From: an uncultured Spirochaetota bacterium
Lineage (GTDB): Bacteria > Spirochaetota > Spirochaetia > SZUA-6 > Fen-1364
Direction of reading: 5' to 3'
Assembly: GCA_963745235.1 (NCBI GenBank)
Contig: CAVUXE010000003.1
Span: forward strand, 81,257-145,256
Length of the DNA: 64,000 nucleotides
Of this stretch, positions 1 to 64,000 are shown in pieces. Position numbers and translations under genes: made by a program. Position 1 is the stretch's first letter; every line of letters starts with the position of its first letter. The notes beneath the pieces are model-generated. The model had not been told where the DNA came from and ran no database searches. It was given only the letters and a program-made list of their open reading frames with translations.

Positions 1-258
1 GATCCACTCTCCCGTGATGACCTCTATCCGTACGCGAAAGGACGCTTCCTTCTGATCGACAACGTCCACGTCGGAGACCGTGCCGTTGATGATGACCATC
101 TTCCCTGACGGCAGGCTCTCACGGCCTTCCGCGACGGCGGCGAGGTCTTTCAGCGTAATGGAAAAATCGACCACTCTCTCGAAGTCCGCGCGGGAAATGG
201 CGTGTGCGGCGGTGGTGAGGACCAGGCTCATCATGACGGCGGGCAGGATTCTTCGCAT
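1..258 (-). CDS. secreted hypothetical protein (5' part, runs off window)
   Basis: Manual translation MRRILPAVMMSLVLTTAAHAISRADFERVVDFSITLKDL...; signal peptide ending AHA; AAGGAG RBS upstream. Confidence 0.7.
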   Translation of the reverse strand, partial: MRRILPAVMMSLVLTTAAHAISRADFERVVDFSITLKDLAAVAEGRESLPSGKMVIINGTVSDVDVVDQKEASFRVRIEVITGEWI

Positions 259-279
259 GGGAGACTCCTTGCGGCAATA

Positions 280-1023
280 CTATGGAGGATTGGATTCGGG
301 GTCAATTCCTCTCTTCGTGATGAGCCCCGCGATCTTGCGGAAAATGACGCCGATGTGCCTGGCTTCGTTCACCGAGAGCCCCGCGCGTCCCAGGATGTCC
401 TTGAAAAAGACGGCCATCTGGTCGGGGCCGACCAGGTGGAAAAAGCCGATGCGCTTCAGCGAGCGCGTTATGACGGATACCAGCGAGTCGAGCTCCGCCA
501 CGCTCACGGGAGAGAAAGGCGTCAGGTGCCCGGAGGAACGTGCCCGGAAGATTTCGTAGCATATCACCTGCACGGCGTGGGAAAGATTCAGCGATGGGAA
601 CTCCCGCGATGCCGGTATGGTGACCGCGAGGTGACAGAGGGAGAGCTCCTCGTCGGTCAGGCCTGTCTCCTCGTTGCCGAAGAGGACCGCGATAGTTCCG
701 GCCCCCAGGGATGCCACCCGTTCTCCGAGCTGCTCGGGGAAAATGCTGAAATACTTGCGGTTCCTGCCCCGCCGGCGCGTGGTACCGGCGACCAGGACCG
801 CATCCTTCACCGCGTCGGAAAGCCGGGGATAGATGGTGGCGCTGTCCAGCACGTCCGCCGCGTAGTGCGCCAGTGTGCGCGCCTGCGTCGGATCCAGGAT
901 CGCGTCCGGCACGATGCCAAGGGAGGTAATGCCCATGCACTTCATGGCGCGGCAGGCCGCCCCGACATTCCGCGGGTCCCGCGGCCGGACAAGCACCACC
1001 CTCACATCGGTTTGACCGCTCAT
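280..1023 (-). CDS. trmJ: TrmJ/LasT family SpoU tRNA/rRNA methyltransferase
   Basis: VRVVLVRPRDPRNVGAACRAMK, VLFGNEETGLT, SLNLSHAVQVICYE motifs; start set at MSGQTD. Confidence 0.85.
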   Translation of the reverse strand: MSGQTDVRVVLVRPRDPRNVGAACRAMKCMGITSLGIVPDAILDPTQARTLAHYAADVLDSATIYPRLSDAVKDAVLVAGTTRRRGRNRKYFSIFPEQLGERVASLGAGTIAVLFGNEETGLTDEELSLCHLAVTIPASREFPSLNLSHAVQVICYEIFRARSSGHLTPFSPVSVAELDSLVSVITRSLKRIGFFHLVGPDQMAVFFKDILGRAGLSVNEARHIGVIFRKIAGLITKRGIDPESNPP

Positions 1024-1138
1024 ACGGCAACGAGAGTAGCCGAAAAGCTCCCGACGAAGGAAGTATTCGAAGAAAATCCAAGGCAATCTCAGCGCGCGAG
1101 CGCTCATGAAGCTTGCGACAGCAGCCGAAAAGCTGATT

Positions 1139-1795
1139 ATGAAGAAATGTCTTTTCCTCCTGATGACCTGCCTGTGTCTTCCCGCGGATGCCCTGGACTG
1201 GGAGCTCCCCGTCTTCACCCTCAGGTACGAGCTGGCGCATGGTGTGCGCGAAGACCCCGAGGAGGAAACCCTCCTCCCCTCGTCGCTGCGAAACACTGCA
1301 TCCCTTCGGATCAAGGAGGTCGCTGACCCCGCCGTGTTCGATCTGACCGTTCGCTACTCCCTGAAGAACTACTTCCTGGCGACCGGGGACTACAGCTATC
1401 TGGAGCTGGAGCATGAGCAGAGCTGGCGAGTGAGCGATGCTTTGAAGCTGGGGTTCCTTGTGGGCGCAAAGAAGGTCGACTTTCCCGACCCCGACGCGGA
1501 GGGCTGGGTCAAGGACTACCTGTCCTTCAAGGTCGGGCCCACGGCGTCCCTGGAGATAGCCGAAGGAACGAAACTGGACGGCACGGTCAGCGCCCGCTAC
1601 GACATGGCGGAGAACCAGGCCAGGTCGTTCCAGGCATACGTGCTTTCCACCGGCCTGACCACGCGGATGGACGGGTGGCAGGTTGCCGCACGCTACCGCG
1701 GGGAGTTCCGGCTTCCCTTTGACCAGGCGAGCGCCGTCGGTCGGCTCGGCTACAACACGTGCAGCCTCACCCTCCAGTGGGACCCCTCGAAATGA
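1139..1795 (+). CDS. secreted hypothetical protein, possible outer-membrane beta-barrel
   Basis: Signal peptide MKKCLFLLMTCLCLPADA; alternating amphipathic strands; C-terminal SLTLQW. Confidence 0.6.
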   Translation: MKKCLFLLMTCLCLPADALDWELPVFTLRYELAHGVREDPEEETLLPSSLRNTASLRIKEVADPAVFDLTVRYSLKNYFLATGDYSYLELEHEQSWRVSDALKLGFLVGAKKVDFPDPDAEGWVKDYLSFKVGPTASLEIAEGTKLDGTVSARYDMAENQARSFQAYVLSTGLTTRMDGWQVAARYRGEFRLPFDQASAVGRLGYNTCSLTLQWDPSK

Positions 1796-1828
1796 CCGGC
1801 GCGGGTGCGGCCATAACTCCTCCTCTAT

Positions 1829-1858
1829 TTGACAAGTGTGCGGGAAAGACGATAAGAT
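1829..1858 (+). promoter_or_regulatory. putative sigma-70 promoter for the STAS-pspA cluster
   Basis: TTGACA-N18-TAAGAT in AT-richer intergenic DNA. Confidence 0.45.
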
Positions 1859-1967
1859 ATTCAGGATCCGGTATCGTGATTGTCGTTCGACGAAACCCTT
1901 GCGGCACACATGCGCGGGGACTATACTAGAATGGACCAAAGGGTATCTTTGAAGGCAAAGGGGCGCC

Positions 1968-2519
1968 ATGAGTAACAACGAGATAGTTCAAGGTTTCGAC
2001 GACGAAAAGGACGACAGCCTCAAGATTCGCCTCCAGAAGATCGACGACACAGACGGGTGCCTTGTTCTGTACCTCACGGGCTACATCGACACCTATAACT
2101 CGAACTATTTTCAAAAGCGTGTTGCCAAGGCGATCGAGGGAAACTTCATCAAGTTGATCTTCCATTGCGCTGGCTTGAACTACGTCTCCAGCACCGGGAT
2201 CGGCTCCTTCACGGCATTCCTGAAAGCCGTCAAGCCGCGCGGCGGTGACCTTGTGCTCCTTGAAATCCAGCCGAAGGTCTACGAGGTTTTCCAGCTCCTC
2301 GGGTTCTCCCAGTTCTTCAACATCAAGGAAAACCTTGATGAAGCGGTGTCGTTCTTCGCGGCACGCGGGGAGGAGGGCAAGGGGAACATCTTCCCCCGCA
2401 TCTTCAAGTGTCCCATCTGCAGCAAGAAGCTCAAGGCATCCAAGGCGGGAAGGTTCCGCTGCTCGGAGTGCAAAACAATACTCGCCATTGACAACGCCGG
2501 TCAGGTATTTTTAGGTTGA
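1968..2519 (+). CDS. STAS anti-sigma-factor antagonist with C-terminal zinc ribbon
   Basis: GYIDTYN...LNYVSSTGIG...VYEVFQLLGF STAS motifs; CPIC...CSEC ribbon. Confidence 0.9.
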   Translation: MSNNEIVQGFDDEKDDSLKIRLQKIDDTDGCLVLYLTGYIDTYNSNYFQKRVAKAIEGNFIKLIFHCAGLNYVSSTGIGSFTAFLKAVKPRGGDLVLLEIQPKVYEVFQLLGFSQFFNIKENLDEAVSFFAARGEEGKGNIFPRIFKCPICSKKLKASKAGRFRCSECKTILAIDNAGQVFLG

Positions 2520-2529
2520 CGGCTGATCC

Positions 2530-2919
2530 ATGACCGCCCGGGAGAAAATAGAAAGCTACCTCGTCCGACTTGCCCTCAGCTTCCAGCAGCCAACCGCCGG
2601 TACCTGGGTGGTCTCGGACGCCCAGAGAGGGCTCCACAACCTCATCATCGCCCTGACGGACTCCCTGGTGGTCATGAGAATGAACGTCATGGAGGTGCCT
2701 GCAACCGGCAAAGAAAAGCTCTTCGAAGAGCTGCTTCGGCTCAACGCCGCTGACCTTGTCCACGGCGCCTACGGGATAGATGGCCGCAGCGTCATCCTCA
2801 TCGACACCCTGGAGGCGGAGGGAATGGGTCTGGAAGAGTTCGAGTCCTCCCTTGATGCCATCGGCCTCGCCGTTGCGCAGCATTACCGCATCCTCTCCGC
2901 CTACCGCGTGAAAGCTTGA
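2530..2919 (+). CDS. YbjN/CesT-like chaperone-fold protein
   Basis: 129 aa; LFEELLRLNAADLVHGAYGID pattern. Confidence 0.7.
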   Translation: MTAREKIESYLVRLALSFQQPTAGTWVVSDAQRGLHNLIIALTDSLVVMRMNVMEVPATGKEKLFEELLRLNAADLVHGAYGIDGRSVILIDTLEAEGMGLEEFESSLDAIGLAVAQHYRILSAYRVKA

Positions 2920-2931
2920 CAGGAGAAATCC

Positions 2932-3628
2932 ATGGGGATTCTTGAAAGAATACGCACTGTTCTCAAATCGAATATCAACGCCCTCATCAGCAAGGCGGAA
3001 GACCCTGAGAAGATGCTGAACCAGCTCATCATCGACATGAACGAGCAGCTCCTGGAGGCCAAGAAGCAGGTCGCCATGGCCATCGCGGACGAGAAGAAGC
3101 TCGAGCGGCAGACGCTGGAGAACAAGGGGCAGGCCGAGGACTGGGAAAAGAAGGCCATGCTCGCCGTCAAGGCGGGCAAGGATGACCTGGCCAAGGAAGC
3201 GCTGCTGCGCAAGCAGGAATACGATGGCTACGCGAGCTCCTTCCAGAAGGAGTACGACAGCCAGCACACCGCCGTGGAACAGCTCAAGGACGCCCTGCGT
3301 CAGCTTTCCGGGCAAGATCGATGAGGCCAGCCGAAAGAAGAACCTCCTCATCGCGCGGGCCAAGCGTGCCGAGGCGCAGAAGCAGATCCAGCAGACCATG
3401 GGCTCCCTCAGCGCCGGCTCATCCTTCGACACCTTCGACCGCATGGCGGAGAAGGTGGACCAGATAGAGGCGGAAGCGGACGCCATGAAGGAGCTCGGAG
3501 AGGTGACCGCGGACCAGAAGCTGGAGGACAAGTTCAAAGAGCTCGAGTCATCGGACTCCAGCGCGGACAAGATGCTGGAAGATCTCAAGGCCAAGATGGG
3601 GCAGATTGAAGACAAAGAAAAAAAGTGA
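2932..3628 (+). CDS. pspA: PspA/IM30 family protein (frameshift ~3310, probably sequencing error)
   Basis: MGILERIRTVLKSNINALISKAEDPEKMLNQ...; FDRMAEKV half in the other frame. Confidence 0.9.
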
Positions 3629-4244
3629 CCCCCGGTTCACCGTGCGGATGATCGGGCTCGACACAGTGATGTTCGAACGAGTGAGGGCTTCCCTGCGGGG
3701 AAGCCCGTTTCATTTCGAGAGAGAAGGCCCGGGAGACGGCAGCCCGGCGGAGCAGCCGGATCTCTACGTTGCGCGGGCGGAAGACCTGGGCCTGCTCTCC
3801 AGCGGGGGGACCCCCGTCATGGCCTGCGGTCCCGCCGGTCTCCTGCGTTCCGCGTTCCTGGGAGGATGCGCGGATTACCTTCGCGAGCCCTGGCTCCCGG
3901 AAGAGCTCGAGCTTCGCGCGTTGGCGATTCTCTCCCGGGAGCGCCGCCGGTTCCAGTTTCCCTGGGGGACAGTGTGCTTTGAAGGACAGGACCTGCGCAC
4001 CCCGACAGGGCTCGTGCGCCTCACTCATGGGGAGTCCAGGATTCTCCGGCTCCTCCTTCGCGCCAGAGGAGAACCGGTCCCGCGCGCGGCAATTGCGTTC
4101 GATCTCTGGGGGAGCCCGGCACGGGCCGCCGGCAGGGCAATCGACATGCACGTCGCCTGCGTCAGGAAGAAAGTCAGGCGCGTGGAGACGGCCGCGGGCC
4201 GGTTCATTACCTGCGTGAGGGGCAGGGGGTATATGATCCCATGA
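3606..4244 (+). CDS. OmpR/PhoB-type winged-helix regulator with degenerate receiver
   Basis: LTHGESRILRLL...RAIDMHVACVRKK...ITCVRGRGY; receiver lacks the acidic pocket; start uncertain. Confidence 0.75.
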   Translation: MKTKKKSDPRFTVRMIGLDTVMFERVRASLRGSPFHFEREGPGDGSPAEQPDLYVARAEDLGLLSSGGTPVMACGPAGLLRSAFLGGCADYLREPWLPEELELRALAILSRERRRFQFPWGTVCFEGQDLRTPTGLVRLTHGESRILRLLLRARGEPVPRAAIAFDLWGSPARAAGRAIDMHVACVRKKVRRVETAAGRFITCVRGRGYMIP

Positions 4245-4297
4245 CCGCACGGGCTCGTCTTTGCAAACTCCCGACGGGATGATACGCTGGGGGACCG

Positions 4298-5272
4298 GTG
4301 AAAGAGCCACTGAAGCTGCCCTTTGTCTTCCTCTTCATCCTCCTGTGCGTGACAGTGGTTCTTTCAGCACTCGCGCTTTTTTCCGCGTGGGGGCGGTCCG
4401 GCTCCGGCGCTCCGTTCGACCTCGCGTGGCTCCTGGGGCATTTCGCCGCGGCGGCCTTCGAGGTGCTCATCCCCGCCGTCGTCATCTCCATCGTGCTGCT
4501 CGGCTTTCGCATGGCGCGCCGTCCCTTTTCCCGGCTCGGCGGCTTCCTGATCACGTTGTGCGTCGGCTATATCGTCCTGGTGAACGGAATGATTCTTCTT
4601 TCCTCCCTGTCAGGCAAGGCAGGGCCGGCGACGTCTGAGGCACGGGGCTCTCTGCAGCCGCAGACATTCACGCGCCTCGGCACCGCGGTTATTGCCCCTG
4701 CGGCCGTGTCAGGTGACAGGCTCGGCGGCGTGCTCCTCTACGATGCAGCTGCCCCGCAGGAGCATCTCACCGTGTACCCGGCGGGCAGCGTGTCCGCGGG
4801 GGAAGGCGGCCTCTCGGTAACCCTTATTGGGCGAACGCAGCGGGAGGTCTCCGGGGAGCCCCTGGCTGCACGCTCATCCCTGTTCGCCCCGGACGCCCTC
4901 TCCGCCTCGCTCCTTCGCGACACCAGCACCCTCACGGAAGACTTCCAGCAGCTCATGCAGAGAGGGCTCCCGGACTTCTTTGCCGCTTGTTTTGCGCTGG
5001 TATTCCTCTGCGCGGCCTCGCTGGCTATCCTGAGGGTGACCCGCTGGCCGCTTGCCAACATCATGCTCCTCATGCTGGCGGTCCGCGGATATTTCCTTCT
5101 CTACCACCTCCTGGCCACCCGTTTTGCGCCCGCCGTTGCGGGCGCGGTCACCGACCCGCTCCTGGCCCGACTCTTCCCGTCTGCGTCCTTCATTGTCCTT
5201 GGTGTCCTTCTCCTCCTCGTCGACATTCTCTTCATCCCCGCCGACAGGTGGTCGCGGATCGAGCCGGCATGA
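4298..5272 (+). CDS. polytopic membrane protein (3 TM + soluble domain + 3 TM)
   Basis: Hydrophobic segments at both ends; ATGA overlap with the next gene. Confidence 0.7.
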   Translation: MKEPLKLPFVFLFILLCVTVVLSALALFSAWGRSGSGAPFDLAWLLGHFAAAAFEVLIPAVVISIVLLGFRMARRPFSRLGGFLITLCVGYIVLVNGMILLSSLSGKAGPATSEARGSLQPQTFTRLGTAVIAPAAVSGDRLGGVLLYDAAAPQEHLTVYPAGSVSAGEGGLSVTLIGRTQREVSGEPLAARSSLFAPDALSASLLRDTSTLTEDFQQLMQRGLPDFFAACFALVFLCAASLAILRVTRWPLANIMLLMLAVRGYFLLYHLLATRFAPAVAGAVTDPLLARLFPSASFIVLGVLLLLVDILFIPADRWSRIEPA

Positions 5273-6972
5273 ACAGATCACTCCTCGGAAGGATCAGCGC
5301 ATTCCTTTTCGCTTTCTACGGCCTTTCCTTCGGGGTCTTCTACCTCGTGTCCGCCCTTCGCTTCACCTCGGAGCTGGTCCTGCCCTCCCTTCGATGGACG
5401 TATGCCCTTGATCAGGCCTTCATCCTGTTCATCGACTACCTCCTTCCCGTCCACGCGGCTGCCATTGCGGTTGCAGCATCCCTGTCACAGCGCGCCGAAC
5501 CTGCGTCGCAGGCGCAGCCATTCAACAGACTTGTCGCCTCCAGCCTCGTGACATTCCTCCTTCTCAGTGCCGCCTACACGCTGGCCTTCGAGATCACCTA
5601 CCCGGCGGCACGCCACCGGCTGACGGACCTCCAGCACACGAGCAGCCTCGCGCGTCAGATCAGGACGCAATCAGAGCAGGCGGAGCAGAGCAGGGACTAC
5701 AGGACGAGCCTCGGCCTGGTCAATCGTTATCTCACCCTGGACCCGGGCAACCGGCAGATGGAAGACCGCAGGGATGCGCTGGAGACCCTTGCAGCGCATC
5801 AGGCGGCGCCGCCCCTGCCTCCCAAGCCCCCGGGTGAAGAGGCAGGCTCGGTGGTGGGCGCCCAGGCGCTGATGGAGAAGGCGCAAGGATATTTCGCCAG
5901 CAAGGACTGGTTCTCCGCGCACTACTATGCGCAGAAGGCGAACCTCCTTGATCCTCGCCGCACGGATGCGCTGCGTCTTGCCGCCGAGGCATCCCAGATG
6001 CTCGCGGAGGCCGCCACGCCGGGCCCCAAAAAAGATGCCATGCGCGCCGCGCTGTACCAGAAGAAAAGAGAAGCCTACCTGCTCCTGAGCGGAGGAAACT
6101 CGCTGGAAGCCTATTACAGCTTCACGAAGCTCGCGGTCCTCTATCCGCAGGACAGGGACATTGCCACCTATCTGGGGATAGCCAGCGAAGAGGTGAGCAG
6201 GAAGTCCTTCTTCCTGGACGAGGCGCGGAGAGTGGAAGCGCTGCCCGGTGTGGAGCGGATCCTTTTTTACAACAGGGTGGGCGCGGATGGAATGGAGGCG
6301 GTTGCCTTCGGGCGGATGGTGCAGGCCAGGGAAGGAACCTATTTCCTCGACGTCGAGGCGATGCGATACGATGCGGCGGGGAACGTGGCATGGCATTTCC
6401 GTGCACCCTATGGGAAGCTCCAGGACAGCACCATCCTTCTGCGGTGCGTGGACAGGAACAACGCCGCCGTCCAGTTCGTGCCCCTGTACTTGCAGGGCAC
6501 CCGGCCCGCCCAGGAAAGGGCCTTTCTTCGCATGGCGCCCGCGCAAGATGAGCTGCAGTTCCTGTCCACTCAGAAGGACACCCTGGCGGATGCCGGCCCC
6601 GTCGAGCTGTGGCGCCTGCGCGACTCCCTGGGATCCTTCGGGTTGTCCCGGGTCGCCCTCACCGTGCAGCTCGTGATGAAGCTCGTCATGCCTTTCGCGT
6701 TCCTCATCCTGTCCCTGCTCGCCCTGCCTTTCGGCTGGGCGTTTCGGGCGCGCTCCGGCGCGGCTCCGTCCGGTTTTGCCGTCCTGCTGGTTCCCCTCGT
6801 CCCCATCGTTCTCTCCGTCCTGACCATGCTGTACGTATACGCCCACCGTGTGCTCCTGGGATTCGCCGTGCTTGCGTTCGGCTTCACCGCCGCGCTGGTC
6901 CTCGGCGCCATCCTCCAGTTCGTGCTGCTCGCGACGGCGCTCGTCATTCTGGCAGGGCAATCGAGCGCTTGA
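5269..6972 (+). CDS. membrane protein with TPR-like region, LptF/LptG-like topology
   Basis: 3 N-terminal TMs; TPR-like helices ([18 protein letters not shown]); C-terminal [19 protein letters not shown] TMs. Confidence 0.65.
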
Positions 6973-7757
6973 TGGCAATCGCCGGCAAGCTCATTGGGGC
7001 CCTGATCGGCTCCATCGCCGGGCCGTTCGGTGCGATCTTTGGAGGGCTGATTGGGCACCTGTTCGATCGGGCCGTAGAGGACCGCCAACTGCCTGGCTGG
7101 CGAAGAGACCCGCGCCTCGGACGCGACCCCTGGACGCAGGGACCCGTTGACCCTGTTTCCCAGGCGCAAGTCAATTTTCTCACCTGCCTGATCGGCCTTT
7201 CCCTCGCCGTGGCGGAGACCGACGGCGCCGTGAGGGTATCTCACCTCACGGCAATGAAGGACTTCTTTCGCCGCAACTTCTCCTTCCCCTCCGTGGACCA
7301 GGAGCTTCTCCAGAGGCTGATCGACGAGATGTACGCAAACAGGCACCGCATCGACGTCCCGGGGTTGTGCGCCTATTACGTCGGTGTCTCCACCTCGGAA
7401 GGCCGGGTGCTGCTGCTGCGTCTTCTCTTCCAGATTGCGCTGTCGGACCCGCTCGGCGTCAGCAGCGGCGAAGAGGAACGCATCCGCCGCATCTCCCTCC
7501 TCCTCGGGATGGAAGACGGGGTCTTTCGGCGTGTGCGCGCGGAGTTCGTGGGCAACGGGCAGGCCGCGTGGGAAGTGCTGGGGGTGTCACCGGACTCCGA
7601 CGTTGATGAGATCAAGGCGGCCTACCGCCAGATGGCCCTCCAGAACCACCCCGACAGGGTCGCCAACCTGGGCCCCGAGTTCGTGAGGATGGCGGAGGAA
7701 AAGTTCAAGGCCGTCCAGGAAGCCTACGAGGAGATACGCAGGCAGAGAGGCTTCTGA
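6972..7757 (+). CDS. djlA: DjlA-like TerB + J-domain co-chaperone
   Basis: [28 protein letters not shown] anchor; J-domain HPD (QNHPDRV). Confidence 0.85.
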
Positions 7758-7782
7758 GAGGAAACGGCCTCCGCGGCCCGGC

Positions 7783-8331
7783 TTATTTCACAAGAAAGAC
7801 GAAACGGGCGCTGATGTAGAGGACGTCCACGAAGTTCTGCGAAAAAGTCGAGTTGGCTGGCATGATGAGATAGACGCCTCCTCCCAGCCGGAACCACGGG
7901 GCAAGCTCGACGCTCGCGTTGATGTCGGAGAGCACCAGGGACTGGGCCGTGAGGCTTGCCAGGCCGAGCCCGAAAGCGCCAAAAATGAAGCCGCCGGCAG
8001 TTGCTTCCAGCACGACCGGGCTCAGGTGCAGCTCCAGGAAAGCCTCGGGATAGATGAGGCTGATGATAAAGAGCGTTGGGATGCGGACCCCGATCCCGCC
8101 CCGCAGCAGCCCTTCCTCCCCGAACTGGTAGTAGGCGCGAAAATCCGGAACGAGGAAGTAGTACTTCGAGATGTCCAGGCTGGTTCCTCCGAAAAGGGTG
8201 GACGAGCTGTTGATTCCAATACTGAGCGGCCAGGCGAGGTTCCCTTCCAACCGCGCCTGGGCGCCGGCGCTCATCGTCCCCCGGAGCACGAGGAGCGCAA
8301 CAAGCATGGACAGGACTGTGGCTTTTTTCAT
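7783..8331 (-). CDS. secreted hypothetical protein, possible small beta-barrel
   Basis: Signal peptide MKKATVLSML...AGA; beta-strand pattern ending YISARFVF. Confidence 0.6.
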   Translation of the reverse strand: MKKATVLSMLVALLVLRGTMSAGAQARLEGNLAWPLSIGINSSSTLFGGTSLDISKYYFLVPDFRAYYQFGEEGLLRGGIGVRIPTLFIISLIYPEAFLELHLSPVVLEATAGGFIFGAFGLGLASLTAQSLVLSDINASVELAPWFRLGGGVYLIMPANSTFSQNFVDVLYISARFVFLVK

Positions 8332-8367
8332 GACTTTCCTCCTCACACTGTTTTCAAAATCGCCTTC

Positions 8368-9650
8368 TTATGCACCGTTCTTGCGGATCCTGGCACCGAG
8401 GCTCTGGAGCCTCTGTGTCAGGTTCTCGTACCCCCTTTCGATCTGGTAGACGTTCTGGATGGTGCTCCGCCCCTGGGCGCACAGGGCCGCAATGAGCATG
8501 GCCATGCCGGCCCGGACGTCGGGAGAGACCAGCTCTGATCCCGCCAGGCGGGACGGGCCCGACACCACCGCGCGGTGCGGGTCGCAGAGGATGATCTTTG
8601 CCCCCATCCCGATCAGCTTGTCTACATAGAACATGCGGGATTCGAACATCTTCTCGTGGATGAGGACCGTCCCCTCCGCCTGCGTTGCCGCCACCAGGGC
8701 AATGCTGATGATATCAGCGGGGAACCCCGGCCATGGCGCATCGTCGATCTTGGGGATCTGGCCGCCCATGGTCGGCACCACCTTGAGGCCCTGGGATGCC
8801 GGGACGTGGATCGTGTCCCCCGAGGTCTCCCAGGCAATCCCGAGCTTTGCCAGGGCCGAACCTCGTCATGCGCATGTTCTGCGGGGCGGCGTCTTCGATC
8901 TCCAGCTCGCCGCGCGTGGCCGCGGCGAGACCGATCAGGGAGCCGACCTCCATGTAGTCGCTGCCGATGCGGAACTCCGTCCCGGAGAGCCGCGTGACCC
9001 CCTCGATGGAAAGGATGTTGGAGCCGATGCCGCTGATGCGGGCGCCCATGGAGACGAGCATCCGGCACAGGTCCTGGACGTGCGGCTCGGATGCCGCGTT
9101 CTCGATGACGGTGGTGCCCTCCGCCAGCACCGCGGCCATGAGCGCGTTCTCCGTTGCGGTGACGGAAGCCTCGTCCAGGAAAATAGGGGCGCCCTTGAGC
9201 TTGTTGGCGAGCAGCGTGAAGAAGCTTCCCAGCTCCACGCGGGTCCCCAGCTCCATCAACGCGAGGAAGTGCGTATCCAGCGGCCTCCTGCCGATCCCAT
9301 CCCCGCCCGGGAGGCGGCAGCAGCACCCGGCCTTTCCGCGCCAGGAGCGGGCCGGCGAACAGGATGGATGCGCGGATCTTCTGCGAGAGATGGGGGGGGA
9401 TCTCTTCCCGCTTTATGTCCAGGCACTGGAAGCGCCAGCGGTTGTGGTCCAGCTTTTCCGCTGAGCAGCCGAGGACCTTGAGGATCTCGATCATCACGTG
9501 AACGTCTTCGATCTCCGGGAGGTTCGACAGGATGACGGGTTGGTCGGTGAGGAGCGTCGCCGCGAGGCACGGCAGGGCGGAGTTCTTGTTCCCGCTCGCC
9601 TTGATCCGGCCCTTGAGGGGGAAGCCACCCTCGATCTCGTAGTGGCACAT
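8368..9650 (-). CDS. murA: UDP-N-acetylglucosamine 1-carboxyvinyltransferase (frameshifts ~9305 and ~8855)
   Basis: [59 protein letters not shown] across three frames. Confidence 0.92.
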
Positions 9651-9762
9651 AAGACCCATTATAGCATTTTCTTTCCTTGTGTCCCCGGTTTCTATACCTT
9701 TGGTACGAGCACGCACATATCCTATTGCGTTCCGCAAAAGTCTGCAGGAGAGGAGAGTCACC

Positions 9763-10158
9763 ATGCCTGAATTGAAGGATCTGTTCCAGTCAGCGGATTG
9801 GAAAAAGGAAAAGCACGCGCCGGTCATCGAGACCCCGGAGACGGTAAAAAAGGGGGAAGCGGTTGCCGTGAACGTCAGCGTCGGCAAGGAGATCCCGCAT
9901 CCCAACACCACTCCCCACCACATCCGGTGGATCGAGGTCTTCTTCCACCCGGATGGCGCAAAGTTCCCCTTCCAGGTTGCTCGCGTGGAGTTCACCGCCC
10001 ACGGCGAGTCGGCGGACGGGCCTGACACGAGCAGCATCTACACGAACCCCGCGCTCGCCTGCTCCTTCAAGACCGAGAAGCCCGGGACAATCCTTGCCTC
10101 CTCGTACTGCAACATCCACGGCCTCTGGCAGAGCGAAAAGAAGATCGGGATCGCGTAG
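9763..10158 (+). CDS. 1Fe superoxide reductase (neelaredoxin type)
   Basis: EKHAP, HPNTTPHHIRWI, YCNIHGLW; no desulforedoxin domain. Confidence 0.9.
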   Translation: MPELKDLFQSADWKKEKHAPVIETPETVKKGEAVAVNVSVGKEIPHPNTTPHHIRWIEVFFHPDGAKFPFQVARVEFTAHGESADGPDTSSIYTNPALACSFKTEKPGTILASSYCNIHGLWQSEKKIGIA

Positions 10159-10167
10159 GAGGGATTC

Positions 10168-10653
10168 ATGGACGCGCAACTGGAGAAGCTCCTTCAGGAC
10201 CAGATCAGGAACGAATGGTACTCCGCATATCTGTACCTCTCCATGGCGGTGTGGGCGGAGATGATGAACCTGGAAGGTTTCGCCAACTGGATGAAAAAGC
10301 AGGCTGGCGAAGAGCAGGTGCACGGACAGAAGATGTTCGACTTCCTGATAGACCGCGGTGTGAAGGTGGTCCTGCAGGGAATCCCCCAGCCGCCTTCGGA
10401 TTTCGCGTCGCCGCTGGACGTCTTCCAGAAGTCGCTGGAACATGAGAAGAAGGTAACGACCATGATCCACGCCATCGCGGACATGGCGGAAAAGGTGAAT
10501 GATCACCCGACGAAGGTCTTCATCCAGTGGTTCGTGACCGAGCAGATTGAAGAAGAGAAGAACGCCTCGCACTACACGGAGCTTCTGAAACGGGTTCCCG
10601 CCGACTCGGGGGGCATCTTCCAGATAGACCACCAGCTGTCAAAGCGGGAATAG
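10168..10653 (+). CDS. ftn: non-haem ferritin
   Basis: NEWYSAYLYLSM, EEQVHG, LEHEKKVT, FIQWFVTEQIEEE ferroxidase motifs. Confidence 0.92.
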   Translation: MDAQLEKLLQDQIRNEWYSAYLYLSMAVWAEMMNLEGFANWMKKQAGEEQVHGQKMFDFLIDRGVKVVLQGIPQPPSDFASPLDVFQKSLEHEKKVTTMIHAIADMAEKVNDHPTKVFIQWFVTEQIEEEKNASHYTELLKRVPADSGGIFQIDHQLSKRE

Positions 10654-11265
10654 GGGCATGGCCATGCGGCGAAACGCGAACGCATGGCCTGCCACGACCA
10701 GGGGAGGGGTTTCGCTCACCACGGCGAAGCCCAGCCTCTGGTAAAGCCGTTGGGCGTCCGGGTTGTCGGTCTCGACGTCCAGAACCATGCGGCTCGCCCC
10801 TGCCCGTCCTGCCTCATCACGGGCCCGGGCGACCAGCAGCGCGCCAATTCCCCTGCCGCGATGCTCGGGATAGACTGCAACGTTGCTGATGTAATACTCG
10901 TCCCTGCGGATCCGTCCCACGGCGGACTGCGACCTCAGCAAGGCCGGGAGACGACGGACCATGTCCGACCTGAGAAGGAGGAGGAGCGCCAGTCCGGTGC
11001 GCAGGTCCTGTGCTCCCTTTGCCTGCCCTGCATACCCAAGGAGCATCCCCCGGACGCCTCCCTCCTCTTCCGCGATCAAGGCGTGCTCATGGCCAAAAAG
11101 CGTCCCCTGGCCCGCTGCAAGTCCTTCGAGGGCCCGCGCTATGCCCGGACCGAAGACCGCGGGGAGAAAGTGCGGTGCGGAAAGGAGCATGAGGCGCGCG
11201 ATGTCAGGTGCATCACCCGCGCGCGCGCCGCGAATCTCCATTCTCTGTGCAAGCTGGGTCACCAC
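10639..11265 (-). CDS. GNAT acetyltransferase
   Basis: ISNVAVYPEHRGRGIG; NPDAQRLYQRLGF. Confidence 0.88.
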   Translation of the reverse strand: MVTQLAQRMEIRGARAGDAPDIARLMLLSAPHFLPAVFGPGIARALEGLAAGQGTLFGHEHALIAEEEGGVRGMLLGYAGQAKGAQDLRTGLALLLLLRSDMVRRLPALLRSQSAVGRIRRDEYYISNVAVYPEHRGRGIGALLVARARDEAGRAGASRMVLDVETDNPDAQRLYQRLGFAVVSETPPLVVAGHAFAFRRMAMPLFPL

Positions 11266-11280
11266 GCACGCTCACTGTTC

Positions 11281-11310
11281 TTGACAACCGGACCGGTCGC
11301 CCCGTATTGT
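11281..11310 (+). promoter_or_regulatory. putative sigma-70 promoter of the peptide ABC operon
   Basis: TTGACA-N18-TATTGT, followed by an AAGGAG RBS. Confidence 0.4.
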
Positions 11311-11338
11311 ACCATGACCATATGAGAAAGGAGAGAGT

Positions 11339-12892
11339 ATGAGAAGACTCATCACGCTGCTAGCGGTTTTTGCCCTGCTGGGGGCGGCTGTCGTCACATG
11401 GGCGCAGGCCAACGACACGCTGGTGTACGGGACCACGGACAAGGTCACCGACATGGACCCGGCAAGCGCTTACGATTTCCATACGTGGGAAATCTTCCAG
11501 AACGTCAGCTCGGGTCTCCTTGCATACACCCCTGGCACCACCAAGATCGTGCCGGGGCTGGCCACGGGCTACACGGTCAGCGAAGGAGGTGACGAGTACA
11601 CCTTCAGCTTGCGAAAGGGAGTGAAGTTCTCCAACGGCAACCCTTTCAACGCAGAGGCGGTGAAGTGGAGCATCGACAGGGTAGCCAAGCTCAATGGGGA
11701 CCCGGCCGCGCTGGTGACCCAGTACGTCAAGTCCGTGGAGGTCGTGGATGACGCCACGGTGAAGTTCATCCTCAAGCAGCCCGTCGGGTACTTCCCCGCG
11801 CTCGTCGCCACCCCCACCTACTTCCCCATGGACCCCAGCGTCTACCCTGAGGACAAGATCGTGAAGGACGTGGGTGAGCTGAACGGCGGGGAGATTGCCG
11901 CCCTCGGGCCGTACAAGCTGACTTCCTTCAAGAGGGATGAAGAGGCGGTCTTCGAGAACAACCCGAACTATTGGGGCAAACAGCCGCCCATCAAGAAGAT
12001 CATCATCCGCTACTTCGCTGACGCAACCACCATGAGGCTGGCCCTCGAGAAGGGGGAGATCGACCTGGCGTTCAAGTCCATGAACCCCTCCGATATCGCT
12101 GACCTGCTGAAAAATACAAAGTACAACTCCTGGAAGATCCCGGGGCCGCAGATCCGCTACCTGTGCTTCGAGACCTCGGAGAGCGTGTTCAAGGAGAAGA
12201 AGGCCCGCCAGGCGGTGGCCGCGCTGATCAACAGGCCGCAGATCAACAGAAGGTCTACCTCGGAGAGAATGCGCCCCTGTACTCCATGATCCCCATGGGC
12301 ATGAGCTATCATACCGACTACTTCAAGTCCACGTGGGGAGACGGGAACGTGGCAGCCGCGGATAAGCTGCTGAAGAGCCTTGGCTACACGAAGGCGAAGC
12401 CCTTCGAGTTCGACCTGTGGTACACCCCGAGCCATTACGGCGACCCCGAGGTGAACATGGCAGAGGTCCTGAAGGCCCAGATGGAGAAGAGCGCGCTCGT
12501 GAAGGTGAACATCAAGTCGGCGGAGTGGGCGACCTACAAGCAGCAGTGGGACCAGAAGCAGATGCCCGCGTTCCTCCTCGGCTGGTATCCCGACTACATC
12601 GATCCGGACGACTACACCTCTCCCTTCGCGCAGACCGAAGGCTCAAAGGGCATGGGGATTTTCTTCACCAACGCGGACTGGGACAAGCTCTTCCTCAAGG
12701 AGCAGTCAGCAAGCGATGACGCCGTGCGCAGACGCCACCTTCGCGAAGATCCAGAAGATGTGGACGGACGAGGTCATGACCGTTCCCATCTTCCAGGGCA
12801 ACCTGTACGTCTTCACGAAGAAGAACCTGACCGGCGTCAGGATCGGACCGACTCTGATCTTCAACTACGACCAGCTGAAGTTCGTGAAATAG
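11339..12892 (+). CDS. family 5 (Opp/Dpp) ABC substrate-binding protein (frameshifts ~12245 and ~12730)
   Basis: Signal peptide; YTFSLRKGVKFSNGNPFNAEAVKWS; GPYKL; GWYPDYIDPD. Confidence 0.9.
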
Positions 12893-12906
12893 AGCAGGCA
12901 ACCGTC

Positions 12907-12940
12907 GTCGGGTCCCCGCCGGGGGACCCGACACCTTTTC
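12907..12940 (+). terminator. GC hairpin between binding-protein and permease genes (partial terminator or mRNA stabiliser)
   Basis: GTCGGGTCCCC-loop-GGGGACCCGAC followed by ACCTTTT. Confidence 0.65.
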
Positions 12941-12946
12941 CTTCCC

Positions 12947-13963
12947 ATGAGACACCTCCTCAGCTACGTCATCACCAGGCTCGTCCTGGCCGTCCCCATG
13001 GTCTTCATCCTGCTGACCCTCGTGTTCGTCGTTCTGCGGGTCATGCCGGGAGACCCGGTGGGCGCCATGCTGGGAGGTCACGCCCCGCAGAAGGTGATCG
13101 ATCAGAAGAAAGAGGAGCTGGGGCTCAACAAGCCAATCACCGTGCAGTACGTGGAATACCTTGGCCAACTCCTCCGCCTGGACCTCGGTGAGTCGATGAT
13201 CTTCAAGCAGAAAGTCAGCCAGCCCATCGTGGAGAAGCTCCCCGCCACCATCGAGCTGACCCTCGCCGGGCTTCTGGTGAGCCTTGGCATCGGCGTGCCG
13301 CTGGGGGCATACGCGGCGCAGCGGAGGCGGACAGGGCGCGACTATGCGGCCCGGCTGTACGCGAATATCGCCTACTGCATACCGGTGTTCTGGATGGGGC
13401 TCATGTTCCAGCTGATCTTCGGGGTGTGGCTGGGGTGGTTCCCGATTGCCGGGAGAACCGGAGCTCGCGTGGACGTCTCCTTGTTCAGCAGGACCGGCTT
13501 TTACCTCTTCGACACGCTGCGCGCTGGCAACATCGGCGCCTTCGTGGACGTCCTGTGGCACCTTGTCCTTCCCGCCGTGACTCTCGGGGTGGTGCTGTCC
13601 GGCATTTTCGTCCGCCTCACCCGGGCGAACATGCTGGACGTCCTGAAGAGCGACTATATCCTGGCAGCCCGGGCGCGGGGGATCCCCGAGCGAAGGGTGG
13701 TGTACAGCCATGGCCTGCGCAACGCGCTCATCCCGGTGGTCACAATGCTGGGGCTCCAGTTCAGCCTCCTCCTGGCGGGGGCAATCCTCACGGAGAGCAC
13801 CTTCTCATGGCCCGGCATGGGCCGCCTGCTCCTGGAACGGATCTACCTGCGGGACTACCCGGTGATCCAGGGGGTGATCATCGTGTACACGCTTTTCGTG
13901 AGCGTCGTATCCCTCCTTGTGGACCTCCTGTACGCGGCCATTGATCCGCGGGTGAAATACTGA
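12947..13963 (+). CDS. peptide ABC permease (DppB/OppB-like)
   Basis: MPGDP, PATIEL, DYILAARARG EAA loop, RDYPVIQG. Confidence 0.92.
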   Translation: MRHLLSYVITRLVLAVPMVFILLTLVFVVLRVMPGDPVGAMLGGHAPQKVIDQKKEELGLNKPITVQYVEYLGQLLRLDLGESMIFKQKVSQPIVEKLPATIELTLAGLLVSLGIGVPLGAYAAQRRRTGRDYAARLYANIAYCIPVFWMGLMFQLIFGVWLGWFPIAGRTGARVDVSLFSRTGFYLFDTLRAGNIGAFVDVLWHLVLPAVTLGVVLSGIFVRLTRANMLDVLKSDYILAARARGIPERRVVYSHGLRNALIPVVTMLGLQFSLLLAGAILTESTFSWPGMGRLLLERIYLRDYPVIQGVIIVYTLFVSVVSLLVDLLYAAIDPRVKY

Positions 13964-14856
13964 TGGGCAATCAGCAGCCGCCCCGCCGCCTCCTGCGCTT
14001 TTCCCCGGCGGCAGGGATCGCGTCACTGATCAGGAAATACGGCGGAGAGTGGTGGATCCTCATGGCGGGCGCTCTCATCATCGTCTTCATCGTTTTCATG
14101 ACGGCGTTCCCGCGGGTTTTCACGCGCTACAGCCCGCTGGACCAGGAGGCGGGCGGTCAGATGACGGCCCCCAGCAGGGCGCATATCATGGGGACGGACA
14201 ACCTGAGCCGCGACGTGTGGGCGCGCGTGGTCTACGGAGCGCAGACCATCCTGGGGGTCGCCCTGGCCGCGGCCCTGATGTCCGCGTTGATCGGCATTCC
14301 CCTTGGCCTGCTCTCCGGCTTTGCCGGCGGCATCTTCGACCGGATCCTTTCCCTCGTCATGGACTCCGTGTATTCGTTCCCGGGGCTGATCCTCGCAATC
14401 GCCTTTGCCGCCATGCTGGGTCCCGGGGTCATCAACATCACCCTCGCGGTGGCCGTGGTCTATATTCCCACATACTTCCGCCTGGTGCGCGGCCAGACCC
14501 TGTCCATCAAGGAAGAGGTCTACGTGGAAGCGGCTCGGGCCATCGGCGCCCGACGCCCGACCATTCTCAGCCGCTACGTGTTCCCCAACGTGATCGCCAC
14601 CGTGGTCGTGATATTCTCCCTGAACATCGCGGATGCCATCATGACCGAGGCAGCGCTTTCCTACATCGGGCTGGGGCTCCCCGCGGGAATTCCGGACTGG
14701 GGGATGGACCTTTCCATGGGGAAGAAGTTCCTTCCATCCGGCATGTGGTGGATGATCACCTTCCCGGGACTCATGATCATGCTCCTTGCCCTCGGCTTCA
14801 CAATGCTCGGCGAAGGTCTGGCCGAGGTGCTCAATCCCCGGCTGCTGGAGAAGTAA
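13963..14856 (+). CDS. peptide ABC permease (DppC/OppC-like)
   Basis: HIMGTDNLSRDVWAR, YVEAARAIGA, EAALSYIGLG. Confidence 0.92.
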   Translation: MGNQQPPRRLLRFSPAAGIASLIRKYGGEWWILMAGALIIVFIVFMTAFPRVFTRYSPLDQEAGGQMTAPSRAHIMGTDNLSRDVWARVVYGAQTILGVALAAALMSALIGIPLGLLSGFAGGIFDRILSLVMDSVYSFPGLILAIAFAAMLGPGVINITLAVAVVYIPTYFRLVRGQTLSIKEEVYVEAARAIGARRPTILSRYVFPNVIATVVVIFSLNIADAIMTEAALSYIGLGLPAGIPDWGMDLSMGKKFLPSGMWWMITFPGLMIMLLALGFTMLGEGLAEVLNPRLLEK

Positions 14857-15837
14857 GTGCAAAGCACCTCGGAGACCATCCTCAGGGTGAACGACCTCAC
14901 CATCCAATACCCGATTTCCATCGGAATCGTTCGCGCCGTGGAAGGGGTGTCATTCACCCTGGCGGACGGGGAAGCGCTGGGGCTGGTGGGTGAGTCGGGA
15001 TGCGGCAAGTCCACCCTGGGGCTGTCCCTCCTCAAGCTCCTCCGCCCGCCCGGTCGGGTCACCGGCGGCAGCATCCTGTATCGCGGGACGGACATCCTGG
15101 GCCTGGACGGGCGCGCCCTGCTTGCGATGCGGGGGCGCAGCATCTCCATGATCTTCCAGAACCCCCTGACGTCGTTGAACCCGCTTTTCACGGTGGAGCG
15201 CCACTTCCTGGAGACCATCCACTTTCACGACCCGTCGATGTCGCGCGGCAAAGCCCTTGCGGCAACGGGGAAAATGCTTACCACCCTCGGCATCGAGGAG
15301 AAGCGGCTTCGGGAATACCCGCACCAGCTCTCCGGCGGGATGCGCCAGAGGATCATGATAGGGCTCGCCCTGATCATGAACCCCGACATCCTGATTGCAG
15401 ACGAGCCCACGACCTCCCTGGACGTGATCGTGGAAGCGGGGTTCACCGAGCTGCTCGCGAACCTGCGGAAGGTCTACAAGCTCTCCATCATCCTCATCAC
15501 GCACAACCTGGGCCTCGTTGCGGAGATCGCGGACCGGATCGCCGTGATGTACGGGGGAAGGATCATGGAGATCGGCTCGGCGCAGGACATTTTCGCCCGG
15601 CCCATGCATCCCTACACGCAGGGGCTGATCGATTGCGTTCCCAACATCCGGCTCGACCAGAAGGAGCTGGTGACGATGCCGGGCAGCCCCCCGACCTGGT
15701 AGCCCCGCCCGTGGGCTGCAGGTTTGCCCCTCGCTGCCCGAAGGTGATGCCCGTGTGCACGGAGCGAATCCCCCGGGCTCCTGGAGCATGCCCCCGAGCA
15801 CAGCGCCGCATGCTGGCTGTACGAGAGGGACGGCTGA
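14857..15837 (+). CDS. peptide ABC ATPase (DppD-like; frameshifts near 3' end)
   Basis: GESGCGKS, LSGGMRQR, ADEPT, HPYTQGL, GCRFAPRCP. Confidence 0.9.
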
Positions 15838-15840
15838 GTC

Positions 15841-16817
15841 ATGGCGACACTCGTTGCGGCCATCGACCTGGTGAAGGACTTCCCCCTCCGCGGCTCCCTC
15901 TTCGACGCTTTCTCCTCCCACCGCGCGGCAGTGCACGCGGTGGATCGGGTCAGCCTCACCTCGCCGAAGGAGAGGTGCTCGGGCTGGCCGGAGAGAGCGG
16001 CTCGGGCAAGTCCACAACGGGACGGCTGCTCCTTCGGCTCCTCGAGCCTACTTCGGGACGGGTCGAGTACCGCGGCAGGGACATCACGGGCCTGGGCACC
16101 CGGGAGCTGGCGGCGTTTCGCTCCCGGGCCCAGATCGTTTTCCAGGATCCCAACTCATCGCTTTCCCCTCGCATGAGCGTCGGACAGGCCATCACGCATC
16201 CCCTGCAGATCCACGGAATCGGGACCGCAGCGGAGCAGAAGGCCCGCGTGCTGGACCTCATGGAGAAGGTCGGGCTCTCCCCGGCCCAGTTCCTCTACCG
16301 AAAGTACCCCCACCAGCTCTCGGGCGGGCAGAGCCAGCGGGTGGTGATCGCCCGGGCGCTGGTCACGCGGCCTGACTTCCTTGTGGCGGACGAGCCCATC
16401 GCCATGGCGGACGTTTCCGTGCGCGCGCTCATCCTGCAGCTCATGCGGCAGCTCAAGGAGGACATGGGGCTCACCTACCTGTTCATCACGCATGACCTGG
16501 CCACTGCGAAGTACCTGTGCGACAGGATCGCCGTGATGTACCTCGGACGGATCGTGGAGGTTGCCCCGCGGGACGAGCTTTTCAGCCGTCCGCACCACCC
16601 CTACACGAAAGCGCTCCTTGCCGCCGTGCCCGTCCCGGATCCCCGGGCCCGGCGCGACAAGAACCTCCCCCGAGGAGAGATCCCCAGCGCGATCGATCCG
16701 CCACCCGGCTGCCACTTCCATCCCCGCTGTCCCTTTGCCGTGGCGAAGTGCAGGGAAGCGCGGCCGCCCCTGCGGGAAATCGCCCCCGGGCACGTGTCCG
16801 CCTGCATCCTGGACTAG
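15841..16817 (+). CDS. peptide ABC ATPase (DppF-like; frameshift ~15960)
   Basis: GESGSGKS, LSGGQSQR, HPYTKALL, GCHFHPRCP. Confidence 0.9.
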
Positions 16818-16894
16818 CCCACAGGCTGTCCGCGGACGGGGACGGGAACGCCTCTCCGGCTCGCCGTTCCCGGGAACCGTCAGTATCTTCTCTC

Positions 16895-18070
16895 ATGCGA
16901 ATAGAACGTCGAATTCGTGGCGCAGTGTGCCTCTCGGTCCATCCCCACGGGTGCGAGGAGCACGTCCAGGAGCAGATTGCCTACATCAGGTCGCAGCCGG
17001 CGCCCGAGGGAGGGCCGCGAAAAGTCCTGATCATCGGGGCCTCCACGGGGTACGGCCTGGCTTCCCGCATCACCGCCGCATTTGGAAACAGGGCGGACAC
17101 TGTTGGCGTTTTCTACGAGCGGCCCGCGGATGACGAGCGGACCGCCTCCGCGGGCTGGTACAACAGCGCGTTCTTCGAAGAGGAAGCGCGGAAGGACGGC
17201 TTGCGGGCGTGGAGCCTGAACGGCGACGCCTTCACAGACGATATCAAGCGCCAGACCCTCGAGCTCGTGCGCACAACCATGGGCCCGGTGGACCTGGTGG
17301 TCTACAGCGTGGCTGCCCCCCGGCGGGGGGAGCACACCTCCTCGCTTCGGCCCATTGGCAAGCCGTTCACGAGCAAGACCGTGAACTTCCAGACCCGCCA
17401 GGTCTATGAGACCACCGTCCCTCCATCGACCGAACAGGAGATCACGGGGACTATTGCCGTGATGGGCGGGGAGGACTGGAAGTTGTGGATCGAGGCGCTG
17501 CGGGGCGCCGGGCTCCTGGCACAGGGCGCCATCACCATTGCATATTCGTACATCGGCTCCGCTCCCATGGCTCCCATCTATAGAAGCGGGACCATCGGCA
17601 GGGCCAAGGAGCACCTGGAGGCGACCGCCCGGGAAATGGATGCGGAGCTTGCCTCCATTGGCGGAAGGGCCATCGTGGCGGTGAACAAGGCGGTCGTGAC
17701 GCTGGCGAGCGCCGCCATCCCCTTCGTGCCTCTCTACATCGCGCTCCTGTACAAGGTCATGAAGGACAGGGGCAGCCACGAAGGCTGCATCGAGCAGATG
17801 AACCGCCTCTTCCGTGATCGGCTGTACACGGGGGGCCCCATCCCCGTGGACGAGGCCGGCCGCATCCGGCTGGACGAGCGGGAGCTTGACGCGGCGGTCC
17901 AGGAGCGAGTGCAGAAACTGATGGAGCAGGTCTCAACGGAGAACCTGCAGCAGCTGTCGGACTTCGAGGGCTACCGCAAGGAGCTTGCCCGCATCTGCGG
18001 TTTCGATTCCCCCGGCGTGAACTACGCGGAGGACGTCGACCCGCGCGTGAGGATTCCGTCGCTGATCTAG
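16895..18070 (+). CDS. fabV: FabV / trans-2-enoyl-CoA (ACP) reductase
   Basis: HPHGC, GASTGYGLASRI, LNGDAF, YSYIG...YRSGTIGRAK, HEGCIEQ. Confidence 0.92.
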   Translation: MRIERRIRGAVCLSVHPHGCEEHVQEQIAYIRSQPAPEGGPRKVLIIGASTGYGLASRITAAFGNRADTVGVFYERPADDERTASAGWYNSAFFEEEARKDGLRAWSLNGDAFTDDIKRQTLELVRTTMGPVDLVVYSVAAPRRGEHTSSLRPIGKPFTSKTVNFQTRQVYETTVPPSTEQEITGTIAVMGGEDWKLWIEALRGAGLLAQGAITIAYSYIGSAPMAPIYRSGTIGRAKEHLEATAREMDAELASIGGRAIVAVNKAVVTLASAAIPFVPLYIALLYKVMKDRGSHEGCIEQMNRLFRDRLYTGGPIPVDEAGRIRLDERELDAAVQERVQKLMEQVSTENLQQLSDFEGYRKELARICGFDSPGVNYAEDVDPRVRIPSLI

Positions 18071-18158
18071 GGCCGCCGCTCCGTCCCCGGCCGCGGCTGA
18101 AGCGCCGCTGAAAGCGCTGCCTTTACCCGCCCCCCTCTCCCCTGCTATCCTCGATTTC

Positions 18159-19238
18159 ATGGACACGTCCACCCTCGTGAAGGAGCTCGTGGAAGCGCGC
18201 GGCGCCTCGGGGTACGAGACCGAAGTCCGCGAGGTGGTGAAGAAGCGCTTCAGCGAGTTCGCCCACGAGGTGAGGGTGGACGCCCTGGGCAACCTGATTG
18301 CCCTGCGCAGGGGTGAAGGCGCCTCCGCTCCGCGGCCGTGCGTCATGCTCGCCGGTCACATGGATGAGATTGCCCTCATGGTGACCCGCTTGGAAAAAGG
18401 GTTCCTCCAGGTCACCCAGATCGGGGGCTTCGATCCCCGGGTGCTTTTTGGCCAGGAGGTGGTGGTTCACGGCTCCCGGGAGCTGCCCGGACTGGTTGTC
18501 AGCGTTCCCCCCCACTTCACGGACCCCTCGGAAAGGGAAAGGCCTGTGCCGCTGGAGAAGCTCTTCATCGATGTCGGGCTTCCGCCGGACGAGGTCACGG
18601 GCACAGTTTCCGTTGGCGACATCGTGACGCTGCGCGGCCGCTATACCCAGCTCACCGGAGGGTACGCGGCGGGCAAGTCGATGGACAACAGGGCGGCCGT
18701 GGCCGCCATCGCGCTGTGCCTGGAAGAGCTGGCCCGGCGAAGACACTCCTGGAACGTGTTCGCGGTGGCCACCGTCCAGGAGGAAGCCTCCATGGCAGGC
18801 GCCGTCACGGGAGCATACGGCATCGACCCCACCATTGCCGTGGCCGTGGATGTCACCTTCGGGATGCAGCCGGGGCTGTCGCCGAACGAAACAGTGAAAA
18901 TGGATGGCGGCCCGAGCATTGCCATCGGACCCAATTTCCACCCGGTCCTCCGCGAGAGGCTCGCCGCGGCAGCGGCGGCGCTGGAGATTCCGCATCAGAC
19001 GGAGGTGATTGCCGGGTCGAGCGGCACCGACGCCTGGGCCATCCAGGTGAGCAGGTCCGGCGTTCCCTGCGGCCTCCTGGGGATTCCCCTCCGGTCCATG
19101 CACACTCCCGTGGAGACTGTCTGCCTGCGGGACATCGAGAGAACGGCAAAGCTCCTGGCGGAGTTCGTCGCCCGGCTCACCCCGGGATTCGAGGACACTC
19201 TTTTTACCCGTGACGCGCTCGCGGGGAGAGGAGCCTGA
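18159..19238 (+). CDS. M42 (TET) aminopeptidase 1
   Basis: GHMDEI, MDNR, QEE, VDVT, MHTP. Confidence 0.9.
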   Translation: MDTSTLVKELVEARGASGYETEVREVVKKRFSEFAHEVRVDALGNLIALRRGEGASAPRPCVMLAGHMDEIALMVTRLEKGFLQVTQIGGFDPRVLFGQEVVVHGSRELPGLVVSVPPHFTDPSERERPVPLEKLFIDVGLPPDEVTGTVSVGDIVTLRGRYTQLTGGYAAGKSMDNRAAVAAIALCLEELARRRHSWNVFAVATVQEEASMAGAVTGAYGIDPTIAVAVDVTFGMQPGLSPNETVKMDGGPSIAIGPNFHPVLRERLAAAAAALEIPHQTEVIAGSSGTDAWAIQVSRSGVPCGLLGIPLRSMHTPVETVCLRDIERTAKLLAEFVARLTPGFEDTLFTRDALAGRGA

Positions 19239-19242
19239 GAAA

Positions 19243-20280
19243 GTGCTGCTGAAGAGGCTCTCGGAGGCTTTCGGCGTCTCGGGGCACGAAGAGCACGTGC
19301 GGTCTCTCATCCTCCAGGAAATCAGAGACCGCGTTGATGAGTGCCGGGTCGACCCGATGGGGAACCTCATCGCCCGCAGGAAAGGACCTGGCTCCTCCGC
19401 GCTGCGCGTGCTCGCTGCCGCGCACATGGATGAAGTCGGTCTCATGGTCACGCAGATCGAGGACACGGGTCTCCTTCGATTCGCGAAAGTCGGCGGCATC
19501 GATGACCGGGTCCTTCCCGCGCGCGCGGTGCTGGTCGGGGACGGCCGCGTGCCGGGGGTCATCGGGTCCAAGCCCGTGCATCTGACGGAGAAGGCCGAGC
19601 GTGACAAGGTCATCGACTTCAAGCAGCTTGCCATCGACATCGGCGCCTCCAGCAAGGGGGAGGCGGAGAGGCTTGTCCGCCGCGGGGACTGCGCCGTGTT
19701 CGCAACCGACTTCCTGGAGCTCGCTTCCACCGGCTCGTGGCGGGCCGTGCGCGGCAAGGCCCTGGATGACCGGGTCGGGTGCGCGCTCCTGGTCGAGCTC
19801 CTGAAGGAAAAGCTGCCCTTCGAGCTCATTGCCGCCTTCACGGTGCAGGAGGAAGTGGGGCTGCGGGGGGCCCGGGTTGCCGCCTACGCGGAGGACCCTG
19901 ACGCCGCGGTAGTCCTGGAGTGCACGGCCGCCAACGAAGTGCCGAGCCGAAAGGACGTGAGCCCCTCCACCCGGCTCGGAGACGGCCCGGCGGTCACGGT
20001 CATGGACAACAGCTTCATTGCGGATCCGCGGATGGTTGAGCACTTTCTCTCCGTTGCCGCCCGCAAGGGCATTCCGGTCCAGGTCAAGCAGCCCACCATC
20101 GGCGGAACCGATGCGGGAGCCATCCAGCGCGTGCGCCGCGGGGTTCCCGCAATCACCATCGCGGTGCCCGCGCGTTACATCCATTCGCCGGCGGCCATCA
20201 TGAACGGGGCGGACTTCGACCACGCGATGGCCCTCGTGCGGGAGGCAATGCCGCGCCTCCCCGACGCCCTGAGAAAGTGA
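19243..20280 (+). CDS. M42 (TET) aminopeptidase 2
   Basis: AHMDEV, LDDR, QEEVGLRGA, GGTDAG, YIHSP; GTG start after GAGGAG. Confidence 0.9.
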   Translation: MLLKRLSEAFGVSGHEEHVRSLILQEIRDRVDECRVDPMGNLIARRKGPGSSALRVLAAAHMDEVGLMVTQIEDTGLLRFAKVGGIDDRVLPARAVLVGDGRVPGVIGSKPVHLTEKAERDKVIDFKQLAIDIGASSKGEAERLVRRGDCAVFATDFLELASTGSWRAVRGKALDDRVGCALLVELLKEKLPFELIAAFTVQEEVGLRGARVAAYAEDPDAAVVLECTAANEVPSRKDVSPSTRLGDGPAVTVMDNSFIADPRMVEHFLSVAARKGIPVQVKQPTIGGTDAGAIQRVRRGVPAITIAVPARYIHSPAAIMNGADFDHAMALVREAMPRLPDALRK

Positions 20281-20281
20281 G

Positions 20282-21307
20282 GTGGACGTGAAGGAGATCA
20301 TCCGGAAGCTGACGGAATGCTACGGGCCCTCGGGACACGAGGCGGGCGTGCGCCAGTTGATCCTGGCTGAGCTCACGGATGGAGGCGTCCTGTCGGGGCG
20401 GAAGATCGAGACGCGCGTGGACGCCATGGGCAACCTCCTGGTGCACCAGAAGGGGAACGGCGGGGGCCGCAAGGTGATGCTTGCGGCGCACATGGATGAG
20501 ATCGGGGTGGTTGTCACGCACGTCGACCAGAGAGGGTTTCTCAGGTTCGGGAGCGTTGGCGGCGTGCGCCCCCTTTCCCTCAGCGGCGGACGCGTTCGGT
20601 TCTCCGACGGGACAGTCGGGGTGATCGGCCTGGAGAAGCTGGAGGACACCGCGAAGATCCCTCCCCTGGAGAAGTACTTCATCGACGTCGGCGCGGCGAG
20701 CCGCGCGGAGTGTCTGATCAAGGTGGGTGACATCGGGTGCTTCCAGCGCCCCTGCGAGGAGCTGGGGGACAGGATGATCGCCAAGGCCATGGACGACAGG
20801 ATCGGGTGCGCCGTTCTCATCCAGGCCCTGCGGGAGCTGCGCGCGTCCCCGCACGACATCTCCTTTGTTTTCACCGTGCAGGAGGAGATCGGGTTGCGCG
20901 GCGCGGTCACCTCGGGATACGGCGCCGAGCCCGATCTGGCCCTTGCCGTGGACGTCACGCTCACGGGGGACACACCCGAGTGTCCTCCCATGGCGGTGGA
21001 GCTGGGCGCCGGCCCGGCCATCAAGATCAAGGACAGCGGGATGCTCACCCACGTGGGAGTGAAGGAGTGGCTCCTGGCCACGGCAGAGCGCGCCGGCATC
21101 CCCCACCAGAGAGAGGTCCTCGTTGCCGGCACCACGGATGCTTCCGCCATCCAGACCACGCGCGCGGGAGTGCCTGCCGGCTGCGTCTCCATCCCGACGC
21201 GCTACGTGCACATGCCCTCGGAAATGGTGGACTACCGCGACGTGCGGGGCGCGGTGCAGCTCCTGGTGCAGGCGCTGTCGGGACCGATCGACATCAGGAG
21301 CCCCTGA
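20282..21307 (+). CDS. M42 (TET) aminopeptidase 3
   Basis: AHMDEI, MDDR, QEEIGLRGA, VDVT, YVHMP. Confidence 0.9.
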   Translation: MDVKEIIRKLTECYGPSGHEAGVRQLILAELTDGGVLSGRKIETRVDAMGNLLVHQKGNGGGRKVMLAAHMDEIGVVVTHVDQRGFLRFGSVGGVRPLSLSGGRVRFSDGTVGVIGLEKLEDTAKIPPLEKYFIDVGAASRAECLIKVGDIGCFQRPCEELGDRMIAKAMDDRIGCAVLIQALRELRASPHDISFVFTVQEEIGLRGAVTSGYGAEPDLALAVDVTLTGDTPECPPMAVELGAGPAIKIKDSGMLTHVGVKEWLLATAERAGIPHQREVLVAGTTDASAIQTTRAGVPAGCVSIPTRYVHMPSEMVDYRDVRGAVQLLVQALSGPIDIRSP

Positions 21308-22875
21308 TGGACCGGGACGGCACCGCACCCCCCTTTCGCTCCCTCGATACGCGCATCTTCGCGAGCATTGTCGAGGAGAGCCCGACCTCGGTCATCATCA
21401 CGGACCTGCGCGGCAGCATCGAGTACGTGAACCGCAAGTTCACCACGCTGACCGGCTACAGCCGCGGAGAAGTGCTGGGGAAGAACCCGCGCCTCCTGAA
21501 ATCCGGCCGCCAGTCACCGTCCGTGTACGAGGAATTGTGGCGCACCATCGTGGCCGGTGGTGAGTGGCGCGGGGAGCTGTGCAACCGGAAGAAGAACGGC
21601 GAGCTGTACTGGGAGCTCGCGGCCATCTCCGCCATCCGGGGAGATGACGGCGGCATTGCTCACTTCATAGCGGTGAAAGAGGACATCACCGACCGCAAAG
21701 GCATGGAGGAGCTGCTGCGCCACGCGAAGGCCTCCGCGGAAGCGGCCAACCTTGCGAAGAGCCAGTTCCTTGCCAACATGAGCCACGAGCTGCGCACCCC
21801 CCTCAATTCGATCCTCGGCTTCAGCCAGCTTCTGGAGATGCAGCGAGCTGACGGGGCGGGACGCGCCGGGGCCCTCACGGACAAGCAGCGCGAGTACCTG
21901 CGCTGGATCAGGGACGGGGGGGAGCACCTGCTGGACATGGTCAACGACGTCCTGGATCTCTCCAAGATAGAAGCGGGGAAGGTGGACCTGGAGAAGAAGC
22001 CATTCGATACGGCCGTGCTCGTCCGCCGGGTCCTCACCACCGTCCGGTCCCTCGCGGCAAAGAAGCACCTCCACGTGGACACCGCCATCGCTCCCGATCT
22101 CGGCCTGCTCGACGCCGACGAGGTGAGAGTCAAGCAGGTCCTCTACAACCTTCTTTCCAACGCCATCAAGTTCACCGAGCGCGAAAGAAAGATCGGCGTG
22201 GAGGCAAGCGGGCACGGCGGGGAGTGTGAGATCACCGTGTGGGATGAAGGGATCGGGATCGACGTCGGGGACCGGGAGCGGATCTTCGAGCCTTTCGAGC
22301 AGCTGCGCAAGGAGCACGACGAGCACGGGACCGGCCTCGGACTGACCATCGTCAAGAACCTCGTGGAGATGCACGGCGGCACGGTTTCCGTCCAGAGCGA
22401 GGTGGGCAAGGGCAGCCGCTTCACCGTCCGACTGCCCGGCAGGCTTCCCGAGAAAAGGGCAGCCTCGCGGGAAACGGCCGCACGCGACACGGAGGAGGCG
22501 CGGGAGGAGATGCCGGACATGGCCGGACGGACGGTGCTCGTGGTGGATGACAGCCCCGCGAACAGCGCCCTGATGCAGAGGATCCTTTCCGCCCTGGGCT
22601 GCACCGTGCTGCTCGCCGGCAGCGGTGAGGAAGCGCTTGCCGTGGCGGGGCATTCCACCTGCGACGCCATATTCATGGACATTCACCTGCCGGGCATGAC
22701 GGGTACGGAGGCGATGCAGCACATGAGGGAAGCCGGCGTCCGAGCGCCTGTTGTGGCCCTGACGGCATTCGCGATGAAGGGGGACAGGGAGCGCTTCCTG
22801 GCGGACGGGTTTGACGCCTACATCGCCAAGCCGCTGCGGATATCCGAGATCGTTTCCTTCCTTGAGAAGCTGTGA
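21307..22875 (+). CDS. cytoplasmic PAS hybrid histidine kinase (PAS-HisKA-HATPase-REC)
   Basis: PAS (TGYSRGEVLGKNPRLLKSG), SHELRTPLN, NAIKF, GTGLGL, receiver FMDIHLP...AKP. Confidence 0.92.
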   Translation: MDRDGTAPPFRSLDTRIFASIVEESPTSVIITDLRGSIEYVNRKFTTLTGYSRGEVLGKNPRLLKSGRQSPSVYEELWRTIVAGGEWRGELCNRKKNGELYWELAAISAIRGDDGGIAHFIAVKEDITDRKGMEELLRHAKASAEAANLAKSQFLANMSHELRTPLNSILGFSQLLEMQRADGAGRAGALTDKQREYLRWIRDGGEHLLDMVNDVLDLSKIEAGKVDLEKKPFDTAVLVRRVLTTVRSLAAKKHLHVDTAIAPDLGLLDADEVRVKQVLYNLLSNAIKFTERERKIGVEASGHGGECEITVWDEGIGIDVGDRERIFEPFEQLRKEHDEHGTGLGLTIVKNLVEMHGGTVSVQSEVGKGSRFTVRLPGRLPEKRAASRETAARDTEEAREEMPDMAGRTVLVVDDSPANSALMQRILSALGCTVLLAGSGEEALAVAGHSTCDAIFMDIHLPGMTGTEAMQHMREAGVRAPVVALTAFAMKGDRERFLADGFDAYIAKPLRISEIVSFLEKL

Positions 22876-23471
22876 CGTTTCGCGCGGTGCTCTTCGACTT
22901 TGACGGCACCCTCACCCGGCCTGAAGCGCTGGACTTCGGCGAGCTTCGCCGGCTCCTTTCCTGCCCGCCGGGCGAGCCGATCCTGGAGCACATCCAGGCC
23001 CTCCCCACGGAAGAAGAACGACGCAGGTCATGGGAGATCCTGGACGCCTTCGAGCTTGCCGCGGCGCGCGCGTCGGTCCCCAACGAGGGATCGGAGGAAT
23101 TGATCCAGGCGCTGAAGGAGGCGGACATACCGCTGGGGATCCTCAGCAGGAACAGCCGGGCCTCGGTGCTTGAGGCGATGGAGCGCTTCGCCAGGATGGA
23201 GCCAGGGGATTTCTCAGTCATCATCTCCCGCGAGAGTCCCGGACGGCCCAAGCCGCATCCCGACGGGGTCGAGCTGGCGGCGCAGTTGTTCGCGCTCGAG
23301 CCATCCGAAATCCTCATGGTGGGGGATTTCGTGTTCGACATCATGGCAGGCAAGTCCGCGGGGGCAGGAACGGCCTTCCTCACCAACGGCCGGCCCGTGC
23401 CGCAGATGCAGGTGAGCCCGGATTACATCGTGTCGACTCTCGCTGAGCTCCGGCAGGTCCTGGCGCTGTAA
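22872..23471 (+). CDS. HAD-family hydrolase
   Basis: FDFDGTL, KPHP, GDFVFD. Confidence 0.88.
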   Translation: MTFRAVLFDFDGTLTRPEALDFGELRRLLSCPPGEPILEHIQALPTEEERRRSWEILDAFELAAARASVPNEGSEELIQALKEADIPLGILSRNSRASVLEAMERFARMEPGDFSVIISRESPGRPKPHPDGVELAAQLFALEPSEILMVGDFVFDIMAGKSAGAGTAFLTNGRPVPQMQVSPDYIVSTLAELRQVLAL

Positions 23472-23521
23472 GGCCCGGCCGTGCGGCACCTCCCGGAGCA
23501 GGAAAGTCCCCGCCCGGCTTT

Positions 23522-23938
23522 TCAGTCCCCGCTGACGGTTACCACAAGGGTCCTTTGCCGCGGCCGGACGTCGCATTCGAGCAGAAAGACCTGCTGCCAT
23601 GTGCCGAGCACGGGCCTGCCTGATTCCACGGGCAGCATCAACGACGGGCCCAGCCAGGTGGCTTGCAGGTGGGAGTGGCCATTGCCGTCGTGCCAGGCTC
23701 TTTCGTGGCCATAGTCACGGCTGGGCGGAACAATCCTGTCCAGGGTCGCAGGCAGGTCCGCCATGAGGCCAGGCTCGAACTCGATGGTCCCCACGGCCGC
23801 CGTGCTGCCCACGACAAAAACGTGCGCCGTGCCGGTTTCGACTCCGGCGTCCGAGATCTGACGGGACACCTGGGGCGTGATGTCATGCATGTCCCGGTGA
23901 CCAGAGGTCTGCACTTCGAACTTTCCCTGCCAGGTCAT
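23522..23938 (-). CDS. YjbQ/UPF0047 family protein
   Basis: GSTAA, DGNGHSHLQA, LGTWQQV. Confidence 0.88.
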   Translation of the reverse strand: MTWQGKFEVQTSGHRDMHDITPQVSRQISDAGVETGTAHVFVVGSTAAVGTIEFEPGLMADLPATLDRIVPPSRDYGHERAWHDGNGHSHLQATWLGPSLMLPVESGRPVLGTWQQVFLLECDVRPRQRTLVVTVSGD

Positions 23939-24702
23939 GGTGCCTCCCAGCGTCCCAGGAACGCGAGCATCCGATGAAAGCCTTCCCCCTCCCGACGGAA
24001 AGAGCCGAGCCCCGGAGAGCAGCATGTGCAGTCCGTGGTCACGAGGATGCTGCACACTCCGGCGGCCTCCAGCAGCTGAACGTTCGCTGTTTTCAAGTCC
24101 AGGCGGAAGTCTCCCCCCGGACCGCGTGACACGGCGGCCTCTCCGAACTGCCCGCGGAACCCGTCATGCCTCTCCTGCCCCACCGTGTAGCAGCAGGGCC
24201 CGATTCCCGGCCCGATGACAGCCAGGATATCGCCTGCCCTCGTTCCAAAGGATTCCGTCATCACCCGGATGGCCTCCCGGACAATCCCGGTCCCCCTCCA
24301 ACCCGAGTGCACGAGGCCAAAGGCCCCCGTCCTCCTGTCAGCGAGAAAAATGGGAAGGCAATCCGCAACAGTGACGGTCAAGACAGCGTCAGGACGAGAA
24401 GTGACCATCCCGTCCGCCTCCAGGGCCGCAAGGGACTGCGCCCCTTGATCACCGACTACGATCACCGTCTTCGAATGGACCTGGTGAGCCGCAAAGGCGC
24501 GGCCCCGGGAGACTCCAATGCTGTCAAGAAACCGCGCCCGGTTGGAAAGCCCCCGCTCGCTGGACAGCGCCATATCGCCCGCGGCCGCAAGTGACAATCC
24601 GGCCGATAGCCCCGCCAGCGGCGGAGCTGCGGCGCTCGCCGGAAGGGGAACTTCGCTAAGCAAATCCACCTGGCCGTATGACAGCGTGACGGCGCTGGTC
24701 AT
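23935..24702 (-). CDS. pgeF: YfiH/PgeF (laccase-domain) protein
   Basis: HQVHS, VADCLP, HSGWRG, GPGIGPCCY. Confidence 0.85.
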   Translation of the reverse strand: MTSAVTLSYGQVDLLSEVPLPASAAAPPLAGLSAGLSLAAAGDMALSSERGLSNRARFLDSIGVSRGRAFAAHQVHSKTVIVVGDQGAQSLAALEADGMVTSRPDAVLTVTVADCLPIFLADRRTGAFGLVHSGWRGTGIVREAIRVMTESFGTRAGDILAVIGPGIGPCCYTVGQERHDGFRGQFGEAAVSRGPGGDFRLDLKTANVQLLEAAGVCSILVTTDCTCCSPGLGSFRREGEGFHRMLAFLGRWEAP

Positions 24703-27507
24703 TCCCCAGTGTCAACGGGCAGGGTCAGGAGAACCGGCTCGAACCCCCCATCGTAGCGCGGCGTGGTGGTCCAGATCTGCGCCTGGCCGCTTGTGGTCCA
24801 GGACTTGCCGTTCTTCGTCTGGCGGGACACGGTGTACGTGACGGTGGCGCCTTCGGGGACATCGATTTGAGCGGCAAACATGTGGGGCCGGCCTTTCGCG
24901 AGGCCCGGCTTCTCCCACACCGTGTCCTTTCCATAGGGTCGCCCTGTCTTTGCATCCGTGATCTCGATGCTGGTTCCGTATTCGCCTTTCTCGTTCTTTG
25001 CAAGCTCATCCTGGCCGGGGGACTTCTCCCCCTTCCCTTTTCCAGCGAGGGGCGACGAAGCGTACCCGGCGGTCTTCACCGGGCTTCCTATGGGCGGCCA
25101 TGACACCTGCGGGGAAGCCCCGTAGAGCAGGAACGGTACGGTCAGCGCCACGGTGTCGTCCGCCGGGAGCGCGGCAGTGTAGGAAAGAAAGTGCCCTGCG
25201 CTGGTTGGGATGGCAACCTCGATCTCGATGAGCCTGTCCCGACCCAGCGAAACTCCCGCGGACCGATACTGGAAGGAAACCGCCAGATCAGGTCCGCGCT
25301 GCCTGGCGTCCACGGGGACGGAATCCTGGGAAATCGCCTGAGAACCGCGGTACGGGCGGACTGTCACCCTGGCCGTGTTTCCGATCCGGTCCCTGCCTGC
25401 AAGAAGGGCCGCGAGCTCCCGCTTGCCGAGAACGAGGTTGCTCGCCGTGACCGCGACGTGATCCGGGCCGGCTGCCGCTGGCTGGTTGGCTGCCTGGGGA
25501 AGCGCGGCGGGCTGCGCGGGCTGGTGGACTGGCTGCTGTGCCTGCTGCTGCGCGGGCTGGTGCACTGGCTGCGCTGGTTGCTGCTTCGGCTGCTGGGCAG
25601 GCTGGGCAGGTTGTTGCGCCTGCGGCTGTGTGGGTTGCTGAGCCGGCCGTGTTGCCTGCTGGACGGCCTGCGGGAGGATTGACTGCGCGGGCTGGGCCGC
25701 CTGCGGCGCGGGCTGCACTGCCTGGGGCGCCGGCTGGGCCGCCTGCGGCGCGGGCTGCGCTGCCTGCGGCGTCGGCTGCACTGCCTGCGGCGCCGGCTGG
25801 GCCGGCAACGCCTCCCGGCTGACCTGCAGAAGGTACTGCCGCTGGAACCCGTCTTCCGCCCGGACGATGAAGACAACCGACGCCACCGTTCCGGGGACTA
25901 TCGAAAGGGAATAGCTCATCTGGGCAGCTGGATTCACGACGGGCTGGCCGGCAATCTGCACCGTCGCAGACGGGCTGGCGGCGGCCACGTCCAGCCTCAC
26001 GCTGTCAGCCGAAGCGGGAAGGGCCAGTGCATAGGAGCCTGCCCGGGTGGAAAACGGCGGGCTCATCACGCCTGTCGAGGCGGCAAGGGACGCCAGGTCC
26101 GAATTGTGGTCGGGAGCGGAGCGACGGACCTCAACCCGGTATCGAAGCACTCCGCCGTCCTGGGCAGTCACCGACAGGATGAGGGGGAACCTTTCCACGG
26201 CCCGCGGCATGTCCACAAGGGCACCATCCGGGGAGGTGGGATCCCCACGAGCCGCCAGCGCCCCCCGCCCGCCCGCTCCCGGCTCCCCGCCGGAAATCTG
26301 CACGGCGGCGACCCTGCTCTGTGCGTGCGCGATGACGCGAACTTGCTGCGTCGCAAATGGCACCGACATCGCATACATGATCCGGCTGGGCTGGAAGTCA
26401 GGCGAAAGCGCGCCGTTTGCAACCGCGAGGTCCGCAAGGAAGTTGTTCGTGTCTGGCGGACCGCGGCGGATGTCCAGGAGATACTGCTGCACGCTCCCGT
26501 CCTGGGCGGTGACCGCCACGACGAGCGGAAGACGGTTCACCAGGGAGAAGTCGATGGCCGCCCCCGCGGGTCCGGCGGCATCACCCGCGTACTGCAGGGG
26601 AGTTGCCTGGGCCTGCCCGTTTGCAATGGCCTCTGCCGCCACGAGCGCCATGGTGGCAAAAGGGCTCTGCGGCTGCGCATGGAGAACGAGCCGCTGCGTC
26701 TCGAACGGCACCACGACCTGGTAGCCCAGAGACGTGGGAGAAAAGCCGGGAGACAGGGGAATCCCCTGCAGGTCGAGCAGCGACAGGAACGCGTTGTTGT
26801 CCGGAGCCGCCCTGACAATCGTGACGACGTACCTGTCCCGTGTCACACCGTCTTCCGCAACCGTTTCGATGGTCACAGGCCGCTCTCGAACGGATTGGAA
26901 ATCAATGACGGCCGCCCCGGCAGAGCCGGGTGTCTCGCTGCCGTTTACGATGACGCTCTTCGCGAACCTGCTCTGGGCCTGCGCCTCTATCCGGACGCTG
27001 CCGGACGCGAAGGGCACCGCCAATCTGTATGCGTGGACGGCGGGGTTGAACACCGGCTGGAGCGTCGAGCCGACCGGGCAGGACGAGCCTGACAAGGCGA
27101 GGGTTCGTCTCCTGCTCCCGGACCACCACGCGGTAGCGCCACGGCTGCTTCTCCCCCGGGACCTCGATGGAGTAGATGACGGGGACGGAGAAGTCGTTCG
27201 GAGTTATTCCGTTCTGCTGCACCACCCGGGTCCCGCTGGAGATGACGGTAATGGTCGCCTCCGCGTTCAAAGACAGCTTCGCCACCAGCGAATGCACGTT
27301 CGTCCCCGGAGCAACGACGAAGAAGACTTCCTTGGGCTCAACCGTGACGTTGAGCGCGCCCGGGAGGTCACCCGAAAGGGAGGGATTCGACGCGGCGGGA
27401 AGAACGAAGGAATCAACCGGGCCGTGCCCCCGCGCCCCGCTGGCGCAGGAGAGGAGCCCGGCGAGCACGGATACCGACGCCAGGGCAACCAGGATCAGCT
27501 TCTTCAC
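24699..27507 (-). CDS. surface lipoprotein with ~4 cadherin-like beta-sandwich repeats and a P/Q/A linker (frameshift ~27100)
   Basis: Lipobox LLSC; repeats of N-x2-L-x2-L...LSPxFxP...Y...VTAQDG...Y. Confidence 0.8.
25690..25800. repeat. ~5 x 21-bp coding tandem repeat (PAPQA[A/V]Q)
   Basis: GGCTGGGCCGCCTGCGGCGCG-like units; looser Q/P-rich sequence continues to ~25480. Confidence 0.8.
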
Positions 27508-27534
27508 GATGTCCTCCCTTTTGGATGAATTGTA

Positions 27535-28200
27535 TCACTGCAGAAGAGTTTCGCTCAGGCGCCGAATGCTGTCCGCGCCAAGGTCGATGTCCGCGGGGAG
27601 AAGCCTGTCGATGAGCAGGCCCGCCCAACCGTGGACCTCGGCCCAGAGGGAAAGCACCAGCGCCGTGGTCTCCTGTGAGGGTCGCCACCCGCGCCCTCGC
27701 GCCTCTTCCACCGCACGCACAAGGCAGGCGAGCGCCCTGGCGCTGTTGATCCGGCAGCTTTCAGAGTGAAGGCTGAAACCAAGGGGAGAGAACATGAGCC
27801 TGTACAACGCCGGCCGGGACTGGGCAAACCGCAGGTAGGCGCGAAACAGGCGATGCACCCCGGCGGCGGCCCCCTCCGCGCCGAGGCCGGACCCATCTCC
27901 GCCTCCCGCATTGCTGGCCCCCGAGGTCCCGTCCGTCTCCGCTGGAGTGCGGTCACCGGCACCCGGCACCACCTCTTCCAGGGAATCAGCGAGCATCCTG
28001 AAGCCCTCTGCCGCCAGCGTTGCGAGCAGCTCACGCTTGTCGGCAAAGTGCCTGTACGGCGCGGTCTTCGAGACGCCGGCGGAAGAGGCGAGCGCGCGAA
28101 GGCTTACCCCTTCGAGCCCCTCCCTTTCCAGCACCTGGAAGGCCTCATCGATGAGCGCTTTCCGCAGCGCTCCATGGTGGTAGGGTTTCCTGGTTCTCAC
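27535..28200 (-). CDS. TetR/AcrR regulator (WHG-type C-terminus)
   Basis: YHHGALRKALI...SLRALASSAGVSKTAPYRHF; YRLMF; WAEVHG. Confidence 0.9.
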   Translation of the reverse strand: MRTRKPYHHGALRKALIDEAFQVLEREGLEGVSLRALASSAGVSKTAPYRHFADKRELLATLAAEGFRMLADSLEEVVPGAGDRTPAETDGTSGASNAGGGDGSGLGAEGAAAGVHRLFRAYLRFAQSRPALYRLMFSPLGFSLHSESCRINSARALACLVRAVEEARGRGWRPSQETTALVLSLWAEVHGWAGLLIDRLLPADIDLGADSIRRLSETLLQ

Positions 28201-28226
28201 CAGGTGGAAGTTACACCGCGTGTGAA

Positions 28227-28310
28227 AAGTGGTCAATGCCAACAATTTATGTTGACGATGCTTACATCCTGGGTCATCTTGAACCCTGACAATATTGGCA
28301 TCGCCAACAT
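28227..28310. promoter_or_regulatory. three imperfect palindromic operators (ATGTTGRC-N3-GYCAACAT-like)
   Basis: 28227 AAGTGGTC-AAT-GCCAACAA; 28249 ATGTTGAC-GAT-GCTTACAT; 28292 ATATTGGC-ATC-GCCAACAT. Confidence 0.7.
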
Positions 28311-28321
28311 AGGAGGACGGT

Positions 28322-29336
28322 ATGAGTGAAGGTCTCCAGGTAGTCTTTGGGACGGGGCCCGTTGGATGCGCAACGGCTGGCCGCCTGCTGGACAAAGGAT
28401 TGCGCGTCCGGATGGTCAACCGAAGCGGCAGGCGTCCCTCTTTTTTCGCGCCGCGCTCCCCGGAGCAGGAAACGCGGCTTTCGGTCGCGGCCTGTGATGC
28501 AATGGATGAATCGGCTGTTCGCGCCGCGGCCGCGGGGGCGTCTCACCTCTACAACTGCGCCCACGCGCCCTATCACCAGTGGGAGGCCGTCCTGCCGGTC
28601 CTCTATTCCAACCTGGAAAAAGCGGCCCTCGAGCAGAATGCCGTTTTCGCGGCTGCTCAGAACCTCTACATGTACGCGCGCGGCCTGGCAGTGATCAATG
28701 AACAGGCACGCGTGGATCCGCCGTCACGCAAGGGCCGGCTCGATACAGTCATTGCACGAAAGCCTCGAATCAGCCGGTGCCCGGGACGGCCTTCGGTGGA
28801 CAACCGTCCGCGCTTCGGACTTCTACGGTCCGGGGGCCACCGAGCAGAGCCTGTTCGGGACACTCCGGTTCCTGGATCCACTGTTCGCGGGCAGGTCACC
28901 CATGCTCATCGGTGACATCGACCAGCCCCATACATTCACCTGCGTTGAAGACTACGGCGGCGCCCTTGCCACCGCGGCCCTCTCCCCCCAGGCCCTGGGC
29001 CGGGCGTGGATCGTTCCCAACGACCGCACGCTCACCACGCGCGAGGTCGCCGGGCTCTTTCTCTCCGCGGCGCGTCTCGACACGGGCCGCACACCGCGGA
29101 TCCACACGGTCCCGCGCGCGGGCATAGCCCTCGCCGGGCTGTTCAATCCCGTGATCCACGAGGTCGTGGAGATGCTGTATCAAAAGGAGGAGCCGTATGT
29201 CGTGGACGGCAGCCGGTTCCGTGACGCGTTCGGATTCAGGCCGACACCGCTGGAGGAGGGAGTGCGGAGCACCATCGAATGGTACAAGGCCATGAAAGCC
29301 AGCACCGCGAAAGCCGGGAGGAAGCTCGGGGGTTGA
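28322..29336 (+). CDS. NAD-dependent epimerase/dehydratase family (frameshift ~28740)
   Basis: VFGTGPVG, NLYMY, RASDFYGP, HTFT. Confidence 0.85.
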
Positions 29337-29337
29337 G

Positions 29338-30873
29338 CTACGCCTGCAGGAAAGGGATGCTCACCGTGAACACGCTGCCCGCCCCAGGGGCGGACTCCAC
29401 GGCAACCGTGCCCTGATGCAGCTCGGCGAGGCGCTTGACGAGGCTCAGGCCCAGGCCCGTGCCGGGGATGCTCGCGGTGAGCTCGTTCCTCGCGCGGTAG
29501 AACTCTTCGAAGACTTTCGCTTTTTCCGCGGGCGACATCCCGATGCCGTCATCTCTCACGCTGACCGTCGCATAGATCCCCGCGCAACCCATGCTCACCT
29601 CGACGCGACCGCCCTCCCGGCCGTACTTGATGGCATTCTCCACGAGGTTGGAGAACACGATGGAGAGAGCCTCCCTGTCCGCAAGCACCAACGGGGCCGG
29701 CCCGCAGGGTGTCGGGGCATCGCAGACGGACACGGTTATCCGCTTTTCCGCGGCACGCTCGGCATAGGCTGCCGCGACGTCCTTGAGGATTGCTCCCATG
29801 TCCACAGGCGTGCGCTTCAGAGTGAAGTTCCCGGTCTGAATGGCCGTGAGGTTCAGAAGCTCATTCACCATTCCGCGCAGGGTCCGCACCCGCAGGAGTG
29901 ACCTCTGGATCATGTGGCGCTCTTCCTCGGGGTTTTTCACGAGCATTCCGCTCAGGATGAGGTTGAGCCAGCCTTCCGTGGCCGCCAGGGGGCTCTTCAC
30001 CTCATGGGCAACCATGGAGACGAACATTGACTTCGCGGTCTCCAGCTTCTTGAGAGCGGTGATGTCGCTGAACACGGCCACGGCGCCGCTGGTCACCCCG
30101 CCCGGCTCGATCACGGGGCTTGCGTTCACCATGTATGTTTCCTTGCCGAGGGGGATCTCCCGGGAAAGGATCATGGGGCCGCCGGGGGAATCGATGATCA
30201 GCTGGAGGATCTCCTGGACGTCCGTATTGTGGATCTCCGCGAGGGGGAACGGGATCTCGTTTCTCGCGCACTGCGACAGGATGCGGGCCGCGGCGTCGTT
30301 TCGCAGCACGACCAGCTTTTCCATGTTGACTACCAGGATCCCGTCTGTCATGCAGGTGATGATGGTGTTGCTCTTGGAGCGCTCGGAGGCGAGCTCCAGG
30401 AGGCGCTTTTCCCTTTCCGCCAGGAGGCGCTTGGCGCTCAGCGTCAGGGCCCTTTTCTCCAGGCCGTTCTTGATTGCGAGGAGAAGCTCGTCCGCGGTGA
30501 ACGGCTTGGGGATGAAGCTGTATGCGCCCTGGCGCGTCCCCTCCACCGCTGTGTCGATAGTGGCATGTGCCGTGATGATGATGCAGACGATATCCTCATC
30601 ACGCGCACGCACCTCGCGCATCAGCTCCAGGCCCGACATTCGCGGCATCTGCAGGTCTACCAGGAGGACGCTGAAAGGTCCTCTTTCCAGGAACTGCTCC
30701 AGCCCCGCCTTGCCGTCGCCCGCGGTGATGACGTCGTACCCTTCGGAGGAAAGGATCTTCCGGCAGCCCTCGCGGACCCCGAGCTCGTCATCCACCACCA
30801 GGATGCGCTCGGAGGCTTCTGCGCCCACGGGTTTTGCGCTCACCGGTTCTCCGCTCACTGGTTCCCCAGTCAC
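29338..30873 (-). CDS. REC-PAS-HisKA-HATPase hybrid kinase
   Basis: VVDDE...LVDLQMP...KP; AHEVKSPL; NAIKY; GTGLGL. Confidence 0.92.
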   Translation of the reverse strand: MTGEPVSGEPVSAKPVGAEASERILVVDDELGVREGCRKILSSEGYDVITAGDGKAGLEQFLERGPFSVLLVDLQMPRMSGLELMREVRARDEDIVCIIITAHATIDTAVEGTRQGAYSFIPKPFTADELLLAIKNGLEKRALTLSAKRLLAEREKRLLELASERSKSNTIITCMTDGILVVNMEKLVVLRNDAAARILSQCARNEIPFPLAEIHNTDVQEILQLIIDSPGGPMILSREIPLGKETYMVNASPVIEPGGVTSGAVAVFSDITALKKLETAKSMFVSMVAHEVKSPLAATEGWLNLILSGMLVKNPEEERHMIQRSLLRVRTLRGMVNELLNLTAIQTGNFTLKRTPVDMGAILKDVAAAYAERAAEKRITVSVCDAPTPCGPAPLVLADREALSIVFSNLVENAIKYGREGGRVEVSMGCAGIYATVSVRDDGIGMSPAEKAKVFEEFYRARNELTASIPGTGLGLSLVKRLAELHQGTVAVESAPGAGSVFTVSIPFLQA

Positions 30874-31319
30874 CGCAGGAGCTCTTCAGCCTTTGCCAGC
30901 AGCGCCTGCGGGGAGACCGGCTTGTCGAAGAACGCATCCGCATGCATGGCCGCCAGGTCCTCCGCGGTCCGCGGATGAAAGTCGAAGCCCTTCTGGCTGG
31001 AGATGGCGGAGACAATGATGATCGGGGTGCCCGCGAAGCGCGGGTCGGTCTTCACCGCGCGCGCAAACGAGAAGCCGGAATCAAGGGCTTTCATCATCAC
31101 GTCGCAGACAACAAGCGTCCGCCGGGCTCCCGTCTGCCCGGCGCCGAGGGCCGCCAGCGCCGACTGCGGATCGCAGTGGCAGGCCACCTGGTAGCCCCGT
31201 GCTTCGAAGATCCTCCGCTCCAGCTCAAGGAAGTCGGTGTCATCGTCCAGGAGAAGGATCAGCGCGCCTTGCGGCGCGGCGCCCCCTGTTCCGGCGCCTT
31301 GCTGGCCGGCCGGGTGCAT
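30870..31319 (-). CDS. single-domain response regulator
   Basis: LLDDD, CDVMM, VSA, DKP. Confidence 0.88.
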   Translation of the reverse strand: MHPAGQQGAGTGGAAPQGALILLLDDDTDFLELERRIFEARGYQVACHCDPQSALAALGAGQTGARRTLVVCDVMMKALDSGFSFARAVKTDPRFAGTPIIIVSAISSQKGFDFHPRTAEDLAAMHADAFFDKPVSPQALLAKAEELLR

Positions 31320-31711
31320 CAGGGCTCCCTTCCAAGGGCCTTGTTGACCATGGCAAGGAGCAGCTGGGGGTCCACCGGCTTTTCCAGCAGTGCATCAACG
31401 GGGAGCCACGTGTGATCCGGTTCCAGTCGGAACGGGATGGAATCATTCACCGAGGTGATCATGACGAGGGGAATGGTGCGCGTGATCTCGGAGTTCCGAA
31501 GCTCCCGAGAGACGTCGAAGCCGTCGTTGGGGCTTTCCATCACCATGTCCAGGATGATGAGGTCCGGACGTTTCCTCTCCACCTCGTCCAGGCACTGCTT
31601 TCCATTGAAGGCCACCCGCACCGTGTAGCCGTTTTCCGTCAGGAGGGCCCGGTTCATCTCCACGAAATCCGCGTCATCGTCCACAAGAAGCACCGTCTTA
31701 TCCCACCCCAT
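31319..31711 (-). CDS. single-domain response regulator
   Basis: VDDD, LDMVM, ITS, EKP. Confidence 0.88.
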   Translation of the reverse strand: MGWDKTVLLVDDDADFVEMNRALLTENGYTVRVAFNGKQCLDEVERKRPDLIILDMVMESPNDGFDVSRELRNSEITRTIPLVMITSVNDSIPFRLEPDHTWLPVDALLEKPVDPQLLLAMVNKALGREP

Positions 31712-33710
31712 GGATCTCCTCCCTGGTCCTGTCGCCAACGGGGATGCGCACGTGGAAGGTTGTACCCTTTCCCACCTCGCTGTCCACCGTGATGTCTCCC
31801 GCATGCATCTTCACGACCCCGTACACGATGGACAGCCCCATGCCGCTGCCTTTGCCCAGCTGCTTCGTCGTGTAGAAGGGAGTGAAGATGTCCTTGAGCG
31901 TTTCCTGCGGCATCCCGCTGCCCGTGTCCCTCACGCGGAGCACGGCGAGGTCACCGGATTCCGAGAGGCCGACGCTGACCACCACCTCGCCGCCCGCCTC
32001 CCCGTTGATCGCGTCGATGCCGTTCTGCACGAGGTTCACGAGCATCTGGCGGATCTGCTCTCCGTCCGCGCTGACCCGGGGCATTGCCTCCTGGACCTCT
32101 GCCCGCACCCGCGTCCCGCTGTCGGCAAGTTTCATGTTCATGGAATCAGCGATGTCATGGGCAATGAGCCCCAGGTCAGTTGGGGTCTTCACCACCCGCG
32201 ACTGTCGGGCGAAATCCAGGAGGCCGCGCATGATGGACCTGCACCGGTTTGCCTCGTTCACGATCATCTGGATGTCCTCCGACTCCGCATCCCCCTCGCG
32301 GTGGGCCTTCAGGAGCATGTGGGAGTACAGGAGAATGGTGGAAAGCGGGTTGTTGATCTCGTGGGCCACCCCCGCGGAGATCTGGCCCATGGAAGCGAGG
32401 CGCTCCGTCTGGACCAGCCTGTCCTGCGTGGCCTGGTGGGACTTCTGGAGCACCGCGAGGGTCATCTCCAGCTCTTCCACCAGGTAGGGAAGGCACATGC
32501 TCACCTCGGCAATCCCCTGGCACACGGCAATGGCCTTCTCCCTGCAGGACGGGTAGCCGCATGACCCGCAATCCAGCTGGTCCTCGGGCCCGAACTTGCG
32601 CATGAGGCGCAGCGTGGCTTCAATGTCCTGCTCGGCCGGCTGCGGCAGGACCACCGCGTCCTCCGCGAACTCCCTGCGCAGGTCGATGTCGGCAAACTCC
32701 GCAATTGTCTCCCCCATGTCGCGGCTGGGCTGGCTCTCGTTCCGCGCATGGATGTAGTCCGTGAGCATCTCCCTGCGCGCCACGGCGCCCATGGTCCCCG
32801 GCATCCGGGGCCCGTTCAGACAGCCTTCGCAGAAAAGGACGTCGAACATGCGCGCCTTGCTCCTGCCTTCGGCCAGCTCCCTCAGCGCGGAGATGACCCG
32901 GTCCTTCCCCTCGGTGACGACGACGGTGTTCTGCAGGATGTCAGCGTCGAATCCGGCGGCGCGAAGAAGGCCTCCGGAGAGCGGGATGGACCGACCGAGG
33001 TACGACGCCGGACCGTCGAAGTCCGACGGCGGGAACGACGTCGGGTCCACGGCTGCCGTCCGCCACAGGGCGGAAAGCTCCTCATAGGTCAGCACCGCGT
33101 CCACGGTCCCTTGAACGAACCTGTCCCGTATTTCCGCCTTCTTGGCGATACAGGGACCGACGAATACCACCCGCACTCCCGCCCCGAACCTCCGCTTGAT
33201 TGCGCGCGCGGTCGCGATCATGGGGGAGACGATGGGAGCCAGCGCGCCGTGCAGGGAAGGCAGGTATTTCTGGACGTAGGACACGATGGCGGGGCACGGG
33301 GTGCTCACCACGGGCTGGCTTGCCCTGATGGCCTGGCGAGCCAGGATGGCGTACTCCTGGCTGATCAGCTCCGCCCCGAATGCCACTTCCCAGACCTGGG
33401 AGACTCCCAGGGCTCGCACCGCGGACACGATCCTGCCCGGCTCGATTCCCGCGAATGCCACCGGGAACGAAGGGGCGAGACAGGCAAACACCCGCTCGCC
33501 CGCTTCCAGCATCCTGGCAACCGCCATGGAGGAGTCTTCGATCCTTTTCGCCTTCTGCGTGCAGACTTTCACGCAGTTGCCGCAGGCGATGCATTGCTCC
33601 GCGATCACCGTGGCCTGCCCGGAGATGACCTTGATTGCCTTTGCCGGGCATTCCCGCACGCAGGTGTAGCAGCGGCGGCACTTCTCGGGAATTGTCGAGA
33701 CTATCCCCAT
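31698..33710 (-). CDS. sensory [FeFe]-hydrogenase (group C-like) fused to a histidine kinase
   Basis: 2x[4Fe-4S]; STPCP, GPCIAKKAE, FCEGCLNG; CGSCGYPSC FeS domain; AHEINNPL, HATPase boxes. Confidence 0.9.
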   Translation of the reverse strand: MGIVSTIPEKCRRCYTCVRECPAKAIKVISGQATVIAEQCIACGNCVKVCTQKAKRIEDSSMAVARMLEAGERVFACLAPSFPVAFAGIEPGRIVSAVRALGVSQVWEVAFGAELISQEYAILARQAIRASQPVVSTPCPAIVSYVQKYLPSLHGALAPIVSPMIATARAIKRRFGAGVRVVFVGPCIAKKAEIRDRFVQGTVDAVLTYEELSALWRTAAVDPTSFPPSDFDGPASYLGRSIPLSGGLLRAAGFDADILQNTVVVTEGKDRVISALRELAEGRSKARMFDVLFCEGCLNGPRMPGTMGAVARREMLTDYIHARNESQPSRDMGETIAEFADIDLRREFAEDAVVLPQPAEQDIEATLRLMRKFGPEDQLDCGSCGYPSCREKAIAVCQGIAEVSMCLPYLVEELEMTLAVLQKSHQATQDRLVQTERLASMGQISAGVAHEINNPLSTILLYSHMLLKAHREGDAESEDIQMIVNEANRCRSIMRGLLDFARQSRVVKTPTDLGLIAHDIADSMNMKLADSGTRVRAEVQEAMPRVSADGEQIRQMLVNLVQNGIDAINGEAGGEVVVSVGLSESGDLAVLRVRDTGSGMPQETLKDIFTPFYTTKQLGKGSGMGLSIVYGVVKMHAGDITVDSEVGKGTTFHVRIPVGDRTREEIHGVG

Positions 33711-33803
33711 ATGCCCACCGCAGCGGCAGCCTCTTTCTTCACTGCCGTCACAAACGGTCCCAACCCTTGCCAGCTACACATGCGCACCCTCGCGGTGCCT
33801 TTC

Positions 33804-35574
33804 CTACACCCGCTCCCTCGCGACGTACTTCGTGTGGAGCAGATGGTGGGATTTCTCCCCGAGGGGCTTGTGAAGGTATTGATCGTAGATTGCCTTCACC
33901 TCGGGGTTGTTGTGAGACTTGCGGATGGGTTTCCCCTCGTCCTCCTTGTAGATGGCGGCGATCCGGGCTTTGCGCACGTCATCCGTAGTGAGCCGCGGCT
34001 GACCGCCGCCGCCGATGCACCCACCCGGGCACGTCATGACCTCGATGAAGTGATATTGCTCGCCGGAGTGAATCCGCTCGATGAGCTTCCGGGCGTTCCC
34101 CAGGCCGTGCGCCACGCCGACACGCACCGTCACGCCCTCCAGGAAGGACCATTCGGGCACGGTTCCTTCGATCTTCACTGCGGCTTCCTTGATCCCCTGC
34201 AGCCCGGCGATGGGAGCAATGTGCAGGTTCTCGAAAGGCAGGGTCCTTCCGGTCACGATCTCGTACACGGTTCGCAGGGCAGCTTCCATCACGCCGCCGG
34301 TGTTGGCGAAGATGTCCGCCGCTCCCGACGACGCGCCCAGGATGCTGTCCATGGCGCCATCCGGCAGGCTCGTGAAATCTATCCCGGCCTGCTTGATCAT
34401 ACGCCCCAGCTCACGGGTGGTGAGGACCACGTCAACGTCACGCGCGCCGCTCGCGCACATCTCGGGCCTCTGGGACTCGTACTTCTTGGCCGTGCAGGGC
34501 ATGATCGAGACCACGAACATGTCTTCGGGTTTCTTCCCGATCTTCTCTGCAAAGTAGGTCTTTGCCACGGCGCCGAACATCTGCTGCGGAGACTTGCACG
34601 TCGAGATGTTCGGCAGGATGTCGGGCCAGAAGTGCTCCGCGTACCTGATCCACCCGGGCGAGCAGCTGGTGAACATGGGAAGCGCCACCTGCTTCTTGTC
34701 CACGAGCGCTCCCTTGAGGCGCGTCAGCAGCTCCGTTCCTTCCTCGATAATGGTCAGGTCCGCGGTGAAGTTCGTGTCGAACACCCGGTCGAACCCCATC
34801 TGCCGGAGCGCGGTGACCATCTTGCCCGTGACGAGCGTTCCCGGCGCATAGCCGAAGCACTCACCCAGGGCGGCCCGGATGGCGGGAGCGGTCTGAACCA
34901 CCACGGTCTTCTTCGGGTCGTCCAATGCCTCCCACACGCTGGCAATCTCGTCGCGCTCGCTGATTGCGCCCACGGGGCACACGGCGGCGCACTGTCCGCA
35001 TTGCACGCAGACCACCTCGGAGAGCGGCTGCGCGAACGCCGGGGCGATCATGGCCTTGAAGCCCCTCCCCTGCGGGAAGATGGCCCCCACTCCCTGCGTC
35101 TCCCCGCACACCGTGACGCAGCGCCGGCAGGACACGCACTTGGCGGTGTCACGCACGAGCGCCGGAGTGCTCAGCGTCGGTCATGCGCCTGCTCTTCGCT
35201 CCGGCGAAGGTGACCTGGCGGATGCCCAGGTCACTCGCAATGGCCTGCAGCTCGCAGTCGACGTTGCGGTCGCAGGTCTGGCAGTCCCCTTCGTGGTCGG
35301 AGAGGATGAGCTCAACCACGGTTCGCCGCGCGTTCCTGGCCCGGGGAGAGTTGGTTTGCACCTCCATTCCCTCCGCCGCCATGGTCACGCAGGAGGGCAT
35401 CAAGGTCTTTGCGCCTTTCACCTCCACCAGGCACACGCGGCAGCTCCCGATGGCCTGCACGCTCTTGAGGTAGCACAGGGACGGGATCTTGATCCCCGCC
35501 AGCCGGGCGGCTTCCAGCAGGTTCGTCCCGGCCGGGACCTGGATCTTCCTGTTGTCGATGGTCAAAGCTGGCAT
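33804..35574 (-). CDS. hydA: group A3-type [FeFe]-hydrogenase catalytic subunit (frameshift ~35175)
   Basis: N-terminal 2Fe-2S, HxxxC cluster, 2x4Fe-4S; FTSCSPGW, MPCTAKKYE, EVMTCPGGCIGGGGQP; small-subunit tail SHHLLHT. Confidence 0.93.
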
Positions 35575-35575
35575 G

Positions 35576-38500
35576 TCAGTTGGCTCCTTCTTCTCGATAG
35601 TCGCACCGCAGGCACCGCTTGCTCTCCGCGAGCGCGGCCCCGCACGGCAGCGTGAGCTCCACCTCCGCAAAGGTCCCGCTGCGCTTCGCAATCGGGATGA
35701 GCTTCACCGCCGGCCTGGCGCCCGCCACGGGATCCGCGTCCGGATCGAACTGCGCGTCAGACACGCGGCAGGTCCGCCACGGCGCATGACTCTCTCCCGT
35801 CAGGTACGCGTCGATTCCGGCAGCCGCTCTCTCCCCCGCGGCGATTGCCTCCACGACGGAGGAAGGGCCGCTGACGGCGTCACCCGCCGGCGAACACCCA
35901 GTCCACCGAGGTCTGTCCCGTGACCGGGTCAGCCCACAGGTACTCCCGCTCGTTCTGTTTCACCGCGACCCCGTCGAAGAGCGCGGAAGGCACGAGCTTC
36001 TGCCCGATGGCGGCGATGACCATGTCTGCCTCCAGGCCGGAAGTCGTTCTCGCCCTTTGCCACGGGTTTCCTGCGGCCCGTCCGGTCGAAATCACCAAGG
36101 TCCATTGTGCGGAACTTTACGGCCGTGAGCTTTTCACCCTTCCTCACAAGCTCCAGCGGAGCCGCAAGGAACTCGAAGCGCACGCCTTCCCTTTCCGCCT
36201 CTTCCACCTCTTCCGCGAAAGCCGGCATCTCCGCCCGCGTGCGTCGGTAAACCACCGTGGCGCTCTGTGCCCCCAACCGAAGGGCCGTGCGCGCCGCATC
36301 CACCGCCGCGTTCCCTCCCCCGATGACCACGACGTTCCTGCCGACCCTGGCTTTCGAGGTGAGGTTGTATTCCTTGAGGAACCCCAGCGCGTCCACGACT
36401 CCCTTCCCGTCTTCTCCGGCCATGCCGAGGCTCATTCCCTGGGGAGCGCCGACTCCGACGAACACGGCTTCGTATCCCTGCTCCTTGAGGCCGGCCAGCG
36501 TGAAGTCGGTCCCGAGCTTCTTCTTCGTCCTGATGGTCACGCCCATGTCGGCAATCATGTCGATCTCCCGGTCCAGGATGTCGCGCGGGAGGCGATACGC
36601 AGGGATGGCCTGCCGCAGCATGCCTCCTGGTTTGCTCTCAGCCTCGAACACCGTGGGCTTGTAGCCCAGGCGCGCCAGGAAGTACGCGCAGGAAAGGCCC
36701 GCGGGGCCGGCGCCGACAACCGCGATCTTCCGCTCGCCGTTCTTTCCGTCCGCAATGGGATCCGGGAGCTGGGGAGTCTTCTCCTGGTCCGACAGGAACC
36801 TCTTGACCGCTCGAACGGACAGGGGCTCGTCCAGCGTGGACCGCCGGCACTTGCCCTCGCAGGGGTGGAAACAGACCCGGGCGCAGACCCCGACGAACGG
36901 GTTTCTCTCCCGGTGCAGCTTGAGGGCCTCGTTGTAGCGCTTTTCGCCGGTGAGGCTCACGAAGCCCGGGACGTCCACGCCCGCGGGACACGCGTTCTGG
37001 CAGGGCGCCCGCACCAGCTCCGCGCACACCCCCGCGCGGCACTTGTGGTCCCTGATGTGCTCCACGAACTCATCGCGGAAGTAGCGGATGTTGGAGAGAA
37101 CCGGGTTCGGGGCGCCCTGCCCCAGGGCGCAGAGGGCCGTGTCCTGGATCGTCTTTCCCAGCTCGATGAGCCGCTCGATGTCCCCTTCCTCACCCTTCCC
37201 GGCGCAGATGCGGTCCAGGATCTCCAGCATCCTTCGCGTGCCGACCCGGCAGGGCGTGCACTTGCCGCAGGACTCGTCCTGCGTGAACTCCAGGAAGAAC
37301 CGGGCCATGTCCACCATGCAGGAGTCCTCGTCCATGACGATCAGGCCGCCGGACCCCATGATGGCGCCCAGCTGCACGATGGACTCGTAGTCGACGGGAA
37401 CGTTCAGGTGCTCCTTGGGGATGCGATCCGCCGGACGGTCCGCCCATCTGCGCCGCCTTGAACTTCTTCCCGTTGGGGATCCCGCCGCCAATGTCGTAGA
37501 TGATCTCCCCCAGCGGCACGCCCATGTTCACCTCGACAAGGCCGACGTTGTTCACCTTGCCGGTGAGCGCGAAGATCTTCGTCCCGGGGCTCTTCTCGGT
37601 CCCGACGGACCGGAACCAGGCCGCTCCGTTGGTGATGATGAGGGGAATGTTCGCCAGCGTCTCCACGTTGTTGAGCACCGACGGCTTCTCCCAGAGGCCC
37701 GCGTCGGACGGGAACGGCGGCCGCGGCCGCGGCTCTCCCCGCTTTCCTTCGATGGACCGCATGAGGGCCGTCTCTTCGCCGCAGACGAATGCGCCGGAAC
37801 CCCTGGCGATGTCGATGTCGAAGTCAAAGCCGGTGCCAAGGATGTCCGTGCCCAGGAGGCCACGCTCACGGCACTGGTTGATGGCAATGGTGAGCCGCTC
37901 GATTGCAAGCGGGTATTCCGCCCTGCAGTAGATGTATCCCTGGTGCGCGCCGATTGCCCGGGCGCCGATGATCATGCCTTCGATGACCGCGTGCGGATCG
38001 CTTTCCAGCACGCTCCTGTCCATGAACGCGCCCGGGTCTCCCTCGTCCGCGTTGCACAGGAAGTACTTGATCTCCGATTTCGAACGGGATGCGAACTCCC
38101 ACTTGGTGCCCGTGGGGAAGCCCGCACCGCCGCGGCCGCGAAGCCCCGACTTCTTGACCTCTTCCGTGATGCCCTGGGGAGTCATCTCGAGGAGCGCCTT
38201 TGCCGTCGCGATATAGCCCCCCCGCCCGATGTACTCCTCGATGCTCATGGCGGAGATCCTGCCCTTGTTGTGAAGCACGCGCAGGTTCTGCCGGGCAAAG
38301 AACGGGATATCGGCGTAGTGGGGGATCACTGCCTGCGTGATGGGATGGCGGAACATGAGCCTTTCCACCGGTCTCCCTTTCAGCACGTGCTCCTCAACGA
38401 GCTCCGCCATGTCCTCCGGCGTGAGCTTCTGATAGAAGAATCCACCCGGGTACACCACCATGATGGGGCCGCACGCGCAAAACCCGTTGCAGCCTGTCTG

Positions 38501-38674
38501 GACCACCGCCACCTCTCCCGTGGCGCGCGCATCATGCATGTCTTCAATGGAAACGGCATCCGTGAGCTCGTGCGCCGCCAGCTCCTTGACGAGCGCGTCG
38601 CGCACCCTTTGCGCTCCCGAGGAGACGCAGCCCGTGCCGAAGCACATGAGGAGATGCATCCGTGTCGTCTTCAT
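35576..38674 (-). CDS. hydB: HydB/NuoF-like FMN/NADH subunit fused to a GltD-like FAD/NADPH module (frameshifts ~37425, ~36030, ~35880)
   Basis: GRGGAGFPTG, NADEGDPGAFMDR, ESCGKCTPCR; then in frame PCQNACP...CARVC, GAGPAG, GGGNAAVD...YRR, RCLRC. Confidence 0.88.
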
Positions 38675-39093
38675 GCTCTTGCCCTCCCCTGCTTCTTCTC
38701 AGCGTCCGAGGGCTCGCTGCCCACGTACACGACATAGGCACCCGCCGACTTGCCCGCCAGGGTCTGATGGAAGACTTCCCTGACGGTCGCGCCGTCCAGG
38801 TGGCCGTACAGCACGGGCTGAGCGCCGAGGGTCTCCACTGTCATCACCGGCTCGTGCTCGCACGCCCCGATGCATCCCGAGGTGGTGAGCCTGATGTCGG
38901 TGCGGCCGCTCTTCTCCAGCTCTTCGGCCAGCGCGTTCACCACGTCCCTGGCTCCGCTTGCAATACCGCAGGTGCCCATATGCACGGTGAAGCACATCCT
39001 GTAGCCGTCCTCTCGCAGGGCCGCTTTCTTCTGCGCCTCGTCACGAATGGCCAGGATGTCCTGGAGACTCCGTATCTTTTTTGTCTCAGCCAT
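38671..39093 (-). CDS. thioredoxin-fold ferredoxin subunit (HydD/HndB-like)
   Basis: HMGTCGIASGA...SGCIGACEHEP. Confidence 0.88.
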   Translation of the reverse strand: MAETKKIRSLQDILAIRDEAQKKAALREDGYRMCFTVHMGTCGIASGARDVVNALAEELEKSGRTDIRLTTSGCIGACEHEPVMTVETLGAQPVLYGHLDGATVREVFHQTLAGKSAGAYVVYVGSEPSDAEKKQGRARA

Positions 39094-39715
39094 GGACCTT
39101 CACTCCCTTCTTTGCCGTCGCGCGGGCGCCCCTGGCCGCGGGCTTTCGTGGCCTGGCCGCTTTCCCCGGTTCAGCGGCGGCCGGCTCCCGGTAGCGCGCA
39201 AGTATCTCGCGGATCTTCGCCGGCCGCACGCGTTTGTGCACCTCTTCATCAATGGAGACGGCCGGCGCCAGGCCGCAGGCGCCGAAACAGCGGGCCACTT
39301 CGAGACTGAACATCCCGTCTTTCGTGGTTTCCCCCACCTCGATGCCGAGCTCCTTGCGCATGGCCTCCAGCACCTGCTTGCCGCCCCTCACGTAGCAGGC
39401 GGTCCCCAGGCAGACGCGGATCACGTGCCTGCCGCGCGGCTGCGTGGAGAAAAACGCGTAGAAGCCGACGACCCCCGCCACCTCGCTGTAGGACTTGCCC
39501 ATCTCCCGGGCAATCCTTTTCAGCACGTGCTCCGGCAGGAAGCCATAGATGCCCTGCGCCATCTGCAGCACGGGGATGAGGGCACCGGGCTTGTCCCGGT
39601 GCTCCGTCAACACCTCCCCGAGCCTGTCCTGCAGCTCGGCCTCGGTCGCCTGCCCGCAGCAGGCGTCGGAAACGCGCGGCATACCGCGCTGCGCCGCACC
39701 AGTCACCTCGTTCAT
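39086..39715 (-). CDS. hydC: HydC/NuoE-like [2Fe-2S] subunit
   Basis: LIPVLQMAQGIYGFLP, VCLGTACYVRG, RCFGACGLAP. Confidence 0.9.
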   Translation of the reverse strand: MNEVTGAAQRGMPRVSDACCGQATEAELQDRLGEVLTEHRDKPGALIPVLQMAQGIYGFLPEHVLKRIAREMGKSYSEVAGVVGFYAFFSTQPRGRHVIRVCLGTACYVRGGKQVLEAMRKELGIEVGETTKDGMFSLEVARCFGACGLAPAVSIDEEVHKRVRPAKIREILARYREPAAAEPGKAARPRKPAARGARATAKKGVKVHG

Positions 39716-39728
39716 GCTGTTCTCCTCT

Positions 39729-40274
39729 CTATCTGGTCACGTCCAGGGCGTCGAGCCCTTCGGCAATTTTCTCCCGCATGCGCCGCGCCAGGCCGATCTC
39801 CCCCCGCTGGCCCGCCGGCAGCGAACGGGCTATGTCCGTGGTGCTCACGCGCCATTCCCGGTCAGCCACCCGCAGCAGGCTGCGCAGCTCCACGCCCGGG
39901 TTCGTGCACACCACGGATGCAAGAGTCCCGGCGAGATCTCCCAGCGGGCTGCGGTCCACGCTGGAAAGAGGGATGCTCGCCTGGACGCTGAGCCCACCCA
40001 GCGGGGACCTGCCCAGCTGGAAGGTCCCACCGGCCTGCTCGGCGCGAAACTTGAAGAGGCTCAGGCCCAGCCCTGTTGTCTTTCCCTCCTTGGTGGAGAA
40101 GAAAGGGTCAGCGGCGACGTCTCCGGAGACGCTCAGGCCCGGACCATCGTCTTCCACGCGGATTGTCATGATGTCCCGGGACGGCTCTTCCTCCAGGGAC
40201 ACCGTGATGACCGCGGCGCCGGCACGGATGGAGTTCTCCAGCAGGTCGAGGATGTGCAGGGATATCTCACGCAA
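39729..40274 (-). CDS. stand-alone GHKL/HATPase kinase of hydrogenase operons
   Basis: LREISLHILDLLENSIRAGA, DDGPG, DPFFSTK, GLGLS, DRSPLGD; TTG start; no HisKA domain. Confidence 0.85.
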   Translation of the reverse strand: MREISLHILDLLENSIRAGAAVITVSLEEEPSRDIMTIRVEDDGPGLSVSGDVAADPFFSTKEGKTTGLGLSLFKFRAEQAGGTFQLGRSPLGGLSVQASIPLSSVDRSPLGDLAGTLASVVCTNPGVELRSLLRVADREWRVSTTDIARSLPAGQRGEIGLARRMREKIAEGLDALDVTR

Positions 40275-41028
40275 AGGAGCACCTCCTCCCATCCGCGCCC
40301 CGGAGGGCCAGGGCAAGCTCCGCAAAGGCGGGCTCGCGAACGTCCAGCACGGTAAAGCCTGACCCGATGTCGCTGAGGAAGTGCCCGTCCGAGGAGCACA
40401 GGAGCGGCAGCCCGTGCTCCTGCCACGCCGAGGCCGTGCCCCGCGCCGCTCCCGCCGCCGACACCTCGAGGCCGTCGAACGGCACGTCGGGGGGAAGGAA
40501 GCCGAGCTGGCCGGGCACGCTGAAGCTGCGCCTGTCCATGTGCGCGGCCACGGCAAGCCCGCCATGTCTATGAATCAGCGTCACGGCGTCGCACAGGCTG
40601 AAGAGGCTCGCGGCCGCGAGCATCTTCGGCTCGATCCCCGTGATGTTTCCGTCCGCATCCACGAGCTCCTGCTCGCAGCTGCGGCTGCCGGACGCCGGGG
40701 CGCGGGACAACAACGGCCGCCAGGCGGGAAGCCCCTCCCGCACCTCCTCTGATGCCGCGAAAGCGGCTGCTTCGTCCGGGAAGAAGCCCAGGACGTGGAC
40801 TTCCTCCCGGGTGGTGATCTCCATCCCGGGAATGACACGGGGGCCGCCGAGTGACTCGGAGGCCTTCCTGACCGCAAGGACATTCCCGGCGCTGTTGTGG
40901 TCGCACACCGCTATCATCGCCATCCCCTTTTCCATTGCTTCACGGACGATGGCGCGGGGCCGCATCTGCCGCGACGCGCAGGGAGAAAGGACCGTGTGGA
41001 TGTGCAGGTCCGCGGCGCATCGGATCAT
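40267..41028 (-). CDS. PHP-domain phosphoesterase
   Basis: DLHIHT, CDHN, EEVH, AAH, SDGH. Confidence 0.88.
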   Translation of the reverse strand: MIRCAADLHIHTVLSPCASRQMRPRAIVREAMEKGMAMIAVCDHNSAGNVLAVRKASESLGGPRVIPGMEITTREEVHVLGFFPDEAAAFAASEEVREGLPAWRPLLSRAPASGSRSCEQELVDADGNITGIEPKMLAAASLFSLCDAVTLIHRHGGLAVAAHMDRRSFSVPGQLGFLPPDVPFDGLEVSAAGAARGTASAWQEHGLPLLCSSDGHFLSDIGSGFTVLDVREPAFAELALALRGADGRRCSFA

Positions 41029-41381
41029 CCCTTCGTTTTTCCTCGAAGCCCCAGCGCGTAGAGCTTCCCCGCCGTGTCGAAGGTCGACTCCCGGGTGGCG
41101 AACAGGCTGATTTTCTCCGCGGCCGCCCTGGCGCGCACGTCCGCGGGAGGCCTCATTCCCGAGGCAAAAACAACCGCCGCAAGGCCGGCATGGACGGCTA
41201 CCGCCACGACATTCATGTGAACCTGGATGGTGATGAGCAATCCGCCGGCCGGAGCGTTGGCAAGCACGTCGCTGAGGAGGTCGGAGGCGTGCGCCGCATC
41301 CACGTTTCCCGCTTCGTCCATGGGAAGCTCGGTGGTGAGGTTCTCCAGGCCGAGTGCGTCCGCGATCTGTCTCAGCTTCAT
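41025..41381 (-). CDS. DRTGG-domain protein
   Basis: SDLLSDVLANA...ITIQVHMNVVAVA. Confidence 0.85.
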   Translation of the reverse strand: MKLRQIADALGLENLTTELPMDEAGNVDAAHASDLLSDVLANAPAGGLLITIQVHMNVVAVAVHAGLAAVVFASGMRPPADVRARAAAEKISLFATRESTFDTAGKLYALGLRGKTKG

Positions 41382-42943
41382 CTGTGCTTCTCCGTGAATG
41401 GGCAATCTGCCCGGTCTGCCCGGCCCATGACGACATCCTCCGCGAATGCCGCGCAGGAGGGAGCGCCGCAGGAGCCGCAGTCCCTGCCGGGCAGGGAGCG
41501 CGTTTCCCCGTCTATGCGGGAGAGCTTCCGAATTGCCTCACCCATGGCGGCATCCAGCCTCAGGCCCGGACGCTGCGCGAAAGGCATTGCCCGCGCGGCG
41601 ACCCCCGCAGGCACGCCCGGCGTCGCAGGAACGGTCTGCCACATGCCGGCGAGCTCCGGCTGCGAGCCAAGGAGAGGGGATGCGGAGCATCCTCCCGCGC
41701 AGAAGCGAAGGTCCAGGACGGCCGCGCGGCCCAGCGCTCCGGTCTCAGCGCGGGAAAGGACCCTCATCACGCTGCGGGCACCGCTTGCAGCCAGCTCGCC
41801 GGGCTGCAGGGACGCGAGGGGGGGAACGGTGACACCCAGGGGGCGACGGACGGCAGGCTGGACGTCCAGAAGAGGCCGGATGGCTGCCTTCAAAGCAGCC
41901 GGAGAAACGACTGTCAGCCTTTCCGTGAGGCTGGACCGGGCGCACTCCCCGTATTGTCCCGGGCATGCGGCCACAAGGAATACTGGACGCAAAGGGAACT
42001 CCTCGCAGGCTGTTTCGGCTGGTGAATGAAAGACGCAAAGATTCGGAATGAGGGAGGGGAACCTGCTTTCGATCACCGCCGCAACAGGCGGACATAGCGG
42101 AGGGATTCGAGGGAGAGGGAGCTCCCGTGCCGCGGCTTCGCGCCGGGCCTCCGCCAGAAGCGACTCCTCCCACTCCTCGAGCAGCCTCATCTCGGTGAAC
42201 CCGAGCTCGCGCAGCGCGGAGAGAACCTGCTCCGGGGGGCGGATGCCGAAAAGGGCAGCGAGCAGCCCGCTGGGTGCAAGGAGAAGTGCGTCCGCCGGGA
42301 CACCCGGCAGGGGCGCGCGCGGGATGTCAAAGGCCCTGTCAGGGCACTCCTCGATGCACGCAGTGCAGCCGATGCACAGGTGCTCCAGGAGAACGGGGCG
42401 CCGGTCCCGGGCGCGAATTGCTCCCACGGGGCAGGCAAAGATGCATCTCCGGCAGCCTCTGCAGCGATCCGTGTCCACCACCAGGGGTGTTGACGAAACG
42501 GGAGCCTGTGCCGGAGAGGGCGAGCCCGTCCCGAAGAGAATCGTGGACCTGATGCGCGTGCCTCGGCCCACCCTGGTCTCGATCTGGAAATGGTCGCTGT
42601 TTCGACGGATATTCGGAAGGCCGAGGCCGGCTCCGAACCCCATCTGCCGGGCCTGCTCGGAGGCCGTGGACCAGCCCTCCTGCAAGGCAAGCTCGACATC
42701 GGGTATCCCCGGGCCCTCGTCAGCAACCTCCAGGTCGAGCTTCGTCTCATCCACGCGGGCCCACAGGGTGCCGGTGCGGGCGTGGATGACCACGTTCATC
42801 TCCGCTTCGTAGGCGGCAATCATTGCGCGTCGCAGGACGGAGGCATCCACGCCGAGCTTCGAAAGCTGCTCCTTGAGCTTCCGCGCCGCAAGGCCGGCGG
42901 AATCGAAGTCCCCTCCCGCAATTCGAAAGCTCAGCGTGATCAT
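41378..42943 (-). CDS. RsbT-like Ser/Thr kinase fused to 2x[4Fe-4S], a degenerate [FeFe]-hydrogenase domain and an FeS domain
   Basis: YEAEMNVVIHA, DEGPGIPDV, GFGAGLGLPNI; CRGCRRCIFACP/CIGCTACIEECP; LCPP, AACPG, CAGGC; LPGRDCGSCGAPSC. Confidence 0.85.
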   Translation of the reverse strand: MITLSFRIAGGDFDSAGLAARKLKEQLSKLGVDASVLRRAMIAAYEAEMNVVIHARTGTLWARVDETKLDLEVADEGPGIPDVELALQEGWSTASEQARQMGFGAGLGLPNIRRNSDHFQIETRVGRGTRIRSTILFGTGSPSPAQAPVSSTPLVVDTDRCRGCRRCIFACPVGAIRARDRRPVLLEHLCIGCTACIEECPDRAFDIPRAPLPGVPADALLLAPSGLLAALFGIRPPEQVLSALRELGFTEMRLLEEWEESLLAEARREAAARELPLPRIPPLCPPVAAVIESRFPSLIPNLCVFHSPAETACEEFPLRPVFLVAACPGQYGECARSSLTERLTVVSPAALKAAIRPLLDVQPAVRRPLGVTVPPLASLQPGELAASGARSVMRVLSRAETGALGRAAVLDLRFCAGGCSASPLLGSQPELAGMWQTVPATPGVPAGVAARAMPFAQRPGLRLDAAMGEAIRKLSRIDGETRSLPGRDCGSCGAPSCAAFAEDVVMGRADRADCPFTEKHR

Positions 42944-43293
42944 TGCGGCGGCACCTTCTCCGCGCCCAGGCACTGCGCGGCGCGCGCGCAAAGGTTTTCA
43001 CGGCTTGCCCGCGATACCAGGAGCGCGGCGCCGGCTTCGCGGGCGAGTGCCACGACCCCCGCGTCAGGTTCCTTTCCATCAGAAAGACAGATCCCCGGAA
43101 CGTCCATCAGCTCCGCCACCCGGATAAGCTGACCATTGGCAAGCGAGGTGATAAGAAGTGTGCCGGGACCGGCGTTTGCGATGAGGTCGCTCATTGTCGC
43201 TCCGCCGTAGACGCGGAGGACATCCGGGTTTGCCGGTCCGCTCGGGACGACCAGGCGGGCTTCGATGGCGCTAGCAAGCTGTTCGACCTTCAT
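42940..43293 (-). CDS. DRTGG-domain protein (first gene of the hydrogenase operon)
   Basis: MSDLIANAGPGTLLITSLAN...IRVAELMD; ATGA overlap with the next gene. Confidence 0.8.
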   Translation of the reverse strand: MKVEQLASAIEARLVVPSGPANPDVLRVYGGATMSDLIANAGPGTLLITSLANGQLIRVAELMDVPGICLSDGKEPDAGVVALAREAGAALLVSRASRENLCARAAQCLGAEKVPPQ

Positions 43294-43332
43294 GAAGCCT
43301 TGATCCAATTCGACAGGATCGCTTCGATATAT

Positions 43333-43349
43333 TGCAAGCGTTGTGCCAA
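43333..43349 (-). promoter_or_regulatory. sigma-54 (-24/-12) promoter
   Basis: Minus strand reads TTGGCACAACGCTTGCA (TGGCAC-N5-TTGC), ~40 bp upstream of the operon start. Confidence 0.85.
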
Positions 43350-43499
43350 TCGTGAATTCAGTCTCGATCAAGTTGGCGGGCTTCGAGATCGAAATATCAC
43401 AATGGGATCAAGTCTTTCCGCTGTAATGAGATGTGATCGTCAGGCTTCAGGGGGAATTCCGGCATTCAAAAAGGGCTAAACGTCCTCAGGCATCGTTTG

Positions 43500-43533
43500 T
43501 GGGCATATCTTGCACATGGGCGACTTATGCACA
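43500..43533. promoter_or_regulatory. two adjacent 17-bp imperfect palindromes, candidate enhancer (UAS) sites
   Basis: TGGGCATATCTTGCACA and TGGGCGACTTATGCACA (TGTGC-N7-GCCCA on minus strand), ~150-185 bp upstream of the -24 box. Confidence 0.6.
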
Positions 43534-43547
43534 CCCGGGCGCGTCAG

Positions 43548-45458
43548 CTAGTCTGCTCTGCCGAGGGCGTTCTGAACAGCGGAAATGAGGGCCTGAAGGC
43601 TGTGGGGCTTTTCTACAAGGCCAAGTGCGCCCTCGCGAAGGAGCTCCTGGGCGGAGCTGTCGATGACATGGCCAGTCGTGATGAGCACGCGCGCCTGGGG
43701 ACTGGCTTCCCTGAGAAGCCGCAGGCACTCCTTCCCGCCCATGCCCGGCATGACCAGGTCCAGCACCACCAGGTCGATGCCGATGCCATTTCCGAATCTC
43801 GCCAGGCCTTCCCTGCCGTCCCTGGCGGTAACCACCGCGTACCCGCAGCTTTCCAGCATCCGTGTGATCACCTGCCGCACCTGGGGATCATCATCGACAA
43901 CGAGGATGGTGCCGTGGCCGCGGGAGAAGCCCTGCTCTGAAGCTCCCTGCGGGGAGGTCCCGTCCGTCTGTTCGCTGCGCTCGCTCAGCGGCAGGAAGAG
44001 CTCAAACGTGGAGCCCTTTCCCGGAACGCTTGTCACCTCGATGAAGCCATTGTGGCTCGCGACGATTCCGTAGACCACGGCGAGCCCGAGCCCCGTGCCG
44101 CTGCGCACCGCCTTCGTGGTGACAAAGGGAATGAACAGTCTCTCGAGCATCTCCGGCGGCATTCCGACGCCCGTGTCGCGAACCGACAGCACGACATACT
44201 TTCCCGGCCGCCCGCTCACGTATTTTGCCGCCTCTTTCTCCGTCAGCTCCACCACGGACGTCCCGATGGTGAGAGTGCCGCCGGCAATTCCTTCCGCCCG
44301 CTCCATCATTGCATCCCGGGCGTTCAGGCAAAGATTGACAAGCACCTGGCTCATCTGGTTGGGATCAGCCTCGATATTCACGGCGTCGGGAGAGAAAGAC
44401 AGCTCGATGGCGATCTTTGGCGGAAAGGTCCTCTTGATGAGCTGCCACGTCTCACGGGCGATGTTGTTCAACGACACGGTCTGGCGCGTCCCCGGTGACT
44501 GCCGGGTGAAGAGGCGAAGCTGGCGGGTCAGCGCGGCGCCGCGGTCCACCGCGGCCCGCACCTGGATCAGGTCCTCGTACATCACGGTATCCCGCGGCGC
44601 TTCGATCAGGAGAAGCTCCATGTAGCCGTTGATGGCGGTGAGGAGGTTGTTGAAGTCGTGGGCGATCCCGCCGGCCAGCATTCCCAGGGCGTCCATCTTC
44701 TGGACCTGGAGGATCTGGGCCTGGAGTCTCTTGCGCTCGGTGATGTCGACCACGGAGGACATCAGGCCAATGGCCCTGCTTTCCTCGTTTCTGACCACGG
44801 AAGCGGACAGCTCCACGCTGAACACGACGCCGTCCTTGCGGCGCGCCACAAGCTCCCCCCGCCACCCCCCCGAGCGGGGAAGGAGCTGCACGATGTCGCG
44901 AGCTTTTTCCCCGACCCAGATGTCTCCCATGGGAGCGCCGATGGCTTCGGCGGCGGACGCGTAGCCCCACATCTGCAGGAACGCGGAGTTCACCCACGTG
45001 ATCTTCCCGTCAAGGTCCGCCAGCACGATCCCGTTGATCGAGGTATTGATGGCGTGATTCTTGATGAAGAGCTCCTGGCTCTGGCTTTCCAACGCGGCGG
45101 AGAGCGCGTGACGCAGCTGTTCCTGGTCCGTGAGAATCTGCTGCTCGCGGGATTTCATGAAACCTGCAAGAAGCGCCTCAATGAAGGCGTCGGCGGCCGT
45201 GAGCGATTCCTGATTCCGCAGCCGCGTGCTGAGAAGCAGGATCGTTCTTTCGCCGAGTCCCTCCCTGGCAAGCTTCTGGCCGACCCCGGACGGGTCGGCA
45301 GCCGGGTCCTTTTCGATGAACCCGAGGAAAGAGCCCGCAAGCTCCTGTCCGATCTCCAGAAGACGGCGCGGATGCAGGGAATACCGGTTCTCGAACGCCG
45401 ATTCACGCAGGCTCGAGCCGAGTGCATCCCCAAGAGTCTTCAGAGCGGACTCGGTCAT
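43548..45458 (-). CDS. hybrid histidine kinase (helical N-domain-PAS-HisKA-HATPase-REC)
   Basis: AGGIAHDFNNLL, NARDAM, GTGLGL, VVLDLVMP...EKP. Confidence 0.92.
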   Translation of the reverse strand: MTESALKTLGDALGSSLRESAFENRYSLHPRRLLEIGQELAGSFLGFIEKDPAADPSGVGQKLAREGLGERTILLLSTRLRNQESLTAADAFIEALLAGFMKSREQQILTDQEQLRHALSAALESQSQELFIKNHAINTSINGIVLADLDGKITWVNSAFLQMWGYASAAEAIGAPMGDIWVGEKARDIVQLLPRSGGWRGELVARRKDGVVFSVELSASVVRNEESRAIGLMSSVVDITERKRLQAQILQVQKMDALGMLAGGIAHDFNNLLTAINGYMELLLIEAPRDTVMYEDLIQVRAAVDRGAALTRQLRLFTRQSPGTRQTVSLNNIARETWQLIKRTFPPKIAIELSFSPDAVNIEADPNQMSQVLVNLCLNARDAMMERAEGIAGGTLTIGTSVVELTEKEAAKYVSGRPGKYVVLSVRDTGVGMPPEMLERLFIPFVTTKAVRSGTGLGLAVVYGIVASHNGFIEVTSVPGKGSTFELFLPLSERSEQTDGTSPQGASEQGFSRGHGTILVVDDDPQVRQVITRMLESCGYAVVTARDGREGLARFGNGIGIDLVVLDLVMPGMGGKECLRLLREASPQARVLITTGHVIDSSAQELLREGALGLVEKPHSLQALISAVQNALGRAD

Positions 45459-46249
45459 TTTTCCAGAATGACGCCCTGCATGGTCACGGAGTCCTGTTTC
45501 ATCGTTTCTTCCTCAACGGCCGTCTTCATGCCGATCCACTCTTCCAGGGGCAGGAAGCCGGGCTCCCTCACTCTCCATGGCCGTATCAGCTGCTGGAGAG
45601 TATCCAGGGGTCGGAACCTCATGGGTTGGCCGAGCCCCTTGTAGATGTTGAAGATCTCCTGCAGCGTGGGTGATATGGCCTCTCCCTGCAGGCACATGTC
45701 GCAGAGGAAGAGCCGGGAACCCGCATCCGCCCAGTCGTAGAGGGCTTTCATTGCATGGCCGATGGCATCGTCACTCAGAAAAAACGCGACTCCGTTGATG
45801 CCGAACGCGATCCTTCGGCTGGTTCCGAAAAACTCCGTGACCACGGGCGCGCCCAGGAGATCCTCCGGCGTGCCCACGTTGCAGGCGACGTAGCGTGCGT
45901 TGGGGTTGTCCTTCAGTATTTCCTGCCCGTACGCGACGGTGACGGGGTCGATGTCGGAATAGATGACCTTCGTGCCCGCCGGGGTGATCTGGTGGATGTG
46001 ATCGATTGTCGGCAGTCCCGAGGCAAAATCGATGAACTGGGTGTATCCATCCGCCGCGAGCCGTCTCACCGCCTCGCCAAGGAACCAGCGGATGAGCCGG
46101 AGAACTTTCGGGAGAAAAGGTGCCTGCTTGAGGACTTGCTGGGTCGCCTGTCTGTCCACGTCGAAATTGTGGTTTCCTCCCAGCATGAAGTCGTACATCC
46201 GGCCGGCGTTGGGCTTGCTCGAATCAGCGATTGACGCGTACTCAGGCAT
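45455..46249 (-). CDS. SAM-dependent methyltransferase (Methyltransf_19-like)
   Basis: PNAGRMYDFMLGGNHNFDVDR, QFIDFASGLPT, VIYSDIDP. Confidence 0.85.
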   Translation of the reverse strand: MPEYASIADSSKPNAGRMYDFMLGGNHNFDVDRQATQQVLKQAPFLPKVLRLIRWFLGEAVRRLAADGYTQFIDFASGLPTIDHIHQITPAGTKVIYSDIDPVTVAYGQEILKDNPNARYVACNVGTPEDLLGAPVVTEFFGTSRRIAFGINGVAFFLSDDAIGHAMKALYDWADAGSRLFLCDMCLQGEAISPTLQEIFNIYKGLGQPMRFRPLDTLQQLIRPWRVREPGFLPLEEWIGMKTAVEEETMKQDSVTMQGVILEK

Positions 46250-46324
46250 TGTGACTCCTCTTCCCCTCTCTCCAGTATCATCGCGGAAAAGGGGGCCCAT
46301 AGCAAGGTTCGCCGCACCTGGATG

Positions 46325-46351
46325 AAAAAGGCGGCGTCCGGCGTGGCCGCC
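46325..46351 (-). terminator. intrinsic terminator after the REC-FapA gene
   Basis: Minus strand GGCGGC-N10-GCCGCC-TTTTT. Confidence 0.6.
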
Positions 46352-46384
46352 CCGGGGGACAGGGTCACACGCGCGCGGCTGGAA

Positions 46385-48112
46385 TCAAGCTCTGCCCAGA
46401 CGCTGCGGGGTTATCACGTTGGAAGTCCTGTCCAGGACCAGGCGTACTCCGCTCATCGACTGGGCAACCGCGAAAGGCACATGGCAGAGCTCCACGAGCA
46501 CGCCACGGTGGATCTCCCCTGCTGCCGCGACAGTGGATTCCTTGTTCTTGTCCAGCAAGGCAGCAAGGCCTTTCGCGGAATCGCTCATCTTGTGCATTGC
46601 GGTCTTCAGATTGTCACGAGCCTGGAGAAGGTGCGGGTCCCCCTGCCCCCGAGCGGCAAGCCTGGCCTCCACGTCCTTGAGCGCGAGGCCGAGCTCCGCG
46701 TTCTTGTCCTTGATCCAGGCAAGCTTCTGCTGAACCCGGGAGTCTTCACCGCAGCAGATCTCGGTTCGAACGCCCGCGGGGCTTCCGATCTGGAAGGCGG
46801 TGACTCCTTTGACCGCATCGATCCTGCCGCCGATGATCACGCCCTTCGGCCCCGTGCAGACCGCACCGAGGGCCTTGATGGCTGAATTGAGGCAACCGGT
46901 GGTCAAAAGCACATCCCCCCCGGCCTCAACGGAGCAGTTCTCTATGAACTTGGCGCGGACCCGTCCGCCAACCTTCACAATGCTGCCCGGCCTTCCCAGG
47001 ATTCCCTGGTCCGTCTCCAGGTCGCCGCCGCAGGAAATCTCCGAGGCGTCGATGGTCCTGGCGCACGTGAGGGACCCTCCCGCCTTCACATTGAAGCCCT
47101 GCTTTATCTGGCCCCGCACGATGACGTCGCCGGGGAAGTCGATGTGCCCCGTTGAATAGTCCACGTCGCCGGAGATCTCCAGCACCTCGCTTACCCAGAA
47201 GGAATCCTCACCCAGCACGAACTTCCCGTCACACCCGGCCACTACCGAGTCCCCCTGAGCCAGGGTGTTCTTGCCCGGTCGAAGCGTCGCGCACGCGGTC
47301 CGGCCGTAGGCGACGGCGGCCCCTGTGACGTCGACACCGGCTGCGCCCTCCGTGCGGGGAGATACCCGCGCAAGGATGTCGCCTTTCTTGACGAGCTGGA
47401 AGGGGCTGAGCGCCTTGAAATCGATTGCCCTCGTCTCCGAGCTCTCGGGGGCCGCCTTCGTGAGCAGCGAGGGCTCGACGTCCAGGTGACGGTCGACCTC
47501 GTTCGAAGGCTTCTGGCCGTGCGCTATCTCTCTGTCGACGAGCGCCGTGCGCGACGTGTTGCAGGAAAGGATCGAAGAATTGACCAGGTCCCAGTCGATT
47601 CCGAAACGCACGCCTTTTGCCGTCAGAAGATCGCGCACTTCATCAAGCTCGATCCGCCCCGCGCCCGCGGCCGGGGCAGAGAAGCTGGCGACCGCGGTCA
47701 TGCGATCGTCGGAGATCCGCACCTCGACGCGGCGCTCCGGGCCTCCTGCTCTCTTCTGCTCCCGGGACCGGCTGAGCGCCATCTTCACCGTCGCTTCCAG
47801 CGACCTTTCTTCGATGGGCTTGAGAACGAACCCGAAGGGCTCTGTGGGAGTGTCGGAGAGGGAGCTCAGATGGACCGCGGGTATGCCGGTGGAATCCCTG
47901 ATCAGGCGCGCGGCATCCGTCCCGCTCATCGCGCCCGAAAGGTGCGCGCCAATGAGGACCAGGTCCGCCGCCAGGGTGACGGATTTTTCCGCGGCCTCCT
48001 CACCGGTGGCAAGAACGTCCGGGACCTCGTAGCCCAGTCTTTCCAGGCAGTCCTTGATAGCGAGTGCGACAGGTTCTTCGGCTTCAACGACGAGGATCCG
48101 GGCGCGGTCCAT
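46385..48112 (-). CDS. pseudo-receiver fused to FapA/DUF342
   Basis: N-terminal REC fold (RILVVEAE, DLVLIG, LKP); VKKGDILA, GVDVTG, GDVDYSTGHIDFPGDV, GVIIGG beta-helix. Confidence 0.85.
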   Translation of the reverse strand: MDRARILVVEAEEPVALAIKDCLERLGYEVPDVLATGEEAAEKSVTLAADLVLIGAHLSGAMSGTDAARLIRDSTGIPAVHLSSLSDTPTEPFGFVLKPIEERSLEATVKMALSRSREQKRAGGPERRVEVRISDDRMTAVASFSAPAAGAGRIELDEVRDLLTAKGVRFGIDWDLVNSSILSCNTSRTALVDREIAHGQKPSNEVDRHLDVEPSLLTKAAPESSETRAIDFKALSPFQLVKKGDILARVSPRTEGAAGVDVTGAAVAYGRTACATLRPGKNTLAQGDSVVAGCDGKFVLGEDSFWVSEVLEISGDVDYSTGHIDFPGDVIVRGQIKQGFNVKAGGSLTCARTIDASEISCGGDLETDQGILGRPGSIVKVGGRVRAKFIENCSVEAGGDVLLTTGCLNSAIKALGAVCTGPKGVIIGGRIDAVKGVTAFQIGSPAGVRTEICCGEDSRVQQKLAWIKDKNAELGLALKDVEARLAARGQGDPHLLQARDNLKTAMHKMSDSAKGLAALLDKNKESTVAAAGEIHRGVLVELCHVPFAVAQSMSGVRLVLDRTSNVITPQRLGRA

Positions 48113-48163
48113 GTGGCTCGACGCCTCCCGCTGCACCAAGCGTACCATCCGGGGCCCGCTTTT

Positions 48164-49557
48164 TCAGCCCCTGTAGCTCTCCCGCTCAAGCCCGTACTTC
48201 TTCATGCGCTCGTACAGCGCGCGCCGGGAGATGCCCAGGGACTGCCACGTTGCGTTGATTTCCCCCTTGTGGTCCTTCAGCGCCGCTTCGATGACTCTTC
48301 GCTCCACTTTCTCCAGCTCGTCGCGAAGGAGGCCCTCTCCCGGGGGGACCGAGAGGAGCCTGCCGGCATCGCCCATCATATCGGGAGAAAAACCTCCCGC
48401 CGTCCCGTCGCGGGAGGTGATCACCATCCGCTCCACGGCGTTCTTCAGCTCCCGCACGTTCCCGGGCCACGGGTAGCGCACCATGTCTGCAAGGGTCGCT
48501 TCCGGCACCGCGGGGACAGGAATGCCGTTCCTGTCTGAGGCCAGCTTGAGGAAGTGAGACGCCAGGAGCGTGATGTCTTCCGCTCTTTCCCGAAGGGGAG
48601 GAACGCGGATGCAGAGCACCATGATCCTGTGATAGAAGTCCTCCCGGATGGCCCCGGCTCTGACCTCCTCCGAGAGCTCCACGTTGGAAGCGCACACGAG
48701 CCTGATGTCGACCTTGCGCGGCTTGTCGCTGCCCAGGGCCTCCACGACTCCGTCGTCCAGCACGCGCAGGAGCTGCACTTGCGCGCGGGCGGAGATCGTC
48801 TCTATCTCATCAAGGAGGAGCGTGCCCCCGGATGCCATGACGAGCTTGCCCTCCCGCTGCTCCACCGCCCCCGTGAAAGAGCCCTTGGCGTGGCCGAAGA
48901 GCTCGCTTTCCAGCATGGTCTCGGGAAGGGCGCCCGCGTTCACCGGCACGAACGGGCCGTTGGACCGACGGCTCTGCGCGTGGATTGCCCGGGCAACCAG
49001 CTCCTTGCCGGCCCCTGTCTCTCCCAGGAGGAGCACCGGCACATCCGAGCGGGCAGCCGCCTCCACCTGGGCATAGACTTCCTGGATTGCCCGGCTGCGC
49101 CCTATCATGCCGAACCTGCCGTCCTCCCCGGGGAGCACAGCCGCAGCCGGCGCCGCAGGTCCCGCGCCTCACGGACCAGCCGGCTCTTCTCCACCGCCTT
49201 GGCAACGTAGGCCAGGAGGACGTCGTCGTCAAACGGCTTTTCCGCGAAATCGAAGGCGCCCGCTTTCAGGCAGCGCACCGCCATGGCGATGTCGCCATGC
49301 CCGGTGATCATGACAACAGGAGGCGCCGCGGCCATGGCCGTGATGTGCGCAAGGAACTCCTCCCCGTCCATTCCCGGCATCTTCACATCCGTTATGATGC
49401 ACATGGCCTCCGGCAGGCCGGGCCATGCCAGCGCGGCTTCCGCGGAGGAGAAGACCTCCGGCTGCCACCCGCGAAGGCGGAGCATCTGCCCGATGGAGTG
49501 CCGCGCGGCCTCGTCATCATCTATCACGACGATTGTCGAGCCTTCCTGCCCTGCCAT
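48164..49557 (-). CDS. sigma-54-dependent response regulator (DctD/NtrC-like bEBP; frameshift ~49135)
   Basis: REC (TDVKMP, TGHG, EKP), [38 protein letters not shown], Fis-type HTH. Confidence 0.92.
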
Positions 49558-50450
49558 CAGTTTCCGCCCCCCATCGCGTTCCGCCGGGCGCCGGGCAGGC
49601 GGATGCGGAACGTTGCACCCGTTCCGGGGGCCCCGGCGGCCTCGATCTCCCCCTTGTGGTCCTTGATGATGGCGCGGGAGATGGAAAGCCCGAGGCCGTG
49701 GCCTCCCTTGCGCGTCGTGTAGAAGGGCTGGAAGAGCTTCCGTGCCTGCTCTTCCGAGAAGCCTTTGCCCGTGTCGCGGATCTCGATCACCACGGGCAGC
49801 TCGGGTGTTCCGTCTCGCCGGCTTGTGACGCTGAGGCGCCTGTCTGCCGCGCCGTCCATGGCCTGGCGGGCGTTGGTGAGCAGGTTGAGGAAGACCTGGG
49901 CAAGCCTGATCCTGTCTCCCCAGACCGGAGGCAGGTCGGGCTCCAGGGAAAGGGAGAGCTCCACCTCGGAAAGCTTCATCTGGGGGACCAGGAACTCCAT
50001 GCACTCCCGCAGGACTCCGTTGATTTCCAGGATGGAGAAGGTAGTGTCCGACCTGCGGGTGAGCTCCCGCATCTGGTTGATGATCCGTGCCGCCCTGTCC
50101 ACCTGCTCCGAGATGAGGCGGAGGTTGCCCTTCACCTCCTCTTCGCTGCCTGCCTTTTTCTCGATCATGTAGAAGGCGTTGCGGGCATAGTTCCTGATGC
50201 CCGTCAGGGGCTGGTTGAGCTCGTGAGAGATCGAGGCAGCCATCTCCCCCAGCTCTGCCAGCCGCGTGGAATGCTCAAGCTGCTCTTCCTGCCTTCGACC
50301 CAGCTCGGAGAGCTCCCCCAGCTTCTCCTCGCTCTCGTGGCAGTCGCGGCGGGCGCGCGCAAGCGAACGGGAGAGTGAGGCGGCGCGGACGGACAGGACG
50401 ATGATCACCGTGACGGCCGCGAACAGGAGACTGAGAATGATTGCGCTCAG
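49557..50450 (-). CDS. DctB-like histidine kinase with a single TM and no sensor domain (start uncertain)
   Basis: LGEMAASISHELNQPL, LAQVFLNLLTNA, DTGKG, GLGLSIS; the inverted copy has ATG at the equivalent codon. Confidence 0.85.
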   Translation of the reverse strand: MSAIILSLLFAAVTVIIVLSVRAASLSRSLARARRDCHESEEKLGELSELGRRQEEQLEHSTRLAELGEMAASISHELNQPLTGIRNYARNAFYMIEKKAGSEEEVKGNLRLISEQVDRAARIINQMRELTRRSDTTFSILEINGVLRECMEFLVPQMKLSEVELSLSLEPDLPPVWGDRIRLAQVFLNLLTNARQAMDGAADRRLSVTSRRDGTPELPVVIEIRDTGKGFSEEQARKLFQPFYTTRKGGHGLGLSISRAIIKDHKGEIEAAGAPGTGATFRIRLPGARRNAMGGGN

Positions 50451-50549
50451 GAGTGAGTCGATGCGGAATTATACCCGGCAGGCGCAGCCGCTCTCAAGTG
50501 CCTTCTTGACACTGGGGCTGCCGACGTCACACCTTGCTCTCACGCGGGA

Positions 50550-51830
50550 ATGAAATCAGTCGAGCGGCGCAACTTCCTTTCTCTCTTCGGTGACTTCACA
50601 TTCTTCGGGGCCGGCTCGAGCTTTGCCAGCCAGGCAACCGTCCTGCCTACCTTCATTGCCACGCTGACTTCCTCAGCGCCCGTGATCGGCCTCTCTTCCA
50701 CCGTGGCAAGCGGCGTGTGGCTGCTGCCCCAGCTCTTCGCGGCCAACGCCATCGCGGGAGCTCCCCGGCGAAAGCCCGCGGTCCTCTGGCCGGCTGCCTT
50801 TGGCCGCCTCGTGTCCCTTGCCATTGGTCCGTTCGTGCTGGCCCTTGCGGGACGGCCCGTGGCGGCGCTGTGGGTTTTCTTCATTCTCTACGGCCTGTTC
50901 TGGCTGCTGGACGGGGTGGCAAGCATCGCGTGGCTTGACCTGCTGGGCAAGGTCCTCACGCATCGCTCCCGAGCCAGGCTCATCGGCCTTTCCCAGGCGG
51001 CGCAGGGGCTGGCGGGAATCGGAGCCGGTGCCCTGGTGGGAATCATCCTTTCCTCCAGCGCGCTCCCAGGGCCAAAAGGCTACGCCCTGCTCCTTTTCCT
51101 GTGCGGAGTCTGCTACACGCTTTCCTACATCTGCTTCTTTTTCCTGCGGGAAGAGCCGGACGCGCAGGTGGGGAGGCCGCTCCCCTGGCCTGCCTACTTT
51201 CGAAGCCTCCGGCAGATCGTCCGCTCGGACGCCGCCTTTCGCAGGGCACTCGGCGTCTGCCTCCTCTTCACCATCACCGGTTGCGCCACTCCTTTCTATA
51301 TAATCCACGGCCTGGAGAATCTTCATTTTCCCGAGGTCAGCGTCGGGATCTTTACCGGAGCGCAGGTCATAGGCGGGATCGTCTCCGCGCTGGTCATGGG
51401 CAGGATGGGGGAAACCCGGGGCACGCGGTCAGTCATGAGACTGTGGGGTGCTGTCTGCGTGTGCACGCCGGTGGTGGCATGGGTGCTTCCCAGCCTCGGT
51501 GGCCCGCTGGGATCAGCCGGCCTCCTGTATGCCTACGGCCTGGTGTTCGTTCTTGTCGGGGCCCAGGGCAACTCCGTCATGGCGGGCTTCATAAACTACG
51601 TGATCGAGCTGGCTCCGTCTTCCCGACGCACCGTGTACATCGGCTGCGCGAACACTCTTGCAAGCCTTTCGGTCTTCGCGCCGCTCCTTGGCGGATGGAT
51701 GCTCTCCGCCGGCGCCTCATGGCCCGCCCTTTTTGCCGTTGCGGCGGCGGGGCCCCTCGTGGGACTGGCGTTCTCCCTGCGGATCGTGGAGCCGCGCCAC
51801 CGGGCGCTTGGAGCGCTTGCCGCGCAATGA
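50550..51830 (+). CDS. MFS transporter
   Basis: ~12 TMs; WLLPQLF; GRMGETRGTR motif-A-like loop. Confidence 0.88.
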   Translation: MKSVERRNFLSLFGDFTFFGAGSSFASQATVLPTFIATLTSSAPVIGLSSTVASGVWLLPQLFAANAIAGAPRRKPAVLWPAAFGRLVSLAIGPFVLALAGRPVAALWVFFILYGLFWLLDGVASIAWLDLLGKVLTHRSRARLIGLSQAAQGLAGIGAGALVGIILSSSALPGPKGYALLLFLCGVCYTLSYICFFFLREEPDAQVGRPLPWPAYFRSLRQIVRSDAAFRRALGVCLLFTITGCATPFYIIHGLENLHFPEVSVGIFTGAQVIGGIVSALVMGRMGETRGTRSVMRLWGAVCVCTPVVAWVLPSLGGPLGSAGLLYAYGLVFVLVGAQGNSVMAGFINYVIELAPSSRRTVYIGCANTLASLSVFAPLLGGWMLSAGASWPALFAVAAAGPLVGLAFSLRIVEPRHRALGALAAQ

Positions 51831-52791
51831 GCGAACACCCCTGCCGCCAACCGTTGAAGACATCAGGACCGCCGTGCGGCGCATCGCGCCCCACGCGCAC
51901 CGCACCCCCCTCCTCACCAGCAGGACCATGGACGGGATGACGGGCGCCGCGATCTTCTTCAAATGCGAGAACCTCCAGAGAGTGGGCGCGTTCAAGTTCC
52001 GCGGCGCGTTGAACGCGGTCTTTTCCCTCGACGACGAGGCGGCGCGGCGCGGAGTGGCCACGCACTCCTCGGGCAACCACGCGCAGGCCCTGGCGCTGGC
52101 GGCGCGGCTGCGCGGGATCAGGCGTGCATCGTCATGCCGCGGGATGCCCCGAAGGTGAAGGTGGAGGCGGTCCGCGGGTACGGGGCGCGCATCGTTTTCT
52201 CGGGCAATGCGCCCGAGGACAGGGAGCGCACGCTGAAGGAGGTGGTGGAAGAAAGCGGCGCGGAGTTCGTCCATCCCTCGGATGATCTGCGCGTCATTGC
52301 CGGGCAGGGAACCTGCGCGGTGGAAGTGATGGAGGAGGTCCCGGAGCTGGACATGGTCGTCGCTCCGGTGGGCGGAGGCGGGCTCCTGAGCGGCACCGCA
52401 ATTGCCGCCCGCGCCGCTCTCACCGCGCACGCGGGTCGATCGGCGCCGAGCCTGCCGCGGCTGATGACGCGTACAGGTCGTTCACACCGGGGCCCTGCAC
52501 CCGTCGGGAAATCCACGCACCGTAGCGGACGGGCTTCGCACCTCTCTTGGTCCCAACACGTTCCCCATTGTGCGCGCCCGCGTGGCCCAGATCGTTACCG
52601 CCAGCGAAGAGGCCATTATCAGCGCAATGCGGCTCATCTGGGAGAGAATGAAGATCGTGGTGGAGCCGTCTGCCGCTGTCCCCCTGGCCGCCATCCTGGA
52701 GGGAAGGCTGGAGGTGCGGGGATCGCGAACGGCCGTCATCCTGTCCGGCGGCAACGTGGATCTCGACACCCTGCCCTGGCTCGCTCGCTGA
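51827..52791 (+). CDS. PLP-dependent serine/threonine dehydratase or serine racemase (several frameshifts)
   Basis: FKCENLQRVGAFKFRGA, SSGNHAQ, PVGGGGLLSG, EPSAA, LSGGN. Confidence 0.88.
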
Positions 52792-52802
52792 AGCAAGGCG
52801 CC

Positions 52803-53312
52803 ATGAGCGTCCTCGAGCCGGACAGCTCCCTCCAGCTTCCCAGCGTCACGGTGCTCAGGGCCTCTGCCGGCTCGGGCAAGACCCGAACGCTGACCGAGCG
52901 GTACGTCCAATTCCTCCTTTCCCCGCTGGTCCCGAACAACGGCCTTTCCAACATCCTGGCAATCACTTTCTCGAACAACGCCTCCCGGGAGATGAGAGAG
53001 AACGTCCTGCTCTGGCTCAAATCGTTGTATTTCCGTGATCCGAAACCGCATGGCTGAAATCAGCAGCATCACGACGGGCAGCGAAGGGGAAATAGCGCGC
53101 AGGGCCGGCGAGATGGTGGAGGAAATCCTGGACCAGTATTCGGACTTCCAGGTGAGGACCATCGACAGCTTCATGTCCACCGTCTTTCGCGCGTCGGCCG
53201 TCGAGCTCGGGGCTGCCGCCGGATTTCCGAGATCGTGCTGGACCCTGCCCCGCTCCTGGAATACGCCTTCGACCAGTTCCTTCGCGACGCGCGCCAGGGA
53301 AACCGGGCCGCG
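52803..53312 (+). CDS. AddA/RecB/UvrD-family helicase, N-terminal fragment cut by the inversion junction
   Basis: RASAGSGKT, ILAITFSNNASREM, VRTIDSF; frame breaks ~53040 and ~53220. Confidence 0.8.
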
Positions 53313-53615
53313 GCGCTATTTCCCTTCGCTGCCCGTCGTGATGCTGCTGATTTCAGCCATGCGGGTTCGATCACGGAAATACAACGATTTGAGCCAGAGC
53401 AGGACGTTCTCTCTCATCTCCCGGGAGGCGTTGTTCGAGAAAGTGATTGCCGGGAGTTGGAAAGGCCGTGTTCGGGACCAGCGGGGAAAGGAGGAATTGG
53501 ACGTACCGCTCGGTCAGCGTTCGGGTCTTGCCCGAGCCGGCAGAGGCCCTGAGCACCGTGACGCTGGGAAGCTGGAGGGAGCTGTCCGGCTAGAGGACGC
53601 TCATGGCGCCTTGCT

Positions 53616-54585
53616 TCAGCGAGCGAGCCAGGGCAGGGTGTCGAGATCCACGTTGCCCGGCCCAGGACCGGATGACGGCCGTTCGCGATCCCCACACCTC
53701 CAGCCTTCCCTCCAGGATGGCGGCCAGGGGGACAGCGGCAGACGGCTCCACCCACGATCTTCATTCTCTCCCAGATGAGCTTCATTGCGCTGATAATGGC
53801 CTCTTCGCTGGTGGTAACGATCTGGGCCACGCGGGAGCGCACAATGGGGAACGTGTTGGGACCAAGAGAGGTGCGAAGCCCGTCCGCTACGGTGCGTGGA
53901 TTTCCCGACGGGTGCAGGACCCCGGAAGTGAACGACCTGTACGCGTCATCAGCCGCGGCCGGCTCGCGCCAACGACCCGCGTGCTCGGTGAGAGCGCCCG
54001 GACGGCAATTGCGGTGCCGCTCAGGAGCCCTCCTCCGCCGACCGGAGCGACCACCATGTCCAGCTCCGGGACTTCCTCCATCACTTCCACCGCGCAGGTT
54101 CCCTGCCCCGCAATGACGCGAAGATCATCCGAGGGATGGATGAAGACCGCGCCGCTTTCTTCCACCACCTCCTTCAGAGTGCGCTCCCTGTCCCCGGGCG
54201 CGTTGCCCGAGAAAACGATCCTGGCGCCGTACCCGCGGACTGCCTCCACCTTCACCTTCGGGGCATCCCGCGGCATGACGATGCACGCCTGTATCCCGCG
54301 GAGCCGCGCCGCGAGCGCGAGGGCCTGCGCGTGGTTGCCGGAGGAGTGCGTGGCCACTCCGCGCCGTGCCGCCTCGTCGTCGAGGGAAAAGACCGCGTTC
54401 AACGCGCCGCGAAACTTGAACGCGCCCATTCTCTGGAGGTTCTCGCATTTGAAGAAGATGGCGGCGCCGGTGAGCCCGTCCATGGTCCTGCTGGTGAGGA
54501 CCGGAGTGCGGTGCGCGTGGGGCGCGATGCGCCGCACGGCGGTCCTGATGTCTTCAATGGTTGGCGGCAGGGGTGCTTCGCTCAT
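53616..54585 (-). CDS. inverted copy of the Ser/Thr dehydratase (frameshifted)
   Basis: FKCENLQRMGAFKFRGA. Confidence 0.6.
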
Positions 54586-55861
54586 TGCGCGGCAAGCGCT
54601 CCAAGCGCCCGGTGGCGCGGCTCCACGATCCGCAGGGAGAACGCCAGTCCCACGAGGGGCCCCGCCGCCGCAACGGCAAAAAGGGCGGGCCATGAGGCGC
54701 CGGCGGAGAGCATCCATCCGCCAAGGAGCGGCGCGAAGACCGAAAGGCTTGCAAGAGTGTTCGCGCAGCCGATGTACACGGTGCGTCGGGAAGACGGAGC
54801 CAGCTCGATCACGTAGTTTATGAAGCCCGCCATGACGGAGTTGCCCTGGGCCCCGACAAGAACGAACACCAGGCCGTAGGCATACAGGAGGCCGGCTGAT
54901 CCCAGCGGGCCACCGAGGCTGGGAAGCACCCATGCCACCACCGGCGTGCACACGCAGACAGCACCCCACAGTCTCATGACTGACCGCGTGCCCCGGGTCT
55001 CCCCCATCCTGCCCATGACCAGCGCGGAGACGATCCCGCCTATGACCTGCGCTCCGGTAAAGATCCCGACGCTGACCTCGGGAAAATGAAGATTCTCCAG
55101 GCCGTGGATTATATAGAAAGGAGTGGCGCAACCGGTGATGGTGAAGAGGAGGCAGACGCCGAGTGCCCTGCGAAAGGCGGCGTCCGAGCGGACGATCTGC
55201 CGGAGGCTTCGAAAGTAGGCAGGCCAGGGGAGCGGCCTCCCCACCTGCGCGTCCGGCTCTTCCCGCAGGAAAAAGAAGCAGATGTAGGAAAGCGTGTAGC
55301 AGACTCCGCACAGGAAAAGGAGCAGGGCGTAGCCTTTTGGCCCTGGGAGCGCGCTGGAGGAAAGGATGATTCCCACCAGGGCACCGGCTCCGATTCCCGC
55401 CAGCCCCTGCGCCGCCTGGGAAAGGCCGATGAGCCTGGCTCGGGAGCGATGCGTGAGGACCTTGCCCAGCAGGTCAAGCCACGCGATGCTTGCCACCCCG
55501 TCCAGCAGCCAGAACAGGCCGTAGAGAATGAAGAAAACCCACAGCGCCGCCACGGGCCGTCCCGCAAGGGCCAGCACGAACGGACCAATGGCAAGGGACA
55601 AGAGGCGGCCAAAGGCGGCCGGCCAGAGGACCGCGGGCTTTCGCCGGGGAACTCCCGCGATGGCGTTGGCCGCGAAGAGCTGGGGCAGCAGCCACACGCC
55701 GCTTGCCACGGTGGAAGAGAGGCCGATCACGGGCGCTGAGGAAGTCAGCGTGGCAATGAAGGTTGGCAGGACGGTTGCCTGGCTGGCGAAGCTGAGCCGG
55801 CCCCGAAAAATGTGAAGTCCCCGAAGAGAGAAAGGAAGTTTCGCCGTTCGACTGATTTCAT
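54582..55861 (-). CDS. inverted copy of the MFS transporter (frameshift near 5' end)
   Basis: Near-identical to 50550-51830. Confidence 0.65.
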
Positions 55862-55957
55862 TCCCCGCGTGAGAGCAAGGTGTGACGCCGGACCCCGAGT
55901 GTCAAGAAGGCACTTGAGGGCGGCTGGCTCCCGGTATAATTCCGTATCGACTCACTC

Positions 55958-56866
55958 ATGCCCGCAATCCTTCTCATTCTCCTGTGCGCGGCCATCACGG
56001 TGATCGTCGTGCTCGTCCGTCCGGGCTCGCCTCTCTCTCCCGTTAGCTCGCGCGCGCCCGCAGCGACTGCCGCGAGAACGAGGAGAAGCTGGGGGAGCTG
56101 TCCGAGCTGGCCCGCCGGCAGGAGGAGCAGCTGGAGCATTCCACGCGGCTCGCCGAGCTGGGGGAGATGGCCGCCTGCCATCTCCCACGAGCTGAACCAG
56201 CCCCTCACCGGCATCAGGAACTACGCGCGCAACGCCTTCTACATGATCGACCAGAAGGCCGGCGGCGAGGAGGAGGTGAAGAACAACCTGCGCCTGATCT
56301 CCGAGCAGGTGGACCGGGCCGCGAAGATCATCAACCAGATGCGCGAGCTCACGCGCAGGTCGGACAGCGTCTTCGTCCTCCTGGAGCTGAACAGCGTGAT
56401 CCGCGAGAGCGTGGAGTTCCTGCTGCCGCAGATGAGGCTCTCCGAGGTGACGGTGAGCCTCGAGCTGGCGGACGACCTGCCGCCCATCTGGGGGGACAGG
56501 ATCCGCCTGGCGCAGGTGTTCCTCAACCTGCTCTCCAACGCGCGCCAGGCCATGGACGGCGCGGCCGTCCGGCGCCTCAGCGTCACGAGCCGGCGAGACG
56601 GAACACGCCGACGCTGCCCGTGGTGGTGGAGGTGAGCGACACGGGCAAGGGCTTCACGCGAGGAGCAGGCGCGGAGGCTCTTCCAGCCCTTCTACACGAC
56701 GCGCAAGGGCGGCCACGGCCTGGGCCTTTCCATCTCCCGCGCCATCATCCAGGACCACAAGGGCGCGATCGAGGCCGCCGGGCGCCCCGGGAGCGGGTGC
56801 GACGTTCACGCATCCGGCTGCCCGCGCGCGCAGCGCGGAACGCGACTGGCAGGGGCGGAAACGTGA
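55958..56866 (+). CDS. diverged inverted copy of the DctB-like kinase (frameshifted)
   Basis: ISHELNQPLTGIRNY; many substitutions versus the left arm. Confidence 0.6.
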
Positions 56867-58269
56867 TGGCGAGGAGACGAGCGGAGAGGCGCGACGATCG
56901 TCGTGATCGACGACGACGAGGCGGCCCGGCACTCCATCGGCCAGATGCTGGGGCTGCGCGGGTGGGCGGTGGAGGTCTTCTCCTCCGCGGAGGCGGCCCT
57001 GGCGTGGCCCGGGCCTGCCGGAGGCCATGTGCATCGTCACCGACGTGAAGATGCCGGGCATGGACGGGGAGGAGTTCCTGGCGCACGTCACGGCCATGCC
57101 CGCGGCGCCGCCGGTGGTGATGATCACGGGCCACGGCGACATCGCCATGGCCGTGCGCTGCCTGAAGGCGGGCGCCTTCGACTTCGCCGAGAAGCCGTTC
57201 GACGACGACGTGCTCCTGGCCTACGTGGCCAAGGCGGTGGAGCAGACGCGGCTGGTGCGCGAGGCGCGCGACCTGCGCCGCCGGCTGACCCTGTTCTCCC
57301 CCGGGGAGGACGGCAGGTTCGGCATGATCGGCCGGAGCCGGGCCATGCAGGACGTGTACGCCCAGGTGGAGGCGGCGGCGCGCTCGGATGCGCCGGTGCT
57401 CATCCCGGGGAGACGGGCGTGGGCAAGGAGCTGGTGGCCCGGGCCATCCACGCGCAGAGCCGCCGGTCGCAGCGGGCCCGTTCGTGCCGGTGAACGCGGG
57501 CGCGCTGCCCGAGACGATGCTGGAAAGCGAGCTCTTCGGCCACGCCCGGGGCGCCTTCACCGGCGCGCTGGGCGAGCGGGAGGGCAAGCTGGTGGCCGCC
57601 TCCGGCGGGCACGCTCCTCCTGGACGAGATCGAGACGATCTCCCCGCGCGCCCAGGTGCAGCTCCTGCGCGTGCTGGACGACGGGGTGGTGGAGCCCCTG
57701 GGCAGCGACCGGCCGCGCAAGGTGGACATCCGGCTCGTCTGCGCCTCCAACGTGGACCTCTCGGAGGAGGTGCGCCGCGGCGCCATCCGGGAGGACTTCT
57801 ACCACCGCATCATGGTGCTCAGCATCCGCGTGCCGCCGCTGCGGGAGCGCACGGAGGACATCCCGCTCCTGGTCGTCCCATTTCCTCAAGCTGGCCGCGG
57901 ACAGGAACGGCATCCCCGTGCCCGCGGTGCCGGAAGAGACCCTTGCCGAGATGATGCGCCACCCCTGGCCCGGGCAACGTGCGCGAGCTGAAGAACGCGG
58001 TGGAGCGCTGGTCATCACCTCCCGGGACGGGACGGCGGGAGGCTTCACCCCGGATATGCTCTGCGATGCCGGAAGGCTCCTCTCCCTCCCCCCGGGCGCG
58101 GGCCGCCTGCGCGACGAGATGGAGAAGGTGGAGAAGCGGTGATCGAGGCGGCGCTGAGGGAACGCAGGGGGAGATCAACGCCACCTGGCAGGCGCTGGGG
58201 ATTTCCCGCCGCGCGCTCTACGAGCGGATGAAGAAGTACGGCCTGGACAGGGAGAGCTACAGGGGCTGA
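56866..58269 (+). CDS. diverged inverted copy of the sigma-54 response regulator (frameshifted)
   Basis: [15 protein letters not shown]; [15 protein letters not shown]. Confidence 0.6.
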
Positions 58270-58319
58270 AAAAGCGGGCCCCGGATGGTACGCTGGTGCA
58301 GCGGGAGGCGTCGAGCCAC

Positions 58320-60042
58320 ATGGACCGCGCCCGGATCCTCGTCGTTGAAACCAAGAAACTGTCCAATCGCTATCAAGGACTGCCTGGAAAACAGGACTAC
58401 GAGGTCCGGACGTCTTACCACCGGTGAGGAGGCCGCGGAAAAATCCGTCACCCTGGCGGCGGACCTGGTCCTCATCTGGCGCGCACCTTTCGGGCGCGAT
58501 GAGCGGGACGGATGCCGCGCGTCTGATCAGGGATTCCACCGGCGTACCCGCGGTCCATCTGAGCTCCCTCTCCGACACTCCCACAGAGCCCTTCGGGTTC
58601 GTTCTCAAGCCCATCGAAGAAAGGTCGCTGGAAGCGACGGTGAAGATGGCGCTCAGCCGGTCCCGGGAGCAGAAGAGAGCAGGGGCCCGGAGCGCCGCGT
58701 CGAGGTGCGGATCTCCGACGATCGCATGACCGCGGTCCCAGCTTCTCTGCCCCGGCCGCGGGCGCGGGGCGGATCGAGCTTGATGAAGTGCGCGATCTTC
58801 TGACGGCAAAAGGCGTGCGTTTCGGAATCGACTGGGACCTGGTCAATTCTTCGATCCTTTCCTGCAACACGTCGCGCACGGCGCTCGTCGACAAGAGATA
58901 GCGCACGGCCAGAAGCCTTCGAACGAGGTCGACCGTCACCTGGACGTCGAGCCCTCGCTGCTCACGAAGGCGGCCCCCGAGAGCTCGGAGACGAGGGCAA
59001 TCGATTTCAAGGCGCTCAGCCCCTTCCAGCTCGTCAAGAAAGGCGACATCCTTGCGCGGGTATCTCCCCGCACGGAGGGCGCAGCCGGTGTCGACGTCAC
59101 AGGGGCCGCCGTCGCCTACGGCCGGACCGCGTGCGCGACGCTTCGACCGGGCAAGAACACCCTGGCTCAGGGCGACTCGGTAGTGGCCGGGTGTGACGGG
59201 AAGTTCGTGCTGGGTGAGGATTCCTTCTGGGTAAGCGAGGTGCTGGAGATCTCCGGCGACGTGGACTATTCAACGGGGCACATCGACTTCCCCGGCGACG
59301 TCATCGTGCGGGGCCAGATAAAGCAGGGCTTCAATGTGAAGGCGGGAGGGTCCCTCACGTGCGCCAGGACCATCGACGCCTCGGAGATTTCCTGCGGCGG
59401 CGACCTGGAGACGGACCAGGGAATCCTGGGAAGGCCGGGCAGCATTGTGAAGGTTGGCGGACGGGTCCGCGCCAAGTTCATAGAGAACTGCTCCGTTAAG
59501 GCCGGGGGGGATGGCTCTTGACCACCGGTTGCCTCAATTCAGCCATCAAGGCCCTCGGTGCGGTCTGCACGGGGCCGAAGGGCGTGATCATCGGCGGCAG
59601 GATCGATGCGGTCAAAGGAGTCACCGCCTTCCAGATCGGAAGCCCCGCGGGCGTTCGAACCGAGATCTGCTGCGGTGAAGACTTCCCGGGTTCAGCAGAA
59701 GCTTGCCTGGATCAAGGACAAGAACGCGGAGCTCGGCCTCGCGCTCAAGGACGTGGAGGCCAGGCTTGCCGCTCGGGGGCAGGGGGACCCGCACCTTCTC
59801 CAGGCTCGTGACAATCTGAAGACCGCAATGCACAAGATGAGCGATTCCGCGAAAGGCCTTGCTGCCTTGCTGGACAAGAACAAGGAATCCACTGTCGCGG
59901 CGGCTCGGGGAGATCCACCGTGGCGTGCTCGTGGAGAATCTGCCATGTGCCTTTCGCGGTTGCCCAGTCGATGAGCGGAGTACGCCTGGTCCTGGACAGG
60001 ACTTCCAACGTGATAACCCCGCAGCGTCTGGGCAGAGCTTGA
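58320..60042 (+). CDS. inverted copy of REC-FapA (frameshifted)
   Basis: GDVDYSTGHIDFPGDV. Confidence 0.6.
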
Positions 60043-60177
60043 TTCCAGCCGCGCGCGTGTGACCCTGTCCCCCGGGGCGGCCACGCCGGACGCCGCCTTT
60101 TTCATCCAGGTGCGGCGAACCTTGCTATGGGCCCCCTTTTCCGCGATGATACTGGAGAGAGGGGAAGAGGAGTCACA

Positions 60178-60972
60178 ATGCCTGAGTACGCGTCAATCGC
60201 TGATTCGAGCAAGCCCAACGCCGGCCGGATGTACGACTTCATGCTGGGAGGAAACCACAATTTCGACGTGGACAGACAGGCGACCCAGCAAGTCCTCAAG
60301 CAGGCACCTTTTCTCCCGAAAGTTCTCCGGCTCATCCGCTGGTTCCTTGGCGAGGCGGTGAGACGGCTCGCGGCGGATGGATACACCCAGTTCATCGATT
60401 TTGCCTCGGGACTGCCGACAATCGATCACATCCACCAGATCACCCCGGCGGGCACGAAGGTCATCTATTCCGACATCGACCCCGTCACCGTCGCGTACGG
60501 GCAGGAAATACTGAAGGACAACCCCAACGCACGCTACGTCGCCTGCAACGTGGGCACGCCGGAGGATCTCCTGGGCGCGCCCGTGGTCACGGAGTTTTTC
60601 GGAACCAGCCGAAGGATCGCGTTCGGCATCAACGGAGTCGCGTTTTTTCTGAGTGACGATGCCATCGGCCATGCAATGAAAGCCCTCTACGACTGGGCGG
60701 ATGCGGGTTCCCGGCTCTTCCTCTGCGACATGTGCCTGCAGGGAGAGGCCATATCACCCACGCTGCAGGAGATCTTCAACATCTACAAGGGGCTCGGCCA
60801 ACCCATGAGGTTCCGACCCCTGGATACTCTCCAGCAGCTGATACGGCCATGGAGAGTGAGGGAGCCCGGCTTCCTGCCCCTGGAAGAGTGGATCGGCATG
60901 AAGACGGCCGTTGAGGAAGAAACGATGAAACAGGACTCCGTGACCATGCAGGGCGTCATTCTGGAAAAATGA
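60178..60972 (+). CDS. inverted copy of the SAM-dependent methyltransferase
   Basis: Translation identical to 45455-46249. Confidence 0.7.
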   Translation: MPEYASIADSSKPNAGRMYDFMLGGNHNFDVDRQATQQVLKQAPFLPKVLRLIRWFLGEAVRRLAADGYTQFIDFASGLPTIDHIHQITPAGTKVIYSDIDPVTVAYGQEILKDNPNARYVACNVGTPEDLLGAPVVTEFFGTSRRIAFGINGVAFFLSDDAIGHAMKALYDWADAGSRLFLCDMCLQGEAISPTLQEIFNIYKGLGQPMRFRPLDTLQQLIRPWRVREPGFLPLEEWIGMKTAVEEETMKQDSVTMQGVILEK

Positions 60973-62866
60973 CCGAGTCCGCTCTGAAGACTCTTGGGGA
61001 TGCACTCGGCTCGAGCCTGCGTGAATCGGCGTTCGAGAACCGGTATTCCCTGCATCCGCGCCGTCTTCTGGAGATCGGACAGGAGCTTGCGGGCTCTTTC
61101 CTCGGGTTCATCGAAAAGGACCCGGCTGCCGACCCGTCCGGGGTCGGCCAGAAGCTTGCCAGGGAGGGACTGGGCGAAAGAACGACTCCATATTTCTCAG
61201 TACGCGTGATGGAATCAGGAATCGCTCACGGCCTCCTGATGCCTTCATTGAGGCGCTTCTTGCAGGTTTCGTCATGGTCCGCGAGTAGCAGATTCTCACG
61301 ACCAGGAACAGCTTCGTCACGCGCTTTCCGCCGCGCTGGAAAGCCAGAGCCAGGAGCTCCTGATCAAGAACCACGCCATCGCGGCCTCGATCAACGGGAT
61401 CATCCTCGCCGACCTCGACGGCAAGGTACGTGGGTGAACTCCGCCTTCCTGCAGATGTGGGGCTACGCGTCCGCCGCCGAGGCGATCGGCGTCACATGGG
61501 AGACTCTGGGTCGGGGGGAAGCTCGCAACATCGTGGAGCTCCTTCCCCGCTCGGGTGGGTGGCGAGGGGAGCTGGTGGCCCGGCGCAAGGACGGCGGCGT
61601 GTTCAGCGTGGAGCTGTCCGCTTCCCTGGTCAGAAACGAGGAAAGCAGGGCCATTGGCCTCATGTCCTCCGTCGTCGACATCACCGAGCGCAAGAGACTC
61701 CAGGCACAGATCCTCCAGGCCCAGAAGATGGACGCCCTGGGAATGCTCGCCGGGGGGATCGCCCACGACTTCAACAACCTCCTCACCGCCATCAGCGGCT
61801 ACATGCAGCTTCTCCTGATCGACGCGCCGCGGGACACCGGATGTACGAGGACCTGATCCAGGTCAGGGCCGCCGTGGACCGGGGCGCCGCGCTGACCCGC
61901 AGCTTCGCTCTTCACCCGGCAGCCACCGGGACGCGCCAGACCGTCTCGTTGAACAACATCGCCCGTGAGACGTGGCAGCTCATCAAGAGGACCTTTCCGC
62001 CAAAGATCGCCATCGAGCTGTCTTTCTCTCCCGACGCCGTGAATATCGAGGCGGATCCCAACCAGATGAGCCAGGTGCTCGTCAATCTTTGCCTGAACGC
62101 CCGGGATGCAATGATGGAGCGGGCGGAAGGAATTGCCGGGGGGCACACTCACCATCGGGACGTCCGTGGTGGAGCTGACGGAGAAAGAGGCGGCAAAATA
62201 CGTGAGCGGGCGGCCGGGAAAGTACGTCGTGCTGTCGGTTCGGGACACGGGCGTCGGAATGCCGCCGGAGATGCTCGAGAGACTGTTCATCCCCTTTGTC
62301 ACCACGAAGGCGGCGCGCAGCGGCACGGGGCTGGGGCTCGCCGTGGTCTACGGAATCGTCGCGAGCCACCATGGGTTCATCGAGGTGACAAGCGTTCCGG
62401 GAAAGGGCTCGACGTTCGAGCTGTTCCTGCCGCTGAGCGAGCGCAGCGAACAGACGGAGGGATCCCCGCAGGGAGCTCAGAGCAGGGCCTCTCCCGCGGC
62501 CATGGCACCATCCTCGTTGTCGACGATGATCCCCAGGTGCGGCAGGTGATCACACGGATGCTGGAAAGCTGCGGGTACGCGGTGGTTACCGCCAGGGACG
62601 GCAGGGAAGGCCTGGCGATTGGGAATGGCATCGGGATCGACCTGGTGGTGCTGGACCTGGTGATGCCGGGCATGGGCGGGAAGGAGTGCCTGCGGCTTCT
62701 CAGGGAAGCCAGTCCCCAGGCGCGCGTGCTCATCACGACTGGCCATGTCATCGACAGCTCCGCCCAGGAGCTCCTTCGCGAGGGCGCACTTGGCCTTGTA
62801 GAAAAGCCCCACAGCCTTCAGGCCCTCATTTCCGCTGTTCAGAACGCCCTCGGCAGAGCAGACTAG
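60969..62866 (+). CDS. inverted copy of the PAS hybrid kinase (frameshifted)
   Basis: AGGIAHDFNNLL; identical C-terminal receiver end. Confidence 0.6.
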
Positions 62867-63062
62867 TCGACGCGCCCGGGTGTGATAAGTCGCCCATGTG
62901 CAAGATATGCCCACAAACGATGCCTGAGGACGTTTAGCCCTTTTTGAATGCCGGAATTCCCCCTGAAGCCTGACGATCACATCTCATTACAGCGGAAAGA
63001 CTTGATCCCATTGTGATATTTCGATCTCGAAGCCCGCCAAATGATCGAGACTGAATTCACGA

Positions 63063-63079
63063 TTGGCACAACGCTTGCA
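63063..63079 (+). promoter_or_regulatory. copy of the sigma-54 promoter
   Basis: TTGGCACAACGCTTGCA. Confidence 0.7.
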
Positions 63080-63118
63080 ATATATCGAAGCGATCCTGTC
63101 GAATTGGATCAAGGCTTC

Positions 63119-63471
63119 ATGAAGGTCGAACAGCCTGCTAGCGCCATCGAAGCCCGCCTGGTCGTCCCGAGCGGACCGGGAAACCCGATATGCTCCGCGT
63201 CTACGGCGGAGCGACAATTAGCGACCTCATCGCAAACGCTCTGTCCCGGGACACTTCTTATCACCTCGCTTGCCAATGGTCAGCTTATCCGGGTGGCGGA
63301 GCTGATGGACGTTCCGGGGATTCGTCTTTCTGATGGAAAGGAACCTGACGCGGGGGTCGTGGCACTCGCCCGCGAAGCCGGCGCCGCGCTCCTGGTATCG
63401 CGGGCAAGCCGTGAAAACCTTTGCGCGCGCGCCGCGCAGTGCCTGGCCGCGGAGAAGGTGCCCGGCAATGA
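63119..63471 (+). CDS. inverted copy of the DRTGG protein (indels)
   Basis: GTLLITSLANGQLIRVAELMD. Confidence 0.55.
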
Positions 63472-64000
63472 TCACGCTGAGCTTTCGAATTGCAGGAGGG
63501 GGACTTCAATTAAACCGGCCTTGCGGCGCGGAAGCTCAAGGAGCAGCTTTCGAAGCTGGGCGTGGATGCCTCCGTCCTGCGACGCGCAATGATTGCCGCC
63601 TACGAAGCGGAGATGAACGTGGTCATCCACGCCCGCACCGGCACCCTGTGGGCCCGCGTGGATGAGACGAAGCTCGACCTGGAGGTTGCTGACGAAGGCC
63701 CGGGGATACCCGATGTCGAGCTTGCCTTGCAGGAGGGCTGGTCCACGGCCTCCGAGCAGGCCCGACAGATGGGGACTGGGCCCGGCCTCGGCCTTCCGAA
63801 TATCCGTCGAAACAGCGACCATTTCCAGATCGAGACCAGGGTGGGCCGGGGCACGCGCATCAGGTCCACGATTCTCTTCGGGACGGGCTCACCCTCTCCC
63901 GGCACAGGCTCCCGTTCTCAACACCCCCCTTCGTGGACACGGATCGCTGCAGAGGCTGCCGGAGATGCATCTTTGCCTGCCCCGTGGGAGCAATTCGCGC
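63468..64000 (+). CDS. inverted copy of the RsbT-hydrogenase fusion (partial, indels)
   Basis: YEAEMNVVIHA...; ferredoxin motif at window edge. Confidence 0.55.

Follow-up and report, generated by a model that had tools for sequence, protein, structure and literature searches.

The 64,000-nt stretch analysed here (the window), taken from a contig of an uncultured spirochaete, carries at 29338-43293 on the minus strand an operon in which the genes of a hydrogen-making HydABC/Bfu-type [FeFe]-hydrogenase are joined by signalling genes. As a whole, the locus is probably best explained as a sigma-54-driven hydrogenase operon with two hydrogenase-like sensor branches. The sigma-54 promoter, the enhancer and the NtrC-type activator recur in relatives, and their recurrence provides a testable route for bacterial hydrogen sensing. 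All of the analysis was performed in silico and the comparisons cover 80 loci (1,246,491 bases) from several phyla, the relatives being labelled L001, L002 and so on. These comparisons establish the promoter, the enhancer, the synteny of the activator, the type of enzyme, the folds of the sensors and a Rex fusion, all described below.

By Pfam, the order on the minus strand is a histidine kinase (HK), REC with Sigma54_activat/AAA_lid/HTH_8, REC-FapA, Methyltransf_19, PAS-HisKA-HATPase-REC and then the operon, from 43293 to 29338, with the following genes:

42940-43293, minus strand: DRTGG-fold protein of 117 aa in which Ser35 and Cys69 are invariant (alignment; fold)
41378-42943, minus strand: SpoIIAB/RsbT-like Ser-kinase, 2x[4Fe-4S], divergent [FeFe]-hydrogenase H-domain and C-terminal Fe-S motif (Pfam; AF2; Foldseek)
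40267-41405 (start approximate), minus strand: PHP-domain phosphoesterase, candidate phosphatase (Pfam PHP and PHP_C; tblastn with the L003 orthologue)
39729-40292, minus strand: stand-alone HATPase_c protein of about 180 aa, without a DHp domain (Pfam)
39086-39715, minus strand: HydC/NuoE-like 2Fe-2S subunit (Pfam E 5.2e-49; NCBIfam HoxE/NuoE similarity)
38671-39093, minus strand: small thioredoxin-like 2Fe-2S ferredoxin, HydD/BfuD-like (Pfam E 2e-5)
35579-38674, minus strand: HydB, a NuoF-like FMN/NADH subunit with a GltD-like module (Fer4_20 and FAD/NAD(P) domain; Pfam on the window pieces)
33804-35574, minus strand: HydA catalytic subunit (2Fe-2S, His-ligated 4Fe-4S, 2x4Fe-4S, H-domain, small-subunit-like tail)
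31698-33710, minus strand: hydrogenase-like sensor with His kinase (2x4Fe-4S, H-domain, Fe-S motif, HisKA, HATPase; Pfam Fe_hyd_lg_C E 3.5e-44)
31319-31711, minus strand: single-domain receiver REC1 (Pfam), which comes after the sensor kinase in relatives
30870-31319, minus strand: single-domain receiver REC2 (Pfam), ahead of the sensor kinase in Actinomycetota loci
29338-30873, minus strand: REC-(PAS-like)-HisKA-HATPase kinase with a PnpS/PhoR-like core, the last gene of the operon (Pfam; NCBIfam)

The signalling genes encode the DRTGG protein, the Ser-kinase/hydrogenase-like fusion, the PHP and HATPase proteins, the hydrogenase-like His-kinase and the three proteins that carry receivers. The earlier note had counted 18 minus-strand genes, 13 of them in the operon; the strand is right, and the corrected count is 17 (12 in the operon and five upstream), because several open reading frames (ORFs) proved on comparison with intact orthologues to be fragments of single genes. 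The close packing that it described is seen at 9 of the 11 junctions, where genes overlap or lie no more than 13 nt apart. A gap of 93 nt precedes the hydrogenase-His-kinase gene, and the HydB-GltD/HydA junction, placed only from tblastn matches, appears to overlap. Pfam and the folds bear out the presence of two hydrogenase-derived sensors, one with a Ser-kinase and one with a His kinase, and Pfam finds no DNA-binding output domain among the operon genes, both as previously claimed. A core of eight genes, including the small ferredoxin, is kept in 45 of the 47 loci having enough flank.

The structural genes are best explained as encoding a cytoplasmic HydABC/Bfu-type enzyme composed of HydC, the small ferredoxin, HydB with its C-terminal GltD-like NAD(P)/FAD module, and HydA. 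The NuoF and GltD ORFs form one HydB gene, whose intact L003 orthologue encodes 1031 aa (Pfam), interrupted here by three frameshifts (~37415-37602, ~36040-36086 and ~35883-35887). HydA, with one frameshift (~35173-35237), has the H-domain motifs TSCSP, MPCTAKK and MTCPGGC, and its L003 orthologue scores 882.6 bits with NCBIfam NF040763, above the cut-off of 765. The nearest solved structure is the bifurcating HydA1 8a6t_A (E 1.2e-151), and the TSCSP motif is also present in 7q4v_A.

Control of this operon by sigma-54 and the activator is very likely. The elements concerned are the following:

43334-43348, minus strand: sigma-54 promoter TGGCACaacgcTTGC, an exact -24/-12 box whose position is conserved in relatives
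43498-43533, minus strand: enhancer (UAS) dyad, from alignments with relatives

The exact TGGCAC-N5-TTGC box occurs twice in the window, at 43334-43348(-) and in a mirror copy at 63064-63078(+), against 0.12 expected, and none of 100 shuffled controls held two exact boxes; with two mismatches permitted the motif falls to chance level (67 matches, 66.4 expected). An equivalent box with at most one mismatch lies 27-69 nt ahead of the operon's first gene in all 16 evaluable Spirochaetota loci, which upholds the promoter proposed in the earlier note. Only 19 boxes of that stringency occur in the 481,054 strand-bases of these loci, 16 of them at this promoter site. The same box is found in 1 of 39 Actinomycetota loci. 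Transcription would start near 43322-43323, about 30 nt ahead of the ATG at 43293.

The 14-nt core of the window enhancer, TCGCCCATGTGCAA at 43510-43523, begins upstream of the -24 box, at a distance of 175 nt. Across the bases of the 80 loci, TCNCCCATGGGNGA has 18 matches with at most one mismatch, in 18 loci from four phyla (14 from Spirochaetota, 2 from Hydrogenedentota, 1 from Nitrospiraceae, 1 from Planctomycetota), and every match precedes the first gene of the operon. For 17 of the 18 the measured distance to the -24 box downstream is 109-283 nt, and for the L075 enhancer it is, by arithmetic, about 200 nt. The TCTCCCATGGGAGA palindrome is a candidate binding site of the activator's HTH. 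The window core itself has two mismatches against TCNCCCATGGGNGA, including one that affects the CCCATGGG centre of the palindrome, which weighs against the preferred reading.

Five genes lie upstream of the operon:

49557-50408, minus strand: histidine kinase (HisKA and HATPase), the activator's cognate neighbour (Pfam)
48164-49557, minus strand: NtrC-type sigma-54 activator (REC, AAA+ and HTH_8; Pfam, with REC at 49105-~49557 and Sigma54_activat/AAA_lid/HTH_8 at 48164-49138)
46385-48148, minus strand: REC-FapA_N-FapA protein (Pfam)
45455-46300, minus strand: Methyltransf_19 family SAM methyltransferase (Pfam E 1.8e-45)
43548-45458, minus strand: PAS-HisKA-HATPase-REC hybrid kinase, CckA-like by similarity (Pfam; NCBIfam)

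The activator is a single gene, split here by a frameshift near 49126-49132 (change of tblastn frame), and its orthologues in L001 and L013 are single ORFs of 466-492 aa. The motifs GETGAGKE (Walker A), GSFTGA and LLLDEI are present, and the ATPase motifs, together with a stretch of 20 residues, are kept across phyla. In the proposed mechanism, this regulator would be phosphorylated by the kinase of the neighbouring gene, bind the palindromic enhancer and open the sigma-54 promoter that starts the operon. The orthologues share 65-87% identity. Of 16 Spirochaetota loci, 12 have an orthologous HK/NtrC-type pair in their upstream flank, and in 11 the pair is adjacent to the operon (within 600 nt), so that in most relatives it immediately precedes the enhancer. 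The synteny expected of an activator/methyltransferase block therefore holds for the activator pair and not for the other genes: the methyltransferase has no match in the 80 loci, FapA matches are confined to L002 and L003, where they lie at a distance of about 6 kb, and the hybrid PAS kinase gives one weak REC-only match, in L002. In the window these three extra, unrelated signalling genes separate the pair from the operon and place the activator 5 kb away, a further point against the preferred reading.

The first sensor branch begins with the operon's first two genes. The DRTGG assignment is sub-threshold in Pfam (E 0.022; 15.1 bits against a 25.2 cut-off) and is confirmed by the fold (AF2 pLDDT 89.7; top PDB match 2ioj_A, 'Pfam DRTGG', E 5.8e-7, TMq 0.76). 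The 41378-42943 protein is a group D/M2e-like sensor fusion. Its model (pLDDT 88.9) matches [FeFe]-hydrogenases (E 1.6e-11) and SpoIIAB 1tid_C/1til_E (TMt 0.82-0.83) in Foldseek; the four candidate H-cluster cysteines are invariant in 67/67 sequences, and the P2 lysine is replaced by Gln in 65/67. H-cluster binding by fusion proteins of the Ser-kinase type is doubted in the available part of PMC11406978, and this doubt, like the replaced lysine, counts against the preferred reading.

A complex prediction for the Ser-kinase domain with the DRTGG protein scored 0.68, against 0.39 for the best of three controls. Among solved complexes 116 of 157 attain the mark used for such scores, as do 2 of 215 mismatched pairs; these figures apply only approximately here, because the prediction used alignments made for this analysis. 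The runs share at least 98% of contacts, the partner pLDDT is at least 86, and the predicted interface includes DRTGG residues 32-36, the kinase N-box (45-49) and the ATP lid (101-108). These models support binding at the invariant Ser35, which the Ser-kinase fusion would probably phosphorylate, with the PHP protein as the likely phosphatase of the branch; such a Ser35 switch is marginally favoured. The best control score was that of one unrelated protein. The kinase side resembles SpoIIAB of the solved SpoIIAB-SpoIIAA complexes, a likeness that may account for part of the confidence of the complex.

Actinomycetota have the same operon, with both sensor kinases kept and without sigma-54. Their DRTGG domain forms a fusion with the NADH sensor Rex, as Pfam confirmed in all four loci tested, and a Rex-sized extension of DRTGG is found in 37/39 Actinomycetota, 0/16 Spirochaetota, 0/12 Planctomycetota and 0/6 Hydrogenedentota loci. 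The Ser-kinase branch is therefore a transcription input in that phylum. Rex, which the earlier note had named as the usual model in thermophilic Firmicutes, is unexpectedly tied to the DRTGG protein in Actinomycetota; the window's genes have no Rex domain by Pfam. A second conserved element lies between enhancer and promoter:

43362-43388, minus strand: dyad TCTCGA-N15-TCGAGA

This dyad, kept in the window and in L001-L006, is followed by TTCACGA, which abuts the -24 box; candidate roles are a site for a second regulator or DNA bending. Alternatively, a Rex encoded elsewhere that represses according to NADH/NAD+ could have its operator in the conserved dyads adjoining the -24 box, as in the model usual for such operons in Firmicutes. 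The Actinomycetota fusion, Rex-box-like TGTGAATCGNTTCACA sites ahead of the Rex-DRTGG gene in 11 loci (consensus TTGTGAANNNNTTCACAA in the available part of PMC6391272) and half-site-like TTGTGA and TTCACGA words flanking the dyad in the window and L001-L003 would agree with this. On the other hand, a Rex box with up to three mismatches is absent throughout 43290-43560, the spacing of the half-site-like words is about 47 nt and not 4, the window's genes lack a Rex domain and all 16 Spirochaetota loci lack the Rex extension, so that Rex repression is highly improbable here.

In the second branch, the H-cluster cysteines are invariant in 23/23 sequences of the hydrogenase-His-kinase. With these four cysteines kept, both hydrogenase-like sensors probably report H2 or redox state. 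The kinase core is nearest to ZraS in the PDB (E 2.5e-37) and to AtoS in NCBIfam, likenesses that fall under the curated cut-offs, and the fusion would feed the operon's three receivers. Kinases of the AtoS/ZraS type pair with NtrC-family regulators. The similarities of kinase cores and receivers single out no partner, and a path from this branch to the activator is doubtful.

A possible reading, though rather less than an even bet, is that the activator obeys only its own kinase and a signal other than H2, while the hydrogenase-like kinases act elsewhere, on the enzyme post-translationally or, by way of the single-domain receivers and the DRTGG protein, on unlinked regulators. The activator-adjacent kinase has a conserved multi-pass membrane domain in 13 of 14 relatives examined, with PAS as well in eight of the 13, and would need no sensor input. 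The modules are also separable: Actinomycetota retain the set of sensor kinase and receivers in the absence of sigma-54, the L066 locus has REC2, sensor kinase, REC-HK and REC1 grouped in front of its structural genes, L013 has promoter, enhancer and activator without the hydrogenase-His-kinase, and this kinase is absent downstream in 7/9 Planctomycetota. The REC-HK (29338-30873) is also present in L013, L031 and L066. The missing output domain of the operon fits as well. Against such autonomy, the kinase in the window and L001 has lost its membrane and PAS parts and has no obvious input of its own, the DRTGG-Rex fusion points to transcription as a branch target, and the AtoS/ZraS-like core is of a kind that pairs with NtrC-family regulators. 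The window kinase is closest to AtoS in NCBIfam (E 1.1e-55, under its cut-off); its N-terminus is uncertain, with one short hydrophobic segment and indels nearby.

Full convergence, in which the Ser/Thr-kinase and His-kinase branches meet on the sigma-54 activator as sole output in an H2/redox feedback loop, is unlikely. It would account for the linkage of promoter, enhancer and activator to an operon devoid of DNA-binding domains, for the AtoS/ZraS-like core and for an activator kinase without a sensor domain, and the Rex-DRTGG fusion shows a transcription factor to be a possible end point of the Ser-kinase branch. However, the modules occur apart from one another, the receiver and kinase similarities are uninformative, and the three receivers in the operon are more obvious targets of the sensor His-kinase. 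The preferred reading, a sigma-54-driven operon with two sensor branches, is itself weakened by this separability and by the membrane-bound kinases of relatives. The earlier note did not recognise the arrangement as characterised. The enzyme type and the sensor fusions adjoining it are in print, the fusions described in silico in the available part of PMC11406978, and no published account of the sigma-54/enhancer link or of a Rex-DRTGG fusion was found in the literature.

The state of the locus also bears on the preferred reading. At least five frameshifts (one in the activator, three in HydB, one in HydA; tblastn against intact orthologues) affect genes otherwise 85-95% conserved, and the locus could be decayed. 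The window also contains a large repeat:

53313-64000, plus strand: inverted second copy of 42411-53098 (94.3% identity over 10,739 columns), extending past the window end

The hydrogenase and activator genes may be pseudogenes, or the arrangement, including the 10.7-kb inverted copy, may be an assembly product merging two related genomes. Fragmentary genes elsewhere in the window, 75 gap runs between the arms (64 of 1 nt), arms that meet inside a truncated UvrD-like gene and ORFs of the second arm broken by many 1-nt indels would be expected of a non-working locus. On the other hand, 94 of the 138 substitutions between the arms in the AAA-HTH part, and 73% of the changes specific to arm A, are at third codon positions, and this bias therefore argues for selection on coding sequence and not decay. 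The gene order 43533-29338, from the enhancer through the operon, is the same in independent assemblies, including the short-read L013 and L030, and indels without matching amino-acid divergence resemble read errors. A non-working locus is consequently quite improbable. The repeat itself is either a true duplication or an assembly artefact. It holds the HK, activator, FapA, methyltransferase, PAS kinase, enhancer, promoter, DRTGG gene and the first part of the gene for the Ser-kinase sensor; it was absent from the first reading, and it gives the window two copies of the promoter and of the entire upstream block.

The minus-strand genes between 50408 and 29338 listed in the earlier note are present according to Pfam. 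Their count as separate genes does not hold, since several adjoining ORFs are fragments of one gene.

Genes of the [FeFe]-hydrogenase operon and of the region upstream of it (window positions; domains by Pfam)
49557-50408, minus: HisKA+HATPase kinase
49105-~49557, minus: receiver ORF
48164-49138, minus: Sigma54_activat/AAA_lid/HTH_8 ORF
46385-48148, minus: REC-FapA
45455-46300, minus: Methyltransf_19 protein
43548-45458, minus: PAS-HisKA-HATPase-REC hybrid kinase
254 nt: spacer between the hybrid kinase (43548-45458) and the operon
42940-43293, minus: first operon gene, small protein with no significant Pfam match
41378-42943, minus: HATPase_c_2 + Fer4 + partial Fe_hyd_lg_C + FeS protein (the Ser-kinase sensor)
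after the Ser-kinase sensor, minus: PHP
after PHP, minus: stand-alone HATPase_c
after the stand-alone HATPase_c, minus: NuoE-like protein
after the NuoE-like gene, minus: small 2Fe-2S protein
further on in the operon, minus: NuoF-like and GltD-like ORFs, then two HydA ORFs
31698-33710, minus: Fe_hyd_lg_C + FeS + HisKA + HATPase protein (the His-kinase sensor)
after the His-kinase sensor, minus: two single receivers
29338-30873, minus: REC-HisKA-HATPase protein

In relatives the receiver and AAA-HTH parts make up one NtrC-type protein of 466-492 aa; NuoF and GltD are joined in one protein (1031-1032 aa), and HydA is uninterrupted (592-621 aa). The intact orthologues, used in tblastn, locate the frame changes of the window near 49126-49132 in the activator (the NtrC-type gene upstream of the operon), near 37415-37602, 36040-36086 and 35883-35887 in HydB-GltD and near 35173-35237 in HydA. 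The fragments are 85-95% identical in protein sequence to the intact orthologues, and we infer that the frame breaks are indel errors and not decay. With the fragments merged, the operon comprises 12 genes and the upstream region five. Nine of the 11 operon junctions overlap or lie at most 13 nt apart; the HydB-GltD/HydA junction, placed from tblastn matches alone, seems to overlap too, and a 93-nt gap precedes the His-kinase sensor gene. A consensus scan of 28900-44000 finds no sigma-70-like promoter (1.2 expected). Fragmentary or chimeric ORFs also occur elsewhere in the window, namely an EPSP synthase fragment at 8714-9259 (profile positions 151-264 of 417), a partial SBP_bac_5 at 11339-12289 and one ORF joining a PALP fragment to a UvrD N-terminus at 51963-53057. 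The contig overall seems frameshift-rich.

HydA carries the motifs TSCSP, MPCTAKK and MTCPGGC at P1-P3, whose Cys are shared by all 38 sequences compared, and has N-terminal Fe-S domains. Its best PDB match is the bifurcating HydA1 8a6t_A (E 1.2e-151), and it also matches 7q4v_A, likewise with TSCSP. The HydA orthologue of the relative L003 passes NF040763, 'NADH-dependent [FeFe] hydrogenase, group A6', with 882.6 bits against a cut-off of 765. TSCSP as the sign of an inactive HydA was considered and rejected, because the solved bifurcating 7q4v_A shares this motif and PMC11406978 calls the Ser common there. HydB is NuoF-like and HydC NuoE-like (Complex1_51K, SLBB, NADH_4Fe-4S and 2Fe-2S_thioredx in Pfam), as in the HydABC/Bfu hydrogenases of group A3. 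The C-terminal 2x[4Fe-4S] ferredoxin domain (B3/B4, the low-potential branch) is absent from HydB in the window fragments and in the intact L003 orthologue, and the C-terminus of both is Fer4_20 + Pyr_redox_2, which is GltD-like. By its domains HydB is the 'sub-type I BfuB' of the cluster descriptions in PMC11406978, and the enzyme is only putatively bifurcating.

Relatives were collected by a scan with the Ser-kinase sensor as query, one genome per species, and 80 loci (L001, L002 and so on) of 429 confirmed relatives were compared. The Ser-kinase sensor gene is present in all 80 by construction, and the presence of other genes was determined by tblastn with the window proteins. The best relatives are Spirochaetota MAGs with 67-70% identity; the remaining loci come from Actinomycetota (40), Planctomycetota (12), Hydrogenedentota (6) and single others. 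Downstream of the sensor gene, eight core genes (PHP, HATPase, NuoE, small ferredoxin, NuoF, GltD and the N and C parts of HydA) occur in 45 of the 47 loci whose downstream sequence reaches 9.5 kb or more, the exceptions being L039 and L066. The His-kinase sensor lies downstream in 36 of the 45 loci with at least 11.4 kb and is missing from L013, L039 and seven Planctomycetota. The two single receivers (REC1 and REC2) and the REC-HisKA-HATPase kinase (REC-HK) come next in L013 and L031; L066 has them together with the sensor kinase in a group that precedes the structural genes. The Hydrogenedentota locus L011 contains two hydrogenase clusters of broadly this type back to back on opposite strands (1895-9260 and 9666-21590).

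The sequence TGGCACaacgcTTGC at 43348-43334 lies 41 nt ahead of the ATG at 43293 and exactly matches, at 43334-43348, a -24 GG/-12 GC box with canonical spacing (TGGCAC-N5-TTGC). The exact pattern occurs twice in the window against 0.12 expected, a number reached in 0 of 100 shuffles. When two mismatches are allowed the motif is at chance level in the window (67 against 66.4 expected), so the strength of the site rests on its exactness and above all on its conservation. In each of the 16 evaluable Spirochaetota loci the first gene is preceded, at 27-69 nt, by a -24/-12 box that retains GG and GC and has no more than one mismatch. Only 19 such boxes occur in the 481,054 strand-bases of these loci, and 16 of the 19 are the operon promoter site.

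A second conserved block upstream is centred on the palindrome TCTCCCATGGGAGA (upstream-region alignments A3 and A4). The pattern TCNCCCATGGGNGA, with at most one mismatch, has 18 matches in the 1,246,491 bases of all 80 loci, and all 18 lie upstream of the operon's first gene. For 17 of them the measured distance to the -24 box is 109-283 nt, and the one in L075 lies ~200 nt upstream of the box by arithmetic. The matches belong to 14 Spirochaetota, to L043 (Nitrospiraceae), L057 and L071 (Hydrogenedentota) and L075 (Planctomycetota); alignment A3 contains versions with two mismatches in L004 and L006. The enhancer core of the window, TCGCCCATGTGCAA at 43510-43523, has two mismatches and begins 175 nt from the -24/-12 box. 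This position, -175, falls within the distance of roughly 80-300 nt from the promoter taken for the dyad of an enhancer-binding protein. A strict pattern, TGTGC-N20-28-GCACA, was dropped in favour of the palindrome core because it missed the window's own site; it has one unrelated match in the window (0.5 expected) and nine scattered matches in the loci.

Other elements occur in the same upstream regions. A second dyad lies between enhancer and promoter at 43362-43388 and takes the form TTCTCGA-N15-17-TCGAGAA in the relatives L001-L006, and TTCACGA (43350-43356) abuts the -24 box. The Planctomycetota L037 and L048 have weaker -24/-12-like boxes (TGGCCC-N5-TTGC) 103-122 nt before the first gene, and the H-cluster maturase HydF is encoded directly upstream of their operons (8089-9435 and 8018-9247, respectively).

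The window activator contains Sigma54_activat (E 1.2e-62) and HTH_8 (E 4.1e-11) in Pfam and carries GETGAGKE, GSFTGA and LLLDEI, provided that one frameshift is read through. The earlier note had expected the activator and the methyltransferase block to be syntenic with the operon in relatives. This is borne out for the activator: orthologues of the kinase and of the NtrC-type activator occur in the upstream flank of 12 of the 16 Spirochaetota loci, within 600 nt in 11 of the 16, and the activator orthologues are 65-87% identical to the AAA-HTH part of the window protein. The pair is present also in L031, L057, L071 and L074, and the activator is absent from the flank in L002-L005. The methyltransferase block does not travel with the operon, as tblastn against the 80 loci returns no methyltransferase and finds FapA only in L002 and L003, ~6 kb away. 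In adjacent pairs the stop codon of the activator is followed directly by the enhancer; a DNA methylase gene stands between them in L001 and three genes in the window. Walker A, G(A/S)FTGA, Walker B and the recognition helix of the activator are conserved across phyla, and the conservation of the helix fits the conserved palindrome. With promoter, enhancer and activator kept in relatives, the sigma-54 interpretation of the earlier note is well supported, and the observation behind it is real and beyond chance.

The activator's own kinase (49557-50408) is closest to AtoS in NCBIfam and to FixL chimeras, then ZraS, in the PDB. In 13 of the 14 relatives examined (L006-L010, L013, L018, L019, L030, L031, L036, L071 and L074) this kinase carries a conserved domain that passes the membrane several times, contains the motif HTDxxYTHFMYIPIALACMWWGRRG and matches nothing in Pfam; eight of the 13 kinases also have PAS. 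The kinase of the window and that of L001 have neither membrane domain nor PAS. The N-terminal end of the kinase is tentative, since 50330-50700 is disturbed by indels in comparison with L001. Upstream of the kinase gene lies TTGAGA-N17-TATAAT (50467-50502, minus strand), which could be a sigma-70-type promoter of the five-gene upstream unit or N-terminal coding sequence of the kinase, as in L001.

The 39 evaluable Actinomycetota loci contain one sigma-54-like box, no enhancer and no activator. Their first gene is ~240-300 codons longer in 37 of the 39, and Pfam identifies the extension as Rex (Put_DNA-bind_N + CoA_binding) in the four loci tested (4/4), where it shares an ORF with the DRTGG-like region. 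This Rex-DRTGG fusion is the first gene of the operon in L012, L020, L022 and L026 (about 8850-10030) and in most other Actinomycetota loci. A Rex-box-like TGTGA-N6-TCACA stands just upstream of it in 11 loci, and the candidate target sequence of the fusion in Actinomycetota is TGTGAATCGCTTCACA; the Rex-box consensus in PMC6391272 is TTGTGAANNNNTTCACAA. The extension is found in none of the 16 Spirochaetota, 12 Planctomycetota and 6 Hydrogenedentota loci. The window holds no Rex gene or domain and no TTGTGAANNNNTTCACAA operator near its promoter, so that both marks of a Rex-controlled operon, which the Actinomycetota relatives possess, are lacking there. Compared across the loci, the sigma-54 promoter, the dedicated enhancer and the NtrC-type pair belong to the operon type in the sigma-54-bearing phyla, and a Rex front end replaces the sigma-54/activator one in Actinomycetota.

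The Ser-kinase sensor matches PF04060 (E 1.6e-13) and, partially, Fe_hyd_lg_C in Pfam. Its motifs are P-x-C-P, x-x-C-P-x-Q and x-C-x-x-G-C, with the four Cys invariant in 67 of 67 sequences and the usual Lys of P2 replaced by Gln in 65 of the 67. Its AlphaFold model (pLDDT 88.9) aligns with [FeFe]-hydrogenases (E 1.6e-11; about 386-490 columns), and the N-terminal domain resembles SpoIIAB (1tid_C and 1til_E, TMt 0.82-0.83). This kinase domain is recognised as HATPase_c_2 (E 1.1e-8), its N-box E46/N50 and G-boxes G102-G108 being invariant in 54 of 54 sequences. The H-domain with a C-terminal Fe-S motif, the lack of PAS and the location upstream of a group A enzyme fit group D (M2e), an assignment by architecture and operon position in which TamHydS was compared by description. 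The His-kinase sensor has the motifs T-P-C-P-A, G-P-C-I-A-K-K and F-C-E-G-C (T-x-C-P-A and x-C-E-G-C in relatives), with the Cys invariant in 23 of 23. Four cluster Cys, no proton-relay Cys and the P2 change of Met to Gly fit group C (HydS, M2f) by the reading that PMC8163306 gives of these residues. Pfam matches no PAS in the C-terminus of the His-kinase sensor and finds HisKA + HATPase_c there instead, and forms bearing a His kinase are classed as 'C3' in PMC11406978. For the kinase core, the PDB gives ZraS as the best match (E 2.5e-37); in NCBIfam the best is AtoS, which stays below the cut-off (E 2.7e-58).

The product of the operon's first gene matches Pfam DRTGG below the cut-off (E 0.022). 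Its model (pLDDT 89.7) matches AF1212, 'Pfam DRTGG' (2ioj_A, E 5.8e-7, TMq 0.76), and also the CBS-DRTGG region of a pyrophosphatase; this fold rules out a STAS protein. Ser35 and Cys69 are invariant in 54 sequences. The complex predicted for the kinase domain (residues 1-145) with the DRTGG protein scores 0.68, and the best of three controls 0.39. Of 157 solved complexes 116 attain the mark used for such scores, as do 2 of 215 mismatched pairs; with own alignments in use here, these rates apply approximately. The runs share at least 98% of contacts, the partner pLDDT is at least 86, and the interface brings DRTGG residues 32-36 to the kinase N-box (45-49) and ATP lid (101-108). The score may be raised because the kinase side resembles the SpoIIAB of solved complexes; we know of no solved kinase-DRTGG complex. 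The prediction supports binding of the DRTGG protein by the Ser-kinase sensor around Ser35.

In the proposed mechanism, the Ser-kinase sensor would phosphorylate Ser35 of the DRTGG protein and PHP would remove the phosphate, and the His-kinase sensor would phosphorylate the operon's receivers. Both sensors would answer to H2 or redox state, and one or both branches would modulate the activator. The best argument that the Ser-kinase branch may end on transcription is the Rex-DRTGG fusion, and the AtoS/ZraS-like core lends weak support to the idea that the His-kinase branch reaches the activator. Against a convergence of both branches on the activator, the latter has its own kinase, whose membrane domain is conserved in 13 of the 14 relatives examined, and the modules are found without each other. 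Kinase and receiver similarities are also uninformative in this respect: pairwise BLAST of four kinase cores and six receivers singles out no partner, and the likeness to FixL, ZraS and AtoS in the PDB and NCBIfam is a soft hint on kinase partners.

HoxA of Ralstonia eutropha is an NtrC-type activator that works with sigma-54 promoters. RH-HoxJ-HoxA is the system closest to the window operon by logic, as it comprises a hydrogenase-derived sensor, a histidine kinase, an NtrC-family regulator and sigma-54 hydrogenase promoters. The sensor in question, the [NiFe] regulatory hydrogenase (RH, HoxBC), is bound to the histidine kinase according to PMC5665086. Its [NiFe] fold is unrelated to the [FeFe] fold of the window sensors, and HoxJ is a separate PAS kinase bound to the sensor, whereas sensor and kinase are fused in the window. 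The link from sensor to activator is demonstrated in RH-HoxJ-HoxA and putative in the window operon. An [FeFe] counterpart of this system would run from the H-cluster His-kinase to the activator, directly or via REC-HK, and on to the sigma-54 promoter and cross-phylum enhancer; in addition, the H-cluster Ser-kinase would act through Ser35 of DRTGG on the activator, or on Rex in Actinomycetota. This complete scheme is rather unlikely. If true, DRTGG would be a new kind of phospho-acceptor switch domain, and H2 and NADH signals would meet on one operator in Actinomycetota via Rex-DRTGG. Should the sensors prove not to be linked to the activator, the locus would come down to an ordinary sigma-54 operon accompanied by accessory signalling genes.

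Partner switching relies on the Ser kinases SpoIIAB, RsbW and RsbT, on STAS-domain substrates and on PP2C phosphatases. The window set is alike in its small GHKL Ser-kinase domain and in the predicted small alpha/beta partner that would present a conserved Ser to the ATP site. It differs in that the partner has the DRTGG fold and not STAS, the sole phosphoesterase and candidate phosphatase is PHP and not PP2C, the kinase is fused to a redox/H2 sensor, and there is no sigma or anti-sigma factor. The Ser-kinase/DRTGG/PHP set may work in a manner like partner switching, and it is not a member of the SpoIIAB/STAS/PP2C modules. PMC6391272 describes Rex as an NADH/NAD+ sensing repressor that acts, in Gram-positive bacteria, on genes for hydrogenases and fermentation. 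In the Actinomycetota the first gene of the conserved operon includes Rex, and Rex-box-like sites lie upstream; the window lacks both the Rex domain and the Rex box.

Putative sensory [FeFe]-hydrogenases of groups C and D have been characterised spectroscopically, TmHydS (group C, M2f) and TamHydS (group D, M2e) among them (PMC8163306). Both resemble the window sensors in having an H-domain with a C-terminal Fe-S motif and lost proton-relay residues, and in being encoded with or upstream of a bifurcating group A enzyme, with a proposed regulatory role. The window group D-like protein adds an N-terminal SpoIIAB-like Ser-kinase domain, and the group C-like one has HisKA+HATPase and not PAS. In that account TamHydS is flanked by HATPase and an AraC regulator and not by sigma-54 elements; how group D sensors upstream of bifurcating hydrogenases transmit their signal is posed there as a question. 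Hydrogenedentota clusters of sub-type I BfuABC(D) with neighbouring 'group C' hydrogenase-like genes, and homologues in Spirochaetota and Planctomycetota, are described in silico in PMC11406978. Three features of the window operon are already in print there: the BfuB/HydB ferredoxin domain replaced by DPD_II + FAD/NAD(P) domain (GltD-type HydB), the Ser at the fifth P1 position of HydA, and HATPase_c- and His-kinase-bearing hydrogenase-like proteins adjoining the A3 enzyme. The word 'sigma' has no occurrence in the main text of that paper, and its passages on these clusters make no mention of an activator, enhancer, DRTGG protein or Rex fusion. The Thermoanaerobacter arrangement has already been described (PMC3608648), and a survey of sigma-54 regulons mentions, as to hydrogenases, only [NiFe] and formate-hydrogenlyase genes (PMC12316311).

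Among the matches listed from the open-access literature, none deals with sigma-54 or an activator governing a bifurcating [FeFe]-hydrogenase, and none reports the enhancer palindrome, a connection between DRTGG and hydrogenases or the Rex-DRTGG fusion. Two papers mention DRTGG and hydrogenase together, and to judge by their titles both are on unrelated subjects. The locus and its relatives give a testable wiring for sensory [FeFe]-hydrogenase signalling with named sites and residues: a sigma-54 promoter, a 14-nt palindrome that accompanies the operon in four phyla together with its cognate NtrC-type activator, a pairing of Ser-kinase and DRTGG protein that includes a candidate phospho-site, and a natural Rex-DRTGG fusion that ties this branch to a DNA-binding regulator. 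One conserved operon swaps its transcriptional front end between phyla, sigma-54 with activator in some and Rex in others, which is useful for engineering or interpreting the H2 metabolism of uncultured anaerobes.

The stretch 42411-53098 (arm A) recurs inverted at 53313-64000 (arm B), a repeat that the earlier note had not reported. The arms join within a truncated UvrD-like gene. BLAST aligns them over 10,739 columns at 94.3% identity (509 mismatches, 86 gap openings); MAFFT counts 75 gap runs, of which 64 are of 1 nt. The identity is patchy, reaching 100% over 45242-46488 and 50619-51835 and falling to 77-88% over the kinase/activator genes (48161-50660). Third codon positions account for 94 of the 138 substitutions between the arms within the AAA-HTH part and for 58 of the 90 within the PAS kinase, a bias which argues that the arms are two truly diverged coding sequences and not noise on one. 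With L001 as outgroup, 129 changes are specific to arm A (73% third-position) and 136 to arm B (51% third-position); the arms are about equidistant from their ancestor, and each is 79.5% identical to L001. The ORFs of arm B are shattered by single-base indels, and 60 of the 98 indel columns between the arms lie outside homopolymers. The repeat is probably an assembly fold-back of a second, poorly covered haplotype onto the first; a true inverted duplication with gene-conversion tracts is a serious though lesser possibility. Enhancer and promoter are the same in both arms (43373-43528 is 100% identical), and the part of the hydrogenase operon below 42411 occurs once in the window. A near-copy of the palindrome, TCTCCCATGGGAGC (one mismatch), is present only in arm A, at 44923-44936 within the coding sequence of the PAS hybrid kinase; it may be a coincidence, the chance expectation being an estimated 0.1-0.2 or so per window.

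A second PAS-HisKA-HATPase-REC hybrid kinase is encoded at 20737-22875 on the plus strand, in a position unrelated to the operon. The plus strand at 9679-10653 and 16517-18070 also carries genes typical of anaerobes, namely a desulfoferrodoxin-type superoxide reductase beside ferritin and a trans-2-enoyl-CoA reductase.

Follow-up and report, generated by a model that had tools for sequence, protein, structure and literature searches.

Known GHKL-type kinases of the SpoIIAB, RsbW and RsbT kind target STAS-domain partners and sigma factors. [quoted passage not shown] The group D protein TamHydS (M2e) has lost C299, M353 and M497 and, according to the accessible parts of its published description, keeps an active H-cluster and turns over H2; identification of its interaction partners was called critical in the available text of a 2026 study (PMC13104023). 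For Hydrogenedentota, the available passages of a 2024 study describe 'group C1' [FeFe]-hydrogenases that carry a HATPase_C domain and have hardly detectable P1-P3 motifs, with 21 of 53 adjoining group A3 hydrogenase genes and a regulatory role being proposed (PMC11406978). Class C1 is given as 'histidine kinase-linked (putative)' in the accessible part of the HydDB publication (PMC5037454). In eukaryotes, Nar1/CIAO3 (IOP1) is described in an available excerpt as a hydrogenase-like protein that has kept its FeS sites and is without hydrogenase activity (PMC12621388).

The fused gene and its relatives

The window is the whole stretch of DNA that was analysed, 64,000 nucleotides from an uncultured Spirochaetota bacterium. 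The gene under study encodes a protein, P0001, in which a SpoIIAB/RsbT-like GHKL kinase, a P/S-rich linker, two [4Fe-4S] motifs, a shortened [FeFe]-hydrogenase H-domain and a Cx2Cx4Cx16C FeS domain follow one another in one stop-free translation (Table 1). The single open frame joining a kinase to an FeS/H-domain protein had been claimed in an earlier note on this DNA; it was recovered with its domains identified by Pfam, and every motif quoted there was present. All Pfam matches of P0001 were above the curated cut-offs, and no PAS domain was found in the Pfam scan. The frame can be extended upstream to a TTG at 42991, 16 codons before the ATG; the ATG at 42943 agrees with the N-termini of the homologues and forms an ATGA overlap with the stop codon of the upstream gene. 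The AF2 model of P0001 had a pLDDT of 89.7 and a pTM of 0.89.

Table 1. Features of the window at and around the P0001 gene (positions are those of the window).
Feature	Position	Strand	Remarks
Second sensor	31698-33710	(-)	Fer4, H-domain, FeS, HisKA, HATPase_c
NuoE/NuoF-GltD/HydA operon, candidate target	33804..39715	(-)	Pfam; directly downstream of the cassette
HydA	33804 to about 35628	(-)	Broken by 1-nt indels in the window
NuoF-like protein fused to GltD-like module	about 35591-38674	(-)	Broken by 1-nt indels in the window
Small 2Fe-2S protein	38671-39093	(-)	Pfam
NuoE-like protein	39086-39715	(-)	Pfam
Second GHKL ATPase	39729..40292	(-)	HATPase_c only, no HisKA; 46.3 bits; start estimated
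PHP-domain phosphoesterase, candidate cassette phosphatase	40267..41028	(-)	PHP and PHP_C matches
Downstream DRTGG protein	41025..41381	(-)	118 aa; DRTGG 24.7 bits, E 2e-5, just under the 25.2-bit cut-off
Fused sensor kinase gene (P0001)	41378..42943	(-)	521 aa, stop-free translation
C-terminal Cx2Cx4Cx16C FeS domain	41396..41494	(-)	Residues 484-516; PF04060 50.6 bits
Shortened [FeFe]-hydrogenase H-domain	41624..42301	(-)	Residues ~215-440; Fe_hyd_lg_C partial, 28.7 bits, profile positions 27-105 of 245 only
H-cluster cysteines C415, C419 in CAGGC	41699-41701, 41687-41689	(-)	
Q330, at the P2 lysine position	41954-41956	(-)	
H-cluster cysteine C327 in AACPGQ	41963-41965	(-)	
H-cluster cysteine C284 in PLCPP	42092-42094	(-)	DdH alignment: second Cys of TSCCP
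Two ferredoxin-type [4Fe-4S] motifs	42335..42481	(-)	Residues 155-203; Fer4 37.9 bits (two stretches)
P/S/A-rich flexible linker FGTGSPSPAQAPVSSTP	42485..42535	(-)	Residues 137-153; pLDDT 54 over 141-150
SpoIIAB/RsbT-like GHKL Ser/Thr kinase domain	42536..42943	(-)	Residues 1-136; HATPase_c 36.5 bits, HATPase_c_2 35.7 bits
Upstream DRTGG-fold protein	42940..43293	(-)	117 aa; no Pfam match; candidate kinase partner/substrate

The homologue survey gave 724 homologues among 8000 scored, and the best 120 clusters were inspected. By reading of the resulting table, the HATPase_c + FeS architecture was common to 118 of these best 120 database clusters, and 45 of the best 150 representatives at 50% identity were at least 475 aa long with nearly the whole query matched in one stretch. 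Fused forms occur in MAGs of Spirochaetota, Actinomycetota and Brocadiia. At 70 of the 80 best species-level loci the kinase is a separate upstream gene, the loci and proteins taken here being the best-scoring ones and the relatives non-independent. The fusion in P0001 joins genes that are separate neighbours in most relatives, which agrees, among the loci sampled, with the earlier statement that these are normally two adjacent genes. Fused and split forms were separated as an exact bipartition (FastTree support 1.0, IQ-TREE SH-aLRT 100, branch about 1.3). The architecture is real, widespread and not rare, and it has been little studied. The novelty implied by the earlier note was overstated: the architecture is frequent in databases, the unfused form fits M2e/group D, and a HATPase_C domain on group C1 proteins stands in the available passages of PMC11406978.

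In the split loci, the linker position is occupied by a stop codon, a spacer/RBS and a start codon. Programmed read-through or selenocysteine at the in-frame stop of the split forms was considered and rejected; TAA, TAG and TGA are mixed at this position, with an RBS and a start codon behind them. The frame shared across these stops is a selection effect, because the loci were ranked by single tblastn HSPs.

Kinase cassette and hydrogenase operon

The kinase motifs YEAEMNVVIHA, DEGPG and GFGAGLGLP were located at residues 45-55, 75-79 and 102-110, and the N-box residues E46 and N50, the G1 box (D75xGxG) and the G2 box (G102xGxG) were invariant in 111 sequences. The model of this domain matched the SpoIIAB structures 1th8, 1til and 1l0o with Z scores of 17.4-17.5 and an rmsd of 1.9-2.5 A over 125-134 residues, at 21-22% identity. 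Ser/Thr kinase activity of P0001 is predicted from the intact ATP-binding and catalytic boxes. No STAS protein was found among the 18 window proteins scanned with Pfam.

The kinase gene lies in a run of four genes, DRTGG-kinase-DRTGG-PHP, that are translationally coupled via ATGA overlaps. The model of the upstream DRTGG protein (AF2, pLDDT 93.3) matches the DRTGG protein 2ioj with a TM score of 0.78; a STAS-like assignment was rejected on the basis of this fold. Its Ser35 is invariant and lies in an SDxMSDVLA motif. A homologue of this protein was found 5' of the kinase in 63 of 80 loci, and the Ser motif was present upstream of the kinase in 61 of 80, versus 0 on the opposite strand. The downstream DRTGG protein carries the motif ASDLLSDVLA, has ATGA overlaps at both ends of its gene, and was found by tblastn in 35 of 75 loci. 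The PHP gene, whose ATG at 41028 overlaps the preceding stop, is kept in 62 of the 74 loci with sufficient flank, and the second GHKL ATPase gene in 45 of 66.

The same partners also occur with another sensor. One genome (G016) encodes a CBS-CBS-kinase followed by DRTGG and PHP, and of 13 CBS-kinase loci searched with tblastn, 9 had an adjacent DRTGG gene and 6 an adjacent PHP gene. At the one CBS locus that was scanned with Pfam (L089), the cassette lies away from any hydrogenase genes. In a literature search with most subscription journals outside it, no paper paired RsbT with an [FeFe]-hydrogenase or brought DRTGG and PHP together with a hydrogenase, and no kinase + DRTGG + PHP cassette was found in the titles and abstract starts of the 20 papers listed out of 167. 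The literature on anti-sigma factors and bifurcating enzymes yielded only C. thermocellum, Tepidanaerobacter and similar omics work, with nothing relevant in PMC4374699.

The neighbours in the hydrogenase operon are also kept, NuoE in 40 of 58 loci and HydA in 40 of 52, and the GltD-like module is present in 7 of 10 fused loci versus 1 of 70 split loci. In a relative (L012), NuoF-GltD (1032 aa) and HydA (612 aa) are each encoded by one uninterrupted ORF. Near P0001 the assembly of the window contains indel errors. Other assemblies lack the extra bases seen at 35175, 35885/35889 and 36035, and a frame change in NuoF near 37415-37491 was bridged by none of the contigs listed. Sequencing error was rejected for the HydA P1 motif TSCSPGW, since A. 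woodii HydA1 (7q4v) has this sequence, as does the consensus of 31 HydAs. Short contigs from one RNA run (X20) cover parts of the operon, including 41358-41543; they are a mere hint of transcription because DNA can occur in such libraries.

Iron-sulfur sites and the di-iron pocket

The cysteines of the two ferredoxin-type motifs are C161, C164, C167 and C171, and C190, C193, C196 and C200; all 78 sequences compared have seven of the eight, the exception being C164, found in 76 of the 78. The C-terminal cysteines of CGSCGAPSC...C (C489, C492, C497 and C514) are invariant, and this domain matches the N-terminus of the corrinoid/FeS protein 4djd_C.

In the H-domain, C284, C327, C415 and C419 were all present in 78 of 78 sequences, so the survival of the four cluster cysteines read from the single sequence extends to its relatives. 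The description of this domain as a degenerate remnant needs correction: it is shortened, but its fold is complete, with Z scores of 22-24 for the model against CbA5H, DdH and CpI, and its cysteines and Q330 are strongly conserved. The spacing between P2 and P3 is 88 residues in P0001. The profile of the fused clade aligned with canonical HydA through P3 (hhalign; probability 98.6, E 1e-15), whereas that of the split clade matched the H-domain along its full length, with APS and the SGGE/TGGVMEA loop covered (probability 99.9, E 5e-34). The TGGVMEA loop had no counterpart in the fused-clade profile alignment, and the AP(A/S) motif is altered in this clade.

Changes are also found at the residues around the di-iron site. 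The earlier note had remarked that the P2 lysine is gone; this residue, Lys358, we take to be the one holding the [2Fe] site. At the corresponding position 330, Q is present in 119 and L in 2 of 121 fused proteins, and K is present in 0 of 47 more distant fused representatives. In the tree set, K was found in 64 of 69 split sequences, versus Q in 38 and E in 1 of 39 fused sequences. The residues before the P2 Cys are (S/T)P in 66 of 69 split sequences and AA, AS, VS and similar in fused ones; P0001 has A325-A326 and lacks the change of M353 to Ser/Thr that is a hallmark of M2e. The relay cysteine (C299 in CpI numbering) is not conserved in P0001 and its relatives. Its position, the first Cys of TSCCP in DdH, is occupied by L283 in P0001 and varies among L, V, F and others across the 121 proteins. 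With the four cysteines kept and the di-iron features lost in the alignments, as many as four [4Fe-4S] clusters may be present, and a [2Fe] site is predicted to be absent; on these motifs we favour an H-domain in the fused clade that would retain its [4Fe-4S] site without a di-iron site.

Proposed role, alternatives and described systems

We lean, with modest confidence, towards P0001 being a cytoplasmic FeS/redox sensor kinase without an H-cluster, set in a cassette that would regulate the hydrogenase operon. The C-terminal three quarters would descend from putative M2e/group D sensory [FeFe]-hydrogenases, and in this clade the sensory module would have been fused to the GHKL kinase, which most relatives encode upstream as a gene of its own. 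The features that would hold the di-iron site appear to have been lost with the change of Lys to Gln and the loss of Met/Ser-Pro before the P2 Cys, of the relay Cys and of the TGGVMEA loop. The module may report the redox state, through the poise of reduced ferredoxin/NAD(P)H or through oxidative damage to its clusters, and not H2 binding, and the state of the clusters would be passed within one polypeptide to the SpoIIAB-like Ser/Thr kinase. Likely partners of the kinase are both flanking DRTGG proteins, whose SDxMSDVLA motif contains an invariant Ser; the PHP phosphoesterase would act against the kinase as phosphatase, and the adjacent downstream NuoE/NuoF-GltD/HydA operon would be the regulated target. 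The cofactor content, signal, kinase activity, substrate and regulatory target of P0001 are putative. Proteins of this kind probably tune hydrogen-making enzymes to the redox state of the cell. As a counterpoint to the redox-sensor reading, the DRTGG fold differs from the STAS fold used by known SpoIIAB/RsbT-type kinases.

The fusion could instead be a product of assembly or indel errors in an unreliable MAG contig, or the gene could be a pseudogene, and the contig does offer grounds for this: 1-nt indels break HydA and NuoF-GltD, and the contig terminates in a 10.7-kb foldback in which 53303-64000 mirrors 42411-53108 at 94.4% identity with 106 gap openings, reaching the contig end. The indels that had been seen in the mirror copy leave its P0001 gene frameshifted. 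Across the linker (42470-42540), however, contigs of runs X1 and X3 had 0 gaps, and that of X2 had two 3-nt in-frame deletions only, at 42475 and 42492; these contigs come from three other metagenome studies, outside the window's assembly, and all keep the frame. Linker length varies among homologues. Homologues at 93%, 72% and lower identity are of equal length with full coverage, and single fused ORFs are present at eight species-level loci, which leaves the artefact explanation, already refuted for the left-arm copy, hardly tenable. A real fusion could still serve an H2 sensor, whose H-like domain would bind a complete, unusual H-cluster, as in TamHydS/TmHydS, with H2 binding or oxidation switching the kinase. 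In favour of this, none of the four H-cluster cysteines varies, a hydrogenase operon lies downstream of the gene as it does with M2e sensors, and TamHydS remains active in H2 turnover although C299, M353 and M497 are lost. HydG and HydF are both encoded in the genome, above cut-off, so an H-cluster could be built. The near-invariance of Q330 argues that the pocket is not drifting; with Gln so constant at the Lys position, the site would still be under selection and could serve a modified ligand. We nevertheless judge an H2 sensor rather unlikely, given that the lysine kept in most split relatives and in the aligned canonical HydAs is absent from every fused protein in both sets, that the profile alignment shows the loop without a counterpart and AP(A/S) altered, and that the Fe_hyd_lg_C match (79 of 245 profile positions) is the weakest of six in the genome.

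A further explanation concerns the output. The GHKL domain could be an ATP-dependent binding switch, with anti-sigma-like sequestration, or P0001 could assist the hydrogenase complex as a subunit for electron transfer or assembly. Binding is also a mode of action of SpoIIAB-type proteins (1l0o shows a complex with a sigma factor), the neighbours scanned included no STAS substrate, and the cassette genes are coupled to each other and form one run with the structural genes. This explanation appears improbable, since neither the catalytic Glu/Asn of the N-box nor the two G-boxes vary, a phosphoesterase partner suits reversible phosphorylation, and kinase, DRTGG and PHP are found together again with a CBS sensor, at the one locus scanned with Pfam (L089) far from hydrogenase genes, which points to a signalling cassette rather than a hydrogenase subunit.

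Beyond the redox-sensor kinase preferred for P0001, we tentatively suggest that kinase-DRTGG-PHP may form an undescribed partner-switching-like cassette, in which a DRTGG phospho-Ser would replace STAS, PHP would be the phosphatase and the sensor would be exchangeable (a CBS pair in many Spirochaetota, or the four-cluster FeS module), the fused clade having given up the di-iron site to become a pure redox sensor, paired specifically with hydrogenase operons in which NuoF bears a GltD-like NAD(P)H module. The in-frame fusion to the neighbouring GHKL kinase provides Rosetta-stone evidence that the kinase is the partner of the group D sensor; if the cassette reading is true, the fusion would also name the long-sought signalling partner of group D sensory hydrogenases, and the conserved DRTGG/PHP neighbours suggest the downstream steps. 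With lysine and loop lost, the fused clade would let sensors that have an H-cluster be compared with natural counterparts that lack one. In practice, such knowledge may help to explain and engineer how H2 production is controlled in fermenters and in anaerobes of peat and soil.

The second sensor of the window shares with P0001 the Fer4/H/FeS layout fused to a kinase and flanks the same hydrogenase operon, but has a classical C-terminal histidine kinase with an adjoining response regulator, and its H-domain (151.7 bits) covers the whole Pfam profile and retains PCIAKK. Compared with SpoIIAB, RsbW and RsbT, the P0001 kinase has the GHKL fold, a length of about 140 residues and the N, G1 and G2 boxes in common; it differs in its neighbours, which are DRTGG proteins and a PHP phosphoesterase, and in its covalent attachment to a sensor module (FeS/H-domain, or CBS in relatives). 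Nar1/CIAO3 has a hydrogenase-like scaffold with FeS-cluster sites in common with P0001, whose motif losses would fit the absence of a di-iron site, but it serves FeS assembly in the eukaryotic cytosol and has neither a kinase nor a C-terminal Cx2Cx4Cx16C domain nor a hydrogenase operon around it. The resemblance is one of scaffold reuse and not of family membership, and P0001, encoded in a bacterial operon setting beside DRTGG and PHP genes, is not counted as a CIA component.

The Hydrogenedentota group C1 proteins likewise carry HATPase_C on a hydrogenase-like protein, a likeness by description in which the available passages leave the end bearing the domain unstated; the hardly detectable P1-P3 motifs, the frequent position next to hydrogenase genes and the proposed regulatory role are further points of likeness; they belong to another phylum, and those passages (PMC11406978) are without the lysine loss, the clade structure and the DRTGG/PHP cassette. 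TmHydS of group C (M2f) shares Fer4, the H-domain, a C-terminal four-Cys cluster and the absence of a relay Cys, and its group is likewise proposed to regulate bifurcating hydrogenases; its output is a C-terminal PAS domain, whereas that of P0001 is an N-terminal GHKL kinase, and the di-iron pocket of P0001 is further reduced. The split relatives fit what has been published on TamHydS-type sensory hydrogenases (M2e/group D), including the M353-to-Ser/Thr hallmark in their (S/T)PC (66 of 69), the likeness resting on features described in print and not on sequence comparison. TamHydS and P0001 have in common two N-terminal [4Fe-4S] motifs, an H-domain, a C-terminal Cx2Cx4Cx16C, no PAS and no relay Cys, and the TamHydS gene also lies upstream of a multimeric group A hydrogenase, beside a 'histidine kinase-like ATPase'. 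P0001 differs in the in-frame fusion of the ATPase/kinase; moreover, Gln replaces the Lys of PCxxK, Ala-Ala replaces the Ser/Thr-Pro before it, the TGGVMEA loop is without a counterpart and P2 and P3 lie closer together; TamHydS binds an H-cluster and turns over H2, which for P0001, judged by these motifs, is doubtful.

Frame, domains, and distribution of the fused gene

The fused gene is open over 521 codons without a stop. An alternative longer start is a TTG upstream at 42991; the ATG at 42943 is taken here as the probable true start because homologues begin with MIT(L/M)S and because it shares the sequence ATGA with the stop codon of the gene before it. Every motif cited in the earlier note was found at its place in the translation. 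Its reading of the gene, an RsbT-like Ser/Thr kinase in fusion with a hydrogenase-like FeS protein, proved correct on the Pfam placement and the structural superpositions. The AlphaFold2 model (111 homologues in the input; pLDDT 89.7, pTM 0.89) had a sole low-confidence block, the linker at residues 141-150 (pLDDT 54). Model residues 1-139 matched the anti-sigma kinase SpoIIAB (Z 17.4-17.5, rmsd 1.9-2.5 Å), and residues 146 to ~460 matched the solved [FeFe]-hydrogenases CbA5H, DdH, and CpI (Z 22-24, rmsd 3.2-3.5 Å, 280-322 residues). The N, G1, and G2 boxes of the kinase were invariant across 111 sequences.

Features of the window (nucleotide positions) and domains of the fused protein (residues; all Pfam matches above the curated cut-off)
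Feature	Position	Strand	Remark
Foldback, right arm	53303-64000		mirrors the left arm
Foldback, left arm	42411-53108
Genes upstream of the cassette	43548-49138	-	PAS-HisKA-HATPase-receiver hybrid kinase, Methyltransf_19 protein, receiver-FapA protein, sigma-54 activator
DRTGG-like protein	42940-43293	-	upstream of fusion
Fused gene	41378-42943	-
HATPase_c + HATPase_c_2	residues 18-134
Two Fer4 motifs	residues 155-203
Fe_hyd_lg_C	residues 237-312		28.7 bits, profile positions 27-105 of 245
FeS domain PF04060	residues 484-516
DRTGG protein	41025-41381	-	after fusion
PHP phosphoesterase	40267-41028	-	after downstream DRTGG
Second HATPase_c protein	39729 to ~40292	-
NuoE-like protein		-
Small 2Fe-2S protein		-
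NuoF-like protein fused to GltD-like module	~35591-38674	-	GltD-like module: Fer4_20 + Pyr_redox_2
HydA (catalytic), segment with residues ~163-169	33804-35156	-
Second sensor, 670 aa	31698-33710	-	Fer4, H-domain, FeS, HisKA, HATPase_c
Receiver-domain protein	31319-31804	-	after second sensor

The contig ends in a 10.7-kb foldback whose arms are 94.4% identical (490 mismatches, 106 gap openings) and separated by a 194-bp loop, and it terminates at the window end. Identity along the foldback is mosaic, some 500-bp bins being identical and others differing at ~15% of positions; the inverted repeat resembles either an assembly artefact of the foldback type or a mosaic of strains. The mirror copy with indels mentioned in the earlier note was located on the right arm, whose ORFs are full of frameshifts. 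In the window, single-base indels leave HydA in two frames and NuoF-GltD in four; a relative has each as one ORF, of 612 and 1032 aa, respectively. Contigs from other metagenomes were without single bases at 35175, 35885/35889, and 36035, the exact frame-change points, and the indels at 35175, 35885-35889, and 36035 are assembly errors since they are contradicted by contigs from as many as three other studies. A further frame change in NuoF-GltD lies at ~37415-37491.

Concern that the fusion might itself be an artefact was legitimate because the contig is error-prone. Independent contigs from X1 and X3, sequencing runs of different metagenome studies, crossed the linker frame (42470-42540) with zero gaps, and a contig from X2, another such run, carried two 3-nt deletions that keep the frame. 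By our reading of the table, HATPase_c and FeS domains were found in 118 of the 120 best database clusters, with Fe_hyd_lg_C as well in 105; the 118 were 476-586 aa long and 48-100% identical to the fused protein, and the remaining two were truncated. Single fused ORFs were present at eight species-representative loci (L009-L016). The X1, X2, and X3 contigs, the database clusters, and these eight loci rule out an assembly artefact.

Scanning one genome of each species by pattern gave at least 589 stretches encoding relatives, and the best 80 were analyzed. Intact fusions accounted for 8 of these 80 loci (Spirochaetia/Spirochaetaceae, Thermoleophilia and other Actinomycetota, and one Brocadiia MAG); L040 was cut by a contig end, and L031 was frameshifted. 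As the earlier note held, kinase and Fer4/H/FeS protein are normally two adjacent genes, being split at 70 of the 80 best species-level loci (Bacillota, Bacteroidota, Smithella and other Thermodesulfobacteriota, Synergistaceae, Acidobacteriota). In the split layout, a kinase ORF of ~140 aa closes with TAA, TAG, or TGA, and the Fer4/H/FeS protein starts anew after a short spacer that contains a ribosome-binding site. The common frame of nearly all split pairs was rejected as biology; it is a selection effect because the loci were ranked by single HSPs.

Among 1.84 billion representatives at 50% identity, 138 proteins matched at E ≤ 1e-30, and 45 of the 150 best representatives were at least 475 aa long with almost the whole query matched in one stretch. 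Within the window's own phylum, 56 among 201 genomes had matches at E ≤ 1e-20: full-length or nearly full-length fusions in G000, G113, G120, and G148 only, two split forms, and ~50 matches to the kinase part only, which sit in frames of ~270-350 aa. The window stretch was present in peat, soil, and wetland metagenomes from at least 12 studies. Short metatranscriptome contigs on the operon gave only a hint of expression.

Active-site remnants in the fused and split clades

In a phylogeny built on the Fer4/H/FeS part (108 sequences, 39 fused and 69 split; 404 columns), one long branch parted all fused from all split sequences (FastTree support 1.0, branch length 1.36; IQ-TREE SH-aLRT 100, branch length 1.32). 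The single polypeptide that carries both an intact GHKL kinase and an FeS module of four sites is conserved and monophyletic and has lost di-iron-pocket features. We take C300, C355, C499, and C503 to be the H-cluster ligands, with Lys358 presumably contacting a cyanide. The four cysteines equivalent to H-cluster ligands and the four of the C-terminal domain were kept in all 78 sequences first aligned (78/78), and in the alignments the first Cys of TSCCP was kept in neither clade. The missing P2 lysine, claimed in the earlier note, was borne out, with no lysine in the 39, 121, and 47 fused sequences examined. As far as the aligned sequences indicate, its loss is a trait of the whole fused clade, alongside more losses around the di-iron position.

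Residues and motifs of the H-domain in the two clades
Item	Split	Fused
P2 motif	(S/T)PCxxK	A(A/S)CPxQ
P2 lysine position, tree set	K 64/69; rest E, R or I	Q 38/39, E 1/39
P2 lysine position, 121 proteins		Q 119/121, L 2/121
P2 lysine position, distant representatives		K 0/47; Q in most; E, C, L, H, G or A in the others
Two residues ahead of P2 Cys	(S/T)P 66/69	AA, AS, VS and similar
P3 motif	ACxGGCxGG	CxxGCxGSP
Canonical HydA, profile alignment	entire H-domain aligned (probability 99.9, E 5e-34), with AP(S/A) and an SGGE loop matching TGGVMEA	probability 98.6, E 1e-15; TGGVMEA-loop counterpart absent; xPRG replaces AP(A/S)

Gene neighborhood and proposed mechanism

The first four genes of the minus-strand run (DRTGG-like, fusion, DRTGG, PHP) are joined by ATGA stop/start overlaps. 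The upstream DRTGG-like ORF had no Pfam match; its model (pLDDT 93.3) has a DRTGG fold and matches 2ioj at TM 0.78. Counted only over loci with enough flank, the upstream DRTGG gene was present in 63/80 loci, PHP in 62/74, the second HATPase in 45/66, NuoE in 40/58, NuoF in 36/55, and HydA in 40/52. The kinase/DRTGG/PHP neighborhood upstream of the hydrogenase operon is conserved. The GltD-like extension of NuoF was found at 7 of 10 fused loci (the other three were without flank) versus 1 of 70 split loci, an association that is not a statistical test because the loci are related to each other.

The second sensor, which lies at the opposite end of the hydrogenase operon from the fused gene, has a full-length H-domain (151.7 bits) with PCIAKK kept. 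Catalytic HydA reads TSCSPGW at residues ~163-169 versus the textbook TSCCPxW; an error was rejected, and TSCSPGW is a natural variant because A. woodii HydA1 (7q4v) has this very sequence, as does the consensus of 31 related-locus HydAs. Besides the fused protein, the genome encodes five Fe_hyd_lg_C proteins, the second sensor among them.

At locus L089 (genome G016, 2380-4357), the gene for a CBS-CBS-HATPase_c protein of 305 aa has a DRTGG gene (TSDLLSDVMA) immediately after it and then a PHP gene, and no hydrogenase genes were found near the trio at this locus. Among 13 loci of this kind examined, the CBS part was present in at least 10, an adjacent DRTGG gene in at least 9, and PHP in at least 6; the counts are lower bounds, since tblastn used a single query at E ≤ 1e-3. 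The kinase/DRTGG/PHP trio thus also accompanies another type of sensor, at L089 with no hydrogenase genes close by. Relatives from the window's phylum at loci L091-L102 likewise carry CBS-CBS-GHKL kinase genes with DRTGG and PHP genes after them. The Ser of (S/A)Dx(M/L)SDV(L/M) was invariant in 39/39 upstream DRTGG proteins and is positioned where helix 34-40 begins in the upstream DRTGG model; at 61 of 80 loci, the motif occurred no more than 700 nt upstream of the kinase gene, versus 0 on the opposite strand.

We infer that the H-like domain holds a [4Fe-4S] cluster only and that the state of the protein's clusters would gate the kinase; ferredoxin or the chain of the hydrogenase itself could reduce them, or oxidation could damage them. 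The kinase would put a phosphate on the invariant Ser of the DRTGG proteins and the PHP enzyme would take it off; protein phosphatases of the PHP type exist. The output may tune expression or activity of the adjacent hydrogenase. The protein is likely to serve the hydrogenase operon as an FeS- or H2-responsive sensor kinase, and it is rather probable that the fused form is without a di-iron site. The mechanism as a whole, conditional steps included, is marginally favored, and the DRTGG proteins are tentative, somewhat doubtful candidates for kinase substrates. The main rival, genuine H2 sensing through an unusual H-cluster, is in our estimate unlikely. TamHydS, a characterized M2e/group D sensory [FeFe]-hydrogenase, demonstrates pocket tolerance, maturases are encoded in the genome (HydG and HydF, above cut-off), and the conserved Gln is unlike a dead site; on the other side stand the losses of the lysine and the loop throughout the fused clade.

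Relation to known sensory hydrogenases

The fused gene belongs to a known kind, the sensory hydrogenase-like proteins tied to GHKL ATPases, and the fused form is mentioned in print. The HydDB scheme includes a class C1, "histidine kinase-linked (putative)" (PMC5037454). A 2024 study of Hydrogenedentota describes 53 "group C1" proteins with hardly findable P1-P3 motifs; they bear HATPase_C, which the best HydDB match lacks, and group A3 genes adjoin 21 of them (PMC11406978). By this description, they appear to have the same architecture as the fused protein, so the fusion is already in print, though only in passing. In the searchable literature, subscription journals and supplements aside, we did not find the fused forms as one clade uniformly without the lysine and the loop, the pairing of this clade with GltD-type NuoF operons, or the kinase as part of a DRTGG/PHP cassette also with CBS sensors. 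The fused-clade losses, the GltD-type NuoF pairing, and the CBS-shared DRTGG/PHP cassette are leads, not results.

TamHydS, set alongside the split form by description, binds the H-cluster and interconverts H+ and H2 slowly, according to PMC8163306, which names C299, M353, and M497 as residues of the sensory hydrogenase pocket. In a 2026 follow-up, H2 does not reduce its C-terminal cluster, and identification of interaction partners is called for (PMC13104023). Features of M2e/group D "putative sensory" [FeFe]-hydrogenases are described in PMC8163306 and Carere et al. 2012 (PMC3561251), and the split form fits this description on every listed point: it has two N-terminal [4Fe-4S] motifs, an H-domain, and a C-terminal Cx2Cx4Cx16C without PAS, C299 is missing and M353 is replaced by Ser/Thr, and it is encoded upstream of a trimeric bifurcating hydrogenase.
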